The notes under the pieces: model-generated
What the model saw: the letters and a program-made list of their open reading frames with translations, nothing else
Told to the model about the DNA's origin: nothing
Database searches by the model: none
Source of the DNA: Botryllus schlosseri
Lineage: Eukaryota
Length of the DNA: 64,000 nucleotides
NCBI GenBank assembly: GCA_051294905.1
Contig: CM119381.1
Location: 21,576,001-21,640,000 of the forward strand
Direction of reading: 5' to 3'
Position numbers and translations under genes: made by a program
In this document: positions 1 through 64,000 of the stretch, piece by piece
How positions within the stretch are numbered: the first letter of the stretch is position 1
Layout: every line of letters starts with the position of its first letter

Positions 1-202
1 TCGGGTCCTGGACCGGACTATTCAAATCATGCTAAAATGTTACATTCAAATCCATGCCTTATACTTAATCGCTGGAATGCTTCATCATCAAGCCTGTATA
101 CATTTTTGCAAAGGACGGGGACCTTTAGAGTCAGAATTTATACAGCCGCACTACCACAGATATTTGCATTATATCTTTGTTCAACTATTTTATTTTCTAT
201 AT

Positions 203-1385
203 CAGTGGTTCTTAACCGGTGATACACGGAACACTAAGGTTTACTTGAGCCAGTCTCAGGGATTCCATGGAGGACAAGACACACACTCAACTTATACATA
301 TGATTTATGATGATTAGGGCGAATTATTTTACCTAAAACGGGAAATTTTCACCTATAAAATGATAATTCTGACATTTTTTAACATACAAAAACTTAATTT
401 TGAACAAATTTTGACCTCAGGTATGTAAATTAGGTGTTTTCGCACATAATGTTAGAATTGTACTACTTATCCTCATTTCTGGTTGGAACTGTGTGTCCTT
501 ACGAAGTAGTCTGGCCTGAAAAACACTCTTTCGGTCCGAAAACTGCTGCGTGTCCTATATGGTAAAAATATTTTTTTTTAAATTTTAGAATAACGAAAGG
601 TACGTTACTACATTCTCGGGTAGGAAGAGTCTGTCGTAATTAAGTAGCTTGCCAAGAATGGAGTAAGAACGTTTAACAGTAGCTGTAGTTGGCTGTCACG
701 TATGGAGTTGTGCATACAGTGCTGGTGACATACCGTATTACTTCATTCTGACAATGATGTCAACATCACAATTTTTCATCATGCGCTTTTTGATGTAAGA
801 ACCAATGCCCGCGCAGTCTTGCTTCGGTTAGAATATGGTGGTACGTTGAGCATAACACCATGACAACCTGTTTGTTTCATTTGACAATGAGTAGAGAATG
901 GGTCGTCTACAACGGTAGGCATATAGAGTGGGGTACATAGGCTGTAAAATGTAAAATTATGTGTTCACCGACAGTGCAAACATCTACGATACAAACAAAT
1001 GCAGGTTGCAAAAAAAAAATTCACTTTGTTTTACTTTTTACTTCCTTTTTTTGACCTAACGCTACAATTTTGACAGAATTCTGACTTATTTTGACGTGTC
1101 GAAGAACTCGCCCTAATGTTGATATGTCTTGGCCATCATCTTACGTTTCGACCAAACAATACGATGACATCATATTCCAAGGTTTAGCCTCGCATTTCTG
1201 AACTAGTATCAGAAAGGGAACAGCACATGTCAGGCTGATTTTTCATAAAGATTTTCTATAGCCGATTTTTCATAGTTATATATATGTGCGCTGTGATAGA
1301 TTTTTGTATTTAAGACACAACGAAAATTTTGGGGTTCCGCGAAGGCTTGCAGATTAGCGTAATTGTTTCCTGCTGGTATAAATAA
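203..1385 (+). mobile_element. Charlie-type hAT MITE remnant, interrupted by a nested hAT element
   Basis: Left end CAGTGGTTCTTAACC. Same family as 16664-18480 (shared GACACACACTCAACT and CGCGAAGGC-TGCAGATTAGCGTAATTG blocks). The right end is degenerate and approximate. Confidence 0.6.
315..1115. mobile_element. Non-autonomous hAT element (TAGGGCGA termini)
   Basis: TIR TAGGGCGA/TCGCCCTA; TSD ATGATGAT/ATGTTGAT (7/8); partial second copy at about 13910-14279. Confidence 0.75.
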
Positions 1386-1466
1386 CTTGCATATAACGGT
1401 TTCGCGTTGGCCCTTTCACCTGTCTGTATACATACCTTTTTGAATAGTATATTCATATTAAAATGA

Positions 1467-1500
1467 ACCCGAATATTTTCGGCTGACACTCGTCAGGGGT
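1467..1500 (-). ncRNA. Mirror-image copy of the minimal hammerhead motif
   Basis: Exact reverse complement of 1607-1640 inside the palindrome. Confidence 0.75.
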
Positions 1501-1606
1501 AATCGTCAGCAACTAGTAGAGAATTCGAAAGAACAGCGTATATCAACAATAGTACGATTGTTGATATACGCTGTTCTTTCGAATTCTCTACTAGTTGCTG
1601 ACGATT

Positions 1607-1640
1607 ACCCCTGACGAGTGTCAGCCGAAAATATTCGGGT
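1607..1640 (+). ncRNA. Minimal type-I hammerhead ribozyme motif (Penelope-like element type)
   Basis: ACCC-CTGACGA-G(TGTCAGC)C-GAAA-ATAT-TC-GGGT: helix I ACCC/GGGT, core CUGANGA, G-C helix II, GAAA, palindromic AATATT helix III, UUC cleavage triplet. Confidence 0.78.
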
Positions 1641-1986
1641 TCATTTTAATATGAATATACTATTCAATTGTATATTGAAGTTCTGTACCTCAAAGAAGCT
1701 GTTCACATACCTTTTTGTCCATTTTCCAGAAAACTCCGAACTGAGTGTTGACTTTTTGCCTTTTCGGCATTTGGTATCGATGTCACCTACTTATCACTAA
1801 CGATGACTAGAGTTAAAAGGCAATACGATCGCCGAATGGTCATAATGTGCGGCATCCAAGCATGTTGATGTATAAAATTTGCTGTCTTCTGGCTTTATAG
1901 TAAAAGTATTAGTATAGTAAAAGTATGCTTATCGTATAATATCAACATATTTAAAAGAAATGTTCTGGATAATAGCATATTACAAG

Positions 1987-2336
1987 TAGGCTTACCATAT
2001 TTTGGAAATCAAAAAAGAGGACACTTTTTCAGAAATTTGCAACTTGTAGATCCGGAGTGAAATTCTCAAAAATCGGTTAATTTTTCCCACTTTGTGATCG
2101 GTTGACTAAAAAAAAAAAAAAGTCATCTTTTCGCTTAGAGCTAAAATCACCGTTTTTAACCCGTCGGAGCTTCACGTCTGTGCTAATATGTGGCATATCA
2201 CTCGCAATTTGCTCTAAATCCTAAAAAAGAGGACAAAATCTCAAAAAAGAGGACAAAAGGGCGTCCTCCGAGGACACTTTCAAAAAAGTCAAAAAAGAGG
2301 ACAAATCCTCTTAAAAGAGGACGTATGGTAAGCCTA
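1987..2336. mobile_element. hAT (Blackjack-like) MITE, 350 bp
   Basis: TIR TAGGCTTACCATA/TATGGTAAGCCTA; perfect TSD ATTACAAG; AAAAGAGGAC subterminal repeats; copies at 38359-38708 and 46822-47555. Confidence 0.9.
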
Positions 2337-3810
2337 ATTACAAGCATATTTTCATTTACTAAGAATGGCATGATAGGCTGGATGAAATCGCCTGGCACCC
2401 TTCTCTATACGATATAGGCAATCGAGGCGAATTTAATTCTTTAACCGTGAAAGTTGGTTACAAAATAAAGGATCTACGAGACTATTACCAATGGCATCTC
2501 GTGTGTCGACTGTCGAGATCGCTTAGTGAACCATACTATTTTCCCAACTAAGCTTGGGACTGGATAAATCCTATCAGCACGCTAAATGCTACTTCATGCA
2601 CGATGCAAACGTGTGTCATCCTCTCCCGATCCAGTCACATGCGCCGCTCTCCTTTTCATAAAGGATATATTAACTCGTCATGCACAATGAACTAGGTAGG
2701 ATTCTTGTATAACTACCGACGTTCTGGAGCGGTATCATTTAGTCTCGTTCTCTACTGGTCTCTTGCATGGATTGTGGCAGACATTTTCGATGTAATAGGC
2801 CAATACACGGTTCCGTAATTACTGGTGATTTCTAGAGGAGCATGACTTGCAATGCAGTCAGGTTTATATCACACCTAACAGCCGAAATGGCGTGAAGTTA
2901 ATTTTGGGATATGGGTGTCGAAATAAATAGCGAGTCTTTTTTAAATCATGACTTGCGGTTTGTATATTCGTGAGTCCTGCAAACTTCGTGTACAGTGACC
3001 GTCTTCCGGACGGGCACTCAAGATAATGTCGAAGCCACGATAATAATACCAATGCCATCGAGTATTAAAGTGTAATGCATATATGCTTTCTTAATATATA
3101 TTGTCTTCCTCTTTTCACACTTCCCCTTCGTATCCATGAAATAGTCGCATCATTGATTAAATTTCACCTCGAGGTAAATCATAACATCTCTGTCCGATTC
3201 ACATTGACACAAGATGTTTTGATACGGAAAAGCTGCGATTGGATATCATATACAAGGCTAGATTTATGTCACAGAAACGTAGCCCTTCATACCTCCTGCC
3301 CTACATAGACAGGGATAGCCGAAGTACAGACCATATAGCTAGAGACAGACTGAATGTAGGCCAATAGATGATTAAGACAGGGAGTGATCCACATAGAAAA
3401 GTATCACCGTTACCGAAAGATTGACGAGTCTAGAACGCGACTGCACGCACTGTTGCGCGAAGTGACCACATAGTATTCTACGCGTGTGAAGATTGCATGG
3501 GGATGTTAACACTCGTTTCAAATGACCCGCCGATTATTGAAGTTAGTTTCGCATGGCGGAGCCACGAAATATGCGGGGTAAAATACGTCGTAGGGTTAGA
3601 CAATAAAGTGTGGGAACCACCAGAGGTTAGTTGCTAGATGCAAGAGTACATCTGAAGTAAAACTGGGAGTCGCCGTATTCCAAAACAGAGCTATCGGCGG
3701 AGTGTGGCATCCTTTGTCAAGACATTGAGGTGGCGAATTCCCTGAGTGTGTCCTGCATGTGGTTGATATACAATGTTCTTTCCAATTCTTTACTATAGCT
3801 GCTGGCGATT

Positions 3811-3844
3811 GCCCCTGACGAGTGTAAGCCGAAAATAATTGGGT
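3811..3844 (+). ncRNA. Diverged minimal hammerhead motif upstream of the gene A ATG
   Basis: GCCC-CTGACGA-G(TGTAAGC)C-GAAA-ATAA-TT-GGGT: core intact, helix III palindrome broken (AATAAT). Confidence 0.65.
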
Positions 3845-3969
3845 TCATTTCAATATGAATACACTATTTAATTGTATAATGAAGTTTTCTACGTCCAAGG
3901 ATCTCTTCAAATGTTGTGACCTAACATATTAAATACGTGCGTACATTATGTCTTTCCGAGGCACGCGTA

Positions 3970-4045
3970 ATGGCTGTAAAATATTATATAGCTTTACTCC
4001 TCTTTCTATTCGGATTACTACCAAAAGCGACTCCTCTTGATGACC
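3970..4045 (+). CDS. Gene A exon 1: signal peptide
   Basis: [25 protein letters not shown] (basic n-region, hydrophobic core), phase-1 donor GTGAGT. The paralog exon at 49199 is conserved. Confidence 0.88.
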
Positions 4046-7000
4046 GTGAGTATTTGTATTTGTATTAATTTTGATTGCGACCACTTCGCTAAAGGTGTCG
4101 GTAGGCTGGACCACATCATGTATTCGTGTCAAAAATGTCATTTTCCCGTGATGTCAAATAGACATATACATTTCCTATTTTACTGCTGATAATAGCACTA
4201 TAGCGGGGTGATCAGCCAGTTAGGACTGACGAGCCGCAATTTGTTTATATCAGAGGTAGGGAACTTATGGCCCGCGAGCCATATATGGCTCTTTTGATGA
4301 TTAAATATGGCTCTTTGATAAAATTCAATTTGCAACATTATTTAAATCTTATTTATTATTGTTGCCGCAAGATTTTGATATATTTTCAGAACGACTGGCA
4401 TCAGTATTGTTGTGGTTGATGAGACAAATGTTATGAGGTCAAGACAGTGACGCGTCCTGCCAGGGAGAGGAGCTCAAAACCTCAAAATCTTGAATCTTTC
4501 GTCATATATTGTCAGCCCAATTCAACGGATTTTCCGATAATAGTGCAAACACCCTACCTTCAAGTTATTTAGTGGAGTAGACCGGACAAATCGATACGAA
4601 GTTTACATAATGACAAAAACAAAGTTGCTGTCAATATCTTATGCAATATCATAATTCCCTGTACCCAATATTGCACGCCTAGAAAACTTGGATTGTACAA
4701 TGCGCTGATTAATCAGGGAGAAAAGCAGACGTGGCGTCGCCTGCATGATTATGGCTAAGCCGAATTGTCCTTTGATAAAATGTCGTTTTTCATTATATTT
4801 CATGCTCATTGCTCAAACGTCGCACAACCGGTGATTAGTGCGGGCTTTAAAACATCACATATGTATACACAGAAATATGGCGCACACAACGAATCACATG
4901 TAGTGAACATCGATTTCGTTCCAACATGACGTCGCTAGTATCAAATTGTGACGTAACACTCTATTGGACTCATTTTGTGGCTCTTTCAGATTTCGAATTG
5001 AAAATATGGGGTTAATCTGGTTCTATTGACGAAAAAAGTTCCCGACCCCTGGTTTATATGGTAAAGAATCGCTACATACATATGGGAGTACAGAAATAGC
5101 ATCTCCTATCTCTATCATAAACTCTGACCGCTCATTACTCGGATTTGGTGAAAATGTGGAATAATCAATTGTCCATGTTGGTAATTACTTATTTCATGGA
5201 TGAAAATTTCCCACAGGATCGTAACGTCAAGGAAGGATCGTGACGTAGCGAATAAACATGACGTTACATTCACCAAGTCTGAAATATAGTGACGAGAGTC
5301 AGGAGCTTCTGCCATTATGCAAAACCAGGCCCAGGGGCAGGCGACATCTCCAGTCGGCGGGCCGAATTACTGAATTGATACATTAATAGCGGATTCATCC
5401 GCCTATATACATGAAATAAATTGCATTGAATATAAACTTAAGTTTAAAGCATAGAGCACAGAATCAGTATTCAATTAATTTATTAACGCCACGTGGTCGA
5501 TGAAAGCTCAGTACAGACTGCACGAGCGAAAATGTTTTATCGCAAACGTATGTAGAATTGTAGACCCGCGTGCTACATTATCATGTAAGACCTGAAAGCG
5601 TCTGCGGGCCGCTCAAAATCCCGTCGCGGGCCGCATGTTGCCCGCCCCTGAACAGCCTATGAACACCAAAATTCTCCTCTCATTTTTGCTTAGCCATGAC
5701 CTTTCTCGTGGCATTAAGACATTTTCGTTTGTCTAACGTAAATCTTTAAATGCGAATATGCCGGTATGAAATCGTCGTTATTCAAAGACAAATCTATTTC
5801 AGCCCGATTATTGTAGTAATAAGTCAAGCCTATAAGCTATCAATCAATGACCTCGATATGTTGAAAATGATTTCCATTGTGCGAAGATACTGCATGCCGC
5901 TATAGTAAATTCGTATATTCTGTATCGGCAATATTTCGGTAATTTGTTCGCGGCAGCGAACTTGAATTTTCTATTTAGTTAATGTCGGACGATACTCTTC
6001 ATGACACCGAAATAAAATGCCTTATATATTTTCGGATCAATGTAGAGAACATAGACTTTTAGAGTATTAGGGATACGCGGCCTTTGTCACAATCTTAGAA
6101 TAGAGAAGAAGTATACTATAATTATAATTGGATACACCGCGTTGTGACAACTGAAAATACACAATTCATAGCTTTGACGCCAAGAGAAGCACAAAGCGTC
6201 GAAAAGAGCTGCGGTTAGGCTAGGCCTATTGTTCTGTAACTTTCTACAAATCACTAGCAACATACCTGCTTAAATCGTCAGTTACAGTAGAATGCATGAT
6301 AGACACATCCTTTTTCGATATTCAAAATAAGAATAACTTAACGATGTACCGCATGATGTGTCTCAACAGCTTGCAATGGAACAGAAGTCGTCGTCAACGG
6401 AACAAGTGGATCGATTTCATCCCCAAATTACCCGGACCTCTACGAAAACAACATGTTTTGCCGCTGGAGAATAAGTGCTTCGAACAACACGGTGTGGATA
6501 CGATGTGCAATGTGCATTGTGCATGCATATAGCATGTGATAAATAACACGTTGTTGTGCAGTAGGGGGTATATTAAAACCAAACCTGGTTTGACCTTATC
6601 GGGACCGTGCCATGACATCACTATATCGACTCGGGGGTCAGAATAAATTGGCCGAAATTAGTGAATGGATGATATATATTGGGGAATCCGGCCGTACGGT
6701 CGTTAGACTGCCAAATGATTCTAAGCCTCAAATTTTCCTTTTGTTCAACCGGCGCCTGCCGGCTCAACTTTTTCCAACTACATGTTACCGACATTCTGTA
6801 TTTAGAGGATAGAGGTGAAGTTCGAATCCTTATTTCAAGTCGAACCAACCAGTGCCAGTGGTTGCTATGACTATATTGAGTTCGCGGAAGTAAACAAGGT
6901 GCGTTATAAAAGTATATCTAAGTAATCAATTTTCAAGCCTCAGATATTGCGTTTGCATGTACACCAATATAGGAACTTTGCGGACTAACGGCTCCGCGGG

Positions 7001-10000
7001 GTTTCATCACGCCGAGCAATATGCTTTCGATATCATTTTTTACTGACGAATCTTTTACGTTGCGTGGCTATTCGTTCAACTGGACTGCGATCGGTGGGTA
7101 GTTGCTGTATATCGGAATTTGTGTTACGTTGTGAGGAACTTTGCAACACTTAATTAATAGCATGTAATAGACGATTAATAAGCCTTCAACTACGATTACT
7201 TTGTATCAGGGGATAGCGAAGTGCAGTTAATTAATTGACAATGTTATGCTGTCTCTCAGAATAAACAGTGGAAATTTGCCATACGGTTTTTGCCAGTTAT
7301 GCTGAAAATATTTTCTCTCCTTGTTACGTTTTGACTGGCTTCAAGGCCTTAAGCGCACAACCAGACTTGTACAAACTACTGGATTTTCAAAATGCACAAC
7401 TATAACTAGAACTAGAACTGCTCACGATCGAAGACATGACACGTTCTTGTCTATAGCTGATGTTGGTTATGTTTCATGTTTAATTACCGCCCGCGAAATG
7501 AATACTGCTGCTCGCTCCCAATTGATGCGCGAGATGGATGGAGAGATAGGCTCTATCAGTAGTAAAATGGTGTTTAGATGCATCACTGTTACCGGAACCA
7601 GTAACTACATATATCCACGGAGATTTCGGTCAAATTACCTCTCCCAACTACCCTAACGAATACGGCGATTTTCTGGAATATACTTGGATCATTAACGGAT
7701 CGTCCGGAAAGGTATATATGGTTTCGTAAATTCGCAATCAAAAGAAGGCTACATGATGATCACATTACGTGCATGAAATGAGACTTTCGGATCAAATGAT
7801 ATGACGATTATCACATGTATTTTATTCCACAATACAGAGTATGTTGGTGGAATTCGAACCGATTCTGGACATGCAAGAAAATCCTGGATGTATCAATGAC
7901 TACCTCGTTATCTCCGAAGGCTTGTCACCACCGAGCTCTATGGTAACGCCGCATGCCGGATTGAATGTGGACGAGTTTGACTAATTCTAATTGGTATTTC
8001 TTATTAGGATTATCAAGTCGTCATTTGCGGGTATACTTCACCGAAGGTATTTTTCTTTGACGACATCTACATCGTGTTCAAAACTGACTCCTCTATCGGC
8101 GGTGTTGGATTTTCATTGAACTTCTCTGCTGTTGGTAAGAATAGTTTTTCATTTTAGACACTTAAAGGCACTCCCTCACGCGTCTCCCCTAACCGCATGT
8201 CACTCCGCCCAGCGTAGTTATTTCAATCGAGCAGCTCATCTTGAAGTTATTCTGGAATAATGGTTGGGTATATCGCAGGAGAAAATGGATTATTGCAAAC
8301 AATTATTTTCCAAAACTCTAACAAAACCTCTCTAAACAGCAATATGTTTGGATCAGTAGACTATTGGCAATTAAAATGAGTTTGCGCGTGGAATATTTCA
8401 TCTCAGACGACCATTCCGTTTATGTGAGTTCGGAATTTCTAGCAGTTATGAAGCGAAACTGCCTAGTGGTTTCTCTTATTGAAAAATTCAAATTTCGTTA
8501 ACACTAACAACCACTTTGCAAATCTGGGTGTTTCGAGGACCCCCTGAACATGCTTCGCAGACTCCCGATTGAGAACCACTGCTATATACCGTGTTCAAAC
8601 TCTTCCCTTGCTATAGCTTCGGGAATGAGCAACGGACATGCTTCCAACTTCAATATATTCCAGAACCGTCGAATTCCCGAAGCACACTTACTTTTTAAAA
8701 CGCTGTGATCGTATTTTATTGCTGTAGACGAACCTACATGCAATGGCGTAACCCAACAAAACGGGTCATCTGGACATATTTCCACGCCGCTATACCCGAA
8801 TAAATACGCCCAATACATGGACTGTGAATGGCAAGTGGAAACCGCGGAAAATACGGTAAATTAGAATGCAGTACCGCAGATGTAAACAGTAAATTTCACA
8901 AAACCAAAAGTTATATATACATATTCGTACTGTAAACACTGTTTTGTTCAGGTCATCGCAGTGCGCTTCAACACAGACTTCTCAATTTTGTCCTTCGGCT
9001 GCTCCTTTGACTATCTTCAAGTATTTGACGGCACGAATTCGTCCTCCATACAAGTGAGTATGTAGAGGCGTTTAATCGGCAAATTACCGGACACGCACCG
9101 GGGATGACGCCAAAATAAGTGCGCCTGCGCCCTATGCCGCACAATTGTAAACACGTCACAAGGAGCGAATCGGCAACTCACTGGTAAAATTACCTACTTC
9201 TGATTTTGTTGGAGATATCTTACCGTCAGACGCGTGTATCCGAGATGTATCGCAATCAAAATTCTGAATTTTACCATCGGATCAAAGCCCATGCATCCAT
9301 ACTATAAGAGTCCGGGTTTCGCCGAAACTCACACGAATATTGAAGCCATGCGCCATGAACTCCAATCCGGTTCCGTGAAATTTGTAAATTCGAATCCGAT
9401 CGACCAGAATTCGTCACATCAAACCCCATGCTATTCCCACTCTATCACAGGGGAGTGACAGTTGGCAGTGTATTGTACAAAGTGTATGCACACATATAAC
9501 CTAAGAACGGCCTGAATACGCTCGGTTGAGCACAACCCGGACCGAACCCGACATATGACATTGCAGCCGAAAGTCAAGTGAAAATTTAATATCGATGATG
9601 AGTGGTTTGAGAATGCGGGAAGCTTAAAGCCTGAAATATTTTCCAATGTTGATGCAACTCGGCAGGATTCCCGCCTCCAGTCAGGCGGATCGCGGAACTT
9701 GGTAATAGCCCGCATTCACAATTCGCATTCACAGACACTTGTGTGAAGTCACGCATGACGCAGTCCTGCATCCAGATTTTACGGCCTTGCAACTCAGCTC
9801 GCCCTGACGAATACAAGCCAACAGCCTGGTTGCCAGTAAGTAACACATGGTAAAGTACGTAATTTTTCCAGTTCCAACATAACTTTTGTGGCGAACGAGC
9901 GCCGCGATCATTCGTCACAACTGGAAATCACCTTTATGTTCGCTTCGTGACTGCTGACATCAACAACGACAATTTCGGGTTCTCGATAAAGTGGGAGGCT

Positions 10001-13000
10001 GAAGGTACGCGGTGATACGGCAAAAATACAAAGACACTCGCAACCGATACATTTTCGTTCTAGTGAAGTGTGACGCCAACCAGTTCACGTGCTGGGACGG
10101 TACATGCATCTCAGATTCTTTGAAATGTGACGGTCAAGAAGACTGCCCAAAGGATATTGCAGACGAAGCCTCTTGTGAGTACATCTGCAGTTTGATCTCC
10201 GTATAAACAGATCACTGAAGCCTATATAGTTTGAATGCTGATATTATAGGACTAACATTAGACAAATGTGGAATCAGAGAATGGTCCGTAAAGAAGTACT
10301 TCTACTGTTTCGCTTACTTGCTCCACTTCCTCAAGTGGTTATGATGTTGGAGTACTTCTGCTTCAGAAATTTACGACATTACTTCTTCTACTTGAGTACA
10401 AACGGTGACTACTTTGCCCAGCTCGACTAAAACTCTATATCAGTGGTTCTCAACCTTTTATGTCTTCGTGGACCCCTTTTGCGCCGACAAGGACCCTGCG
10501 GACCCCACAAGTTTTCGTTCAAATTTAGCTCCATTAAAGCTAGTGACAACAACAAATTATCATCACACTATTTATGTGGAAATTGGGTAGACGGTAGCGA
10601 ATTCTCAAGCTGCATTTCTTGAAATATGTGGCAGCGTCTTGAAAATCCGCGCCTTCGATTTGATATGAACGAGCGTCGGACATTTTTTTCTACAGATATA
10701 GGTGATGGCGAATGGCATAATAACGAGCGCCGACGACCTCTTTGAGTATGATCGCAGCATATATACCACCAAAATTGAAACTCCGATTTTTTCTGAACAT
10801 ATCACGTCCATCCTAGTCATTTTCATCTAGCAGCACATTTTGAAGTTGTCCTGGGATAGTGCTGGTTATGTATATCACAGGAAAATGGATTTTCGCAAAA
10901 TATTTAAAGTCACGCTGATTGACCTTACTATTCCAACTTTTAAAAAAAATTCCTCAAATCCCAACAAAACATCTCCAATCGGCAATATGTTTGTATCAGT
11001 AGGCTATGGGCAATTTGGCAATTGAAATGAGTTTTAACAGTAAGATATTTCATCTCAGACGGCCATTATGTTGATGTGAGTCATGAAGTTGCAGCTGTAA
11101 TGAAGCAAAATTGCTTGGTAATAATCAATCATTTGAAAGTTGAGAGGTTTCGCGGACCCCCGTGAAAATGCTTCGGGGACCCCCGGTTGAGAACCACTGC
11201 TCTATCTCGAGGTTGATGATTCTTTTCAATGGAAATATGTAAACTCTAAGCCAGTTGTTCCCAACGTGAGCTATATCGCCCCCAACTGGGCGATTTTGAA
11301 CAAAGAAGGGGGCGAAAATACCAAAAAGGGTCCACTAGGATATATTTAATTTACACGGCCAACCAAAACGCACGTGCAGACAGCTTTGTCTGCATATGAC
11401 GCGAATGTTGACTAAAAAAAGGTCAACTCAACGGAAACTACTCGAACAATAACCCTTTTTCAGATAATTCAACAGCGATCAGAGTTATGTGAATATATTT
11501 CCCGTTTGTATGTCCTCTTTTCCAGACGCATAGATATGGGGGGCGAATATTTGTGTCGAGCTTGATATGGGGGCGATGATTCGAAAAAGGTTGCGAACCA
11601 CTGCTCTAAGCAAAAAGAGCGTGTATCCACACCGAAATGTTAGTACGCTAACACGAATACAGAACCTAACTCAAAATCATATCGCAGTCATAAATCCTAC
11701 GTAAACCACGCGCATACCTTACCTTATTTGGATTGAAATATTGTACTCGATTCATAACGCAGTGTAAGTTTGAATTAGGTTATGGTTCCATGTGTTATGG
11801 GAGTATATTCACATCCGTATATGGTGGTACACGGCTGGAGATTCAAACACTTTTCGCTGAGATCGTATAGTTTCTTACTCTTCACGTAGAAAGAGCTATT
11901 TTCGTCCCCATTCACATTAGACCAAATTCAAAACCCAATTCGGCGTTGTTAGTGAGTCCAAGGGGTGTATTCCGCAATGTGAAATGTTACAATATAATAA
12001 TTGGAGAGCTTCGTGGAGTTAGAGAATTTCGATAACTGGTATAAATCATTATGTACTGCCGAAATGTACTATTTATGAATACGTCGTGAACTCTCGGAGT
12101 AAAGACTTTGTTCTGTGACCAAAATTCACCCAGATATGTGGTTAAAGATGTATAAAATGCCTATCTCGGTTGATTTACCACACTAACAATGGCGAGATAT
12201 ACGAAGAGATCGATCGTAGTTCATGTTCTCTTTCCCCACTCATTCGAAGCTTGATTGAAATATTCGAACGCGTCCACGCCCCGCGCACTCGCGAGTGGGC
12301 TGCAATAATTTTGCAATATGGTTCAACTCTGGTACAAGTTCATGAGTAAATGAGCGATGTGTTCGACGTCGGATATTTAAACATGCAGATTGTAGCGTTG
12401 GCACTGCGATATAATTGTTCAAATCTCCAATCATAGGTATAATAAGTTTAGAGAAAAGATGTGCAGACCGACAAAGTTTTTTTCAAGCAAATGCCGTTAC
12501 AATAATCGCGTTTAGGTCCTATCGCGGATTCAGAGCAATGCGGCATTTCGGAAATCTCACCGGAGTACAAATGGGTAAGATATTGTGATTTTCTGCCATC
12601 ACATTCTATTATCTCCAACTGCTTTTAATAGGACAAATCCATGCAGACATGCCACAATACAAAACTATTGTACGCCTACAAAGACTTATTCAAAACAAAA
12701 ATAAAGTAGGCTAGTATCCAATTTATGTGCCTATTTCGAAACGATCCATCATGTTCAGATTGTTCACTCTCCAATCTCCGAAATAGTATAGTTGAATAGT
12801 AATGTATAGTGAACACCAGTCAGGAATCTTCGCGCTACACCGTGCGCATAAACAGCCCTTTGAACTCCGGTGCCATCACGGAAGTTGTAGACTCGAAGAC
12901 CCGTGGTAGCCAACGTATTGTGTATTGTATAGTTTAGTCTCTAGCAACATTTAACTAAGTCGGATCACGACACGATTCACTTACCTTACACACCAAATAA

Positions 13001-16000
13001 TTTTTGCTGTTACTCTGGTAATATGGCTGAGAAGATGTTAGCGATTTACCCTGAGAACGAAGGAATGGGCGCTCATTGATATCACTTCTGTTTCGAAATA
13101 GCATTACCGAGCTCAATTAATTCTGGACAGCAGTAAAGCACTGCCGTGGTTGTGTAGTTTTGTGCCTAACAAAATCGAAACATCGACGTAAAATAGCACT
13201 ATACAGTGTGCGCATTATACATTAGGTATTCGTATCCATTTGTTACGACTGATGGTTATTGCCATAGAATTTACTATAGCCCGTGTACGTCTGGACCATA
13301 CTAGGTTTCCGTGATATTCGATGTTTAAACGAGTGAAACCGTTCATATGCAAACTATAAATGTTGCTTACGAAAATTTACTCAACAACATGTTGTTTGAA
13401 GCCAGCAGTACTTTTTGTTATAACATCCGGCTTCCCCACCCCGTAGCGATTTTAATGAGTGAGATATACATCCAAACGCAAGACGCCACCTGCCAAATTG
13501 CTTAGTTCGCCCAGGTACACCCGACATTAGGGGTGTTAAAAAACTCAGTCAGTCAGTCCAATTGAAATTTCGGTCATTTTTGAAATACTATAGTATTTAC
13601 CAATTTCGTCACACCGACATGACCAAAAATCGTGTTCCAGATATCCCTGAAGAGGCAGGGATGTCTTTTCCACTTGTTTTGATCTTGACAAGGGCCTATG
13701 GTGGAGTTTGGATGAACTCACCACCCGTAATCGAAAGAAACATATGACACGGATTATAGCTGGAAATTAGTTCACTTCATTGAAATAGACACGTTAAAAC
13801 GACGGTTAGATAATTTTCAAATAGAGTACTTTGCACCCTGAAATTAACGACTATGAAAAGAAATGAACTGACAATAAGCACGTAAAATACGGGCAAATAT
13901 ATTTCTGACAACGGTGTCTAGATCACAACTTGTCATAATGCGCTTCTTGATATAAGAACCATGCAATGCCCACACAGTCTTGCTTCACTTAGGATTTCGC
14001 GGTACGTTGAGCGTGACACCATGTCAACCTTTTTGTTTTATTTGAATGTTTATGATTCACAATGAGCAGACAATGGTACAGCGGTAGGACTATAAAGCAC
14101 GCTACAAGGTGTAAAATGTCAAATGATAAGTTCTTCAACGGTGAAAAATCTACGATCGAAACGAAATGCAGGTTGTAAATAAATTTTGACTTCTTTTCCA
14201 ATTTTGACATTTTTTGACCTAACGCTACAATTTTGACCTAATTTTGACTTTTTCTGACGTGTCAAACAAAATTGCCCTACTGATTACTAACATGGGTGTA
14301 TTAGGTGTAGTCAACAATAATCTTGTAAAATAGTATCCCGGTACAACTACAAGACATAAAATTTTAAACTACAGCGGGTCGGATGACATGAAAAGAATTT
14401 AGCAACAAACTTTTGAGTGAGGGGCACTCTAGATATGGGTGAAAAGTTATACGCCATAATTAGGCATATCGTGGTGTAAATCAGGCCAGCGGCACTTGGT
14501 GCCAAAATCTTCCTTCCCACCTATTCCAATCGAAGAAAACAAGTCAAATACACCAATGCATCATATATTCAGAGCTCGATAAGAGGCCGCGTTCGACTCG
14601 TTTTCATTGATTGGAATTGGTTTGAAAGCAGATATCTGTAACAGAAAGGCAGTTTACCTTTTAGTCAGCCCCAACCCAAAACGTCGGTCTTGGGCCCCCA
14701 TAGGGGGATAAACCGAAGTTCTGGGGGGTTCGCCCCCCCCCACCCCCTCAGCCTGTCCGATTTTAGCCGCTACTCATCATCTACATTGTTATACTGTTTA
14801 GTGAGTCACCTTATTTCGCCTAAACGCGCCAAGCGCGAAAAATTTCTGAAATTCATGTTTGAATCGGTCAATATCATCAAGAATCGCGTATATATTGCTA
14901 TCAATTTTTTATCCTCTATCTTCTCACGTAATCAGATTTACCGGTAGAGCTGAGGGAGGTGTGTTGGAAAAGGTAGCACCCCTAAAAAATAATTCAACAT
15001 CTTCGGGCGGACCGGTTGGTATATTGACTTCGTTACATGATGCTATTTCGTGAACCCCCATGTCTGATATGTCAAAAGGTATGGAAATCGTCCAAACATA
15101 CTAAACTAAAGGAAGCACACGATTTCAAATTGATATTTCTTTACTGGCAAATGATTTTTCTCTTCGGGATAGCATTTTTCCTGTGGGGTTCGGATCGCCA
15201 CGACAGGAACATTAGGCGCCGTCCATTTAGGCGCCTATGGACAATCGAACATATATGTATGTATCTCGGGGTTTTCGGTCAGCGTAAGGGCATTCCTTTT
15301 CGGCCAAGGTCTTCTAGATGCTGCTCGTTCTTACACACTTCTTGGAGTCGCATGTTACACGGCCTATAACTTCATATGTCTTGGTGCGTCGTGGCACAGT
15401 AATGGCCGACGCAGAAGTCTCCATTTCTACAAATCATGCGTATTTTTTGTTGGGGGAAGGGTATCCAGTATTCAAGGAATTTGGCAGCATTAAATAGCGC
15501 GCAGCGCAAAAAAATTTTCAAAAAGTTACATAAATTTTCAAAAAAAATTCTATAATTTATGTTAATGCACTGAATAATTTTGGGCCCCCTTCGAGCTCGG
15601 GGAGCGGCAGTTACGGTCCTGCATATACGTCATGGTGTAAATACACGATTTTTGTTCAAATGGTCTAAAATGGCGGTAGGAACCGACACACCCCCAAATT
15701 CAGAAATTAAGCATAGAAACAAACAAAACTGGATATTCAGCGTGATGCATAATTACATGATGGAATTATACTGTTGCTCACTTCGATGGCCAAAGCAATG
15801 TCTTTGAAATTTTGCGTCTGGTTGTACGTAGTTCTGTTAGTGGTAATTGATAATATAGTATTAGAATAGCTTCTTGGATGTTCAGAACTTCATGATAGTA
15901 TTGAAAAGTATAGGCCTATCCATATGTTAATTTCAATATGAATGTATACTATGCAATAATATAGTAATAAATAGGAATAAGTACAACGCCTTTGTTTCGA

Positions 16001-19000
16001 TGTCATTTTATACATCTAAAATTAGAGATAAATCGTTACACCTTAATAATAATATTATTATCTAGCAATCATTACGTTTTGAAAGTTCCAGTCTTCAAGT
16101 CGCTTCTGAAAGCTGGCGCTGATTACATACACATCAATCGCAGGTCACGTCGCGGAAAATACTAAATCGATATCGAAATACTTACATGTGTTCGCCATCT
16201 CTTTTATGCCCAGAGAGGATTTCGGGTTCAGCAGTCAGCACTCCCACGTTCATATTTGTCAAACTATCTTCCTCTCTCACGGAAAACCCGCCAACTATAG
16301 TTAATGGAGATAATTTACTTTGATTTATCGACTCTCATTCATTTAGCATTCGCGTATTGTTGGCGGGTATGACGCCGTGAAAGGATCCTGGCCGTGGCAG
16401 GGACTTTTTGGCATAGTATTTCGGGGAGAGGAGACCAATATTTGTGGAGCGGTATTGATTTCTGATCGATTGGTATTAACAGCGGCACATTGTATATTGA
16501 CTGGGTGAGTGTGATCTATGTTTTCAAAAATAACCTGTTTGTTACTGCAAATGATATGGATAGCAGTACCACAACTATCAATACTGTCTCGCAATTAAAT
16601 AATATTAGGAATCATCCGAAATCTTTCGAGACAGACATCCCTATTGCCGCAATAGATCTTACGCAGTGGTTCTCAACTGGGGTCCCATGGAACATCAGGG
16701 GTTTTCTCTGCCAGTCCCAGGGCTGCCCTGAAGGTTAAGACACACACTCAACTCATAAATATGATTTGTGATAATACGCCCGTCTTGGCCCTCATTGGTT
16801 GCAGGCATTTAGGTCAGATCGGTTGTGGAATTGTGACTGATATGGTGATACATCGTGACCAGTGACGTTAGCAGCGGAGTTGGAGTTCGAAACCGAATCA
16901 CCGTTTAGTTCTTCTGAAACGCCAATCCTATCTCCCACATTTATTAGCTCATTTGTAATTAGGCAGTTGGTATAATGCTGATGCGTTTCGACTGAATAAT
17001 ACGACCGGGCCTTCCAAAGTGAGCCTTCGCATTTCTGAACTGGTATCTGAAAATGAGCAGAAATCTCATTTGATTTACACTAAATATTCATTATAATGTT
17101 TTCGTTTTGTGTGGAATTATATTTTATGGATTTGTTCTTTCAAGACTCTGATAATGCACAACAATTCTCTTCAACCATTTTCGAGTGGTGCACCCTTCAA
17201 AGTTGTAGCTTCGACTCACTCTGTTCATATTGCTTAATATATGTCTACCGACTAAAAAAGGTCGTCACTTTCGTCTGGCTGCCAAATATCGGTCCATCAC
17301 GGAGGCTGATCACTGAAATTAGGTCGACAAAATCACTAGCTTCGACATCAGGATATAAACCACTGATTCCAAGTACAATGTTTCTCATGTGCACCCCATC
17401 CGGATTTTCATGCACGCGGGGGTGCACCGTGCGCGCTGGTTAAAGAGCACTGACCTATGGTAATGTATTAGATGTGTAATGCCGTGTTGGGATCAAGTCG
17501 AGCCAATCGATTTTCAAAGGCCACTCGAGTCAAGTCAAGTCACTCGTTTTTTGGGGTGTCTCGAGTCAAGTCGAGTCATGTCAAGTCAAGTCACGAGTCA
17601 TGTCACGATTCAAGTCATATTGAATTTTTGAAGTACGGGTGATGATGCAAAGTTATTACATTTTGCTGACTGGTGGAAGGACAGATTAGTTGGCCATTTA
17701 TCTTGAATGAAATAACGAATATAAAGTCAAATATGCATACAAAAAGGTGTTGTATCGCTCACACACACGTAGAACTACGCGAGTAACTGTATAGCTATAT
17801 GCTACAATCTGTTATTATCATCCAATCGGGATCGATGAGAAGCCTCGAGAAGTTGAACAAATTGATGTGGTACAATGCATTATCCATCTTCACATGCGTG
17901 AGAATATAAACGCATACACGATATTCGTTCGATTTAAATCATACAAGAAGGTTGGTTAAGGTAAGCACTGCGCAATGTAAGCACTGAGCTGTCTGAGAAA
18001 CAAGGAAACGTTACTATTAGATTAATACACTGCACACACACACACTACTGCGACAACGTAAGCTGTGATCCTTTCGTTTGCGGTCAATTTATTGTGATGT
18101 AACAATGGAGGATCATTGAAACATATAATCAGTGAATGACTGGTTACTCTCACAAGTGACCCCGGCGTATTGGGAACAATCCGAACATACAAAAGATAGG
18201 GTGATTTGATTGACACCGTTTACTTAATGACTTGAAATTGACTCGCGAATTTTGCTCCGAGTCATGAGTCAATCCACATATTTTAGGCGCCGAGTCAAGT
18301 CAAGTCAATTTTGCAAAGTGACTCGAGTCAAGTCAAGTCATACGAAAGCGTTGACTCGAATCATCCCAACACTGGTGTATTGAGGTATATTCTGTGTATC
18401 TCAGCGAAAATATTGGGTACCGCGAAGGCCTGCAGATTAGCGTAATTGTTCCACCGGTTGATAAAGGCTATGAACGACTGGTCTCTATACATTCAATAAA
18501 AACATTTACTTGTGTTTACTTTGGGATCACACGGCAGGAATCGCATGAATAGTCCGTATAGCAGGATTGTTTATGTAGCTCACGTGTTGACGCTGTTATT
18601 ATTACGGATATGCGCTCAGATCACAGTTTTGAATATACACTATACAGCGCTTGCGCTGTTCCACTCTAGTGATGTTGGTAGTAATGTTGTTGGTAATGCT
18701 AGTTGATAACGTAAATATCGCGGATGTACATAAGGGTTTATGACATAAAAACAATGTATAAACTGAATTCAAAAAATATCTTCTGCATATTCGATAAATA
18801 TGAGTTCATAACTTACTCGGGTATACAATCGAGCTTATAGACTTAGTGACTTCCAAGTCGCAATGTCAAGCGTTTTCCTCGAAAAACATTAAAAAATAAT
18901 CACCATTCAATATTCAATTAAAATGATACGGTGCGGTGTGGATGTTTCGATGATGCCCTCCTCAATCTGAGTGCCTTCAAAATGTCCCTGCTTTTCAATT

Positions 19001-22000
19001 CGACATGAGCCTGTGGAAGCACGGATATAAAATGTACAAGTACATAGAAGAAAGCGGATTCGTATAGCCGAAAAGACATCCGATATTATCCGTTCGCAGT
19101 ATCGAGCACTTTTACATCAAGTTCGGCGACCATGACACAACCGATATCGACGAGGAAGCCGAACAGAAGGTGTGGGTTCAGCGAGCTTTCGTTCATCCTA
19201 AATACGAGTGAGTCATTGAAACAACAAACCACAGATCCTTCATTACCAGCGCCGTAAAGTGATATTATCCTTTACCGCGCCTTGTAATGCAAGCCGTTAT
19301 TCAATTCACAAAATCGAACCCAGTTCACCAGAGAACTCTATATTTTTCGTAGCTGGATCGACGAAATTGGTTTTATCAACGGTTACGATATCGCGGTGCT
19401 CTACCTGAAGACTCCGGTGAATTTCACAAAATGGGTGAAGCCGATTTGCCTACCCAAGTACGAAGTTATGGACGGTGACACCATTGTTTTGACCGGATGG
19501 GGAAGAACTAGTGAGAGTACCCAAATATCGAAACAGTGTATTCAGCTATTCTGTCCGATGACGAATTTAATATGCTGAGAGACAGTCACGGATGAGCCAC
19601 GCAGTATTGAGATGTAGCTATAATCCCCTATAGCTTACATATAACATAATTCAATCAAGTTTCACTCTTGAAAGATAAAGTGAAGAAAGATAAACCTCGA
19701 CTCGCCAACAATATACTGGTTCTCGATCATGCTGAAATATCATGCTACTTCGGTTGTAAATAAGACTTTGGCTCGTTTTCGATGTAACCGCAAAGGGTAT
19801 TAAGGTTCAATACTGAAATTTCGTTCCTGACCTCCGAAGATCCGTAGCAGTCCCGAAATACTGCCTACGAATTAGAGCCTCTCGCGTGCCAAAAACGTGA
19901 ATCCAACCGACAAGTTGATACATTTATAGGCGAACGAACCGACGCCAGAAATCACCGACTATACCTGCATTTTCAGGGAACGGGGGACCAGCGAGTGCTA
20001 CCTTGCGACAGGTAGTCGCACCAGTGGTGTCTAGAGAGAGATGTAGTGAGTTGTCTAATATTCCAAACATGTCGCCGTCGATCATATGCACTGGACTACC
20101 GTTCGGCGGAGCTAGTACCTGTCAGGTAAATTTACTGTCTTTAACACATATGCCATTGCATTTGTCTTTATTGAACAATGTAGTCAAGGTCACTACATTA
20201 TGTAGCATCCTAATAATGCTGCATTGGGGAAATCACCGTCACCTTTTGAATATTTGCATATACTAAGTGCATGCCTATGTAAGTATAAGCCTATGGCAGT
20301 GGTTCTTAAACTTTTTAGACCGTGAACCAAAACGGAGTTTAATTGACATCTCGCGACCCAAGTCTCACACGTCAAAATGAATGCATTTCTAATGTTAGGA
20401 TGCTACCTTTGACGGCTATGCATGGAATGGAGATAAAGGTGTTGCTGTACGCAACGCAGTTCCGCAAAGTTCATTGAGAGGGTTAGTTACACGGTTCCAA
20501 GACACAGGTCAATCCTACTTTTTAGTTTTGACTTGAGTCAATTTGAATTCACCACCGAGTCAAGTCCGAGTCGAAGTCAAGGGTCGAGGTCCAGGGTCGA
20601 GTTCAAGTCATATATTAGTGTTGAGACTCTCGAGTCTGCTCCGAGTGATTGTGTTCACCATTCAGTTTATAGTTCAAGACATGTTAATTTGACTATTTTA
20701 CAACTCTGCTTGGGTGATATCGAATTCCTCTTACTAATAATGTATAGTCATTTTCCTCACTTCAAACAGTTTCTGGCCCTATTTTACAAATACCAGTGGT
20801 TCCCAACGTTTTTGTTGTCACGGACCCCGATAGACAGATTAGTAATTCTGCGAAGCCCAGCCTAAATTTTGCCTGAAACTCAATTAAAATTATATTGGCT
20901 ATTTTAGGAATTATGCTACTCAACTACTGTACTGTGGCAAAATGTTGTTGCTGTGGTCGTTAAAGAAAGACAAACAGAACGAACGAACGTAGAAACAACA
21001 GTTGAATACACCATGAGCATGAAGTTGAATAAACAATTGACAGAATACTAAAATAAAGAAAGTATAGAAAAAGCGTGGAAGTATATATGAATGAAGACAA
21101 GAAAGGCTGTCGACTGAAACACGCTACATCTGCACAGCAGGAGAAGAGGGCCATAGGTTTTTATCGGGAATGGCGCCTAGCACTGTTAGTATTTGGTCCC
21201 TTTTGCACTGCCGAGTATTACCCGCGCATGTTACAGATTTCCAGAGAAAGAAAACCACTGACAGACAAATCTTTATCACGGCATCATACCATTCCGTGTA
21301 TAGCACAAAGGTTCAAGCCATACTGTCGTAAACTCTTTTCTACTGTCCCGCTTATTGGCAAGGGTACCAAATACCTTGGATCCCTAAACTTCCACAGAAT
21401 ATCGCGAGTAGCGCGAAGAATTTTTTTTGTTGCACGAAATTCAGCTAATATTGCATATATACTAAACACTCGCTCTGGTGCGGTCGCGACCCATACTTTA
21501 AATACCCCTTTCCTATGGTAATCAAAGTAATATTATCCAATACAAGATATATGGGTTGTTATGGTAATCGCCTGAACGGACTGTATTATAAAGGGCGATT
21601 CTGGAGGGCCAGTGGCAGCGTTGCAGAATGGAACCTGGGTAGTCGCGGGAATAACATCGTTCGGGTCGTTTTGCGGTGAATCAACCATTCCAGGATCTTA
21701 CACAAATGTGCATTATCTACTTCCATTCATTGTTGACGGTAAGCTGTCTTCGCATGCCGTGCATGCTATTTCTATTACATACATATATTGCATAATCTTC
21801 AAACTTGATTAACCCTTTGGAAGGAAACGCATGATTTTGATACGGGTTGCCTGCATAACCGATTTCTCCATATTGACACACCGTGGACGACGGTTGGTAA
21901 GATTTTTGAAAAGCTGAGATTTCTCCATCTTGAAAATTTTAGTTTCACCCAAAAAAGTTAGGGAATTTGAAAAAGTGATTATCACAGTGATCCTATATCG

Positions 22001-25000
22001 ACAATCAACACAGTAGCCTATATATATACTAGGACCAATGATCCCTCTAATTCTTCACGAGTCTGCGCGCACTAACCAACTCACTGCGGGGTCCATTAGA
22101 CCACAGTGCGTAACGAATAAAATAAAGGTCATCACTTCGGCTTTTTGTGCGCATCTTAGATTTACTGTGCGTAGAAACCGTGTCAGCCCTGCACAATTGC
22201 ACACGCGCGCAGCTTAGAGGGAGCATTGACTAGGACATATATATGTTCTTAATCGGGGTTCCGGTAGCCAGTCTCGGGGATTAATTCGGTGTCAGCACAC
22301 GCACTCACCTCAAACATAAGATGCGTTTCAAATCCAGCTTAATTTTCTAAGTCATTTAAAACTTTGTATTTTTCCTCTGTTAATATATTAATGGAAAAGG
22401 CTTTAAACTCTTACATTTTTAAATTCAGAATAAAATAATATTTATTATATTTATAATCGTATTGGTGATTCCGTATGCTTCTTACTATAGGATATATGAG
22501 TACGCTCCTCGAGTCACTACATGATCCATTACATTTCAGTGATGTCGAACGGCTTGACAGAAGTCAATGCAGGTGAGCATTTTCCCTTTTTTATATCTGT
22601 TTTTCACGATCGCTGCGTCTATTTGATGAATTTTTTACGCAGTGAGCCGTGTGATAAGAGACAAAACAAGTGGGGTGATTTCATCTCCAAACTACGGTGT
22701 CGGGAAATACCCAGGGGGCGTTCATTTGCTTTGGTATATCTTGGCAGAACCGCAGAAGGTATATGTTAAAATTAGCGATATTCGGACAGTGACAACGGGA
22801 TTTTAACCTATTCAACCCGGATGAATGCTTTGGATAAATATGATAGCAGAGGTGGCAAATCAGAATGCCCATATGCAGCTATATTCATCAGAATGTACAT
22901 GCAATAAAATACCGTGATAACCCCGAGATGTTTCGAATCACGAATGTCTATTCGGACCGAGACCGTTCCACAGACACGGGTAACCACGACAAACGTTTCC
23001 ACCAAACAGTACAAACGACGTTTCTCTCAAGGCACATCGCGTTTGTATGAAACGATAACGTACCCGAGAATGAGGATCCCTTCCTCCTCGCATGCCCAAA
23101 ATATGATTGGCCACGAGCATATTTGATTGATTTCTGCTTGAACTTGAAAGTTGAGTTTACCACATATAACCTTCTCGTGCGGCCAGAACTTCTATCGCCT
23201 GTCGTTGAGTTCTTCCTGGCCAGCAACATGTTGATTTAAGCATTTTTTTTAGATAAACGATTTGAGACATGTAATACGATTTTCTTTTTGTCGTGGCCCA
23301 CCAGACCGATAAAATGATAACCGACACAATGTCCCATCTTCACAATTAATAATAATATTAATAGTAATAACCACTACTCATGCCTCGTAAACTCACGGAA
23401 GCAGTGAACTGCGAGCGAATGTGAAGATCTCGAGCAATCGTGCTGTGCAGTGAGTCGCTACACTTTACCATCGACTCCGACTCATCCCTCTTATCGTAAA
23501 GAATGTGTATTTCCACCCGTGTACCACCCCTGATATACGGGTGTGAATATGCACCCAGCATGCCACGTGGAACCAAAATCTATACCTCAGACTTATACCG
23601 CGGTATAAATCGAACACAACATTTTAATCCAAATTATGCTTGCACGTGAACGCAGGAACGCATTCACGTGTCGTAGGCACTCAGGATTCACGACCGCGAT
23701 ATAATTCTGAGGAGGCTCTGTTTTCCTGTGCCACCATTTTTTGCCCTTTGAGTGTAAATGCACACTCTCACTATTTTCTTCACATAATTCCGACTCCTAC
23801 AGTCATACAAATTAGCTTCGAAAATCATATGCCACAGTGACGGGTAATGATTTTCATGTACCCTTTATGCATTTGAAAACATATTGATCATGATAACACA
23901 TTGTTTCATTGTGACGTGACTTCACTGTGCAGTAAACATCGAAGCAGTCATTACAAAATATCCTTCCTTGTTTTATTCGTTATAATTTTTATTAACCTAG
24001 ATAATCCGCGAATACTCATTCCGACATAATTTATGTCTCATCCAGTATAATAAAAAGGCGGATTAAAAACAATCCAAGTGTACTTCTAGTTTCTGAAGTA
24101 TACTTCAAGTACATTTTGCCTGCTCGCATTACTTCATCTAGTGGTTATGATTTTTTACACTACAACTTCTTCTATTATGATAGTATACTCGACACTCTTC
24201 AGTGTTTAAGATTATTATCAGAAATATCAAGACCGAAACAGCACTTCGCCAGCCCACCCCCCAAAAGAACCGTTAGTCTTGGGCCCCCATAGGGTGATAA
24301 ACCCAACTTCTGGGCGGATTTGCCTCCAGACCCCCAATCTTCCGCTACCTTATTACCTGTGTTTGAACCAGCGATATTTGATGTACTGTTTGGTGAGTCA
24401 GATTGTGACACCAAGCCGCACAAAAGCGGATATTTTCCATAATTTAGGGTTGAATCGGGCAATATGATCGGGAATTGCATATATAATCATACATATATAA
24501 ATTTTTATCCCCTCTCTGCTCACGTAATCAGATATACCGGTAGAGCTGAGTGATGTGTCTTGGAAAATGAGGGCCGGTAATATAATTAAACACATTCGGG
24601 CGGAACCGAACCGTTGGTATAATGACTTCCTTAGATGATGGTATTTCGTAACCTCTTGTCTGCTATGTCAAAAGATATTGAAATCGATCAAACGCAGTAA
24701 ACTAAAAGACGCACACGACATCAAATTGTGATTTCTGCAGTGGCAAATAATTTTTCTTTGCGGGATGGCATTGGTCTTGTGGAGTTTAGATTGCCAGGAC
24801 AATAACATTTCAGCACAAGTCATTCAGGTGCCTATATGGACAATTAAACATATATGTATATATATCGAAGTTTTCGGTCAGCATAAGGGCAGTCGCGCAT
24901 AGCGCGAAATAAATTTGAAAAATTTGCATAGATTTTTAAAACAGAATCTATAAATTATGTTAATTCACGAAATAATTTTGGCCCCCTTCGAGCTCGGCTC

Positions 25001-28000
25001 CGTAATCGGGGGGTTGGGGTGCGGCAGTTACGGTGCTGAATAATATTACTGATATCAGTGATAATATTTTACTGCTTCTATGGTTGGTACTTGGTACTGC
25101 TTCTATTCTACTGTTTTCAATTTTCCGAGATATTTGAAAGCGATAATTGGAGTCGCAGTCGGAGTCAGGTGCATGTTAATAATATTCGCCCCCAGCCATA
25201 TACAATAAAATACTCAAATTGTTTTGGAAATCTCATTTCGTGATTTTATACATCCAGAACATTTTCATCGAATTTCGTATTATTCGTAGATTGAATATTG
25301 CACGCCAAGGTCGGTTGTATAGCCTATACTTGCAGTTGATTCAAATCAAAACATCGCAATAGTCAAGAGCAAAATAACCAATTCCTCTCGATAAATCCTA
25401 TTTCGTGATTTTATACAACCAGCTTCTTTTGAAGAAATTTCTTATTAATAACAGCAGGTTTAATATTGCCTGCCATATTCGGTTTTATACTTACAGCTGA
25501 TTCAAATCAGATTTAACGAGGAATTCAGAATCGAGCAAACTGTATACAACTCTCCTTGCGCAGGGGACTATCTACTAATTTATGACGGAAGCTCGACTCT
25601 CTCCCGTAAGGTACCGTATCTGACGAATGAATATAAAACGGTGTCCACCTTGATGTGTTTTTGATACTCAGTACGGAGACAAACGCATATGTGGTTACCG
25701 GTCACCGCTTGATTTGGAAAGCCAGAGCAATGCAGTGATTATAGAATTCCATTCCGATAATAGTTTCGAGGATGCGGGATTTTCACTATCATGGGAGGCT
25801 GTAGGTAATGGTTTCTATATCATTGAAATAAGATATGCCTTGTGTTATCCAATGTAATAATTTTGCATCATTCACATTACAGACGCATGCGCATCGAATG
25901 AACTCCGTTGTTGGAACCAAACTTGTTTGCCCGAATCAATGAAATGCGATGGCGTTCAGAGTTGTCCAAGTAACAATGATGAATTGGAATGTGGTTAGTA
26001 TCTTGTTAGCATCGTCAATGAAGTGATCCGTGTTAATATCAACCGTATCCAAATATAGCTTTAGGTACTCCGGGATCAGTGGAGTGCGGGAAATCGGAAG
26101 TTGCTCCTGAGTTCCCGTTCGTAAGTCATTCGTTTTAAGTTGACATCTGCCGCCGTTTTGACGGTCGGTTCCATATGATAGTGCACTCTACCTCCGTCCC
26201 ATAATATGTGCCTGGGCTAAGCCGATCTCGTTATGAATGATAATTAACAATAGAATATTCGTTACCGGTTATATGATTATAAGAAGAACTAATCAAGTAT
26301 GGCGGAGGTCTTCTGGATGTCTACTGCAGCTCTGTTCTTCGCCGACGCAAAATATAATGCCAATCACACATAGTAGCCTATATATATAATAGGTGGAAAA
26401 TAATTGATTGTTAACAACCACGAAGTCAGGCCTCTCCACGGTAACTATCTTTGAGTCGGACCGTGGTGCACCAGACCCTTAAGGGAGATAAGCGCCACTA
26501 CAACTTTTAATCATATTAATAATAATAATATTAATCTTTGAGTTCGCAGAAGCATGGGATAAGAACATTTTACATGTCCTATTCTTATGCAATGTACTTT
26601 GTGCCCTAGACCCCCCTTATTGTCGGGGGACATAATACGGTGGAAGGTTCGTGGCCGTGGCAAGTTGGACTGTATCGTAAAGACGGAGACTCTTATAGAT
26701 TCACCTGTGGAGGGACTTTGATGTCCGAGTATTGGGTTTTAACGGCAGCCCACTGCATAATCACGTAAGAATCTGTACGTCGGACTCTTTTCATCCTTAA
26801 TTACAGATTACTTGGAGTAAACTGACATGAAGCCTGCGTATCTTATGTGCACATGTAATGACATTTAGCAACTTATATTTATACACTCTCATTTCCACTT
26901 TATTCCCCGTTTGTTCTTCTCCCGCCAATATATCGATGCGAATCATCGGGTCACATAATCACGCTTTTTTGGTACAGTCCAGATATGCAGGTCGCCATTG
27001 GTGACTACAACAAAAGTGCTAATAGTACTTCAAGACACGAAAAGAGAATAGACGTAACAGCAGCTTTGCAGCACCCAAGCTACGGAGGGTGAGGACTAAT
27101 GATGTTGATAATATTATGATGTGAAGACCGATTTAACTTTTAACATTAATAATAGTTTGCAATATGTATATTTATAATATTCTCGCCAATTTGACCAATG
27201 ATGATAATTAAATCTTATCAAGAAACTGGTCCAATAGACTGCCTTTTAGCAATGAAGAAGTATAGTGTCTGTATGTGTTACTAAATTGAAGTGCGGAGAT
27301 TGGACGGATCGATGAATTCTATCCCCATCCATTTAAAAAATGTGAGTGCAAATTAAAATAACAGCGCAATTATTTTCTGTTGTGCACATAAAGATCCGTA
27401 AACGACGACATAGGATTTCTGAGACTAAAAGAACCAGTTGACTTCACTTCAAAATGGTATAAACCGGTGTGTTTACCGCCGAAAGGGGAGATGAAACCCC
27501 CGGTGGGTGCAACATGCATCGTCACTGGCTGGGGTGTAACTGGTAAGTGTTGAATAGATTATCTAATGTAAAGTTGATAACAACTTACAAGAAATGCGAC
27601 AACCCTCGTACACACGCTAGTTAGCCGAACATTCGATTGCTATCATGTGACGGCTGTCTATCAATGAAGAAGCTCACATCCTCAAATAAGTCCGTTCTCC
27701 AACTTCACGATCGTCCATTGATCGCCATGAAGTCTAAACAAAATCGAATTATTCAACGATGCCTATCGAAATATCGCTACTATGGGCGTAGGGCCCTATA
27801 TCGAGGGTTTGGGCCAACCAGCGACGGTTTTATCGCTGCCGATCTTTTTTGCACCGCACTTGTCCTCAACGTATGTTGACCAAACCTCCATCTCTTTATG
27901 TGTCCTGGTGCGGATAGGGTCAACCCAGAAATGCCTGTATATGATATAGTCTCGCACCCGCAGCATATTGCCATCCTTAGACTATAGCTTCCAAAAGGTC

Positions 28001-31000
28001 TCTAGCGGTGTTAAGCGATACCAAGAATGAACCGTTCTTTCCCAATTGCGAATACGGTTAGAATTATTGCTGTGAATTATGTGCATTAAAAAACTATCGG
28101 TGCCGCAGTTATGGCCCTTCCTCCCACTTCCATGTCCGATGAGATCCGCAAGTTAGAGCTTTTCACAGAAACCAATGTCAGACAAATCTTATCATGATAT
28201 CAAACAATTTTTTCAATACAAAAGTCCGTGCATTTTATGATCAAGTCATATTGTCGTAACCAGTTTTCTGCGTTCCCCGCTTATTGGTGATACTACCCGC
28301 GGGAAATTTGGCAAATATTACATGTATATTGAAAGATCGTAGTCGCGACCCTAATTCACACCCTTCGCGACCCATACATTAAGAACTTCCTTCTCTACAT
28401 ATGGGACCGAGCTATATGAGAGCGATGAAGCTGTTAGTCCATGCACGTGATAGTTTGGCGAGGGGTAACGGCGGTTCCGTATTGCCACAGGGAGCTCCAG
28501 GGATTTGAATCCGCCAGATATTTTGCAACAAATTCAAGTAAAGGTCTTGAACGACAGTGCATGCCAGATCGGATTCCAAATTTATGTCGGAGGTGACACC
28601 GCGCTAATTTGCTTGGGTAAAATCGACCGAGACGTGGGTGCCTGTTTCGTAAGTAACCCATAACTACAATATGTTGTCCAATAGCAGTTGGTTATGAATA
28701 TGAAATGTCCAGGGTGACTCTGGCGGACCACTGATATGCCAACACGGTGGAACGTGGGTACAATATGGAGTCGCGTCGTTTATTCTTCCGCCATGCGGAT
28801 TCCGTTCATTCTACCAAAGAGTGTCTCTTCATATTGATATGATAGAAGACGGTACGCATTTTACAGATATTCTTTAGCTTGGTATATATAACGAAGTATA
28901 GCAGGGATTGTACAAAACTCTAACAGATTCTAGTTCGCGTGAACACGATACGTTAATCTTTTGAGAATGTTAGCCATGAACACGAACATTAACATGAACG
29001 TATGAGATTGATGTCTACGCAACTTTAGCTAACGTCATATCATGATCTTTATGCAATTTGTTGGTAAAGTTTTATTAGAATCAGGGGTTAGTATAATGCT
29101 CACAATGTCCCATGATTCGCACCTATTGTTGGGCTGTCCAGAGGATCTCCGGAACCAGAACTAAATTGCACCGATGGATCCATAAATGGCATCTGCGATT
29201 GCGTCTTGATGTCTCATTCTGCTACTGCGCGATATGATAGGCTTGTGATCTCAATGTCATATCGATGTAGTCGTGATAGAAGCGAGTCAATATGTTTTTC
29301 ACAACCGCAATTTCATGTTAGTTCAGGCCAAATTCTCGAGATTCACCATATTGTTTTGCGATTTCTTCGGAATATCTGTTTTTGCTGCATGCCACGTTGA
29401 TATCGCGGGTAATATAATTCAAATTTAAGGATATTTGATCGAGATGTTAAGATTATTGTGAAATTCTGCTCTATTTTGCAAAGTTTTGCTAGTGTAGGTA
29501 GAAGCTTTCGAAGTTTTGCGAACGTGAACCTCTGAACTATTAAATTCGAACACGGATCTTAGCCGAACGTTCTACTGCAGGCTGTTCATAAACGCACAAC
29601 TCATATTCTATAGATGCATAATGGCTGAAGGTTTGAAACATAGTATTGGCTTCAAAACAACACGATCGTCGCATGACAAAGATCCACCACGCGACCGACT
29701 ATTCTATCAGTAAATGGTGAAGCGTTCAAACGTGTTAATGGTTCACTTCGACATAAGCATAAAAAGTGTACCCTTACGTGTTTGGAAGTGGAATATGTTG
29801 AATATAAATCAACATAATATTAAAATTATTCTCAAATTACGGCTGATGCTGACGCAGGTCGCATGTGTTTCTCCGCCCTGATATGCGCTTACTGCAAAAT
29901 AATATTTGATATATGGAAACTTACTCTTACCCGTAACTAGAATCCTAATTCGTTGTGTTCTACATCAGCATCGAACTGATCAACCAAATCCGTAATTCCC
30001 AAATCATAGCACCGAATATTCGAGAAGTTGACAGTTTATCCTCTTTTCATCAATTCAATTCAATTCAATTTATTGCTAATATTTTCGTCATTTCAATACA
30101 CCACAAGACTGCGATACAATGGGAGATAGGAAGGTGTCGAAACGACTTGGAGTAGTCTTCGATATCAGACACTCACCTGGCCTGGGCGATATAAAAAAAG
30201 GACGTATGCACACTAGGGTTGTTCAAAAAAACTTTTTCTTCCAAATCTCACTCGCCTAATGACTAAATCGTCACGTTGTCTAAGACAACGATCCACACCA
30301 AATTTGACTCAATTCCAACCAGTAGAGGCCGTGCAATCTTGAATTGAAATTTTTAGTTTATTATTGAAAATTAAAAAAAAAATTCAAATTTTTCTGTCAA
30401 ACCCCATGAAATTGTTGAGCCGTCTTCAAAGACGATGCAAAACAAATTTGAGTCAATTCCGACTTGTAGAAGCGGAGTTATTCGAGTTTTTCGTTGATAA
30501 TTCTCGGATTATCCTTGGGCTGCTAGATTACGATATGATAAGTATAGTAAATGCTAGATTGCGAAACATCGGTTTCAAACGTTATGATGAGCAATATATA
30601 TTGTGATGAAATATTTCATATCGGCGAAGGGCGACAATCCGGTGTGAACGGAATCACGTCAACCCGCTACCTAAATTATAGTCACCGATACTATCGTGAA
30701 ATCATAATGGTTACTCCGTATCCACTGAGCGCGAAGCGCGACGAAATGTCTGAGCTTTACTCAACTTTCATGAAAACTAAATGTTGATACTCCTTGAAAA
30801 CAGCACCAAAATTCCTCGGGCTATTTTCCTGATTGGAGGATTAAACTACTTCTACTTGACAAACTGAAAATAGCGACAAGTAAGTAAGTAGATCACAAAA
30901 TATTACGAAGTAGAAGTAGAAGTAGCGAAAATCAGATCTAACTGAGTAAGTACCAGAAGTAGAGGAAAACTACTTGAGTACTTTGAAAAAGTAGAAGTAC

Positions 31001-32539
31001 TTCGTTACTAACCACCTCTGCATATCGAACACTATTGTCAGCGTCACGCATGCTAAAAATACTCCCTCCATGAAAAGCCCAGAGGAAGAGAGAGCCGAAC
31101 TCTAGAAAGATGACAGCAAAAAAAGACCAGAAAAGAGGACGCAAGTAAAGCGTAAAGACATTACGAAAATTACTGTGCGGGCGCAAATGACCCAAGTGTT
31201 TATAAGCGCCAATTGTGTTATTAAAACAAACGAATTCCTACCTAAGTCACGGTTCGTTGGCGATGACGTCGACAATAATTAAAATTCCATGGAGGTTTTG
31301 GATATCATACGGTCGGCAAGATATTGGTATATTTTGCCTAATTTATTAAAATTCATCAAACCTTTTCAACTTTTCTAATCTCTACTATGTCGGTACCACA
31401 GAGGAACAGTTTTAATTATTTCAATACGATTCCAAACTGTTTACTATTATGATGTCATATTCAGTTATTATCCAATACGCGACTCGTAATCCATGTTTGA
31501 TGACGCATCAACTTCGCCAACATCCACTGTGGCACTTCAATCGGACATTAGGACATTTTGTAACGTATGATGTCTTATTTCTATACCACATCATTAGTTT
31601 TTTTACACCCTCCTGTAGTTAAGATGGTGTAATATATATTACTCTCTCTTTCCACTCTCTAAATGCCTATTTTTTGATTTACAGTGATACTATACGAAAA
31701 ATTCTTACAAACATTATCCTTCATGTTTACAGTGATCAACGACTTACAAAGTAAGTATTTCAAAATACACCACTCAGACCTCTTTTGTGTTGCGACATTG
31801 GTTCTAATTGTCTTATTCCATAAAATGAAGTATGTTCTGAGCTGGATATTATCGACGACAAAGACGAAGGTGTGATTGTGCCTCCAATATTCGCTGGAGG
31901 ATATTTAGACTCTACTCAGTGCAGCTGGCTTATACGCGGAGCACCGAACACCGTAAGTGTCGCCCTATCATAGGTTGACAAAATTTCGCCGTGGTATTGA
32001 TGAACTTCCAATACCAATAATTGTACTGTAATGTAAACTAGAGTTCAATATCTTCGAAATCCAATTAACCGCAAACATCCATAACGCCTTGGTTAGGGTT
32101 GCATTTAAAACAAAAATAAATTCAAAACAAACATATTTACAGGACGTTTTTTATTGTTTTATTTTGTCATGACGTCACGAATATTTATTGGGTTGGCATT
32201 GACAATTGAAAATATAGGGTAAATATAGGGCCCCTTCGGCGTAAAGGACTTCCGACCACTGTCATCATAAGCAGACCAAAAATATCTTTAACCAGGACTA
32301 CATCGCTATGCAGCATTTTTGCTGTCGGCGGTCATCATCATCGAAAGACCCATTCCGTGCCAGTGATCTATCTTCGCCCATGTGTTGTGTTGTGTTGTGT
32401 GATCTATCCCTGCCTATGTGTTGTGTTGTTTTGTGTGATATATGTTTGCCTATGTGTTGTGTTGTGTGATCTATGTTTGCCTATGTGTTGTGTTGTGTTG
32501 TGTGAACTATCTTTGCCTATGTTGTTGTTCTTGTTGTAG

Positions 32540-32571
<32 letters not shown>

Positions 32572-35500
32572 GGTGGTGCTGTTGTTAACCGCTTATCACC
32601 TGTTGGTATTTTGCACCACGGTCAATAATGGCGTAAAAAATGAAAAGCAGTCAATGATGGCGTAGCCTACGTATTGGATAGAAGACATAATTTTAAACAT
32701 AGCATTTCAGCAAAACGAAAAAATATCAGGGCCTGAAAAAGGGAGGGGCAGTATATAACTAATTCTATATCCGAATGCACCTGATATGTGACCGGTTATT
32801 ACCAGTTGTGATGTCGCAATTGAATGTTTTCAAGATCGTATGCAGTGGTGCTTTATTTAACTATATCGTGGATTTGCAGGTGATTACAATACGATTCGAG
32901 TTATTTGACTTGGAAGATTGCTCCTTCGATGTGTACGATTTTGTGGACATTTACGATGGCAACTCGACATCAGCCAGACAGGTACGACTTCTGGTTTTAT
33001 AGTATAGTCCTGCGCCCCTCTATGTGCACAGTATAGGCCTACATGTTTGATGATATGGTATCGGATATTATCCCCAGGGTTGTAACCAAGTCACAAGGCT
33101 CCGAGTCACAAGTCAATTTCACTTTTATAATTTTGACTCGAGTCAAGTCGAGTCATTTTCAACTCACTACCGAGTCAAGTCCGAGACCAAGTCATCGATC
33201 AGAGGGTCGAGTCCGAGTCATGGTATTATGACTCGAGTCGAGTCCAAGTCAATGCGTTGACTGCTCAGTTCCCAGCTAAAATCTTGTTACACTCACTTTT
33301 TATAACTCTGTTTGGTGATTTTGAATGGTTCGCATTTATAATATACCAATTTTCCTCATTTTTAGCAGGTTCTGATCGCATTCTCACGTACTAGTACCCA
33401 TAAACGAAATCCCAATAGGGTGGTTACTTCACTATTGTTCGAAATTACGATAAAATATCGGTCTTGGCCGTCTGCGTCTCGGGTCATATGACTTGGTTCG
33501 AGTCATGCGCAATGACTCGAGTCCAAGTCGAGTCAATACACAGACTGACTCGAGTCGAGTCGAGTCATTTCCAAATTTTGAGAAAATGACTCGAGTCAAG
33601 TCGAGTCATCAGAAAATCGTGACTCGAGTCCGACTCGATTCGAGTCATGACTCGAGTCATTACAACCCAGATTATCCCAAACTATAGACAACTCTATGAC
33701 ATGGGCAAAGTGTTGATTCCTATTCAGCAATCCAAATAATTGACCTCTGAAGCTTCATGTCTTATACGGGGTTCGAACGCGAGTAGCACATTTTCTAGCT
33801 TACGCAAGGATATTATACCTGCAAATGCCCTCAATATTGATTTACGGTAAGCTTTTTATTGCAACGTAATTGAGGTTTACGACACGTTCCTGTGTGGGAG
33901 CGCGGAGAGCATCAGGGGATTTGAGTCCAGCTCAAATGAAGTTCTTATCACCTTTCTCTCGGACGGCTCTACTAATGGTCAGGGATTCAAAATCAATTGG
34001 AATATTGTAGGTGAGTTCATGGTTCCCAAGCGGGTCAGCTATGTATTATTTCAACTTCAAGATTTTTCTTCGCGAGATTTACTGAACAGTCAGCTGTAGA
34101 TTCTCTCAACGCCATCCGCAAATACATATAATTTAACGAACGAAGTTCAGATCTCCAGTTAACTACGCGCAGTTCGCTGCAATTTATGAAACAAGGTGTT
34201 TGTTTGTTTTATTCACACATATACAGTGGCGCAAGCCTATATGGTCATTTGCGCCACGACATTAATTTCAGTAATTTCAGTCCTTTGCCTCTGTAATGTT
34301 TCGGACGACTTCCATTCTCGCTCTCTTCCATCATCGGTCACGCTCGTTTTTCATGCGCCCATATCTTGCACTTTGCTGCCGACTTTTGGCTCGGCTCACC
34401 TTCACTCTGCTCTGGGCTTTGGAAACACTGCTACCGCAGTGAGGTCAGCCCAGAGAAACCTCCGACACATAGTAGTTAGTCCGAACCGGGATTCGAACCA
34501 CCGCCGTTGGTGTCGTGACGCTGGCGCTTAACCAACTGCGCCACTCGCTTTCCCGAAACAAGGTGTATTCACGTTGATAGTGACACTTTGGATGCTTCGG
34601 TGTATACTATGTACAATCATCAAATCTTGTTGACTAAAAGACCACCACGCGTGATTGTATGTAGTAGAGCCCAATGATATGTAAATCTGTATAGTTAAAG
34701 TAACCTCACTAGCAGAATACCTTTTTTGAATAACATCTATTTTTCGCGCAAAAAACATTCCACGTTGATCTCGAAACTACATCTAATAAATTTGATAGCG
34801 CTTACCGGCGATTGGATGATGAAGTCTACCATCTCGTCCCAATCTACCTTGCAATAGTAATTACTTCAGTAATGTAGATCTTCGTACCCTTCAAAAAATT
34901 TTGCGATTTTTAATTTTTTTTTTATTTTACCATGCGTTTTTTTGTAATTAGGTATAAATCGCGGGAATCACAACGACTTGTGTATCACCGATGACTGCCT
35001 CACAAAAACGATACAAATCTACCAATAAACTAATCCACTGGAAAAGAAATGGGTGATAGCAAAATGCAAGTATATAATCTGAGTTGTAATCAGAGGTGGT
35101 TACCTAAAATACTATCTATTCCAGGCCCCAGGTTTTGGCTAAAAGAATGAAACTCTGAAGTTGTAGAAGTATTCTAAAATCAAAACCCTACTGGACTACT
35201 TCCAGCAGTAAAAGCACTTTGTTACTTACCCTCTCTGCTTTTAATAACAGTGATTTTGAAGTCTACAAAATCGACAGAACTTCAGGGTTGGATCGTAAGG
35301 CTTTGGTAGCTATCAAAATCGACACAGTGCGCATATCAAATAGACACAGATTGATCCAGTAAACATATTGGGTTTCGGTAGAATTCATTGCGCAAATTGA
35401 TTGCGAGCAACCCTAATTCCACGTCATTTCAGAGGACTGCACGCCCGATCAATTCCGCTGCTGGAGCGGCGAATCTTGCCTCGACGGCGCCCTACAATGC

Positions 35501-38500
35501 GACGGAAAGTCGGACTGCGCCGATGAGAGCGACGAAAAAGAATGCGGTGAGTAGCCCTGGCTAATGGTACCGTGACATGTTCGTGATACATTTTGCAATG
35601 CGCATTTTAGTGATTGTCGACGGGGAGTGCGGAAAACAAGACATCGCCCCCGAATTTTTGTGGGTATGTATTCGAGCGAACTGAATCTCTCATCCGCAAG
35701 TCGTGAGATTGTCTTTAAACCGACTCTCTTATTTGTAGCACGCAAGAATCGTCGGCGGACACTTGGCGAAAAACGGTTCGTGGCCGTTCATTGCGCAAAT
35801 AGAAAACGCTTTTCTTGAAGACTTCTTGTGCGCCGGTACCATCGTCAACGATCGATGGGTTCTCACGACCGCTGCTTGCGTGGACTCGCACATTGCGTAA
35901 GTATGTGTATGTTGTATGCTACTCAAGTAGAAGCTGAAGTAACATCGTACATTTTTAATCTATATAAGTGGAAATAGAAACTGAAATCGCTGGAACATAT
36001 TCAAGTAAGTGGTTTTTAAAGTATATTTGGTCGCCAGTGGCTATAACTTTCCAAATCGCAAGATGCATTTTCGCGCCTAACGCAAAAGGACTAATGAATA
36101 ACACTACATACAAATAGGAACAGTCGTCCAAAGTCTATTCAGTTATACAAAGTCCACATATACGAGATATAAACAGAAAAATATCTACATGTAGACTGAT
36201 GGATTTACAGACGCAGATTATGACAAGACCATATTGGAGATAGTTACGCAACCTCAATTTAAACTTGGGTTCAAGTTCAGAAAATCACTCTCAATAACTC
36301 TACATTCGAGGATGGTATTACGTAAAACCTCACCGTGCGAAAAATGCATGGAATTAAAATACGAGTTAGGAAATGTTGCAATTGTTACGGAGGCATCGAA
36401 TTGATATGACAGATGACTGATGCGTAACAGACTTATTGCTTGACGTGGTACAACATAATCTGATCAAATGTAGTAATTTGTTATTAAGGCATAAATGATC
36501 GTTCTCTTAACGAAAACCACGCAAATAAATAATAAAGGGATGCGATTTGGAAATGTGGCGATCGAGTTACGAATCAGTACCATTCTTGGCAATTTTCAGG
36601 GTTGATCTCCTCGTGACAGTGGGTACCGTTTCTTTCCTTCCGTCGGACGTTATGAAGTACGACGTCGAGTTAATCAGTCGACCCCGAGAGTAAGTGACAG
36701 CATATATTCGATCAGCATCTCGACAAGTGACGTGAGCTTATGGGGCAACCGTTTCAGGTCAATTTTAACGCATCCGGAAGGAGCTGGTCTTCTGAAACTT
36801 TCAAAAAACATCGCGTTTTCTTCTTTCGTGCAACCGGCATGCATAGCCATCGCTGGCCTGACAAATGAACCTGAACCGGGTGAATTCTGCGTTGTACTGG
36901 GATGGGGCTCCAGACGTGAGTGATTCGTGAAATGAAATTATTCGATATAGCTGTAGACCAGTGGTTCCCAAAGTGGGCGCCAGCGCCCCCCTGGGGGCGT
37001 TCGCGTGCGTCAAGGGGGCGCTGGCCATGAAATGGGCGATTGGGGGTCGCTGGCTAGAAAATTGGGCGGTAGGGGGGCGCTGAGAGCAAATGCGGGCGGT
37101 GTAGAATTAAAAGGCAACTGCTGCATATAGTGTTGAAACGATTAATTATTAAAGCAGCTAGATTCGCAGTAAAAATGCATAATAGATTCAGTAAGGGCAA
37201 TTTAGGGTTCTCCGTCTATTTATTCAGCTGTACCGGAAAAGTCCATTGTTGAACTACGAAGTATAATTGAACAATTATTGCTCCCTGCAAGATGTGATGG
37301 CTTTTTAAGAGAAACTGTCTTGCGTGATTTTATTATCTGTTTCAAACGATCGTGGATTTTCCACAGCGCTGTCACCGTGACCTTCGACACGGTGTTATGG
37401 TTGCGTGAAACGACATCACTCCTAATTGACTGTCGTATTTCTCAAATTTAAGGTTAGAATATATCCGTTCTTAGTAATGATGAACATGGCACTGTCCGTA
37501 TTTGGTGACAAGTCAGCAGGGTTGTAACCAAGTCACAAAGCACCGAGTCACAAGTCAATCTCAGTTCTATGGTTTTGACTCGAGTCAAGTCGAGTCATTT
37601 TCAATTCACCACCGAGTCAAGTCCGAGTCCAAGTCAGCGAAAAGAGAGTCGAGCCCGAGTCACGGTATTATGACTCGAGTCGAGTCCAAGTCATTGTGTT
37701 GACTGATCAGTTTCCTGTTAATTTCTTGTTAAACCTATCTTTTATAACTCTTTTTGGTGATATCGACTGGTTCGCATTAATAATGTACTAATTTTCATCG
37801 CTTTTAGCAGTTTCTGGTCGCATTTTCAAGTACCAGTACCAATAAACGAAATCCCAATATTGTGTTTACTATTCTTCGAAATTACAATGAAATGTTGGTC
37901 TTGGTCGTCTTCGTCTCGAGTCATATGACTTGGCTCGAGTCATGCGCAACGACTCGAGTACAAGTCGAGTCAATACACATATTGACTCGAGTCGAGTCGA
38001 GTCATTTCCGTATTTTGGGAAAATGACTCAAGTCGAGTCATCAGAAAATCGTGACTCGAGTCGGACTCGAGTCGAGTCATGACTCGAGTCATTACAACCA
38101 GCTGCAAGTCAGTGATAATTCACCGGAATTTTGCGACACATCAACTGTTTCAATTCACAAGCTTGCTTTGAGTTACCGGTCCAGCTCGAACACCTGATTT
38201 TGAAGGAGAAACATGAGTCAATCAACTCACAAAATTACACGAGGATGGTGATTTGGTTCCAGGATATATTCCAATTAGAAATTCCTCACCGGATAATCAA
38301 TCCATTCTGTGTAGTTTCCGGGCACAAAATGTTAGAGCAGCTGATTACATTGTAGTTATAGGGTTACCATACGTCCTCTTTTAACGGGATTTGTCCTCAT
38401 TATTGAGTTTTTTAAAAGTTTCCTTGGATGACGCCTAAATGTCCTCTTTTTTGAGAATTTGTACTCTTTTTTTAATATTATGGTTAAATGTACGTGGAAA

Positions 38501-41500
38501 TTGAACTGAGATATAGGAAATCAGCGCTCGAGTAACGGTCTGGGGGGTTTTTCTGGACCTGAGCCGGACAAATGACTTCTTTTTTTAGTCGACCAGCCAC
38601 TAACTCGGAAAAAATTTACAATTTTTTCCCGATTTTACTCCAGTATTGTAAGTCTGGAAATTTTTAAAAAGCGTCCTCCTTTCAGATGCCCAAAATATGG
38701 TAACCCTAATTGTAGTGTAGAACAATTTTGATTTGAACCAAAAATTAAATATCTCCAATCAAGCGTTCTGGATGCACAATTGAATAAAAAATAAACACTC
38801 TCACTGGAGTCGGGCTGGCTTTCTCGCCATTGCCCTTCCCCGCTCATTTCATAGAACGTGTTCTCAGCGCCGTGACCAAGTCCCTGACTCACAACAGAAA
38901 CCGACTTGCCAGTGGGCCTACATGAAGTGAACACTGGAGATTTTAGACTGATATTGTTCTTATCAAAACTCAAACTCATTATGACGAGCATGATGATAAT
39001 AATACACCAACTCATCTGTCTCATTACTAGCTGTAATAAATGCAGAACAACATTCGTTTTACGATTTAGGCGTGGTGAGGGGGGGGTGTCGGGGGGGCGG
39101 TGGCACTTATTTCGTTGTCCAGGGGGGCGGTAGCTCAAAAAAGTTTGGGAGACACTGCTGTAGACCGTCAAGCGCGAATTCCATTGAAATTTCGACAACC
39201 GTTATTCTTTTGTTACACGTGTTCGTATGCGAAATCCATCAAACAAGAATTCGTTTTGTCCCAAGTACATCTCTGAAACGGGCTATACTTGCTTGGGTTG
39301 CCGAACAGATACCGGTATAGTTGCCAATCCCTATTTGGGCCGCGCTAGGTCAGATTTTTGCGTTGTGAGATTTCCCAAACTATGCAATTTTAAGAACATA
39401 TTTTAATATTCTTCTTTTGGACCTGTGCGTGTCATACATACAGTTGTCTCTGGCCGCATGCGCACGCCTATGAACATAATATGTTACCATATAAAAATTG
39501 TGATTTTAGTCTCCGAGCGCCTTGAATCCGGGCCCTTGCGACAAGCTCAAGTGCCCATACAGCACGAAGACGTATGCGCCGCTTCTCGTCCGTATGGAGA
39601 TGCCAACACAACATTCTGCAGCGGCGACAGTATAAACGGCGGTGTGGGCACATGTGCGGTAAGTTCGAGCTCAACACTGGCGTGGTTGAATGTGATTTAG
39701 AAATTCTCTTTCTCGAACAGTCCGATCGTGGCGGGCCAGTTATGTGCTTTCGAGACAACGTCTGGGTACAATTCGGAATTGTCGTCCGTCCGTCGTGCGC
39801 GGAATTCGGAGTTTTCGATTTTTATACCAGGGTTTCGTATTATACCGACTGGATAGAAGACAGTGAGTATATATAGCGGTGGTTCTTCACTCAGTGATTA
39901 CTGACCGTTACATTCGGTCCCAAGGGCGAACATAGAGATGATAGGCGGCGTATTGTTGACGAATATCGTCTAGTTCACCCATGTCCACCATAACGTATTA
40001 AAGGTGCACATCCGGGTAAACTGCAGGACTTATGTACGTGATTTAACGTTGCCAAACATCTTGATTATTGGGTATCCTTCCTTACCCAAGTAAAAAATAC
40101 GCATGATTTATAGAAATGGGCATTTCAGCGTCGGCCATTACCGCGCCACTTCGCACCAAGACATATGGAGTTTTATGCCATGTAACATGCGAATGCGAGA
40201 AGTGTGCCCGAACGATCGGCAGCGAGAAAACCTTGGCCGAAAAGGACTGCCGTTATGCTGGCCGAATACTTCGATAGATACACATATGTGTAATTGTCCA
40301 TAGGTGTCCAAATGGCTGGCGCCTAATGTTCCTGTCCTGACAATCTGAACCCCACAAGACAAATGCCAACCCGCGGAGAAGTATTTTTTGCCAGTGAAGA
40401 AATTTGAAATTGTTTTCATCTTTTAGTTTAGTACGTTTGGGCGATTTCAATGTCTTTTGACATAGCCGACAGGAGTTCACGAAATAACATCATGTAACGA
40501 AGTCACTATACCTAAGGGTCTGCCCGAATATGTTTGATTATTATTTACGGGCTCTACATTTTCCAAGACACCTCACTTAGCTCTACCGGAAGATATTATT
40601 ACGTGTGCAGAGAGGGGATAGCATTTTGGTATAGCAATATCTATATATGCAATTCCCGATCGGATTGACCGCTTCAACCATGAATTAGAGAAAATGTGCT
40701 GCTTACAAGAGACATTCAGGGTCTTGCTAGCATTCCTGGATTGCTTGACTAGTCATTATAAGCCGATGCTAAGAATCTGTCATAACCCCATAACCGCGAG
40801 TATTCTATACTAATACAGGGCGATGTGTGCGTGTAATGGAAAGTTCTGTGTCTTCAAAGCGACCTGAATATATACATGCGTATAAGTGTATATGTATACT
40901 AATTCATCATTGGTTATTCAAAGTTTCATCTTCTGTTAGCTATAAAAATGACGCTGCCTAAGCATACTGTTGACGACACCACCGTGACGCCGATATATAC
41001 GAATTCGACTACACATTCCGCTGCCAATACGTTATCGACCACCTCGATCTCGACGACGAATACATCACATACCGGTGAGATATTATTACTAGCATATATT
41101 ACTCTAGGTTTAACTAGAGAAAAGGTTATGATGAATATACACTGAACTAAAATATGACCAACGCACTGAAGTTGTGCTAATTCAAATGGAAAAGGGCACA
41201 AACACCGGCACATTTCTTTGACACAGTTATATCAATATCTCACTTGATGCGCCGCTCCAATGATAAAAACTGTTTACATAATATGTTCTATTGCGTCGGC
41301 AAATCAAATTATGCATCTTACATGATATAGATATGATGAAATGCTACGATGTATTTGTTCATATTTCAAAGATTTCTCGGAATGGATGTTATTACCGTGT
41401 GTCACGATTTGTCGCTGTTATTTGTTTTTTAAATAAATATGGTTATTTTATTTATTGTCGTGAATTACAGTAACCGCCACCGATGAAAGTACGTCATCAC

Positions 41501-41902
41501 CTGCCGGTGAAGTAACCCAATCGACACATAATGTTACAGGTAAGCCTTTTTCACAGCTTAACGCTTGTTTAGTGTAGTCCGTACTTAAGCCCAAATATCC
41601 TGAAACAATGATCTCCAAACATATACAGACGTATTATATAGTGTCTACCGTATATATAGTATATCAGTAATTGTGTGATATTGTAGACCTCTCTCCGGAA
41701 AAATTTTGGCGAAGAATTTTCCATGCCATGGCCGTATAATCAACACAATGACATTACAATGTATCTAATCGAAATTATTGAATTTAATTTTTATATTTTA
41801 GTGGCGTCAACCACCTCAGCAGCTATCACAGCATTTCCACTGCACGTTCTACCGCTGACGATTCTATTGGTGACGATTAATTCATTGGTCGAAGGATGTT
41901 GA
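3970..41902 (+). CDS. Gene A: multi-domain, predicted GPI-anchored poly-serine-protease (ovochymase/polyserase/matriptase-like module set), 42 exons, about 1616 aa
   Basis: Exons, all GT-AG and phase-compatible: 3970-4045, 6370-6491, 6806-6898, 6973-7093, 7578-7711, 7838-7942, 8008-8134, 8728-8855, 8952-9053, 9872-10004, 10064-10174, 12516-12574, 16347-16504, 19100-19207, 19353-19510, 19977-20125, 21594-21738, 22540-22572, 22643-22758, 25497-25610, 25672-25804, 25883-25993, 26065-26120, 26610-26764, 26978-27088, 27394-27542, 28491-28648, 28713-28851, 31733-31750, 31831-31952, 32880-32981, 33875-34010, 35433-35546, 35611-35663, 35739-35896, 36600-36689, 36758-36915, 39510-39658, 39721-39862, 40940-41074, 41471-41539, 41802-41902. 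The sum is 4851 nt with no internal stop. Domain motifs are recognisable throughout. Confidence 0.9.
4251..5051. mobile_element. Charlie-type hAT MITE, 801 bp
   Basis: TIR CAGAGGTAGGGAACTT/AAGTTCCCGACCCCTG; perfect TSD GTTTATAT. Confidence 0.88.
5332..5650. mobile_element. Charlie-type MITE
   Basis: TIR CAGGGGCAGGCGACAT/ATGTTGCCCGCCCCTG with GCGGGCCG subterminal motifs; TSD degenerate. Confidence 0.7.
6370..10004 (+). CDS. Gene A exons 2-10: three tandem CUB domains (CUB1-3)
   Basis: [22 protein letters not shown]...CYDYIEF...LCG...FFTDES..GYSF; [12 protein letters not shown]...GCINDYL...ICG...[11 protein letters not shown]; [12 protein letters not shown]...CEW...[11 protein letters not shown]...FCG...FGFSIKW. 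Each domain has 3 exons with phases 1-0-0-1. Confidence 0.93.
10064..12574 (+). CDS. Gene A exons 11-12: LDLa domain 1 and activation linker
   Basis: [36 protein letters not shown](C), then [19 protein letters not shown]. Confidence 0.92.
10441..11199. mobile_element. Charlie-type hAT MITE, 759 bp
   Basis: TIR CAGTGGTTCTCAACC; TSD CTCTATAT/CTCTATCT; related copies at about 8240-8581, 56425-57244 (inverted) and 59419-59838 (inverted, deleted). Confidence 0.88.
11252..11603. mobile_element. Charlie-type hAT MITE, 352 bp
   Basis: TIR CAGTTGTTCCCAAC/GTTGCGAACCACTG; perfect TSD CTCTAAGC. Confidence 0.88.
14480..15621. mobile_element. Interspersed DNA-transposon-like repeat family (CAGGGCCGTAACTG-type end)
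   Basis: High similarity to about 24240-25038, about 40085-40500 (inverted) and 61927-62030 (inverted end). The left boundary is approximate. Confidence 0.7.
16347..21738 (+). CDS. Gene A exons 13-17: S1A serine protease domain 1, intact triad, chymotrypsin-like pocket
   Basis: HSR-IVGG, SWPWQ, LTAAHC (His57), YDIAVL (Asp102), GWG, STCQ-GDSGGP (Ser195; Ser189), ITSFG (Gly216), IPGSY (Gly226). Confidence 0.95.
16664..18480. mobile_element. Charlie-type MITE with a nested hAT element, present in A intron 13 but not B intron 13
   Basis: CAGTGGTTCTCAACT left end, degenerate GAACGACTG right end; flanks align to B at 63326-63460 and 63720-64000. Confidence 0.65.
17482..18374. mobile_element. hAT MITE with CTCGAGTCAAGT subterminal repeats (CAGTGTTGGGA termini)
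   Basis: TSD GTGTAATG/GTGTATTG (7/8); inverted copy at 60786-61788. Confidence 0.85.
20297..21510. mobile_element. Composite Charlie-type element with an internal fragment of the CAGGGTTGTAA family
   Basis: Left TIR CAGTGGTTCTTAAAC; TSD GCCTATGG/TCCTATGG; 3' part resembles about 28150-28390. Confidence 0.55.
22036..22228. mobile_element. 193-bp hAT MITE
   Basis: TIR CAATGATCCCTCTAA/TTAGAGGGAGCATTG; perfect TSD ACTAGGAC; second copy at 50491-50682. Confidence 0.88.
22643..26120 (+). CDS. Gene A exons 19-23: CUB4, LDLa2 and linker
   Basis: [14 protein letters not shown]...[11 protein letters not shown]...ICG...[16 protein letters not shown]; [35 protein letters not shown]; [14 protein letters not shown]. 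Confidence 0.9.
26610..28851 (+). CDS. Gene A exons 24-28: S1A serine protease domain 2, intact triad, elastase-like pocket
   Basis: TPL-IVGG, SWPWQV, LTAAHC, NDDIGFL, GWG, GACF-GDSGGP (Gly189), ASFI (Ile216). Confidence 0.95.
31831..35663 (+). CDS. Gene A exons 30-34: CUB5, LDLa3 and linker
   Basis: [11 protein letters not shown] / [27 protein letters not shown] / LCG...[16 protein letters not shown]; [36 protein letters not shown]; [14 protein letters not shown]. Confidence 0.9.
32378..32585. repeat. Compound minisatellite (about 30-35 bp, TGTTG-rich units) running into (GTT)n
   Basis: Repeated CCTATGTGTTGTGTTGTG..TGATCTAT units, then GTT triplets. Confidence 0.9.
33075..33670. mobile_element. 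hAT MITE (CAGGGTTGTAA termini, CTCGAGTC repeats), 596 bp
   Basis: Perfect TSD ATTATCCC; sister copy at 37517-38104. Confidence 0.9.
34330..34549 (-). mobile_element. tRNA-derived SINE-like element
   Basis: The minus strand begins AGCGAGTGGCGCAGTTGGTTAAGCGC (A box) ... GGTTCGAATCCC (B box). There is no acceptor-stem pairing, so it is not a tRNA. The 3' end is approximate. Confidence 0.65.
35739..39862 (+). CDS. Gene A exons 35-39: serine protease homolog domain 3, catalytically inactive
   Basis: HAR-IVGG, SWPF, LTTAAC (His to Ala), EGAGLLKL (Asp lost), GWG, TCA-SDRGGP (Ser to Arg). Fold cysteines are retained. Confidence 0.92.
36959..39157. mobile_element. Charlie-type hAT element hosting two nested MITEs
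   Basis: TIR CAGTGGTTCCCAAA/TTTGGGAGACACTG; perfect TSD CTGTAGAC; nested 37517-38104 (TSD CAAGTCAG) and 38359-38708 (ATTGTAGT duplication). Confidence 0.88.
40940..41902 (+). CDS. Gene A exons 40-42: Thr/Ser-rich stalk and C-terminal GPI-signal-like tail
   Basis: [34 protein letters not shown] / [22 protein letters not shown] / [32 protein letters not shown]-stop, with no cytoplasmic basic tail. Confidence 0.8.
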
Positions 41903-42417
41903 ATCGTAAACGTTGCGCATTCGTATCCAATCAAGAACTAATTTTTACTTGAATTACCAAACACAACACCGTAGCTATAGGCCAGGCCTATTTTGCGAAT
42001 TTCATAAGAATATTACCTACTAATAATATAATCTGTGAAATAGCCACGGCAGGGGGCGAACGACACTTTTTTAATCCTTATGTCCATTGGTTAATTGTAA
42101 TATCCCTTAGTCTTGATATACCTACTTCTTGCCATATTTACTCGTTTACAACTCCACTGGGTGGCGACTGATAAGACCTTCCGGTCCCCCGTCGTCTCCC
42201 AATTCATACCGATTTACATGTTGTGGTTGTTGCTGAGATGAGTAAAACATACTGACTAGCTGACCCTTCCTAATTTTCTATCGGCTCATTACCGCGTCAT
42301 ATTTACTCCCTACGTAACATTGTAACACTGGATGTGTGACGTCATGTCATTGTTCATAAATTTCGCCCCTATGAATATAATAGCTCATGTGCTGCAGCAC
42401 GTATTAATGCCGTGAAA

Positions 42418-44308
42418 CAGTGGCGGCTCGTGACAATATCGGGTGGTGGGGCAAGGGCTGCAAGCGACTTTTTATCAAGATGACGTCACAATGGCGTTTT
42501 CCAACGTAAACAAGTAACTTAATGATGGTACGGTAACATGAATTTCCCGGCAACAGTGATTTTAACGTATGTGCCACGAGAGGTCCGCTGGTGAGCTGTG
42601 ACTTGAAGTGTGGTAACTGCGTAAACGGCGTACGGAACAAAGATTCAACACGGTTCATGTTCGCATTAGACCTGACTAATTATCTGCAGAAATGGAAATG
42701 ACTATAACTCGAGAGATAGCGTAAGCCTAATTGGAAAGGTCAACGAATTCGGACAGATACGCAATTGTTATCTCAAAGATTGGGCCTGTCCTATTGAATC
42801 CAAAACATCATTGTAAAGGACTAAGAATAGCAGCCTCGGAAATTTGGTCTCGGTACAGCATAAGAGATTTTGGCCTTGAGACTGGAGACTGTAACACGAC
42901 ACATACGTTTTTATTACTGTCTTATAGGTCTGCTGCGAAATCGCCTTTGAAAAAATATATTACCGAATACGTGGATGAAAGCCTTAAACTTGGTACACTG
43001 TTACATGACATTATCGAGAAGTGGCCTCATGGCCCTTTTCGGTATGGTACACTGTCAAAATTAATGCGAACAGACCAACACCGAATTTTGCGTAAAATTT
43101 ACTGAGGAATAGGCTGATCAAGTGACGAGGGGTTGTACGCAAATGGCTTGAAGGCCACAATTTCACGGTGAAATTGACATTGGAGAATATACGATCAAAG
43201 TAAATATTTGAATGCAAACTGAGAATGATATCATCATCTCACTTAACGTTACCGCAGATACACCGTGTTTTTGCGTGAAATCCGCAATGTGTTGTAGGCT
43301 AAAGTGTCAGATCGGAGCACATCTTTACCATACTCGACCTTGATAACGAAATTACTGCCCTAATCATTGAGTGTCAACCTTGAGACTTGGCACAGCGTTC
43401 GATACTAAAATCAAGACATACCGTGCAAAAGCTTATGACGGATCTAGGTAAGGAGCATCGTTAAAATCAATAGAGACCAATACCGGCTTTGCGTATAATC
43501 TGTTAGCGATAAATGACGAGTCAGCTCTCACTCGAATTAGGAAACGAAATTACCACTAACACAGTTCAGTGACAAACTTAAAACTTGGTACAGCGTTCGA
43601 TACTAACATTAAGACTTACCGTGCCAAATGTCATAACCGATCTCAGTATTGAACACCGTCAAAACCAATGGATACCAATACCGGCTTTTGAGTAAAATCT
43701 GTTTGCGATACATGACGGATCAGCACACACTCAACTTCGGAAACGGAATTACTATACCCTAAACTTTAAGTAGAAACCCTGAAACTTAGGGCAGTGTTAA
43801 ATACCACCATCACGACATGACATAACAAGTTTCAAGAGTTTTCATGGTGTGAAACCCCATTAAAATCGACCTATACCAACAAAGGTCGACTAAACGCATA
43901 TGACGGTAACTGAGTTCAGCTATAGATACGATTGTTACATCACACCTTAAGGGCACAGAGCTATCGTGCCCCGGTTGCTCGGTAATTTTATGAATAGGAG
44001 AGAGTAAATCACCGTTTCTTTATTATGCGCGGTTTTGAGAGAATAGACAGTGAAAGCTTGTTATGAGCGCTACCGGGGCAAGCCCCGGCTAGGCATTCGC
44101 AAAGCGAAAACACAGAAGAGAATTTGATTTTCGCATAGACTTCGCTATATATGGGCATTTACAAGCGAAAGGACAAGAAGTATACGATTTTCGCTGTGAT
44201 TTCGGTTTATATAGATAGGTGTGCGTCTATAAATGGTAAAGAATTGTTATTGAACAGAATTTTAGGTGGGGCAATGCCCCAGTTGCCCTATAGGACGAGC
44301 CGCCACTG
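42418..44308. mobile_element. hAT-type element (CAGTGGCGGCTCGT termini) carrying an internal tandem array
   Basis: 14-bp perfect TIR; perfect TSD CCGTGAAA. Confidence 0.88.
43384..43830. repeat. Diverged tandem repeat of about 197 bp (2 units plus a partial)
   Basis: Units start GAGACTTGGCACAGCGTTCGATACTAA (43384), AAACTTGGTACAGCGTTCGATACTAA (43581) and GAAACTTAGGGCAG (43781); both full units share ACCAATACCGGCTTT. Confidence 0.8.
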
Positions 44309-44342
44309 CCGTGAAATATATGATCTACATTATACCAAGCTC

Positions 44343-45630
44343 TAGGGTTGGATTATCCGGATAACGGTTAACCGGTTAACCGGTTAACCGCGGGTATTTT
44401 CACTATCTGATATCCGGATATTTTTCTGCCGGTTAACCGGATAAAAAAGAATCGTTGCTAATGCATTTTACACGTTTTAGTAAGCTTCAATAAGTCGTAT
44501 TCAGTGTTGGCGCGGCCGATTAACGAGAAACGTGTTGCCAATTAGCGAGATGCGTCTGTACACATTGCACAATGTAATGTGACGCGATCTCCTGCTGAGA
44601 AGATCGTTTAATTAGGTCATTGATTGCCGCGCGCTCGGCTATCGTCTCTGGCCTGATTTATCGCGTCTTCAACAAGCCGATAGTTCTACTGGATTGAAGA
44701 ATCGCATCTGCAATAGGCCATGTGCAGTGTACACACTATTCCATCGCTGGCCTGCACAATCGCATCTTCATTGGCTTGGTGCTCACGATATTATCGTTGA
44801 CCTACACAGTCGCATCTGCAATAGGCCTACGAACGATATAATCGCTGGCCTAACCCTCTCGGACCCAGCATGCATCGGCTCCTATCTCTCGATGGCTTGT
44901 TGACGATATGCCGTTAAGTGTATTCTAATTAGTGATTCTGAGAGTGACACCGCGAAACTGACTGACATCGAATGCTCGCAAAAATGTGCGTGCGTGCAAG
45001 CGTAATTGATTTCCGGTGATGATTAATTCGAAAAAAATCGAAACCCCCTGATTTTATTTCAATCCCCCTACATTTTCGGCTGGCTGCGTGCCTGATCACG
45101 TGAATTAGAGCGAGGTATCATGTTGGCATCAATTCCAGTATCAGCTAGTCGTCCTTCTAGTACTCCAAACCTAAACATAAGGATGGTCAAAAGGATGTAA
45201 AGCCGTTGAAGTTTCCGGCGTACGACCTGCCAACCTTTTGACTCTCTACGAAGCGCTGCTTTCTATTCAACCCACTTCTGTGGAAGCTGAAAAAGCATTC
45301 AATGAACGTGGACTCTTTGTTACAAAATTCCGGTCCCGCCTACAGGATCCCACAATTGATGCATCTGTTCTTCATAAAGAGGGCATTGCAGAAGCAGTGA
45401 ACATTAAATTTGCGTGGTTTTTCTCGTATTCGCTCATACTGCGCGCGTAGGTAGGTACTCTACAATAACACAGTGTAATGATTTTGCGATTCGTTTTACA
45501 TGCAGACCTAATGAAATCGATTGTCTCACTTAGCAGTTATTATCCGGTTAACCGGTTAGATAAATTCGAAAATATCCGGATATATCCGTTATCCGGATAG
45601 TAAAAATTATTGATATCCGAACTAACCCTA
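44343..45630 (+). mobile_element. Internally deleted hAT transposon with a transposase C-terminal remnant
   Basis: TAGGGTT termini, perfect TSD CCAAGCTC, GGTTAACC/ATCCGG subterminal repeats. 45238-45390 encodes LLSIQPTSVEAEKAFNERGLFVTKFRSRLQDPTID, which matches the hAT dimerisation motif. Confidence 0.9.
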
Positions 45631-46912
45631 CCAAGCTCTGTACTGTCATCGTGAATATAGCAAATTTTCTTGTGTTCCGTTCAATGATAAAAAAAAATCA
45701 ATTCTGAGCTTCTATGCTTATTATGTGCTTGAACCGCCTTCACACCTATCTTGATACTCGTTGTAAAGCGCATTCCACTGACCCACACGTTTCTGCTTCG
45801 CGTATAGACCTACGACATAGGTTACCATACTATTCTCGATCTGCGAATATACTGTACTTTGTAATGAGTTGAACACAAATGAGACTTACAGCATATTACC
45901 GACCTTTGCCGACACCTCAGTATGATATCCGCGTGGTAGAAATTTCACTTTGTTTTGCTGCTGATTTATGCAAAATGGCCAGGCCACGCACACACGTTAT
46001 CCGGGATGATTCAGCTAATATCTGAGGAGATTTTTGATATGTTTAAGCAAGTAATGTGTAGATTTATTATAATAAATAAACGTTTTGTTTCCTATATTTT
46101 TGTTCAATATCTCCATGTTATCACCTTTGTTGATATGTCGGTGTATCCGAGTGGCAGTGGCAGTCATTTCGCAATATATTGCTGGTGATATATAGAATAG
46201 TTATAGTCATGGTCACTTGTTCAGTGATCACGCACACACGTTACATTGGTTACTCAGCCACTCTAAGCAGAGTTTATGTGTAATTATCCGGGAGACTTTT
46301 GAACTATTGCAGCAAACAATGCGTAGATTTAATAAAGTCTATTCGTCTAATCTTTTGTTCAATATCCCCAGGTATCAATCATATCATATGTTGTAGGGCA
46401 CGAGGTAACATTTTGGAATTTTGTAACTGGTCTGGTCTGCGAGCGATCTCATGATTCGAATCCGGCCAGCGACTCAATTTGATTTTGACACCACTGCTGT
46501 ATTCGGAACGTTGCACATTAGGATCGTTCTGATTTTAAACATTGTTAGGATACTACAGCCTTACACTTCCAAAAAACAATTTACAATCGATTAGGGTTAT
46601 TTTCAACGTGATCTTCCTTCCCCACAAAGCCCCCAAAGATCAGAAGCCAATTCTTCTTATTTTGGGGATTCCCGGGACTGTTTACCATGATCTTATTACC
46701 AAGCACTGCTCCGCGGGGATGACTGCGTCGCATGTGGTGGACTACGTCGCTTTAGTGTAGTTTGCAGTTGAAAACGGCTGTCTAGGGGTGGGAAATATCG
46801 CTTTGGTATATCTTTATGGACTACGGTTACCATATTTAGGAATCTGGAAAAGGAGGACACTTTTTACAAATCGCCCAAGTCAGATTACTACTATAAGGTC
46901 ATATATGTCCAT

Positions 46913-47434
46913 TAGGGGTATTCAAAAATCACATTTTTTCTCAAATCGTACTGGCTACTTGATAAGATTGTTAGGTCACCTAATTTAAGCGTACAGACAA
47001 AATTTGGTTCAATTCCAACCAGTGGAAGCGGAGATATTGCCGTCGAAAAATTTGGATTATGAATAAAATACTATTTACGGTGACCAATTCTTTAATTATT
47101 TATTATAGTGGTGCCCACCGCAGATACTATTTTATTGTAATCCAAATTTTTCGACGGCAATAACTCCGCTTCCACTGGTTGGAATTGAACCAAATTTGGT
47201 GAACATCGTTTCTATAGACAACCGAACACTTTCACGGGGTGAACAGAAAATCTTCAAATTTTTGTTATTTATACTTTTATATAATAAATCGAAACTTTCT
47301 TCTCCTGTAGCAATGCGGCTACCGGCTGGAGTTGAGCCAAATTTGGTGTGTAGGCTTAAATTAGGTAACCTAACAATTTTATCAATTAGTCAGTATACGA
47401 TTTGAGATAAAAGGTGATTTTTTTTATACCCCTA
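46913..47434. mobile_element. Fold-back MITE with long inverted arms, nested in a Blackjack-like MITE (46822-47555)
   Basis: TAGGGGTA/TACCCCTA termini; perfect TSD ATGTCCAT; internal inverted repeats of roughly 60-170 bp. Confidence 0.85.
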
Positions 47435-49198
47435 ATGTCCATTACCCTGGATGTCATAGCTATAAAGGAGGATGGATTTACAAAAAGGATGAAATTTAGG
47501 CGTCCTCGGAGAACATTTTCGATTTGCTGAAAAAAGAGGACATATGGTAACCATATCATTGACAATTGTACGGTACATAACTGCAGTCATGCCTACGTCA
47601 GATGTGTGAGATTACGTGCGCCACATAGCCTATCCGCTGATCCTGTAGTTTGAAGCAGAACTCTTCAAGATTGTCAATGTGATCCATCCATGTTAAACAA
47701 CCGGTGCAGCAGCATGAGTTTTCTTCTCTCTAAGAGGTAGGTAACCGACGTGGATTGAATTCAACAAACTCGAAATTTATCACAAATTAACGAGAATAAC
47801 TATTCCAAATCGTAACTCGCGTAGCGAGGCCGCTACATTTCTAAGCTTCGAATTGGATAAATCCTATCAGCACGCCAAAATCTACTTTATGCACAGGGCA
47901 GACGTGTGTCGCCCTTTAGCAATTCGGTCCAATGCGCCACTCTCCTTTTCATAAACGGTATATGAACTGTGTCATGCACAATGAACTGGGTAGAATTCTT
48001 GTATAGATACCGAGGGTGAAAAGTATTTTGAGGTATGTAGTATTTTGTATGGATTGTGATAAACATGTTTCAATAGGGCAGTACATGGTTCCGTAATTGT
48101 AAGTAATATCCAGACCGACATGGCGTACCATGCAGTCAGTTTTTTTTTATTCGTGAGTCCCACAAACTTTATGCACAGTAACCGTGTCTCATACCGGGAT
48201 TCAAAATAATGGCGAATCCACGAAATAAAATACTAATGGTATCAATATCTTAACATATATTTCGGATTGACAGTAAATCTAATTTTTTCCCCTTTTATAT
48301 GGCCTTCCTATTTTCAAACTCTGCTTTTATCTCATTGAAATAGTTCCTTCATTGTTTAAAGTTCACCACGGCGTCAATCATAACATATTATGTCCATTTT
48401 CCATTAACGCACGGTGTTTTCATGCGAAAACGGTACAATTCTGTATATCATGTAAAAGGCGAGATTTATATGTCACAGCAATTTTGTCCTTCAAGAGTTC
48501 CTGCGTTCGGTTCGGTTTGGTTTATGAGCAATTTTTATCAGTTCAGTACACCACAAAAATTGCGATGAAAAGATAGGAAGGTGTCGATGAAACGACTTGG
48601 AGTAGTCTTTGGAATCACACCTTGGCCTAGGCGATGTTACGCAGCCAGTAATGGCGAAGCAGTGAACCTACAGCTAAAAGATATTTGTTTTTGACCAATA
48701 AATGGTTAGAACATGTGGTGACCCATACAGAAAAGTGTCAACGATAACGAAAAGGAGATGTCTGTTAACGGGTCTAGAAGTAGACTGCACGCACCGTTAC
48801 GCGAAGTGACCAAGCAACGTACGCGTGTAAGGATTGCATGGTGATGTTTTCGCTATAGTTCCAAATAGCCCGCGCAATATTGAAGTTAGTTTAGCACGGT
48901 CAATGGTCATGGTCAAGCGACCAATTTTACGGGGCGAATCCAACGTATACAACAAAGTACGGTAGGCGCTCAGTTGGGAACCACCAGAGGCTAGTTGCTA
49001 GATGCAAGAGTACATTGTAAGTATATGAAACAAGATTGGAGTCACCGTATGCCAGGACAGAACTAAAGACGGAGTGCGGTATCTGTATCTATTGTCAAAA
49101 CATTGGGTGGCAAATTCCCTTAGCATTTTGTGACAGTTTTTAGTTTGCAATACTCAGCTATATACATACGCGTATTATATCTTTCCGAGACATACGGA

Positions 49199-52100
49199 AT
49201 GACTGTAAAATATTATATATCTATACTCCTGTTTCTATTCGGATTACTACCGAAAGCGGCTCCTCACGACAACCGTAAGTATTTACATGCTCTGTATATT
49301 GTACATTGCAATGCCGATGTTCACATTCCTAGGCGATTTTTAGTGGGTTAATGGTACCCTGACAATATTAATATTTGGATTTGCGGAATCAGTACGATAA
49401 TAACATTAGATTGATACCCGCTATTAAAATTATAAGATCAGGCCGGCAATAAGTAGCAACACAGCAACCTGCGACTGACATACGAGTTAAGCTACATGGT
49501 TGCGGCGGCTGACTTATATTTCAGATACTTTATTAGCGTGTGTGATTCTTTGTTTCATGATCCATCAGTAAGAAGCAATTACGTCATTTTATTTGAATGG
49601 TTGAATACTTCTACGGGGCTCAAGAATATCGGGGTTAATAAACGCACCTGGATTCTATATGAATACACGGGGAACGGGCACATGTCCATGGCGTATCAAC
49701 TTTGTTCGTGATCACCCGAAGGCTTCTCTCCTCATCGGAAAACAAATGGGGTCGCATATAAATGCAGGTTTCAATTTCCAGCCCGCCGACCACTGCACTA
49801 TACATGACATCCAAATAAAATGACTTGTGAAAATTTTGGGCCAGATTGTTTTCCGTTAATTTGGCAAACACATAGGGAGTTAGGTATAGACAACTTTTGA
49901 CATAATGTTTTTATGGAGACCGAAATTGATTGCACGGTATCGAACGAATTGGAAACACAAATTTAACGGCTTTGACGCCAGTATAGCCCCACGAAGTCCC
50001 CGAAATAGCCAAGATTAGGCCAGACCTGTTCTGTAACTTTCTAAAAATTCGCAGCGAAAATCTGCCTGCGTGAATCATGTTTTGCAATATTCGATTTAAC
50101 AATAACTTAACAATGTACCCCATGATGTGTCTCAACAGCTTGTGATGGAACAGAAGTCGTCGTCAACGGATCAAGTGGATCGATCTCATCCCCAAATTAC
50201 CCGGACCTCTACGAAAACAACATGTTTTGCAGATGGAGAATAAGTGCTCCGAACAGCACGGTGTGGATACGATGGGCTTTAATATCCTACACGTATAACA
50301 TGTATATTTATAACATGCACAGTAGGGACGAAATTGAAACCAAACATGGCCTTATGTTGTCGGAACTGTCTCATTACATGACATCAGTCATATCACTACA
50401 TCCAATCGGGTGTCATAAGAAATAGTTCGAAATTCTTGAATGGATGATGTATTCTGGTCATACGCTCGTTAGACTAGCAATGCGTCTAAGCTGTGTTCCC
50501 TCTAATATTTGACAAGTTGGCGCGCACTCACCAACTCACTGCGCGGTCCCTTAGACAACAGTGCGTAACCACTAAAAAAAGTGATCACTTCGGATTTTTT
50601 GTGCGTAGCTTAGATTTTCTGTGCGCAGAGACCGTGTCAGCACTGCGCAATTGCGCACGTGCGCAGCTTAGAGGAATCATTGCTTCCAAGCCACAATTTT
50701 TTTTTTATTCACCTTCAACTCCATGTCACCGATATTTTGTTTTTAGAGGATAGAGGTGCAGTTCGAATCCTTATTTCAAGTCGAACCAATCAGTGCCACT
50801 TCTTGCTATGACTATATTGAGTTCGCGGAAGTAAACAAGGTGCGGTATAAAAGGTGTATCCAAGTATTCAAGACTTGTTCATCTGATATATCGCTTGTCT
50901 TTGCATCAATAGGAACTTTGCGGACTTGCGGCGCCCCGGAGCTTCATCACGCCTAGCAATGTGCTTTCAGTATCTTTTTTTGCTGACCCATATGTTCCGA
51001 TGAGCGGTTTTTCGTTCAATTGGACTGCGATAGGTAGGTATTTTCTGTATGTGTGTATTTGTGTTAGGTCAGGGGTGGCCAACATTTTTGCTATTCACGG
51101 CCGCATTTCGAATACTCATTAAGCCTCAATCCGGGGCATAGTCTTTATGAACTGGACTGGACACCGAATACCGATGTTAATATCCATTACCGATGAACTC
51201 CGGACTAATCTATATATTTATATTAGCTTAGTATACGCACCGATATCGCGATTGGCCACTGATCATGTTATGACTATGTGCTGGGGTTACTTATGGTCCG
51301 GTCAAGCGCGAAAATATTTTCCGATTCACGAATGAATTTCGTCAATAATATTAGTAGTTTCACATATTCCTATCAAGCATTGATTCTTTCTCAGCCCATG
51401 TGATGTGATGTGATGTGATGTGATGATGTGATGTGTTTTCGAAAAATTAGGCCAAGTGATAAATGATGCTGATTCGTCAGGTGGGTCAATTGTTATTAGT
51501 CCCTTTGTTGCGTGTTGTTTTTTCTTAACCTCCCATCAGGATTGTCGGTTTAGTGGAAAATATTGGAATCGTCCAAACGTACTAGAACAAATTTCTTTCG
51601 TGAGTAACACACGATTCCAAGTTGGTGTTTCTACATAGAGCGCATCATTTTCCTCTTTTGTTCACATCTGTATACTATGGAGTGCAGGTTGCAAAGGGTG
51701 CTACTGTAGTTCAATTAACGGACTCGAAAAGGATACTGTTATTATTTTCAGTCGACACGCGAGATGGTTTGAATACAATATGTTCTACCAATAATAAAAT
51801 GGCGTTTTAGATGCATCACTGTTTCCGGAACCAGTAACTACTTATATCCACGGCGATTTTGGTCGAATTACCTCTCCCAACTACCCTAACGAATACGGCG
51901 ATCTTCTGAAATATACTTGGATCGTTAACGGATCATCCGGAAAGGTATTTGGTCTCGTACATTTGCAATGAAAAGGTGGCTAAATGATGACTTCGTGACT
52001 TTATTTCACAATACAGAGTATGCTGGTGGAATTCAACCCGCTTTTCGACATGCAAGAAAATCCGGGATGTGTGAATGACTACCTCGTTATCTCCGAAGGC

Positions 52101-55100
52101 TTGTCACCACCGAGCTCAAGGGTAATGCCGCATGCTTGATTGAATGATTGCTTGATTTTAAAAGCTCTTCCCTATTAGGATTATCAAGTCGTCATTTGCG
52201 GGTATACTCAATCGAAGATATTTTTCTCTGACGACATCTACATTGTATTCTTAACTGACTCGTCTATCGGTGGTTCTGGATTTTCATTGAACCACTCTGT
52301 AGTTGGTAAGACGACATTTTCATTTTTGAGACTCGGGCGTCTTTGAAACGATGTACACAAGGCATGGCGCAATTCTATTTTTCTATAAATATAAAATGGA
52401 AATAATACAGATAGGGTTGCATTTAAAACAAATGGTGTTTTAAAACACTTCGCTTAAAACATGTTTTATATTTAAACAGTGTTTTAAACAAAGGCTTTAA
52501 AAAAATTGTGTTTTTTAAGTTGTAAAATTACGCCATAATTGTGTAAATACTCTCCGAAATACATGTTTTATGAGCCTACGGACAAATAGCACCCGATATA
52601 GTCGACTTATATCGATATGGGATGGTTGGAACCCTCAAAATAGTCGGTTCAACGGCAATATAGTACCTATATTTCGTAAAAGGATCTATATTTACCCTAT
52701 ATTTTCAACTGTATGGCAATCCACTATGAGGTCACAACTGAATATTCCTGACGCCATGGCGTAAAAAAAAAACACTAAAAAATAATAATGAATTTTTTTT
52801 AAACATGGGTCTTGTTTTAAACATGCTTGTTTTAAATTGATTTCTGTTTTAAATGCAACCCTGCCTACACTACCTATTCTAAAACGTACCATACCTAGCG
52901 GTTAATTTCCATGAACCACACGATCTGATATCATAAATTCATGTCAAAGATATACTCAGTATATGGTATCCAGGCTAGACAGCTAGTGCCTAAATTGCGA
53001 AAGTATTCATAATAACGATTGTCATACTATAAAAGCATTTAAATTAGCTAGCACTTCCAAATTGCGAATAATTAAAAATAAGTTAGGGTTAGCTTCGCTT
53101 TGGGAGATAAGTATAACGTGCCAAAAATAAGTAGATTGTTATGAAGATTTTTAATATAAATATTAACAGGCATTGAAAGAGGCTTGAATGAAGCGACACA
53201 ACAACTGGTTTGCTTCTGGTATATTCATGGTGTTTGTCAACTATACAATGGTCATTTGCACTCGCCTTAAAGTCTGCATTTGGATTCCTTATCTGCCAGC
53301 TTGTAGCAATAACCACTTAGGCTTTTGAAAGTCAGCGCTTACGCGAATGACATGGCGTAAACCTAGAGTTTACATCGGTCGGACTCGAACCCGCAATCCA
53401 TTGGTGTTGCAGAGGTGGAATGATTTGTGATTGATTTTGGGTACCGCGGACTAGCTCCAAGAGGTTCATGAAATACCAATGCAAGTCGTGGGATCGAGGC
53501 CAAAAAGTCGACTAATTAAATACAGATTTTCGTCCAATCTGTGAGTTGATCAATCCAGGAAGTAGGTAGCCCGCGAAAGTAGGTTAGGCTTTTGTCTAGT
53601 AATCAACATATTTTTGAATACGTGAATGAGAGCCTTAACTTGTAGGTATATTATAGCCAACCCTATATGCTGAGTAGGCTATACCATATAACGGAAATCT
53701 GTTGTTGATTTCTACACGCATTACGAATTTCCACAAGGTCTAATATATTGGAACACATCCAATACGTGCTTTTCCATTGTTGCAAGTTTCTGAATAGCGA
53801 GACTTTTTTAATCGTCCGCGAATTCGGCGCTGAGAGTGTAATTATTTTTGACACCTTTACGTGGCCGAAACACATCAGAATGTAAGGGGTTTGGCGTTGC
53901 CAGAGAACGAGACAGCACTAAGTGACATTGCGACTAATCAGATACATAGTATATACACATTAGTGATAGACATTACATTGCGCTTAACGTCACTTTCATA
54001 ATTTTGACCATCACATGACAGTACACAAGGTTGGTTAGGATACTCATTCAGAAGTTGTTTCGCGTAACCTTCATTCAAAGTCAACCTTTGTATAGCATTT
54101 GTAATGGACATGTTCAATGTTCATGTTCCCAACGTCTATTTGTTCAAGAACCGCAATAATCGCAGTAATCTTATTTTTACTGCTGTAGATGCACCTACAT
54201 GCGATGGTGTAACACAACAAAACGGCTCTTCTGGTCATATTTCCACGCCGTTATACCCGAATAAATACGCACAAGATATGGACTGTGAATGGCACGTGGA
54301 AACCCCGGAAAACACGGTAAATTAGAATACAGTAACGCAGATTTAAAGAAACAATTCCACAACGACCAAAATTTTTGTAGATTTTTGTTCCGTGAACATT
54401 GTCTTATTCAGGTGATCGCAGTGCGCTTTAATACAAACTTCTCGATTTCGTCCTCCGACTGCTTCGCTGAATATCTCCAAGTATTTGACGGTCCGAACTC
54501 GTCCTTCGTACAGGTGAGCTTGCAAACTATAGTTTAACGAACAAATGACCGGAAACGCATCGGGGGGATGGCGACAAAATAAGTACGCCCTGCCGCACGA
54601 TTGTAAACTCGTCAGACTGAGCGAAACGGAGATGGTTCTGGCTCATTAGTGAAGTTAACTATTTCTGTTTTTGTTGGGGATATCGTAAAGACAGACGCGT
54701 ATCGGATATTAGTGGATTTTACATCTCTCAATCTAAATCCTGGATTACTTTCTCATTATTGGATCCTAGTCAAGTGAAATTCCTAATTTAGAACACGACC
54801 GTATTCCGGTCGGATTTGTCACGTCACAATTCACGATCAGTTGATCTCTATATGAAGTGGTGATGTCCATTGTGCATATGGTTAAAACACGGCCTGAGGA
54901 CGCCAGGTTGATGCCCAAATCCCAAATACCCCAAATTGCAACCCGTTTTAAGTCCGAAAATCTAGTGAAAATCAATAGCGCTGATTAGTCGTGTAGGTTA
55001 GGTATAGGCGGTCAGCTTGAAGCCTGAAACATTCCCCCATGATGAGGCAACACGCGCGATTCCCGTCAGGTGGATCGCCGGAATTTGGAAATTGCCCGCA

Positions 55101-58100
55101 TTCAGAAGTCCAGTGTGAAGTCTATTAGCGCTGTTCTGCATCCATATTTTTCGGCCTAGCAACTCTGCTCTGCTCGCTCTGAAGAATTCATGCACACAGA
55201 TCAGTTGTCAATATGTCACACATGGTGAATATACGTCGTGTCTTTCAGTTTCAACATAACTTTTGTGGCGACCATGCGCCACGGTCATTTGTCACAACTG
55301 AAAATCACCTCTATGTGCGCTTCGTGAGTGCTGACTTTGGCGACGGGAATCTCGGGTTCTCGATAAAATGGGATGCTGAAGGTATAAGGCGATAGGCAAA
55401 TATTCAAAGACACTCGCATCTGGCACGTTTTTCTTTCTAGTGAAATGCGATTCCAACCAGTTCACGTGCTGGGACGGTACCTGCATCGCGGATTCTCTGA
55501 AATGTGACGGCCAAGTAGACTGCCCGGCGGATATTGCGGACGAAGCCTCTTGTAAGTACATTGGCATCTTCGTCTCAGCACAGAAAATCGAATGAAGGCT
55601 ATAGTGTAAATCTCGAATTATGTAAAACAACCATCATATTTACCATAACTACGACTACCTTGAGCTTACAGGGGTAGAAATCCCGTATAATGCATACCCC
55701 AGTTAATTGACAGCTGGACCAACTGCCCTGTATTCGGCGATCTGTAATCGAGCACGAGGTATAGTTACTTCGATTGGTGTAGGGCTTCCGACTGTTACTA
55801 TACTGGCCATTATCTTGGTTGATGCATCAACATTTAATATTTGATTGAACATGAGCAGATATTGCGTAACTTGCATGAGAGCCAGATATGGAACAATTAT
55901 TGCAACCAGCGCGCGAGGTATAAAATCAATGTGCATTGTGTGGGTGTCTACTCATTGGAATATTGCAATCTAGCTTCGCATGAGTGGAGACGGAGAAATT
56001 GTTGAAATATTGTCATGAAACATGAACTGTGAAAGATATCTACGTACATTTTAGGCTATATCACAGGCCACGCATGCAGAATCTAACATCGTCACTATGT
56101 TATAATTCAGAAGTCTCCAATCATATGTTACTATTTTAATAGAAAGCATGCGCAGATAGACAAAATTTGTAAACCTAATATCGTTACAATCATTGATTTA
56201 GGCCTTATTGCGGATTCGGAGCAATGCGGCATTTCAGAGATCATGCCGGAATACAAATGGGTAAGATATTTCGATTTTCCGCCATCGCATTAATTTAGAC
56301 ATCTACTTTTTAATTATACATCTAGTCCAACTGTCCAGTGTCGGAAATTCCATGAAGTTGAAGAGTATGTTGTAGGATATATGCAAACACAACACCTCTT
56401 TCTCGCCAACTGATCCGCGTAAGCCAGTGTTTCTTAATCGGGGTCCGCGAAGCCTCGAAATAGTTGATAACCTAATTTGTATTTTTTTTTAATTCGGGAA
56501 ATCACGAGGCAGTTTTGCTTCATTACTAGTAAAGCTCTAGAGCACACATCAACAAAATGGCCATTTGAGATGAAATATCTTATGCGCAGACTCATTTTAA
56601 TTTCTAAATTGTCAATAGCCTACTGATACAAACATTTTGCTGTTTATAGATGTTTTGTTGGGGATTGTGGAAAAAAGTTGGATGAGAAAGGTCAATTACG
56701 GTGAATTCGAAATGTTTACAAAAATCAATTTTTCCTGTGATTTACATAACCATTTTTCTATAATAACTTCAAGATGAGCTGATAAATATAAATAACCAGG
56801 CTTGACGTTATATGCTCATTAGAAAAAATAGTTTGTCAATTTTGGTGCCATATTTGTTGCGACGATCATACCCAAATTGGTCGTCGAAAGCGTGACGCGT
56901 TGTTATCACATTCGCCGCCACATTTATCAGCGGAAATCGATTTTCGGCATTCGTTCATATCATATCGGAGGCGTGGATTTTCAAGACACGACCACATATT
57001 TCAAGAAATGCAGTTGCAGAATTCGCTTTGAAATAATAAAAGGCAACCCAATTTCTTCATGAATAGTATGATCTTTATTTTCAAGAAAAGTCATTTTATT
57101 CTGTTTATCACAAGCTTACAGTTATCATTTGCACAAAACAGATGACGATGGCACGATAATCGACCTAAATTTGAACTAAAACGTCGTGGGGGTCAGCGGG
57201 GGTCCAAAAGGGGTCCGCGAAGACAAAAAGGTTGAGAACCACTGGTATAAAACGTATAGTGGGCTGTCACTAAGGCTGATCAACACGGAAAGTATACGCG
57301 AAGATGCAATGAGTGCGCCATAAACCCAAAAAAAACTTTTTGACGAGAGTGGGGGGTTAGGGGGCGTTTGATGCCTGTTTGTGGCCCTGGGGGCGTTGCG
57401 TAAAAAAGTTTGAGAAACCCTGCTTTTAACTGAGCTGAAAACTTTGCGGTCGCGATGTATGGGTTGTGTAGGCCTATGCAGCACAGATCATGTCCATTAG
57501 GAGCATACACCTTTGCGATTACGCTGACAAGTTGTCAGGATTGATCCGGCGTTTCTGAATGTTTCGTAGTCGAATGCGAAATTGATCAATGTCGTTCAAT
57601 TAGCGTTTTGTTTTGATCAGGATGCAGGTGGGAGATTGACGATAGCGCGCCGTTCAGATGTATTTCGCATTCTAGGGTAATAGGCTTGATAATGCTACGA
57701 ACGGTACAGTACATGCGGATCATCCGTGCTTTGTAAAAGCAAACTGCGGCAGATATGGCTGATGAACAGCAATCCAGTGATTCAGTGCAGTTGCTGAATT
57801 CAACGTTCATTTTGCGAGGAAAGCGTTACAACATAGTGAGGAAACGATGGGGCGTCCTTTTTTTAGTAAGCAGCCTGTTATTCCTGGATATGTTCAGTTA
57901 TACCTTTTTCTCGTTCATCAACGATTTAACCTCGTTCTACTTCCGTGTCGACCCAGCCATGGTGGACTTGCAAGCGACGATGAATCTGGTTGGTAGGGCA
58001 TTCAGCGTAATGGTGGTCAGCATATTCGGCGAGCTGATGACATTTCGAAATCTGGCAGTTTTGGGAGCCGCTGTGAATACCCTTGCCCCTTTTCTGATCT

Positions 58101-61100
58101 CAATTGGTGTTGCACTGAAAATGTTTGGATTTGTGATTGGTGGTATGTTCCTCACCGGAAATTCGACTTCAATATTCATGTCACTGATACAATTATGTGC
58201 CGGCAATTGGTTTCCTCAGAACGAAAGAGGTAGAGCTAACGCGTTTCCATGGGTATCAAGGAGACTGTCTCATTTAACTACTAACATAATTGCAACAAGA
58301 GCAATGGGAGTGTCCTACAATGAAGAGCAACTTCATCAAATTATGGAATCTCGCAACGAAACGAATGTCATCGACAAACAATTTCAAGTCGCGTATGCGT
58401 CCGTGTTCGGTTCGATTAGCTCCTTTTCACTTTTGTGCACTGTGCTTTCGCTGATTTATTTATCCGATAAACCCCCACTAGCTGATGTAATCGTACCATC
58501 TGACGATAAGAAATCATCATTTAATGAGGATGACCCCATTCTAGGAGAGCCGCGGTCGTCGTTCAACTTGAAAAGAGAACTAGGCGAAATCAAAAATCTA
58601 CTTGGGCATTCACCATTCCTTATGATCACTTGCGTGTATACTTTCGCGATGGTTGAGAGGCCTTTAGGGACCGTTCTAATATCATCCTTCATGTTGAAGG
58701 AATTCCCAAAGTTGAACGATCAGTTCGTCGGCATAATGGTCAGTATTGGAATCGTGCTAGCTACAATATGCTCTGGGATAGCGGGAATAATCCTGGATAA
58801 ATTCACGAGGCCAAGATTGACATTTCTTTGCTTTGCCGCAGTAGGTGCTATCTCCCTTGTCTTATTTTCGCTCTGTTTCTATGTTCATTACGTTGTCGGT
58901 GTTTGCGCTGCTTTTCTATCACTGTGGTCTACCAGAGATGGTGTTCTTGTCTGCTGCACGCACCGTTTAACTGGTATCACTGCGAGCTTGTCTAGCTCTA
59001 CCCGTGTCAAGGCCTATGCTATACCCCTAGCAGCGATAGCAATGGCAACAACATTTAGTATATTTTTGATGAGGATTTTGATGCAAAGGTTCAGCTCTGC
59101 AGTAGCAGCGTCGTTTCCGCTGCCCTTTCTGATTATTGCTATGTTATATTTTACATTTTTCGTTGGCCGTATCTTCGTGACGCTAGATGAATTGAACATT
59201 ACACATTGCAAACGAAACAGTATTCCAGTGGGGATAAAAACGTATCAGACTTGCATTTATGCAATTGTTGTCGTTAGAGTTCATGTAGTATGTTGACCTG
59301 TCGCCTAATTATTCATATTACTTCCTAAGATATAGTATTGAACGTAATGTAAATATAGGTATTACCACAAACTCTCCCAGTTCCACCCGCGTGAGGGCCT
59401 GCCGCTTTACCTCTAGCACAGTGGTTCTCAACCGGGGGTCCTCGAACCACTAGGGGTCCGCGCAGCATTTTACGGGGTCCACAAAACCCCCAACTATGCA
59501 AAATGGCTGATAACTTATAGTTTGTATTTCTGAGAAATCACGAAGCACTTTCCTGTCATAACTGCTAAAACTCGCATAAACGGAATGGCCGTCTCAGATG
59601 AAATATTCTACCGCGCAAACTCGTTATAATTGCCAAATCCTCAATAACCTACAGTTAGAGATGTTTTGTTCAAGTTTCAGAAAATGATTGTTTGCAAAAG
59701 CCATTTTCTCCTGTAATATGCATAACCGCTATTCCAGAATAAATTCAAGATGAGCTTCTAACTTTGAACTAAAACAAGGGGCGGGGTCCGTGACGGCCTA
59801 AAAGGAGTCCACGAACACGAAAAGGTTGAGAACCACAGGAGTTAGCGGTGTCTTACAAAAGCCCTGAACTGGGTCGTGCTACAACCTACAGGTCGGCAGT
59901 TACGGAATCACCATGAAGAATATCGGCCTGGTGTAAATGACCATTGCAGCCGTAAAACACCAACAACAACAACCTTGTAGCCTATATGTATAGTCAGTCA
60001 GCATCTGCCAATCATCTACCCGTCACGCTGTGCACATAAACACCTATTTGAACTCAGCGCGGAAGTCTCTTTCATAGCCTCGTGAAAGCCACTGCATTGT
60101 ATTATCGGGTTATATTTAACTTATAGTCGAATCGCGATTCGCTTACCCTACATCCGAAAGAATTTCCTGTTAGTTGGGTGGATTGACAGAGATTATTCAC
60201 GGTGACATTGCCGATTTACTCTGCGAATGAATGCCCGTGAAGAGGCGGGCATCGATATCAATTCTGTATTGAAATAAAATTACCGATCACGATCGCCTGG
60301 TCACCTGTCAAGTGGTTATGGAGTTTTATGCCAACAAAATCGGAACATCGATGTAAAATAAGATCAACTGTATGCATTCGACAGTGGGAATTCGTCGAGA
60401 TTTGGCAACGATTGGTTATTGATAAATGAGGTATAGCGAAGGATTAGGCAGTGCACATTGGTACCATTATAAGTGATTTGTGTATTACTGCAGGTATCAA
60501 CCAGTGATACTACTGACAAAATATAAAAATGGTAAGGGTTGCTTTTGCAGATTTCCCCTCAACGTGGCGGTCGAGTCCAATCAACGGTACTTCTGGTACA
60601 AAATCTGGCTTTCCCAGCCACACGGAGGTAGAAAAACTGTAAATCATTTAAATACACCTTTACGCATGGCGCCACATGTCAAGGTGCTTAGTTCCCCCGT
60701 GTAAATGTACACCCGACATCTTCTCTGATCGCTAACAAGGGTTATAGGTGTGGTCAAGTTGAAGCAATAGTGATTGTGTAGGATTCAGTGTCGGGATAAC
60801 TCGAGTCATGACTTGACTCGAGTCACTTTGCTAAAATGACGTGACTTGACTTGACTTGACTCGGCGTATCAGAAATGTGGTCTGACTCGTGACTCGGAGC
60901 AAAATTCACGAGTCAATTTCAAGTCATCAATTAATCGGTGTCGATGTAAATCACCGTATCTTGCAGATGTTCGGATTGTTCGCGAAACGCTGGTGTAACC
61001 CGTGAGAGCGACCAATCATTCAATAATCGTGCGTTTTACTGAGCCTCAATTGTTCTCTCACAAATAATTTGACCACAAAGGAAGTGATCGAAGTTTACAG

Positions 61101-63326
61101 CTTACGTTGTCGTAAACTAGTAGTAAAGTAATATAATAGAAAATTATCTACCTTAACCAAACCTCTTGTTTTATTGATTTTGAATTCGAATATAGTTTAT
61201 ATACTCCTCAACCATTGGCGCAGGCTCGAACTGTATCACATCAATATGAAAATGGGTAAAGGGTATAATGTATTGCATCTTATTAATTCGTTTCTCCGTT
61301 CTCTATTTTGGTTGGTAACAAAAACTGACGCTACCTATATGCGAGCGATACAGCGCCTTCTTGGGTGTATATTCATGTCTATATTCGTTCATCGGTTCAA
61401 AATCAATGACCACTCAATCTGTATTTCAGACAGCTATAGCAAAATGTAATGATGTAATCATGCCTCATACTACGGAAAGGCAACCTGACTTTAATTTTGA
61501 CTTGACTTGACTTGACTTGACTTGACTTGACTTGACTTGACTTGACTTGACTTGACTTGACTTGACTTGACTTGACTTGACTTGACTTGACTTGACTTGA
61601 CTTGACTTGACTTGACTTGACTTGACTTGACTTGACTCGACTTGACTCGAGTCACTTCCAAAAATCGAGTGACTTGACTTGACTCGAGTCACCTCCAAAA
61701 ATCGAGTGACTTGACTTGACTCGAGTCAAAATGTGCAATGAATCGAAATGATTCGTGACTCCAAGGTCGTGAGTTGATCCCAACACTGGTAGGATTTTAA
61801 CCAAGTACAACTGGAAGATACGCAGAACGGTCCAAAACTACTTCAAGATAAAACGAGGTCGTATTCCGTGGCGAGAATCTAGCAACTTACGGTTGGGCAT
61901 TGGTGGAAGATAGGTGTACTCACCATCAGGGCCGTAACTGTAGCACCCCAAACCTCCTAATTATGGGGCCAAGCTCGAAGGGGTCACAAAATTACTTCGT
62001 AAATCAACATAAATTATAGTGAAGTTTTTTAGTGACACGCACCTTTAAAGTTTCTTCGGGAATGGCGCGATTCATATTCACTATACATCTTGATTTTGAT
62101 TTAATTTATTGGCATGTTGGTCAAAACCTTCGATATATGTGCCCAAGTATCCACTATCAATAGGCCTGATTAACCTGCGACGAATAGTGCTCTCATAACC
62201 ATCTGAGCCCCACAATACAAAGGCCACCTTGGGAACCCAAAGAGAAAGATGATGCGTCCCGTGAATAAATTACAATTTGTGTGTGCTTCTCAGGAAAGAA
62301 ATATGTCTATTCATTTAGTTTAGTCTGGTACGATTTTTGACGATCCCAATATCCTGTGACCATATGGCGGAGTGGGGCAGGAAATAACAACATGCAAGAA
62401 AGTATTAGTAACAAATGGCCCGACCGGAAATGTTATAATTATTAGATACGTGCCCCAAATTTTCTAACACACCACCTCCTTCCTCTACAGGTATATCTGA
62501 TCACGTGGGCAGAGAGGGTTCAAAATAATTAGTAATAATATACGAGATCTTTTCGCGGTTTGCGCGACTACACAAAAAATACACACCGACACAACCGGGC
62601 CAACAGCGGTAAAACAGCCGGTTTTAAAATGGGGTGAGGGTGAGGTAGCCTACAGCTTAATTTGCCATACTCATTGTTTTTGCCTAACAATACGCAGTGA
62701 AACAATGCGCTATCGTCTTCACAAACCGTCCATATAGCGTGCTTCGTAAAGTTGCGACGTCCAAGAGTGCAGAGCATATACCTTACGTTACTGGTGAATC
62801 TGTTGTTGTCAATCCATACCTAACCTTCAACTGTAGATATTTAGTAGCTTATTTGTAGCCTGCGTGTGAAGAGTGATAATGTGATATGATAAGAAAAAAG
62901 TCACCAATTGATCCAGCTACCCTTTTGGGTTTTTAAATCTGAATCTTTATGGGTCAGTGCCTCACTAACCATAAATCTCTCTGCGCGCTACTGTGGGTCA
63001 CTGGCACATTTACAGTATGATTGAAGGTTTGGAATCCGGCTCAGCAGTGGACACTACCTCGCTCACTTTTTGCCAAAACCTCTCCATCTCCCTCGGAAAA
63101 TCGGATAACACCGGCTAAATCGTTAAAAGGATGATGTGCCCCCCTTTATTTTACTTTCATTCATTTAGCATTCGCGTATCATTGGGGGGTATGACGCTGT
63201 GAAGGGATCCTGGCCGTGGCAGGGACTATTTGGCGTAATATATCGTGGAGAAGAGACCGATATTTGTGGAGCTGTATTGATTTATGACCGATGGGTGTTA
63301 ACGGCGGCACATTGTATATTGACGGG
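49199..63326 (+). CDS. Gene B: tandem paralog of gene A, 5' part (signal peptide, CUB1-3, LDLa1, start of protease 1); continues past the window end
   Basis: Exons have the same lengths and phases as A exons 1-13: 49199-49274, 50139-50260, 50747-50839, 50913-51033, 51811-51944, 52017-52121, 52179-52305, 54189-54316, 54412-54513, 55249-55381, 55441-55551, 56202-56260, 63169-63326. No stops or frameshifts. HSR-IIGG...LTAAHC. Confidence 0.92.
51399..51435. repeat. (TGTGA)n microsatellite
   Basis: Directly visible. Confidence 0.85.
52412..52863. mobile_element. hAT-like MITE (TAGGGTTGCATTTAAAAC termini)
   Basis: 18-bp TIR and TTTAAAAC subterminal repeats; fragment at about 32095; no clear TSD. 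Confidence 0.7.
56425..57244. mobile_element. Charlie-type MITE upstream of the nested MFS gene
   Basis: Inverted full-length relative of 10441-11199. Confidence 0.8.
57755..59296 (+). CDS. Intronless MFS transporter, FLVCR/SLC49-like (513 aa), nested in intron 12 of gene B
   Basis: Only long ORF in the window. It has about 12 hydrophobic segments in two halves with a hydrophilic central loop ([12 protein letters not shown]). N-terminal RKRWGVLFL and [13 protein letters not shown] resemble the SLC49 RRWxxL and WFxxxExxxA motifs; second-half ILDKF matches the MFS motif-A-like position. Family assignment is by recognition only. Confidence 0.82.
   Translation: MADEQQSSDSVQLLNSTFILRGKRYNIVRKRWGVLFLVSSLLFLDMFSYTFFSFINDLTSFYFRVDPAMVDLQATMNLVGRAFSVMVVSIFGELMTFRNLAVLGAAVNTLAPFLISIGVALKMFGFVIGGMFLTGNSTSIFMSLIQLCAGNWFPQNERGRANAFPWVSRRLSHLTTNIIATRAMGVSYNEEQLHQIMESRNETNVIDKQFQVAYASVFGSISSFSLLCTVLSLIYLSDKPPLADVIVPSDDKKSSFNEDDPILGEPRSSFNLKRELGEIKNLLGHSPFLMITCVYTFAMVERPLGTVLISSFMLKEFPKLNDQFVGIMVSIGIVLATICSGIAGIILDKFTRPRLTFLCFAAVGAISLVLFSLCFYVHYVVGVCAAFLSLWSTRDGVLVCCTHRLTGITASLSSSTRVKAYAIPLAAIAMATTFSIFLMRILMQRFSSAVAASFPLPFLIIAMLYFTFFVGRIFVTLDELNITHCKRNSIPVGIKTYQTCIYAIVVVRVHVVC
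59419..59838. mobile_element. Charlie-type MITE downstream of the nested MFS gene
   Basis: TIR CAGTGGTTCTCAACC/GGTTGAGAACCACAG; deleted relative of 10441-11199. Confidence 0.8.
60786..61788. mobile_element. hAT MITE with an expanded (TTGAC)n microsatellite
   Basis: Perfect TSD GTAGGATT; inverted relative of 17482-18374. Confidence 0.9.
61497..61636. repeat. (TTGAC)n microsatellite, about 28 perfect units
   Basis: Directly visible. Confidence 0.97.
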
Positions 63327-64000
63327 GTGAGTGCGATCTGTTTTGAAAAATATTAGGTTTGCTACTGAAAATAGTATTGATCGCAGCACCAGCACTATCA
63401 ATACTGTATCTCCATTAATTAAATCATATATTAGGGAATCCTCCGGAATATTTTGTGGTAGATATCCCTGTTGTCGCAACGCTTCTAACGTATACCTTAC
63501 CATCCCCTTTAGCATCCCCTGGTTATATTGCTAGAACTCTGTTATACTTTTATTTCATGGGATATCCTGAGAAATTAGACTCTTGACTTAGACTTGTCTT
63601 GAGCCGTTGAGCGTATATTATACACGCGTTTACGTGAGTGATGTACCAAATGTACCGTGCGGTGTAGACCGAGGTCCGAAACCCATGTAATCGGACGGGG
63701 TGTATAGATTCCACACATTCCAAGATAAAAATGTAGGCTACTTGTGTTTACTTTGGGCTGACACGCCAGAGATAGCATGAATATAGTCCCTCTAGGATTG
63801 TGTATGTAGCAGTAGCATACGTGTTGATGATGTTAAAGGTAGACTATCCGTTCAGATCACAGGCTTAAATATACAACGCTTGCGTTGTTTCACTCAAGTG
63901 ATGCTGGTAGCAATGTTGGTGGCATTACTATAGTTGATAACGTGGATATTGTGTATGTGGATATATATATAAAAAAAAAAGGCTGTATTGATTTTGTGGT

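What the first reader, a model, noticed from the sequence alone, without database searches (positions are those of the whole stretch)
3970..41902. Hidden 42-exon gene for a triple-protease mosaic: CUB3-LDLa-SP / CUB-LDLa-SP / CUB-LDLa-SPH / stalk / GPI
Seen: a frame-consistent model of about 1616 aa that the ORF track does not show. Established: ovochymase has several protease domains with CUBs but lacks this repeated LDLa unit; polyserase-1/TMPRSS9 has three protease domains (third inactive) on a type II anchor; matriptase has CUB-LDLa-SP with one protease. I do not recognise a described protein that repeats a CUB-LDLa-SP unit three times on a C-terminal GPI-type anchor. Inference: a lineage-specific cell-surface polyprotease, for example in fertilisation, egg coat processing, epithelial barrier or innate immunity.
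Basis: partly seen in the sequence, partly recalled or inferred. Interest (0 to 1): 0.85.

Follow-up and report, generated by a model that had tools for sequence, protein, structure and literature searches.

The report
Ascidian membrane-tethered triple serine-protease gene
The hidden gene is real: about 41 small exons spread over 38 kb encode one large sea-squirt surface protein with two working protease domains and one dead one, and near-identical but unstudied predicted proteins already sit in public databases for other sea squirts.

Summary
Observation confirmed. A frame-consistent gene on the + strand runs from the ATG at 3970 to the stop at 41900-41902. It has 41 GT-AG exons and encodes 1632 aa, or 42 exons and 1614 aa if a doubtful 54-nt intron is spliced. 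Layout: signal peptide, CUB x3-LDLa-SP1, CUB-LDLa-SP2, CUB-LDLa-SP3, Ser/Thr stalk, hydrophobic C-terminal tail. SP3 has lost all three catalytic residues.

RNA contigs from two independent runs confirm six junctions. These include the SP2-to-CUB5 join, which passes through an 18-nt micro-exon. The SP1-to-CUB4 join has no RNA evidence. It rests on a predicted 33-nt micro-exon that matches one at the same place in the Styela clava orthologue.

The claim of no counterpart is only half right. RefSeq holds predicted Styela clava proteins (auto-named "TMPRSS9-like") with the identical layout and 45% identity. Clavelina and a sea urchin have similar repeats. I found no functional study of any of them.

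A per-domain tree shows the triplication predates the split from Styela. A tandem paralogue starts near 47.7 kb (dN/dS 0.27). The GPI anchor and the SP1-activates-SP2 relay are inferences.

The scan noted this gene once more in an overlapping window of the same genome, not on other DNA.

Interest is moderate: a new variant of the polyserase/ovochymase kind.

The parts
3970..4045 (+). Exon 1: start codon and signal peptide (25 aa plus 1 nt, phase-1 donor)
   Evidence: ATG at 3970, a 13-14 residue hydrophobic core, and a GTGAGT donor. 86% nt identity to the paralogue exon at 49199-49274.
6370..7093 (+). CUB1 (exons 6370-6491, 6806-6898, 6973-7093)
   Evidence: Pfam CUB hits at E 3.7e-8 (N part) and 4.7e-3 (C part). 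Splice joins.
7578..8134 (+). CUB2 (exons 7578-7711, 7838-7942, 8008-8134); lacks the first CUB disulfide
   Evidence: Pfam CUB. The 7578 acceptor was chosen over 7602 because it restores 8 aa that align with Styela, and because coding conservation continues in paralogue B.
8728..10004 (+). CUB3 (exons 8728-8855, 8952-9053, 9872-10004)
   Evidence: Pfam CUB hits at E 5.8e-6 and 8.9e-5. Joins.
10064..10174 (+). LDLa1 (a single phase 1-1 exon)
   Evidence: Pfam Ldl_recept_a at E 4.9e-9.
12516..12574 (+). Linker 1: holds the Cys of a 'CG' motif and the residues leading into activation site 1
   Evidence: Join scores. 86% nt identity to the paralogue. Aligns to the Styela linker exon.
16347..21738 (+). 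SP1 protease domain (exons 16347-16504, 19100-19207, 19353-19510, 19977-20125, 21594-21738). Activation site R|IVGG; triad H57/D102/S195; pocket residues S189/G216/G226
   Evidence: Pfam Trypsin hits at E 2.9e-11, 2e-8 and 4.4e-8. Residue table. Ends in a strong phase-1 donor (score 8.7).
22540..22572 (+). Predicted 33-nt micro-exon joining SP1 to CUB4 (no RNA evidence)
   Evidence: By far the best AG..GT in-frame candidate in the intron (score 12.7), with tttcag/gtgagc flanks. Styela has a 33-nt micro-exon at the same junction. Including it removes the alignment gap.
22643..25804 (+). CUB4 (exons 22643-22758, 25497-25610, 25672-25804)
   Evidence: Pfam CUB C part at E 2.4e-7. The N-part exon has no Pfam hit, but it resembles the first exon of CUB1 and aligns to Styela.
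25883..25993 (+). LDLa2
   Evidence: Pfam Ldl_recept_a at E 6.1e-8.
26065..26120 (+). Linker 2: 'CG' motif and the lead-in to activation site 2
   Evidence: The joint 26120>26610 is seen in RNA contigs X7 and X25.
26610..28851 (+). SP2 protease domain (exons 26610-26764, 26978-27088, 27394-27542, 28491-28648, 28713-28851). Activation site L|IVGG; triad intact; pocket residues G189/I216/S226
   Evidence: Pfam Trypsin hits at E 1.8e-15 and 1.2e-5. All four internal junctions are seen in RNA contigs. Residue table.
31733..31750 (+). 18-nt micro-exon joining SP2 to CUB5 (supported by RNA)
   Evidence: 18 letters lie between the two sides of the 28851>31831 joint in X7 and X25 (table 5c). They are found at 31733-31750 with 1 mismatch, flanked by tttacag/gtaagt. 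Styela has a 15-nt micro-exon at the same junction.
31831..34010 (+). CUB5 (exons 31831-31952, 32880-32981, 33875-34010)
   Evidence: Pfam CUB C part at E 6.4e-5. The RNA joint ends at 31831. Joins.
35433..35546 (+). LDLa3
   Evidence: Pfam Ldl_recept_a at E 1.6e-10.
35611..35663 (+). Linker 3: 'CG' motif and the lead-in to activation site 3
   Evidence: Joins. Aligns to the Styela linker exon.
35739..39862 (+). SP3, a protease homologue without a triad (exons 35739-35896, 36620-36915, 39510-39658, 39721-39862). R|IVGG is kept; A57, G102 and R195 replace the triad
   Evidence: Pfam Trypsin hits at E 4.4e-9 and 5.8e-4. Residue table. Exon 36620-36915 is fused where Styela and SP1/SP2 have a phase-2 intron. 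An alternative 54-nt intron at 36727-36780 is not excluded.
40940..41539 (+). Ser/Thr-rich stalk (two phase 1-1 cassette exons, 40940-41074 and 41471-41539)
   Evidence: 32 of 69 residues are Ser or Thr. Joins. Styela isoforms differ only by stalk cassette exons.
41802..41902 (+). Last exon: small residues (TSAA), short spacer, hydrophobic tail, 3 more residues, then the stop at 41900-41902. This has the format of a GPI-attachment signal
   Evidence: The acceptor follows a long T-rich tract. The 15-residue hydrophobic core (KD 2.22) ends 3 residues before the C-terminus, with no Lys or Arg after it. The same holds in Styela and Clavelina homologues and in database proteins named prostasin and testisin-like.
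49199..63326 (+). Tandem paralogue (copy B), exons 1-13. The rest lies beyond the window
   Evidence: All 13 exons have the same length and keep AG/GT. Identity is 83% aa and 88% nt, with no stop and dN/dS 0.27.

Best explanation
**The gene (shown).** This is one expressed protein-coding gene of an ascidian (tunicate), about 38 kb long with 41 exons. It encodes a 1632-aa mosaic polyserine protease.

**Protein layout (shown).**
- a cleavable signal peptide
- three CUB domains
- three units of [CUB]-LDLa-linker-S1 protease domain
- a mucin-like Ser/Thr stalk
- a short hydrophobic C-terminal tail

**The three protease domains (shown).**
- Each has its own zymogen activation site.
- Each is preceded by a linker Cys ('CG' motif) and keeps Cys122.
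- SP1 has an intact triad and a chymotrypsin-type S1 pocket (S189, G216, G226). It is opened by cleavage after Arg.
- SP2 has an intact triad and a non-tryptic, narrowed pocket (G189, I216, S226). It is opened by cleavage after Leu.
- SP3 has lost His57, Asp102 and Ser195, so it can only bind, not cut.

**How it most likely works (inferred).**
- The protein is displayed on the cell surface by a GPI anchor added at the small residues before the tail.
- After activation cleavages the chain stays tied together by linker-Cys to Cys122 disulfides, as in matriptase-type proteases.
- An outside trypsin-like enzyme cuts the Arg sites. Active SP1 then cuts the Leu site of SP2, on the same or a neighbouring molecule.
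- The CUB and LDLa modules and the dead, membrane-proximal SP3 act as calcium-dependent docking surfaces for substrates or partners.

The tissue and the substrates are unknown.
For: **Gene model.** Independent reconstruction gave all GT-AG introns.

**Domains.** Pfam hits on single exons. Architecture from my own HMMs.

**Single transcript.**
- RNA contigs of two runs from different studies splice SP2 to CUB5 through an 18-nt micro-exon. They also confirm five other junctions.
- One 1203-nt contig runs on downstream from that joint.
- A 1160-nt contig covering the linker-2 exon and SP2 exons 1-3 extends about 770 nt further upstream. That is about 295 nt more than CUB4 plus LDLa2 need.
- No ATG plus hydrophobic ORF lies in either inter-module intron.
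- All three protease domains end in homologous phase-1 donors.

**Orthologue.**
- Styela XP_077973721.1 is collinear over the whole length, 44.9% identity.
- It has the same exon plan, including micro-exons at both inter-module junctions.

**Selection.** The tandem paralogue gives dN/dS 0.27 over 489 codons.

**Residues.** Catalytic, pocket and activation-site residues come from an alignment numbered on a fish chymotrypsin A.

**Dead third domain.** It is shared with the two nearest Styela genes. The SP1, SP2 and SP3 positions form separate clades with 97-100 support.

**Tail format.** It is shared with the homologues and with database proteins named prostasin and testisin-like (GPI status of prostasin and testisin from PMC7834812).

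**Relay hint.** The P1 class of the SP2 activation site follows residue 189 of SP1. It is Leu or Val with Ser/Gly189 in the window gene and three Styela genes, and Arg with Asp189 in Clavelina.
Against: - The SP1-to-CUB4 junction and its 33-nt micro-exon have no RNA evidence here. Only homology and the contig-length argument support them.
- No GPI predictor and no experiment was available. A tail-less type I anchor or release from the membrane is possible.
- The relay rests on at most two independent evolutionary events, because the stolidobranch genes share ancestry.
- Chymotrypsin-type enzymes cut after Leu less well than after aromatic residues.
- One bulk RNA run (X23, about 6% of reads sampled) gave no exon reads, so expression is not general.
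- The fused SP3 exon could hide a 54-nt intron.
Confidence: 0.8

Rival explanations
1. The three modules are separate tandem genes, or separate main transcripts. The long model joins them artificially.
For: A stop codon follows 24 codons (SP1) and 8 codons (SP2) after the inter-module donors if these are left unspliced. Single-unit CUB-LDLa-SP proteins exist in amphioxus and Limulus. The SP1-to-CUB4 join has no direct RNA evidence.
Against: The SP2-to-CUB5 splice is seen in RNA contigs of two runs. No start codon with a signal peptide lies in either intron. The donors are phase-compatible, and both micro-exons are conserved with Styela. Styela and Clavelina proteins are collinear across all modules. 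The position-specific domain clades show the units have travelled together since before the split from Styela.
Confidence: 0.04
2. Same gene, but the C-terminal hydrophobic segment is a tail-less type I transmembrane anchor, or is simply clipped so that the protein is secreted. There is no GPI anchor.
For: The hydrophobic stretch is about 22 residues long, enough to span a membrane. No predictor or experiment was run. The anchoring of some similar vertebrate proteases is disputed in the literature (PMC7834812).
Against: Only 3 residues and no basic residue follow the hydrophobic core. Small residues (S-A-A) sit about 7-10 residues before it. The same format recurs in four homologues despite little sequence conservation.
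Confidence: 0.3
3. Intron retention or exon skipping yields shorter products as well: a secreted CUB3-LDLa-SP1 form, or forms with different stalk lengths. The locus would then make a family of proteins.
For: In-frame stops follow soon after the inter-module donors. The stalk exons are symmetric phase 1-1 cassettes, and Styela isoforms differ only in such cassettes.
Against: No such isoform was seen in the contigs laid here. The contigs show the spliced form at 28851.
Confidence: 0.2
4. A decaying duplicate: one of two tandem copies on its way to becoming a pseudogene.
For: SP3 has lost its triad and sits on a long branch (2.06) in the tree.
Against: The 4899-nt ORF is intact across 41 exons with all splice sites in place. 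The gene is expressed. dN/dS against the paralogue is 0.27. The dead SP3 is also kept in two Styela genes, and the window gene's SP3 retains Cys122 and the activation site.
Confidence: 0.02

Closest known systems
Styela clava LOC120348119 (XP_077973721.1, 'transmembrane protease serine 9-like isoform X1'), with paralogues LOC120348165 and LOC120347557
   Same: Identical domain order: CUB3-LDLa-SP-CUB-LDLa-SP-CUB-LDLa-SP, stalk, hydrophobic tail. Collinear over 1591 columns at 44.9% identity. Same exon plan, with micro-exons at both inter-module junctions. Leu (Val in LOC120348165) at the SP2 activation site. SP3 is inactive in LOC120348119 and LOC120348165. The genes lie together on one chromosome-scale contig.
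   Different: These are predicted proteins only, with automatic names and no functional study found. The substitutions in SP3 differ (E57 and V195 or T195, with D102 kept). Styela keeps an intron in SP3 that is missing here. LOC120347557 has an active, trypsin-type SP3.
Ovochymase (vertebrate OVCH1/2; Halocynthia roretzi HrOvochymase)
   Same: A secreted polyprotease with a signal peptide and three S1 domains interspersed with CUB domains. In HrOvochymase the third domain lacks the triad (PMC9265791). Ovochymases were the best non-tunicate full-length hits.
   Different: The order is SP-CUB2-SP-CUB3-SP, so the protease comes first. There are no LDLa modules and no stalk or hydrophobic C-terminal tail. 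In the tree, the ovochymase domains fall outside the window+Styela clades.
Polyserase-1 / TMPRSS9
   Same: LDLa followed by three tandem S1 domains in one chain, the third being inactive. It is membrane-bound. It is the source of the automatic name given to the Styela proteins (established knowledge: Cal et al., cited in PMC11172050).
   Different: It has a type II N-terminal signal anchor rather than a signal peptide plus C-terminal tail. It has no CUB domains, and a single LDLa rather than one per protease.
[quoted passage not shown]
   Same: A CUB-LDLa-protease stem. An activation site preceded by a Cys that stays disulfide-linked to Cys122 (established knowledge; PMC7834812).
   Different: One protease per chain, a SEA domain and an N-terminal anchor. 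The catalytic domains are trypsin-type (D189).
GPI-anchored S1 proteases (prostasin/PRSS8, testisin/PRSS21)
   Same: A signal peptide and a C-terminal hydrophobic propeptide of the same format.
   Different: A single protease domain with no CUB or LDLa modules. They are trypsin-type.
Lytechinus pictus LOC135156797 (XP_063966351.1); Clavelina lepadiformis (CUB-LDLa-SP)x3 and x5 proteins
   Same: Repeated CUB-LDLa-SP units in one predicted chain.
   Different: Their protease domains group by species in the tree, so the repeats arose separately or were homogenised. All the Clavelina domains keep the triad and have Arg activation sites. Most are trypsin-type (D189); two domains of the x5 protein have G189.

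Membership tests
S1A (chymotrypsin-fold) serine proteases, Pfam PF00089 | Trypsin-fold domain recognised by the family profile | tested here: met
   The first and last exons of all three domains hit PF00089 from profile position 1 to 220. Full domains were found by my own HMM.
S1A (chymotrypsin-fold) serine proteases, Pfam PF00089 | Catalytic triad His57, Asp102, Ser195 | tested here: met
   Met for SP1 and SP2. Not met for SP3, which has A57, G102 and R195 and is therefore a protease homologue.
Tunicate CUB3-LDLa-SP/CUB-LDLa-SP/CUB-LDLa-SP family (Styela LOC120348119 group) | Same domain order over the full length, and collinear alignment | tested here: met
   Identical architecture string. 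A single BLAST HSP covers residues 1-1508. 44.9% identity with no junction gaps.
Tunicate CUB3-LDLa-SP/CUB-LDLa-SP/CUB-LDLa-SP family (Styela LOC120348119 group) | Each protease domain is orthologous by position | tested here: met
   The SP1, SP2 and SP3 clades have support 100/97, 100/99 and 97/93. In each, the window gene is sister to Styela LOC120348119 plus LOC120348165.
Polyserase-1 / TMPRSS9 (type II transmembrane serine protease) | N-terminal signal anchor (type II topology) | tested here: not met
   The N-terminal hydrophobic core is only 13-14 residues and is followed by a small-residue cleavage motif. The only hydrophobic stretch near membrane-spanning length is at the C-terminus.
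Polyserase-1 / TMPRSS9 (type II transmembrane serine protease) | Three tandem protease domains directly after one LDLa, with no CUB | tested here: not met
   Five CUB and three LDLa domains are interleaved with the protease domains.
Ovochymase | Protease-first order SP-CUBn-SP-CUBn-SP without LDLa | tested here: not met
   Frog OVCH1 reads SP-CUB2-SP-CUB3-SP, whereas the window gene reads CUB3-LDLa-SP.... HrOvochymase layout from PMC9265791.
Matriptase subfamily | SEA domain, type II anchor, single protease | tested here: not met
   The Pfam scans and my own HMM scan found only CUB, LDLa and trypsin domains, and the collinear Styela proteins carry no SEA family in their Pfam listing. There are three protease domains, and the anchor is C-terminal.
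GPI-anchored proteins | C-terminal signal: small omega residues, a polar spacer, and a hydrophobic tail at the extreme C-terminus | tested here: inconclusive
   The format fits by inspection and by a hydropathy check against database proteins named prostasin and testisin-like. No dedicated predictor was available.
GPI-anchored proteins | Lipid anchor actually attached (release by PI-PLC) | not testable with these tools
   This needs an experiment.

The most novel reading that the evidence does not exclude
The protein is a self-contained, membrane-tethered zymogen relay. An outside trypsin-like trigger opens the chymotrypsin-type SP1. SP1 then opens the Leu-gated SP2, which has a different, narrower specificity. 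The catalytically dead, membrane-proximal SP3 keeps its Arg activation site, so it may be cleaved and refolded like an enzyme, and it serves as a substrate- or inhibitor-docking module. This would be a two-step protease cascade plus a decoy written into one disulfide-tied polypeptide. Stalk length would be tunable by cassette exons.
Probability: 0.2. Interest if true: 0.6.

Novelty: new variant of a known kind. Interest (0 to 1): 0.38.

Why it matters
Multi-protease polypeptides (polyserases, ovochymases) are known, but their logic is poorly understood. It is unclear why several protease domains, one of them dead, sit in a single chain.

This tunicate family offers a clean natural experiment:
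- Its three domains have three different states: chymotrypsin-type, narrow-pocket and dead.
- Each domain has its own CUB-LDLa docking stem and its own activation site.
- The P1 residue of one activation site appears to track the pocket of the upstream domain.
- The closest studied ascidian relative, HrOvochymase, processes the egg coat and controls self-sterility. A surface-tethered cousin is therefore worth placing by cell type.

For genome annotation, the case also shows that 15-33 nt micro-exons link the modules. Automatic names such as 'TMPRSS9-like' hide a distinct architecture.

It is not a surprise at the level of a new principle.

Tried and rejected
1. I first took the block at 18507-18727, which is conserved with the paralogue, as SP1 exon 2. 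No frame gave a trypsin-like peptide. The real exon is 19100-19207, and the block is conserved intron.

2. I tried 36195-36401 as SP3 exon 2. No usable splice pair exists and the peptide is not trypsin-like. I replaced it with the acceptor at 36620, which aligns with Styela.

3. Splicing 35896 directly to 36758 is frame-compatible. It deletes about 46 residues between His57 and Asp102 that all homologues have, so I rejected it.

4. A 54-nt intron at 36727-36780 would give 42 exons. It is not adopted because it removes the conserved 'HP' strand, is shorter than any intron in the gene (the shortest is 59 nt), and has a weak acceptor. It is not excluded.

5. A phmmer search of 1.8 billion cluster representatives with the SP3 exon found no close orthologue by itself. 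It did bring in the Styela protein P0006, which led to the family.

6. I searched with Styela residues 590-980 to fish for transcript-derived peptides of this species across the SP1-CUB4 junction. None was found; the top hits were amphioxus single-unit proteins.

7. Raw reads of the bulk RNA run X23 gave no exon coverage at 6% sampling.

8. Five literature searches for a described protein with this layout found none. The Botryllus rejection-EST paper lists serine protease ESTs, but nothing that can be tied to this gene.
Full report
**What is in the sequence**

The window has about 41% G+C and no N. Stop-free segments on the + strand between 4 and 42 kb carry the hallmarks of:
- three trypsin-fold domains (IVGG, TAAHC, GDSGGP or variants)
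- three LDL-receptor class A modules
- several CUB pieces

For each pair of neighbouring coding segments I listed every GT donor and AG acceptor that keeps the frame open. I then chose by splice score and by similarity among the three modules.

Three corrections followed, giving 41 exons, a CDS of 4899 nt and 1632 aa, with all introns GT..AG and 59-3772 nt long.

Exons:
- 3970-4045
- 6370-6491, 6806-6898, 6973-7093
- 7578-7711, 7838-7942, 8008-8134
- 8728-8855, 8952-9053, 9872-10004
- 10064-10174
- 12516-12574
- 16347-16504, 19100-19207, 19353-19510, 19977-20125, 21594-21738
- 22540-22572
- 22643-22758, 25497-25610, 25672-25804
- 25883-25993
- 26065-26120
- 26610-26764, 26978-27088, 27394-27542, 28491-28648, 28713-28851
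- 31733-31750
- 31831-31952, 32880-32981, 33875-34010
- 35433-35546
- 35611-35663
- 35739-35896, 36620-36915, 39510-39658, 39721-39862
- 40940-41074, 41471-41539
- 41802-41902

**Domains**

Single exons, given to Pfam by reference, hit three families:
- CUB at profile positions 1-36 and 74-110
- Ldl_recept_a, three times
- Trypsin at profile positions 1-46, 86-130 and 178-220, for all three protease domains

HMMs built from the model's own domains read the architecture as CUB-CUB-CUB-LDLa-SP-CUB-LDLa-SP-CUB-LDLa-SP.

Other features:
- The N-terminus is a signal peptide with a short hydrophobic core.
- The 69 residues after the third protease domain are 46% Ser/Thr.
- The last exon ends in a hydrophobic 15-mer (KD 2.22), 3 more residues and the stop.

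**RNA evidence**

Many RNA runs of the same species hold exon words of this gene. Contigs of two RNA runs from different studies (X7, X25) were laid on 26001-32000.

They show joints at exactly the predicted sites: 26120>26610, 26764>26978, 27088>27394, 27542>28491 and 28648>28713.

They also show the inter-module joint 28851>31831 (GT..AG, depths 18.6 and 20):
- That joint carries 18 extra letters. These map to 31733-31750 with one mismatch, flanked by tttacag and gtaagt, so they are a micro-exon. It adds six residues, roughly where the Styela protein had extra residues.
- The X7 contig that holds this joint is 1203 nt long and continues downstream.
- Another X7 contig (1160 nt) covers the linker-2 exon and SP2 exons 1-3. 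It extends about 770 nt upstream of the laid stretch, about 295 nt more than CUB4 plus LDLa2 can fill. This suggests, but does not prove, that it crosses the SP1-CUB4 junction.

Raw reads of one bulk RNA run gave no exon coverage at 6% sampling, so expression is not ubiquitous.

**Relatives**

A phmmer search with the SP3 exon returned multi-protease proteins. One of them, from Styela clava, aligned with the model over 1349 columns. Searching with it found more:
- Styela clava XP_077973721.1 (1633 aa, 'transmembrane protease serine 9-like')
- two paralogues on the same 22-Mb contig
- two Clavelina lepadiformis proteins
- a Ciona savignyi fragment

The Styela protein aligns with the model from residue 1 through the end of SP3 (residue 1508) in one HSP. 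After the three corrections, identity is 44.9% over 1591 columns with no gap of 4 or more at an internal exon junction. Its C-terminus is also a Ser/Thr stalk plus a hydrophobic tail.

Mapping that protein onto its own locus shows about 43 exons. The plan is the same:
- phase-1 donors at the end of SP1 and SP2
- a 33-nt micro-exon between SP1 and CUB4
- a 15-nt micro-exon between SP2 and CUB5

In the window, the best in-frame AG..GT candidate between SP1 and CUB4 is also 33 nt: 22540-22572, score 12.7 against 5-6 for unrelated candidates, with tttcag/gtgagc flanks. I therefore include it, marked as predicted.

Neither inter-module intron contains an ATG followed by a hydrophobic stretch.

Together these results make the 'three separate genes' reading very unlikely.

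**Open point in the model**

In SP3, the exon 36620-36915 is continuous where SP1, SP2 and Styela SP3 have a phase-2 intron after the 'HP' strand. Reading through keeps that strand (..THPEG/AG..), so an intron loss is the simplest reading.

A 54-nt intron at 36727-36780 is frame-compatible. But it deletes the strand and would be the shortest intron in the gene.

**Catalytic and specificity residues**

Numbering is on a fish chymotrypsin A.

| Domain | Triad | Residues 189 / 216 / 226 | Activation site | Cys122 |
|---|---|---|---|---|
| SP1 | H-D-S | S / G / G (chymotrypsin-type pocket) | ..HSR\|IVGG | present |
| SP2 | H-D-S | G / I / S (non-tryptic, narrowed pocket) | ..TPL\|IVGG | present |
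| SP3 | A57, G102, R195 | not applicable | ..HAR\|IVGG | present |

Each linker exon carries a 'CG' Cys. In matriptase-type enzymes the equivalent Cys pairs with Cys122 (established knowledge). The activated chain should therefore stay disulfide-tied; this is an inference.

In the relatives:
- SP3 is also inactive in the two nearest Styela genes (E57; V195 or T195).
- SP3 is active in the third Styela gene and in Clavelina.
- The P1 residue of the SP2 activation site is Leu or Val wherever SP1 has Ser/Gly189 (the window gene and three Styela genes).
- It is Arg where SP1 has Asp189 (Clavelina).

This fits SP1 activating SP2, but it amounts to two independent observations at most.

**History**

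A maximum-likelihood tree of 31 protease domains groups window and Styela domains by position. Support is SP1 100/97, SP2 100/99 and SP3 97/93.

Within each clade the window gene is sister to Styela LOC120348119 plus LOC120348165. The triplication and the death of SP3 therefore predate the split of this species from Styela.

Clavelina, Ciona savignyi and sea-urchin repeats group by species, so they are independent or homogenised repeats. The window SP3 sits on a long branch (2.06).

Single CUB-LDLa-SP units occur in amphioxus and Limulus.

A tandem paralogue begins near 47.7 kb:
- Its exons 1-13 keep length, splice sites and frame.
- Identity is 83% aa.
- dN is 0.089, dS is 0.33, and dN/dS is 0.27.

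**Comparison with the known**

- HrOvochymase of Halocynthia is a signal peptide, SP, two CUB, SP, three CUB and a triad-less SP. It processes the egg-coat protein VC120 (PMC9265791). The theme is the same. The order differs, and it has no LDLa and no anchor.
- Polyserase-1/TMPRSS9 is a type II membrane protein (PMC7834812). By established knowledge it has one LDLa and three protease domains, the third inactive.
- Matriptases share the CUB-LDLa-SP stem.
- Prostasin and testisin share the GPI-type tail.
- Insect 'polypeptidases' with Leu|Ile activation sites have also been catalogued (PMC11172050).
- Five literature searches found no description of the present layout.

**Verdict**

It belongs to an unstudied tunicate family that is already present as predicted proteins.

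GPI anchoring (about 0.6-0.7) and the built-in relay (about 0.2-0.3) are inferences.

The species is an ascidian, nearest to Styela among the sequences available. I did not identify it further.

Noticed in passing
window 47700-64000: Tandem paralogue of the gene (copy B). The upstream region and exons 1-13 are alignable with copy A, and exon identity is 81-94% nt.
   Followed up: partly
window 30000-31200 (intron between SP2 and the 18-nt micro-exon): This stretch reaches word depths in the thousands to tens of thousands in every contig run laid, and raw RNA reads of X23 cover it on both strands with many loose ends. It looks like a high-copy, transcribed repeat or mobile element.
   Followed up: no
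window 33040-33740 and 37480-38190; also 17470-17640, 18230-18380, 20440-20860: A dispersed repeat family inside introns, in the same orientation. The two long copies are 70-80% alike at the translated level.
   Followed up: no
window 14640-15500 and 24210-24910: Another intronic repeat pair, 40-80% alike at the translated level. The ORF lists suggest a related piece on the other strand near 40100-40480.
   Followed up: no
window 22039-22228 and 50494-50682: A 190-nt element at 84% identity. It is present in the SP1-CUB4 intron of copy A and in the intron after exon 2 of copy B, so it is not positionally homologous.
   Followed up: no
window 32210-32630: A low-complexity tract rich in TGT/GTT. 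It gives poly-Cys and poly-Val ORFs in all three frames, inside the CUB5 intron.
   Followed up: no
window 26600-31960 (exons): RNA contigs differ from the window at about 2-6% of exon positions. Two allelic forms of the micro-exon and of exon 28713-28851 are assembled side by side, which points to a highly polymorphic species.
   Followed up: no
window 41903-43500: No AATAAA or ATTAAA lies within 1.6 kb downstream of the stop codon, so the 3' end of the transcript is not defined.
   Followed up: no
L001 (Styela clava OZ123522.1, 11527580-11560699): The isoforms of the Styela orthologue and of its paralogue differ only by in-frame cassette exons in the Ser/Thr stalk. Stalk length therefore seems to be regulated by splicing.
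   Followed up: partly

Follow-up and report, generated by a model that had tools for sequence, protein, structure and literature searches.

A triple-protease gene of Botryllus schlosseri with arginine, leucine and arginine activation sites, and a possible built-in order of activation

The protease cascades of clotting, complement and insect immunity are usually built from separate gene products, and their order lies in which enzyme cuts which zymogen site. A gene of Botryllus schlosseri, a sea squirt and so a member of the invertebrate group nearest to vertebrates, raises the question of whether such logic may sit in one tethered polypeptide, in the succession Arg site, chymotrypsin-type enzyme, Pro-Leu site, second enzyme of different specificity. 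An earlier note on this DNA had proposed that an external trypsin-like enzyme activates the first protease domain, which then activates the second at Leu in a timed two-step cascade. That interpretation is partly supported by the results given here. Coordinates are positions within the window, the whole stretch of 64,000 nt that was analysed (CM119381.1 of GCA_051294905.1, 21,576,001–21,640,000).

Gene layout, transcription and probable anchor

The triple-protease gene (gene A) has 41 exons on the + strand (3970–41902) and specifies about 1611 aa, in the order signal peptide, CUBx3-LDLa-SP1, CUB-LDLa-SP2, CUB-LDLa-SP3, Ser/Thr stalk and GPI-like tail. The SP1 and SP2 part (16347–28851) forms the middle of the gene. 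Its features are:

3970–4045, +, exon 1 with start codon and signal peptide (ORF, GT donor; collinear with Styela N-termini)
6370–6491, 6806–6898, 6973–7093, 7578–7711, 7838–7942, 8008–8134, 8728–8855, 8952–9053 and 9872–10004, +, CUB1–CUB3, nine exons (GT-AG chain, open frame)
10064–10174, +, LDLa1 (Pfam PF00057, E 4.9e-9)
12516–12574, +, SP1 propeptide exon, EQCG (Cys 15 residues ahead of the cut)
16347–16504, 19100–19207, 19353–19510, 19977–20125 and 21594–21738, +, SP1, five exons (Pfam Trypsin on first and last exon, gapless alignment to solved chains)
22540–22572, +, probable 33-nt micro-exon at the SP1-CUB4 junction (top splice score of the intron; fills a gap against Styela proteins)
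22643–22758, 25497–25610 and 25672–25804, +, CUB4, three exons (RNA joint 25610/25672)
25883–25993, +, LDLa2 (Pfam PF00057, E 1.6e-7; RNA joints 25804/25883 and 25993/26059)
26059–26120, +, SP2 propeptide exon, VECG (RNA joints 25993/26059 and 26120/26610 in X1, X9 and X10)
26610–26764, 26978–27088, 27394–27542, 28491–28648 and 28713–28851, +, SP2, five exons (Pfam Trypsin, four internal joints in RNA contigs, alignments)
31733–31750, +, 18-nt micro-exon (VINDLQ) at the SP2-CUB5 junction (X10 RNA contig; flanks ttacag/ and /gtaagt)
31831–31952, 32880–32981 and 33875–34010, +, CUB5, three exons
35433–35546, +, LDLa3
35611–35663, +, SP3 propeptide exon, GECG
35739–35896, 36689–36915, 39510–39658 and 39721–39862, +, SP3 (Pfam Trypsin on first and last exon, residue table, alignment to Styela; the start at 36689 is the boundary of lowest certainty)
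40940–41074 and 41471–41539, +, Ser/Thr-rich stalk (phase-1 GT-AG chain)
41802–41902, +, last exon with hydrophobic tail and stop (phase-1 GT-AG chain)

Exon 1 has a counterpart in paralog B (49199–49273, 76% identity), and the CUB1–CUB3 exons align to CUB domains of Styela clava P0146, a collinear protein with five Pfam CUB and three Pfam Trypsin matches. Gene A is a transcribed ascidian gene: RNA contigs from three studies (runs X1, X9 and X10) carry splice joints from CUB4 through SP2, including all SP2 junctions as GT..AG joints and the splice 26120/26610 that creates PEFPF/TPLIVGG. At CUB4, the loose end ahead of 25495 agrees at 29 of 30 bases with the 3' end of exon 22643–22758, and past 28851 the next letters of the X10 contig are exactly the 18 of the downstream micro-exon. 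No reads came from a raw RNA run, of which about 6% was sampled.

The only strongly hydrophobic stretch of at least 19 residues outside the protease cores is the extreme C-terminus, which by eye and hydropathy fits the pattern of a GPI-attachment signal, with small residues at the omega site, a short spacer, a hydrophobic tail and nothing cytoplasmic after it. The tail looks like such a signal, and Styela relatives carry a matching stalk and tail. There is a short signal peptide in place of an N-terminal type II signal anchor, and no SEA domain was matched by Pfam in Styela P0146. The product is one secreted-pathway polypeptide, probably tethered through GPI.

Activation sites, triads and pockets

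Residue numbers were taken from alignments to solved chains and from an alignment of 26 domains. PF00089 matches the first and last exons of each protease domain, and all three are of the S1A class (chymotrypsin fold). All three have a 15-residue propeptide of the chymotrypsinogen type that begins with Cys, and share C-x14-/I-V-G-G, Asp194 and Cys122; the P1 residues run Arg (SP1), Leu (SP2), Arg (SP3). The earlier note had expected all chains to stay disulfide-linked to the anchor after cleavage, from the linker cysteines (EQCG, VECG and GECG) and Cys122 (PICLP, PVCLP and PACIA). Each linker Cys does lie exactly 15 residues upstream of its cut, each domain has Cys122, and the residues required for such links are thus all present; the anchor, on the other hand, is C-terminal and GPI-like rather than N-terminal.

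The first SP1 exon opens with HSR/IVGG and contains TAAHC (His57), exon 19353–19510 carries Asp102 (YDIAV) and PICLP, and S189, T190, C191 and Q192 come from GGASTCQ at the end of exon 19977–20125. Alignment of the GDSGGP exon (21594–21738) with chains of TMPRSS13 and tryptase is free of gaps and places G216 and G226. This alignment and the MAFFT table agree on Ser189, Gly216 and Gly226, as had been read from the letters together with the Arg site, and the triad His57/Asp102/Ser195 and the oxyanion-hole Gly193 are complete. S189/G216/G226 is the chymotrypsin-type pocket (cutting after F/Y/L), and this is the pocket type predicted for SP1.

SP2 opens with TPL/IVGG (Leu codon CTT at 26616–26618) followed by TAAHC in exon 26610–26764; exon 27394–27542 carries Asp102 (DIGFL) and PVCLP, and G189, A190, C191 and F192 come from RDVGACF at the end of exon 28491–28648. 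The triad and Gly193 are again intact. HMMER and MAFFT alignments of the GDSGGP exon (28713–28851) give I216 and S226, the call at 226 being alignment-dependent because of indels in the 217–224 loop. The Leu site and the G189/Ile216 pocket therefore stand as first described, the site being confirmed also by the RNA splice. A bulky residue 216 gives elastase-type specificity, and an elastase-type pocket has an uncharged 189 with a bulky 216 and/or 226 (classically Val216/Thr226). SP2 may be of this type, a label that depends on Ile216, which among the copies with a readable exon occurs in that of gene A only; S226 had gone unmentioned.

SP3 has the cut site HAR/IVGG and retains Ile16, Asp194 and Cys122 (PACIA, in 36689–36915), while the residue table gives H57A, D102G, G193S and S195R. 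Judged by these residues, it is a dead protease homolog in which the activation switch is kept. Since no domain of gene A joins an Asp189 pocket to a live triad, an outside trypsin-like enzyme would be needed to start activation, and on this point the earlier proposal was sound.

Conservation in the tandem array and in other ascidians

Gene A belongs to a tandem array of at least ten genes with at least 10 SP1-type and 12 SP2-type domains. P1 is Leu in all 12 SP2-type first exons, encoded by four CTN forms (CTC, CTA, CTG and CTT), and Arg in 13/13 SP1- and SP3-type first exons recovered, so the Leu site is not a product of chance. P2 is Pro in 11 of the 12 SP2-type copies. The Arg/Leu/Arg scheme is thus conserved over at least 12 paralogous copies of a large and fast-evolving sea-squirt family. 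In Styela clava, the sites read R, NPL/VIGG, R in P0146 (45% identity to gene A), R, YPL/LVGG, R in P0148 and R, SPV/IIGG, R in P0009, and the three domains are orthologous one by one between gene A and Styela.

The pockets are more variable. Residue 189 of SP1-type domains is S, N or G, never acidic, in every copy read. In SP2-type domains of the B. schlosseri genome, position 189 is Gly or Asn and position 226 Ser or Thr; outside gene A, those with a readable exon have Gly216, the paralogous pockets being G216/T226. In Styela, the P0009 SP2 has a trypsin-type pocket (D189/G216/G226) alongside its Val site, the P0148 SP2 carries G193R at the oxyanion-hole glycine position, and the P0148 SP3 has D189, a full triad and an Arg site. 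The switch itself is constant: all SP2 copies retain Ile16-(Val/Ile)-Gly-Gly, Asp194 is found wherever the last exon was read, and His57 in 11/12 SP2-type copies (copy L007 has H57R).

SP1 and SP2 form sister clades, both without Asp189, and one change on the tree accounts for the combination of a non-tryptic SP1 and a hydrophobic SP2 site. On this tree the match between SP1 and the SP2 site is conservation from a single origin and not repeated co-evolution, and so it offers no replicated evidence. Furthermore, in a Phallusia relative an S189/G216/G226 domain occurs although all sites of the protein are Arg, showing that a chymotrypsin-type pocket alone does not imply a partner with a Leu site. 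The array also includes five-domain genes (R-L-R-L-R), with two Leu sites for one SP1, and free-standing single-protease CUB3-LDLa-SP1 units are located at C11 21.100–21.139 Mb.

Candidate activators of the second domain, and related systems

Our leading reading, a tentative one drawn from sequence comparison, is that SP1 activates SP2 at the Leu site, giving a built-in, two-step hierarchical activation. An outside trypsin-like protease would cut SP1 and SP3 at their Arg sites; active SP1 would then cut Pro-Leu/Ile of SP2 on the same or a neighbouring membrane molecule. The freed Ile16 N-terminus would pair with Asp194 to switch on SP2, whose narrow, uncharged pocket (G189/I216/S226) should give a substrate preference unlike that of SP1, and disulfides of the Cys1-Cys122 type would hold all cleaved chains to the C-terminal anchor. 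The initial and final steps follow from established S1A rules, and the cut by SP1 is the hypothesis proper. Pro at P2 with Leu at P1 is the textbook combination in substrates of chymotrypsin and elastase (AAPF, AAPL and AAPV, all with P2 Pro, are standard ones), which makes SP1 a fitting activator.

It is also conceivable, though somewhat unlikely, that a different enzyme of chymotrypsin- or elastase-like type (the SP1 domain of a paralog, a free-standing CUB3-LDLa-SP1 unit or an unrelated protease) cuts the Leu site in trans, so that the polypeptide would be a substrate and node in a wider network rather than a self-contained cascade. The array holds many SP1-type domains, all with non-acidic pockets, any of which could serve its 12 SP2-type domains, and the free-standing units and the five-domain genes favour activation in trans at least in part. 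Against this, the order of SP1 and SP2 on one polypeptide predates the split from Styela, and the shared anchor would keep a molecule's own SP1 at the highest local concentration. Activation of SP2 by itself or by a neighbouring SP2, with SP1 uninvolved, is improbable. As sister to SP1 and likewise lacking Asp189, SP2 could also accept Leu (G189/A190/I216/S226 in gene A), the G/N189 and S/T226 pockets being compatible with an aliphatic P1, and autoactivation is common among S1A zymogens. However, SP2 pockets differ widely from copy to copy, with P1 invariant and the site always hydrophobic, which argues for a different activator; the P0009 SP2 with its Asp189 cannot cut its own Val site, the P0148 SP2 has Arg193, and Ile216, by analogy with elastase, should narrow the pocket to P1 residues smaller than Leu.

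It is very improbable that the Leu site is unused, SP2 being a single-chain enzyme or a non-catalytic binding module whose tryptic activation was disabled by an Arg-to-Leu change. CGN and CTN codons are one base apart, and SP3 shows that dead domains are tolerated in the family, but the conserved Ile16 motif and Asp194, the retention of His57 in all copies except L007, and the maintenance of P2 Pro and P1 Leu/Val over about 55% divergence would not be expected of an unused site. If SP1 does activate SP2, the gene offers a compact model for the origin of a cascade by domain duplication and a one-base CGN to CTN change, for the retention of dead protease domains, and for how activation in cis compares with activation in trans at a membrane. 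If not, it still represents a new polyserine protease architecture with an unusual, strictly conserved non-tryptic site. A more speculative and rather doubtful extension of activation by SP1 is a hard-wired tethered zymogen cascade in which domain order sets the Arg-to-Leu hand-off. A live SP3, as in Styela P0148, would make it self-priming (SP3 to SP1 to SP2), gene A would be an externally triggered two-step remnant left after the death of SP3, and the R-L-R-L-R paralogs would extend the scheme.

The family is present in public databases as "TMPRSS9-like" (the NCBI name of the Styela relatives is 'transmembrane protease serine 9-like') and appears unstudied. Polyserase-1/TMPRSS9 is membrane-bound and has LDLa and three tandem S1A domains, the first two active and the third inactive (PMC1435904); gene A shares the three tandem domains, the inactive third, LDLa, and the propeptide and Cys122-type cysteines (PMC1435904). 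TMPRSS9 differs in its type II N-terminal anchor, the SEA domain of vertebrates (Pfam PF01390), the lack of CUB domains and the presence of Arg at all sites, where gene A has a signal peptide, five CUB domains, LDLa ahead of each protease, a Leu middle site, and a C-terminal stalk and GPI-like tail. Their protease domains are not positional orthologs.

Ovochymases (Xenopus ovochymase/ovotryptase and Halocynthia HrOvochymase) resemble gene A in having a signal peptide and several S1A domains amid CUBs. HrOvochymase is arranged as SP-CUB2-SP-CUB3-SP, with no catalytic triad in the third domain (PMC9265791). In ovochymases the protease domain comes first, LDLa is absent and a stalk or GPI-like tail is not described; gene A departs from that architecture, with three CUBs first and LDLa before every protease. 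The Xenopus ovochymase precursor, reportedly described by Lindsay et al. in 1999, is said to combine trypsin-like and chymotrypsin-like domains. We know of no report of a non-tryptic inter-domain activation site in ovochymases.

C1r/C1s and MASP are CUB-containing S1A zymogens held in a complex where one activates the next. They share with gene A that such zymogens are kept together, but are separate polypeptides (CUB-EGF-CUB-CCP-CCP-SP) with Arg at all sites. ModSP/HP14 is an LDLa-bearing S1A protease of chymoelastase-like specificity (P1 Leu) that activates the next zymogen (PMC10732536). These enzymes are separate soluble gene products with Sushi/clip accessory domains and no orthology to gene A, yet, as in the scheme proposed here, it is the alternation of Arg-specific and Leu-specific steps that orders the cascade.

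Gene A and its transcripts

The window is intron-rich animal DNA of about 41% GC, and its plus strand carries a gene (gene A) in which all introns are GT-AG and an open frame runs for about 1611 codons. The model is collinear end to end with three proteins of Styela clava (45%, 40% and 44% identity). Domain searches were run on single exons and on one of these proteins, P0146, as a collinear stand-in for the spliced product. Pfam Trypsin matches were returned for the first and last exon of each of the three protease domains (SP1, SP2 and SP3) and LDLa matches for the expected exons, while P0146 gave 3 Trypsin, 5 CUB and 3 LDLa matches.

Features of gene A (window positions) and order of domains in its product
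3970–41902, plus strand: gene A, 41 exons
16347–28851, plus strand: SP1 first exon through SP2 last exon
22540–22572, plus strand: micro-exon after SP1, 33 nt, predicted only
31733–31750, plus strand: micro-exon after SP2, 18 nt, VINDLQ
Start of product: signal peptide, CUB1-3, LDLa1, 15-residue propeptide, SP1
Middle of product: CUB4, LDLa2, propeptide, SP2, then CUB5, LDLa3, propeptide, SP3
End of product: Ser/Thr-rich stalk and hydrophobic C-terminal tail, the sole long hydrophobic segment

Of the words sampled from nt 25400–29000, about 28% occur in RNA contig sets from three different studies (X1, X9 and X10), which is near the exon share of that stretch. GT..AG joints in the RNA contigs lead from CUB4 to the propeptide (25610/25672, 25804/25883 and 25993/26059), the last of them overruling a modelled acceptor of the SP2 propeptide exon at 26065, and continue within SP2 (26764/26978, 27088/27394, 27542/28491 and 28648/28713), so that every SP2 junction of the gene model is confirmed. 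The loose end of an RNA contig ahead of 25495 agrees at 29 of 30 bases with the end of exon 22643–22758. In a sample of about 6% of one raw RNA run (X17), no read fell on the stretch. A pseudogene is ruled out by the open frame across 41 exons together with the spliced RNA. Between nt 25400 and 29000 there are about 20 single-base differences between the RNA contigs and the window (e.g., 26711 A>G, 26726 C>G and 28587 T>A), and one X1 contig has five within the last SP2 exon; such differences may reflect alleles or reads of a close paralog.

The micro-exon after SP2 lies between ttacag and gtaagt and is present in an X10 RNA contig past 28851. The one predicted after SP1 has equally strong splice sites and closes a gap relative to the Styela proteins; a search past SP3 gave no similar candidate. 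An earlier gene end at the stop after SP3 (39876) was replaced, by analogy with Styela, by a donor at 39862 and the stalk and tail exons. Introns of the gene hold copies of one repeated element (nt 17464–17640, 18231–18445, 20437–20690, 33037–33690 and 37484–38080) with similar translations (runs like ...SRVESSHF... and ...VKSSQV...), probably an interspersed repeat of the B. schlosseri genome.

Cut sites and pockets of the three protease domains

Diagnostic residues of the protease domains
SP1: HSR/IVGG; His57 (TAAHC), Asp102 (YDIAV), Ser195 (GDSGGP); Cys122 in PICLP; S189, T190, Q192, G216, G226
SP2: TPL/IVGG; triad intact; Cys122 in PVCLP; G189, A190, F192, I216, S226
SP3: HAR/IVGG; H57A, D102G, G193S and S195R, hence dead; Cys122 motif PACIA

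Exon translations and alignments to solved chains bear out the cut sites, pockets, linker cysteines and Cys122 that the earlier note had described; to these are added Ser226 of SP2 and the location of the anchor at the C-terminus. The last exon of SP1 aligns without gaps to TMPRSS13 and tryptase chains, fixing residues 216 and 226, while the 217–224 loop of SP2 has indels and the assignment of its S226 depends on the alignment. SP3 retains Ile16 and Asp194. The propeptide cysteine stands exactly 15 residues before the cut in all three domains, like Cys1 of chymotrypsinogen. With every propeptide Cys and Cys122 present, the earlier proposal that cleaved chains would stay tethered by disulfides is soundly reasoned, and similar Cys-based reasoning was applied to polyserase-3 (PMC1435904).

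The Arg/Leu/Arg order of the cut sites is confirmed and strongly non-random. The joint at the Leu site (26120/26610, GT..AG) occurs in three RNA runs and yields ...PEFPF/TPL/IVGG; a stop codon lies in frame immediately 5' of 26610, so the Thr-Pro-Leu reading is no modelling choice. Gene A lies within a tandem array (contig C11, ~21.11–21.65 Mb) with at least 10 SP1-type and at least 12 SP2-type first exons; of ~600 kb of array DNA, 200 kb was read. All 12 SP2-type first exons read (T/V)(P/S)L/I(V/I)GG, with the Leu codon being CTC in five, CTA in four, CTG in two and CTT in one, and P1 is Arg in 13/13 of the SP1- and SP3-type exons recovered. The S. clava proteins have Arg at the first and third sites and NPL|VIGG (P0146), YPL|LVGG (P0148) or SPV|IIGG (P0009) at the second, and every site has Arg or Lys in the more distant proteins of Clavelina (P0147 and P0152) and Phallusia (P0165) and in a JGI protein (P0017). 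In a tree of 26 domains, gene A and the three Styela proteins form position-specific SP1, SP2 and SP3 clades, with the SP1 and SP2 clades as sisters (support 98/95) and a single origin of the hydrophobic P1 (support 100/99). Conservation across the array and in Styela, together with this single origin, points to an old, strictly conserved Leu site. A single origin also means that the apparent co-variation of P1 with the SP1 pocket counts as one event and not as repeated evidence. SP3 is dead in gene A, P0146 and P0009; that of P0148 is intact and of trypsin type (D189, full triad, TPR/INGG), so loss of SP3 activity is lineage-specific within the family.

Activation of the second protease

No domain of the gene A product pairs Asp189 with a live triad and, by the established rules of S1A specificity, the Arg sites would therefore need an outside trypsin-like enzyme. 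Activated SP1 would then cut the Leu site of SP2 in the same molecule or a neighbouring one. None of the SP1 pockets read is acidic: gene A and the upstream copy have S189/G216/G226, the neighbouring paralog B has N189, distal copies have S189/A216/T226, and in Styela residue 189 is S or G (in the upstream copy and paralog B the pocket exons for 189/216/226 were read for SP1 only). Standard substrates of chymotrypsin and elastase have Pro-Leu as their P2-P1 motif and, with the non-acidic pockets, this makes SP1 a fitting activator of SP2. The cascade proposed earlier is consistent with the comparative data, while its description as timed is speculation. Judged from sequence, a cascade built into one polypeptide is plausible and partly supported.

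Activation of SP2 by SP1, in cis or between neighbouring molecules, is tentatively the likeliest use of the site. Rather unlikely is cutting by another member of the array or by a different enzyme, which has in its favour that the array holds free-standing CUB3-LDLa-SP1 units and that its five-domain genes have two Leu sites per SP1. Self-activation of SP2 seems improbable: the SP2 pocket varies while the site is constant, which argues against it as a general rule. Residue 189 of SP2 is G or N in the B. schlosseri copies, P0009 combines a trypsin-type pocket (D189/G216/G226) with a Val site, and P0148 has Arg at 193. That the Leu site is unused is very improbable. The SP1 route has a precedent for its P1-Leu step in an LDLa-bearing chymoelastase-like protease of an insect immune cascade (PMC10732536). 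A predicted complex of SP1 (461–700) with the SP2 zymogen (876–1128) of P0146 gave a score of 0.22 (mark 0.34) and carries no weight.

Known polyproteases and array paralogs

The Styela relatives are named 'TMPRSS9-like' at NCBI. TMPRSS9, however, is of type II and combines SEA and LDLa but lacks CUB domains, whereas gene A has its long hydrophobic segment only at the C-terminus; the Pfam search of P0146 gave no SEA match, and orthology was rejected on anchor type and domains. HrOvochymase (SP-CUB2-SP-CUB3-dead SP, without LDLa; PMC9265791) was rejected likewise, as its architecture differs. These differences point to a distinct ascidian polyserine protease family. The family is already in public databases, and a literature search on polyserases in tunicates found no paper on it.

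Several array copies depart from gene A. One SP2-type copy (L007, G000:C11:21402809–21402958) reads LTAARC (His57->Arg) and retains TPL/IVGG, and would be a dead SP2 still carrying the Leu switch. Two distal paralogs (L018–L023 and L028–L031; C11 21.150–21.207 and 21.251–21.282 Mb) have five protease domains, SP1-SP2-SP3-SP2'-SP3', with sites R-L-R-L-R and H57R in both SP3-type domains; each run is probably one gene, since the next CUB exon follows the last SP3 exon after only ~180 nt. At its far end the array has units with CUB3-LDLa-SP1 alone (L013–L016, C11 21.100–21.139 Mb), one with GDRGGP (Ser195->Arg) and the next with intact GDSGGP, which might activate Leu sites in trans. SP1 exons on a second contig (L035 and L039, G000:C7:23342522–23343099), 84–88% identical to those of gene A, belong to a dispersed paralog or else to a copy of the array that is unplaced. 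Paralog B (window nt 49199–63327) begins with a signal-peptide exon from 49199, 76% identical to that of gene A, and its SP1 first exon (63169–63327) reads HSR/IIGG; beyond the window it has N189 instead of S189 in SP1 and TPL/IVGG in the SP2 first exon (L036, L040 and L002).

Follow-up and report, generated by a model that had tools for sequence, protein, structure and literature searches.

In plants, it is well established that DNA transposons can move whole genes. In maize, linked hAT elements form macrotransposons; these include Ac/Ds pairs and the Tam3L pair that made the White Cap locus, moving Ccd1 and its neighbors (bioRxiv 10.1101/082677, PMC9910405). DNA transposons also relocate host coding sequence by capturing it, as plant Pack-MULEs and Pack-TYPE elements, bat Helitrons (PMC4224331), and Caenorhabditis elegans Turmoil-1 (PMC2572040) do, and these usually hold gene fragments inside a single element. 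Movement of whole genes by transposons was stated in 2008 to be unknown in animals at that time (PMC2572040), and a limited literature search found no animal macrotransposon.

The locus described here lies in a window of 64,000 nucleotides from Botryllus schlosseri (GCA_051294905.1 CM119381.1:21576001-21640000), in which positions are counted from the first letter. It resembles the maize macrotransposons in having two linked hAT elements that supply one outer end each and lack duplications of their own, an 8-bp duplication at the outer junctions, and whole-gene cargo between the elements. It differs in belonging to an animal, a tunicate, and in having old MITEs (420 and 820 nt) as its ends. 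Its cargo, one gene unit of 2.2 kb, came to rest in an intron, and the empty site is reconstructed from other copies of a SINE-like repeat rather than from a reference allele. In contrast to the gene-capturing elements, a whole gene with its flanks lies here between two separate elements. Like the nested intronic genes of animals, this one is a complete, separate coding unit inside an intron of one larger gene, but it lies in sense orientation, arrived by a traceable route, and is present in only one of two tandem paralogs. Finally, the cargo shares the MFS fold with the SLC49 transporters FLVCR1 and FLVCR2 (PMC11168923; PDB 8qcx, 8ubz, and others), whereas its family is intronless, has ~30 copies, has been seen only in tunicates, and, judged by a remote alignment, lacks the published choline cage.

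RESULTS AND DISCUSSION

A transporter ORF in a predicted intron of one protease paralog

The window holds two CUB/LDLa/trypsin protease paralogs, A and B, both on the + strand. According to the predicted gene models, the transporter ORF sits entirely within a single intron of paralog B, intron 12. Open frames, canonical splice sites, and homology to A support the exons on either side, and the sense-strand nesting reported in a preliminary description of this DNA is thereby borne out. The features of the intron and of the block within it are as follows.

56111-56260, + strand: exon 12 of paralog B, activation-peptide region, ending ..EYKW in phase 0 (open frame, splice sites, homology to A 12418-12574)
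56261-63168, + strand: intron 12 of paralog B (host), 6908 nt; GT donor at 56261 (gtaaga), pyrimidine tract and AG at 63167-63168
56334-56424, + strand: SINE-like repeat, 5' part, split by the insertion; colinear with intact copies up to ..CCGCGTAAGC
56417-56424, no strand: left target-site duplication, 8 bp (GCGTAAGC); 6/8 match to 59839-59846
56425-57244, + strand: MITE1, hAT-type, nonautonomous, full length (820 nt); outer 5' end of the proposed macrotransposon
57251-57426, no strand: fragment of a third, unrelated interspersed repeat inside the block (7 other genomic matches, 73-81%)
57504-57754, + strand: upstream region common to the paralogs on contig C12, candidate promoter or 5'UTR (blastn and alignment to paralogs L002-L005)
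57755-59296, + strand: MFS (SLC49/FLVCR-like) ORF, 513 codons, ATG start; codons 465-513 frameshifted
59145-59190, + strand: site of a 2-nt insertion near 59147 (alignment to six paralogs)
59297-59357, + strand: remainder of the former 3'UTR (local alignment to the L002 3'UTR; score reached by 1/500 shuffles)
59358-59418, + strand: piece of a second MFS coding sequence, 60 nt, codons about 410-430; abuts MITE2
59419-59838, + strand: MITE2, same hAT family, internally deleted (420 nt); outer 3' end of the proposed macrotransposon
59839-59846, no strand: right target-site duplication (GAGTTAGC); 6/8 match to the left copy
59847-59974, + strand: SINE-like repeat, 3' part, with (CAA)4 tail at 59961-59972
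63169-63326, + strand: first trypsin-domain exon of paralog B (HSRIIGG...AAHC)

The counterpart of intron 12 in paralog A spans 12575-16346 (3772 nt). Alignment of the paralogs gave one block of 75% identity (A 12382-12626 versus B 56073-56310) and another of 62% identity with an E value of 5e-46 (A 12808-13527 versus B 59996-60719). The gap between these blocks is 181 nt in A versus 3685 nt in B, in agreement with the ~200 bp and ~3.7 kb first described. Sequence specific to B begins near 56311, and homology to A returns at 59975.

Arrival of the block

MITEs of one family were found on both sides of the ORF, as the preliminary description had noted, and both are in the + orientation. Members of the family end in CAGTGGTTCTCAACC and its complement, and positions 16-820 of MITE1 align with copies of 780-824 nt elsewhere. 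Their 8-bp duplications are TAG centered (nnnTAGnn type), with 5 to 8 of the 8 bases kept in nine other copies. Duplications of 8 bp are typical of hAT elements and, judged by this feature together with short terminal inverted repeats, the family belongs to the hAT superfamily. Domains of hAT transposase (dimerization) are abundant in the genome, three of them within the C12 array. MITE1 and MITE2 are no more similar to each other than unrelated copies are and are therefore independent elements. Between the outer inverted repeats there are 4 mismatches in 30 positions and between the inner ones 0 in 30, a difference that is not significant. The interrupted SINE-like repeat has 1843 first-look candidates genome-wide; the 40 copies that were scored show 80-87% identity. 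The copies used in alignments have (CAA)n or (ACAA)n-like tails at their ends, a B-box-like motif (GGTTCGAGTCC) occurs in 4 of 5 copies, and ARAGORN called no tRNA in the repeat.

The flanks of each MITE considered on its own match poorly, at 4/8 positions for MITE1 and 1/8 for MITE2, versus 5-8/8 for solitary copies. The outer flanks, GCGTAAGC and GAGTTAGC, match at 6/8, and 6 or more matches occur in 4% of noncognate flank pairs. The imperfect target duplication, and the mismatches of the outer inverted repeats when the inner ones have none, count against a macrotransposon. Deletion of 56425-59846 (MITE1, the gene, MITE2, and one 8-bp duplication) restored the SINE-like repeat in exact register, and the rebuilt site aligned without gaps across the junction to 11 intact copies. 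When both copies of the duplication were kept, or when 16 nt was removed, 8 to 16 extra gap columns appeared in the alignments that still crossed the junction. The exact restoration argues that the two MITEs, in the same orientation, moved the gene as one macrotransposon.

We hypothesize that MITE1 and MITE2 bracketed a 2.2-kb stretch comprising the gene, ~250 nt of upstream region, the 3'UTR, and a scrap of a neighboring family copy. A hAT transposase would have acted on the outermost ends of the two elements, and the resulting 3.4-kb block would have inserted as a single macrotransposon into the SINE-like repeat of the intron, creating the 8-bp target duplication, at some time after the duplication that gave rise to A and B. 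We consider it probable that the gene reached intron 12 of B as DNA by this route. The closest paralogs of the ORF form the tandem array on contig C12, and this array is the likely donor; a search of the flanks of paralogs L002-L006 and of the sampled half of the array turned up neither a donor locus nor an empty donor site. With respect to timing, the JC distance between the A and B introns is 0.35 (0.175 per lineage), versus 0.07-0.10 per copy for the SINE-like repeat, an age that bounds that of the insertion only from above. The A/B duplication predates this SINE copy, and the block is therefore a gain in B. A transposon-carried gene gained after the duplication had been among the alternatives initially put forward, and it is the one favored by the flank pattern of the MITEs, the restoration of the SINE-like repeat, and the age of that repeat.

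Three other histories would also place a single-exon gene at this site. In the one nearest to macrotransposition, a MITE already resident in the SINE-like repeat was broken, for example, after an attempted excision, and ectopic gap repair, copying from a distant MFS gene flanked by two MITEs, pasted MITE, gene, and MITE into the resident element. The end product would be the same (outer ends in the SINE-like repeat, one 8-bp duplication, and foreign inner flanks), and the more degenerate outer repeats (4/30 versus 0/30) might be expected of older resident sequence. However, this difference lacks significance, two homology-dependent steps would be needed on MITEs that are only about 70% identical, and neither MITE contains a mosaic breakpoint, each aligning end to end with other copies. 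We therefore regard gap repair as unlikely. Formally, the block could instead have been ancestral in the intron and later deleted from paralog A, since A and B do not align base by base around the gap and the 181 nt of A has no clear counterpart in B. This is very improbable: the recipient repeat has about half the divergence that the A/B introns show per lineage, and the site in A contains no MFS or MITE remnant. Least credible of all is a processed retrocopy of an SLC49 mRNA in which (CAA)4 would be the decayed poly(A) tail. The gene is single exon and the A-rich tract at 59961-59972 does lie downstream of it, as the preliminary description had pointed out, but the tract lies 600 nt past the 3'UTR, on the far side of MITE2, and forms the tail of a SINE-like repeat for which about 1800 candidates were counted. 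Since every paralog, close or distant, is likewise intronless and in a single frame, a retrocopy would have had no introns to lose. The match to the C12 paralogs spans 57504 to about 59357; about 250 nt of conserved upstream sequence was copied with the gene; no A-tail is present where the 3'UTR homology ends (~59357); and the direct repeat bracketing the insert is not significant, with 79 to 127 of 1000 shuffles reaching its score. The adjoining segment at 59358-59418 is 80-83% identical to the coding sequences of L002 and L003 and is closer to them than to the copy's own.

The intronless family, the lack of poly(A), and the copied upstream region likewise speak against the earlier proposal that the gene is a retrocopy of a multiexon SLC49 gene. 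An ancestrally intronless family with outgroup copies at this position had been named as evidence against that proposal; the first part agrees with what we found, the family being intronless throughout this genome.

Selection, decay, and expression of the copy

Changes specific to the lineage of the copy comprise 16 synonymous and 12 nonsynonymous differences (pN/pS of 0.24), and pairwise dN/dS values, a comparison recommended in the preliminary description, were 0.15-0.34. At the level of substitution patterns, these values show purifying selection on the copy's lineage. Because the SINE-like repeat bounds the age of the insertion only from above, part of this signal may predate the move. The ORF had been described as intact, and it is indeed uninterrupted over 513 codons, but a young 2-nt insertion puts the last 49 of these (codons 465-513) out of the family frame. 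In the displaced ancestral frame, 59164-59190 can still be read as WPYLRDAR-stop, and the differences from L003 in 59145-59190 are all synonymous in that old frame. As a result of the frameshift, 13 conserved C-terminal residues are replaced and the family-wide ..FLW(P/S)YLRD end is gone. In the upstream region of the copy, a 4-nt stretch is missing inside a TATA-like motif and the ancestral ATG has become GCG; in its 3'UTR, the position of the ancestral AATAAA now reads ATTGAA.

RNA reads on the ORF were absent from three of four runs and present at trace level (well under 1x over two bins) in the fourth, X14, with 6-13% of the runs read. Host exon 12 had no reads in the same four runs at the same depth of reading. 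Words of the ORF were found in no indexed RNA-Seq run.

We estimate that the chances of the gene still working are roughly even. A slightly weaker possibility, though one to be taken seriously, is that the ORF merely looks intact, having lost its function recently and no longer being transcribed. The replacement of the conserved C-terminal residues, the 49-residue tail of low model confidence, the alteration of the ATG, TATA-like motif, and AATAAA in this copy only, the near absence of reads from the four runs, and the absence of ORF words from the indexed runs all point in that direction. On the other hand, pN/pS is low on the copy's own lineage, and 468 codons have remained without a stop (P = 0.005-0.014 under neutral drift of 0.08-0.10). 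The copy has only one unique change at family-invariant positions, L453S, and TM12 is still hydrophobic. The frameshift may be allelic or may reflect an assembly error, and because those runs gave nothing for the host gene either, the relevant tissue may be unsampled. If the gene is expressed, it would run from its own carried upstream region and not from the host transcript. Spliced-leader (SL) trans-splicing occurs in tunicates, and the same-strand position inside an intron of a tunicate genome could be read as a sign of coupling to the host, with SL trans-splicing releasing the transporter mRNA from the protease pre-mRNA or with signals of the transporter ending B transcripts early. Four of five close copies retain an AAG|C site 12 nt ahead of the ancestral ATG, and MITE2 contains an AATAAA on the + strand (59738-59743). 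However, the CAG at 57750-57752 that had been proposed as the acceptor does not withstand comparison with the family, as it falls within codons 2-3 (GCA GAT) of the ancestral coding frame, with the ATG just upstream in four C12 paralogs. Moreover, the gene brought its own conserved 250 nt of upstream sequence, and its tandem-array relatives have no such host. On this sequence evidence, host-coupled expression seems a poor candidate.

At this tunicate locus, all the macrotransposon diagnostics of an insertion site come together, and the empty site can be recovered from a repeat family. It offers a concrete, checkable origin for a sense-strand nested gene in one of two paralogs and an equally concrete, checkable mechanism for dispersal of a lineage-specific transporter family. 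We suggest, tentatively and with more doubt than conviction, that macrotransposition by MITE pairs gives this chordate relative a working means of relocating whole genes, that it delivered a still-functional, independently expressed gene into the intron, and that it helped to scatter the ~30-copy family over at least a dozen chromosomes.

The transporter and its family

The ORF matches Pfam MFS_1 (PF07690) over residues 40-388 with an E value of 1.7e-15 and 57.2 bits, versus a curated cutoff of 33.4. An AF2 model (pLDDT of 78.1, pTM of 0.75) has the helix pattern of the MFS fold, with two helix bundles and a disordered loop at residues 245-267 between them; residues 476-513, within the frameshifted end, have pLDDT values of <50. 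The product is thus predicted to have the 12-helix, two-domain architecture of the MFS. When the model was compared with the PDB using Foldseek, the best 50 of 500 matches were all MFS transporters, and ranks 1 to 12 were all FLVCR1 or FLVCR2, four orders of magnitude ahead of the next match (E values of about 1e-14; TM scores of 0.76-0.85 by target). A profile of 15 family members, from which Styela proteins were excluded, found FLVCR2 (2.8e-18) and FLVCR1 (1.2e-11) and no other PDB chain at an E value of <=0.01. By profile and by fold, FLVCR1 and FLVCR2 are the nearest solved relatives, and the initial assignment to FLVCR/SLC49 stands, at an identity of about 14-16%.

The genome contains ~30 full-length paralogs, each in a single open frame, and the nine that were extracted are intact (464-480 aa). 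Among 1.8 billion representative proteins, there were 49 matches at an E value of <=1e-3, and the named ones were all from Styela clava or Ciona. Taken jointly with the rest of the macrotransposon explanation, it is probable that the family is a tunicate-restricted, ancestrally intronless group of SLC49/FLVCR-like MFS transporters of which the ORF is a dispersed member. The locus also flags a large, unstudied, tunicate-only branch of SLC49 with a binding pocket unlike the FLVCR choline site. In FLVCR2, choline and ethanolamine are coordinated by W102, Q191, F324, and Y325 (PMC11168923). In a remote HMMER alignment, none of these residues is conserved in the ORF or the family: W102 is matched by Y49 (a position with F or Y across the family), Q191 by T138, and F324/Y325 by the R and P of ERPLG, a conserved motif. 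Given these differences in the aligned pocket, the substrate is probably neither choline nor ethanolamine.

A transporter ORF in intron 12 of protease B

Two tandem CUB/LDLa/trypsin protease paralogs lie on the plus strand of the window, A at ~2.5 to 19 kb and B at ~47.8 to 64 kb, and intron 12 measures 6908 nt in B compared with 3772 nt in A. A 12382-12626 aligned with B 56073-56310 and A 12808-13527 with B 59996-60719, leaving 181 nt between these anchors in A versus 3685 nt in B. The preliminary description placed a 513-codon MFS ORF on the sense strand of B intron 12, flanked on both sides by MITEs of one family; the ORF call, a Pfam MFS_1 match, and the A/B alignment confirmed the ORF with all of its coordinates, and the MITE pair was borne out as well. 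Neither paralog A nor the rest of the window yielded an MFS remnant.

Features in and around intron 12 of protease B
56111-56260, plus strand: exon 12, ending ..EYKW and followed by a GT donor
56425-57244: MITE1, in the same orientation as MITE2, bracketing the gene with it
57755-59296, plus strand: transporter ORF, 513 codons, MFS_1 match, within the 3685-nt stretch
59358-59418: fragment (60 nt) from a second MFS coding sequence, after the end of the 3'UTR homology
59419-59838: MITE2, of the same family and orientation as MITE1
from 63169, plus strand: next exon, reading HSRIIGG and preceded by a pyrimidine tract and AG

Copies of this hAT MITE family also occur at 8232-8486 and 10436-11114, in other introns of A and in the opposite orientation to MITE1 and MITE2; the matching places in B lack them.

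Insertion of the block

The MITE family has ~2900 candidate copies in the genome, and other copies retain 5 to 8 of the 8 bases of a TAG-centered 8-bp target duplication, as is characteristic of hAT elements. Duplications of their own are absent from MITE1 (4/8) and MITE2 (1/8); the outer flanks of the pair, GCGTAAGC and GAGTTAGC, agree at 6/8. MITE1 and MITE2 resemble each other no more than unrelated copies do and are therefore independent elements. The 122 nt 3' of MITE2 represent the 3' part of a SINE-like repeat (~1800 candidates; ARAGORN called no tRNA on its copies), and its 5' part directly adjoins MITE1 on the left. With one duplication copy removed, the joined flanks aligned without gaps over the junction to 11 intact SINE copies, and those alignments still crossing the junction gained 8 to 16 gap columns when both duplication copies were kept or 16 nt were removed. 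The SINE is thus restored in register outside the MITE pair, which argues that the 3.4-kb unit (MITE1, gene, and MITE2) inserted into it as one hAT element. The (CAA)4 tract, previously described as tail-like, proved to be the (CAA)n-type tail of this abundant repeat.

In the mechanism that we propose, the MITE1-gene-MITE2 unit would have moved as a single hAT element and landed in a SINE of the B intron. The restored SINE, the 6/8 agreement of the outer flanks, and the lack of duplications at the individual MITEs favor transposon-carried gain, one of the alternatives raised initially. A different history, in which a resident single MITE was broken and then repaired from a donor with two MITEs, is in our judgment unlikely to have produced this arrangement. 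The B-intron block displays the same diagnostics as were applied to the Tam3L and Ac/Ds macrotransposons of maize (bioRxiv 10.1101/082677, PMC9910405). The locus appears to be a natural hAT macrotransposon of clean structure, with an entire gene as its cargo, in a tunicate genome. Its mechanism is already known, but the taxon and setting are unusual.

The other initial alternative, a retrocopy, was rejected because the whole transporter family is intronless (so that the single exon of this copy is uninformative on retroposition), because no A-run follows the end of the 3'UTR homology at ~59357, and because upstream sequence was copied too: DNA homology to the paralogs of the tandem array on contig C12 (23.40-23.62 Mb) begins 250 nt before the start, at 57504, and extends across the former 3'UTR. 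The 60-nt piece of a second MFS sequence fits an origin in a tandem array; no continuation of it was found past MITE2. Direct repeats at 56336/59897 and 56369/59974, considered as possible traces of a long target duplication or of retro-insertion bracketing the entire 3.7 kb, were at chance level, their score being reached by 79 to 127 of 1000 shuffles.

hAT transposase domains are plentiful in the genome, and three dimerization-domain matches fall within the C12 transporter array.

hAT dimerization-domain matches in the C12 array
G000:C12:23445185-23445418
G000:C12:23514160-23514402
G000:C12:23399538-23399774

One of the three is the genome's best match and lies within an open frame of 456 aa.

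Age and source of the block

The SINE copy differs by 13 to 18% from its closest relatives, or 0.07 to 0.10 per copy, versus a JC distance between the A and B introns of 0.35, or 0.175 per lineage; the SINE and the block that it encloses are therefore later than the A/B duplication. This age and the lack of a remnant in A speak against the suggestion that the gene was lost from A, and the block is a gain in B. Synonymous distances from the transporter copy to its surviving C12 relatives (0.34 to 0.51) exceed what the insertion age allows, which fits a cut-and-paste donor that is now gone. The copy is a mosaic, its 5' half being nearest to one C12 paralog (L003) and its middle to another (L002), and no donor was found in the sampled half of the array (alternate 10-kb pieces). 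L003 and a third C12 paralog, L004 (at 23.45 and 23.40 Mb), are almost the same in sequence (dS 0.064, dN 0.016); a recent tandem duplication or gene conversion would account for this.

The transporter family

A search of the 495-Mb Botryllus schlosseri genome found ~30 family copies that match across ~450 residues in one open frame, together with dozens of fragments. Contigs C1, C5, C7, and C12 carry arrays, and many other contigs have single copies; dispersed copies lie, for example, on C2, C3, C6, C10, C11 (at 8.38 Mb), C13, and C14. The nine intact paralogs extracted encode 464 to 480 aa and share a conserved C-terminal ..FLW(P/S)YLRD motif. At G000:C1:10.06-10.55 Mb, stop-codon-rich fragments are dense amid a few intact copies. 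One C10 copy (L006, G000:C10:8917829-8921983, locus 238-1504) is split, with residues 5 to 83 and 86 to 468 lying ~1.27 kb apart in different frames; the interruption is either an inserted transposon or an intron newly acquired in a family that otherwise has none.

Only 49 proteins among 1.8 billion representatives matched the family at E<=1e-3, and the named outside relatives, all from Styela clava or Ciona, are called "FLVCR-like" or "SLC49A3-like" and are 18 to 29% identical. A Logan protein at 46% identity comes from another species, since no copy in this genome exceeds 47% identity to it. An NCBIfam search with the transporter gave no match, and a literature search on FLVCR expansions in ascidians found nothing relevant. 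In the PDB, a family-only profile matched FLVCR2 and FLVCR1 and nothing else, and the twelve best Foldseek matches to an AlphaFold model of the copy (pLDDT 78) were all FLVCR1/2, so the original "SLC49-like" label holds as nearest kin. The published choline-cage residues include W102, Q191, and F324/Y325 (PMC11168923). In the HMMER alignment, these pair with Y or F, with T, and with R-P in ERPLG, a conserved motif, respectively; given these differing residues, we would not infer choline transport from FLVCR kinship.

State of the nested gene

To assess selection on the copy's lineage, we split distances three ways and counted the changes unique to that lineage. Pairwise dN/dS against the paralogs was 0.15 to 0.34, the lineage-unique changes comprised 16 synonymous and 12 nonsynonymous ones (pN/pS 0.24, inside the paralogs' range), and only one family-invariant residue was changed. 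The 468 codons free of stops (P=0.005-0.014 under neutral drift of 0.08-0.10) are no more than suggestive of function, the lower bound on insertion age being loose. These four properties count in favor of function. Counted against it are a 2-nt insertion near 59147 that frameshifts codons 465 to 513, the low confidence of the resulting tail (pLDDT <50), replacement of the ancestral ATG by GCG (a new ATG lies three codons downstream), a TATA-like motif upstream that is 4 nt shorter, and alteration of the ancestral AATAAA. The old frame at 59164-59190 still reads WPYLRDAR-stop and differs from L003 only synonymously; the frameshift is thus young, an allele, or an assembly slip.

Expression and relation to the host gene

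A CAG at 57750-57752 had been put forward as a trans-splice acceptor; in four paralogs it falls on codons 2 and 3 of the ancestral frame, and it is therefore not a conserved trans-splice site. A few bases farther upstream, an AAG|C site that 4 of 5 copies keep is still a candidate. Because the upstream region was carried along, expression from the copy's own promoter, if any, would be a simpler expectation than production through the host transcript. In four raw RNA runs (6 to 13% read) over 56000-61500, virtually no reads fell on the ORF, host exon 12 received none, and all reads placed in this interval were partial matches from repeat copies elsewhere; no indexed RNA-Seq run contained words of the ORF. 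A repeat at 60786-61150 reached a read depth of 30 to 40x, nearly all partial matches, and in run X20 the SMART template-switch oligonucleotide directly preceded 60853 in 26 reads, which indicates that a transcript starts there in one or another copy of the repeat. Many RNA reads matched the 30-nt SINE core at 59915-59944 and continued into unrelated sequence in both directions, indicating SINE copies embedded in abundant transcripts elsewhere.
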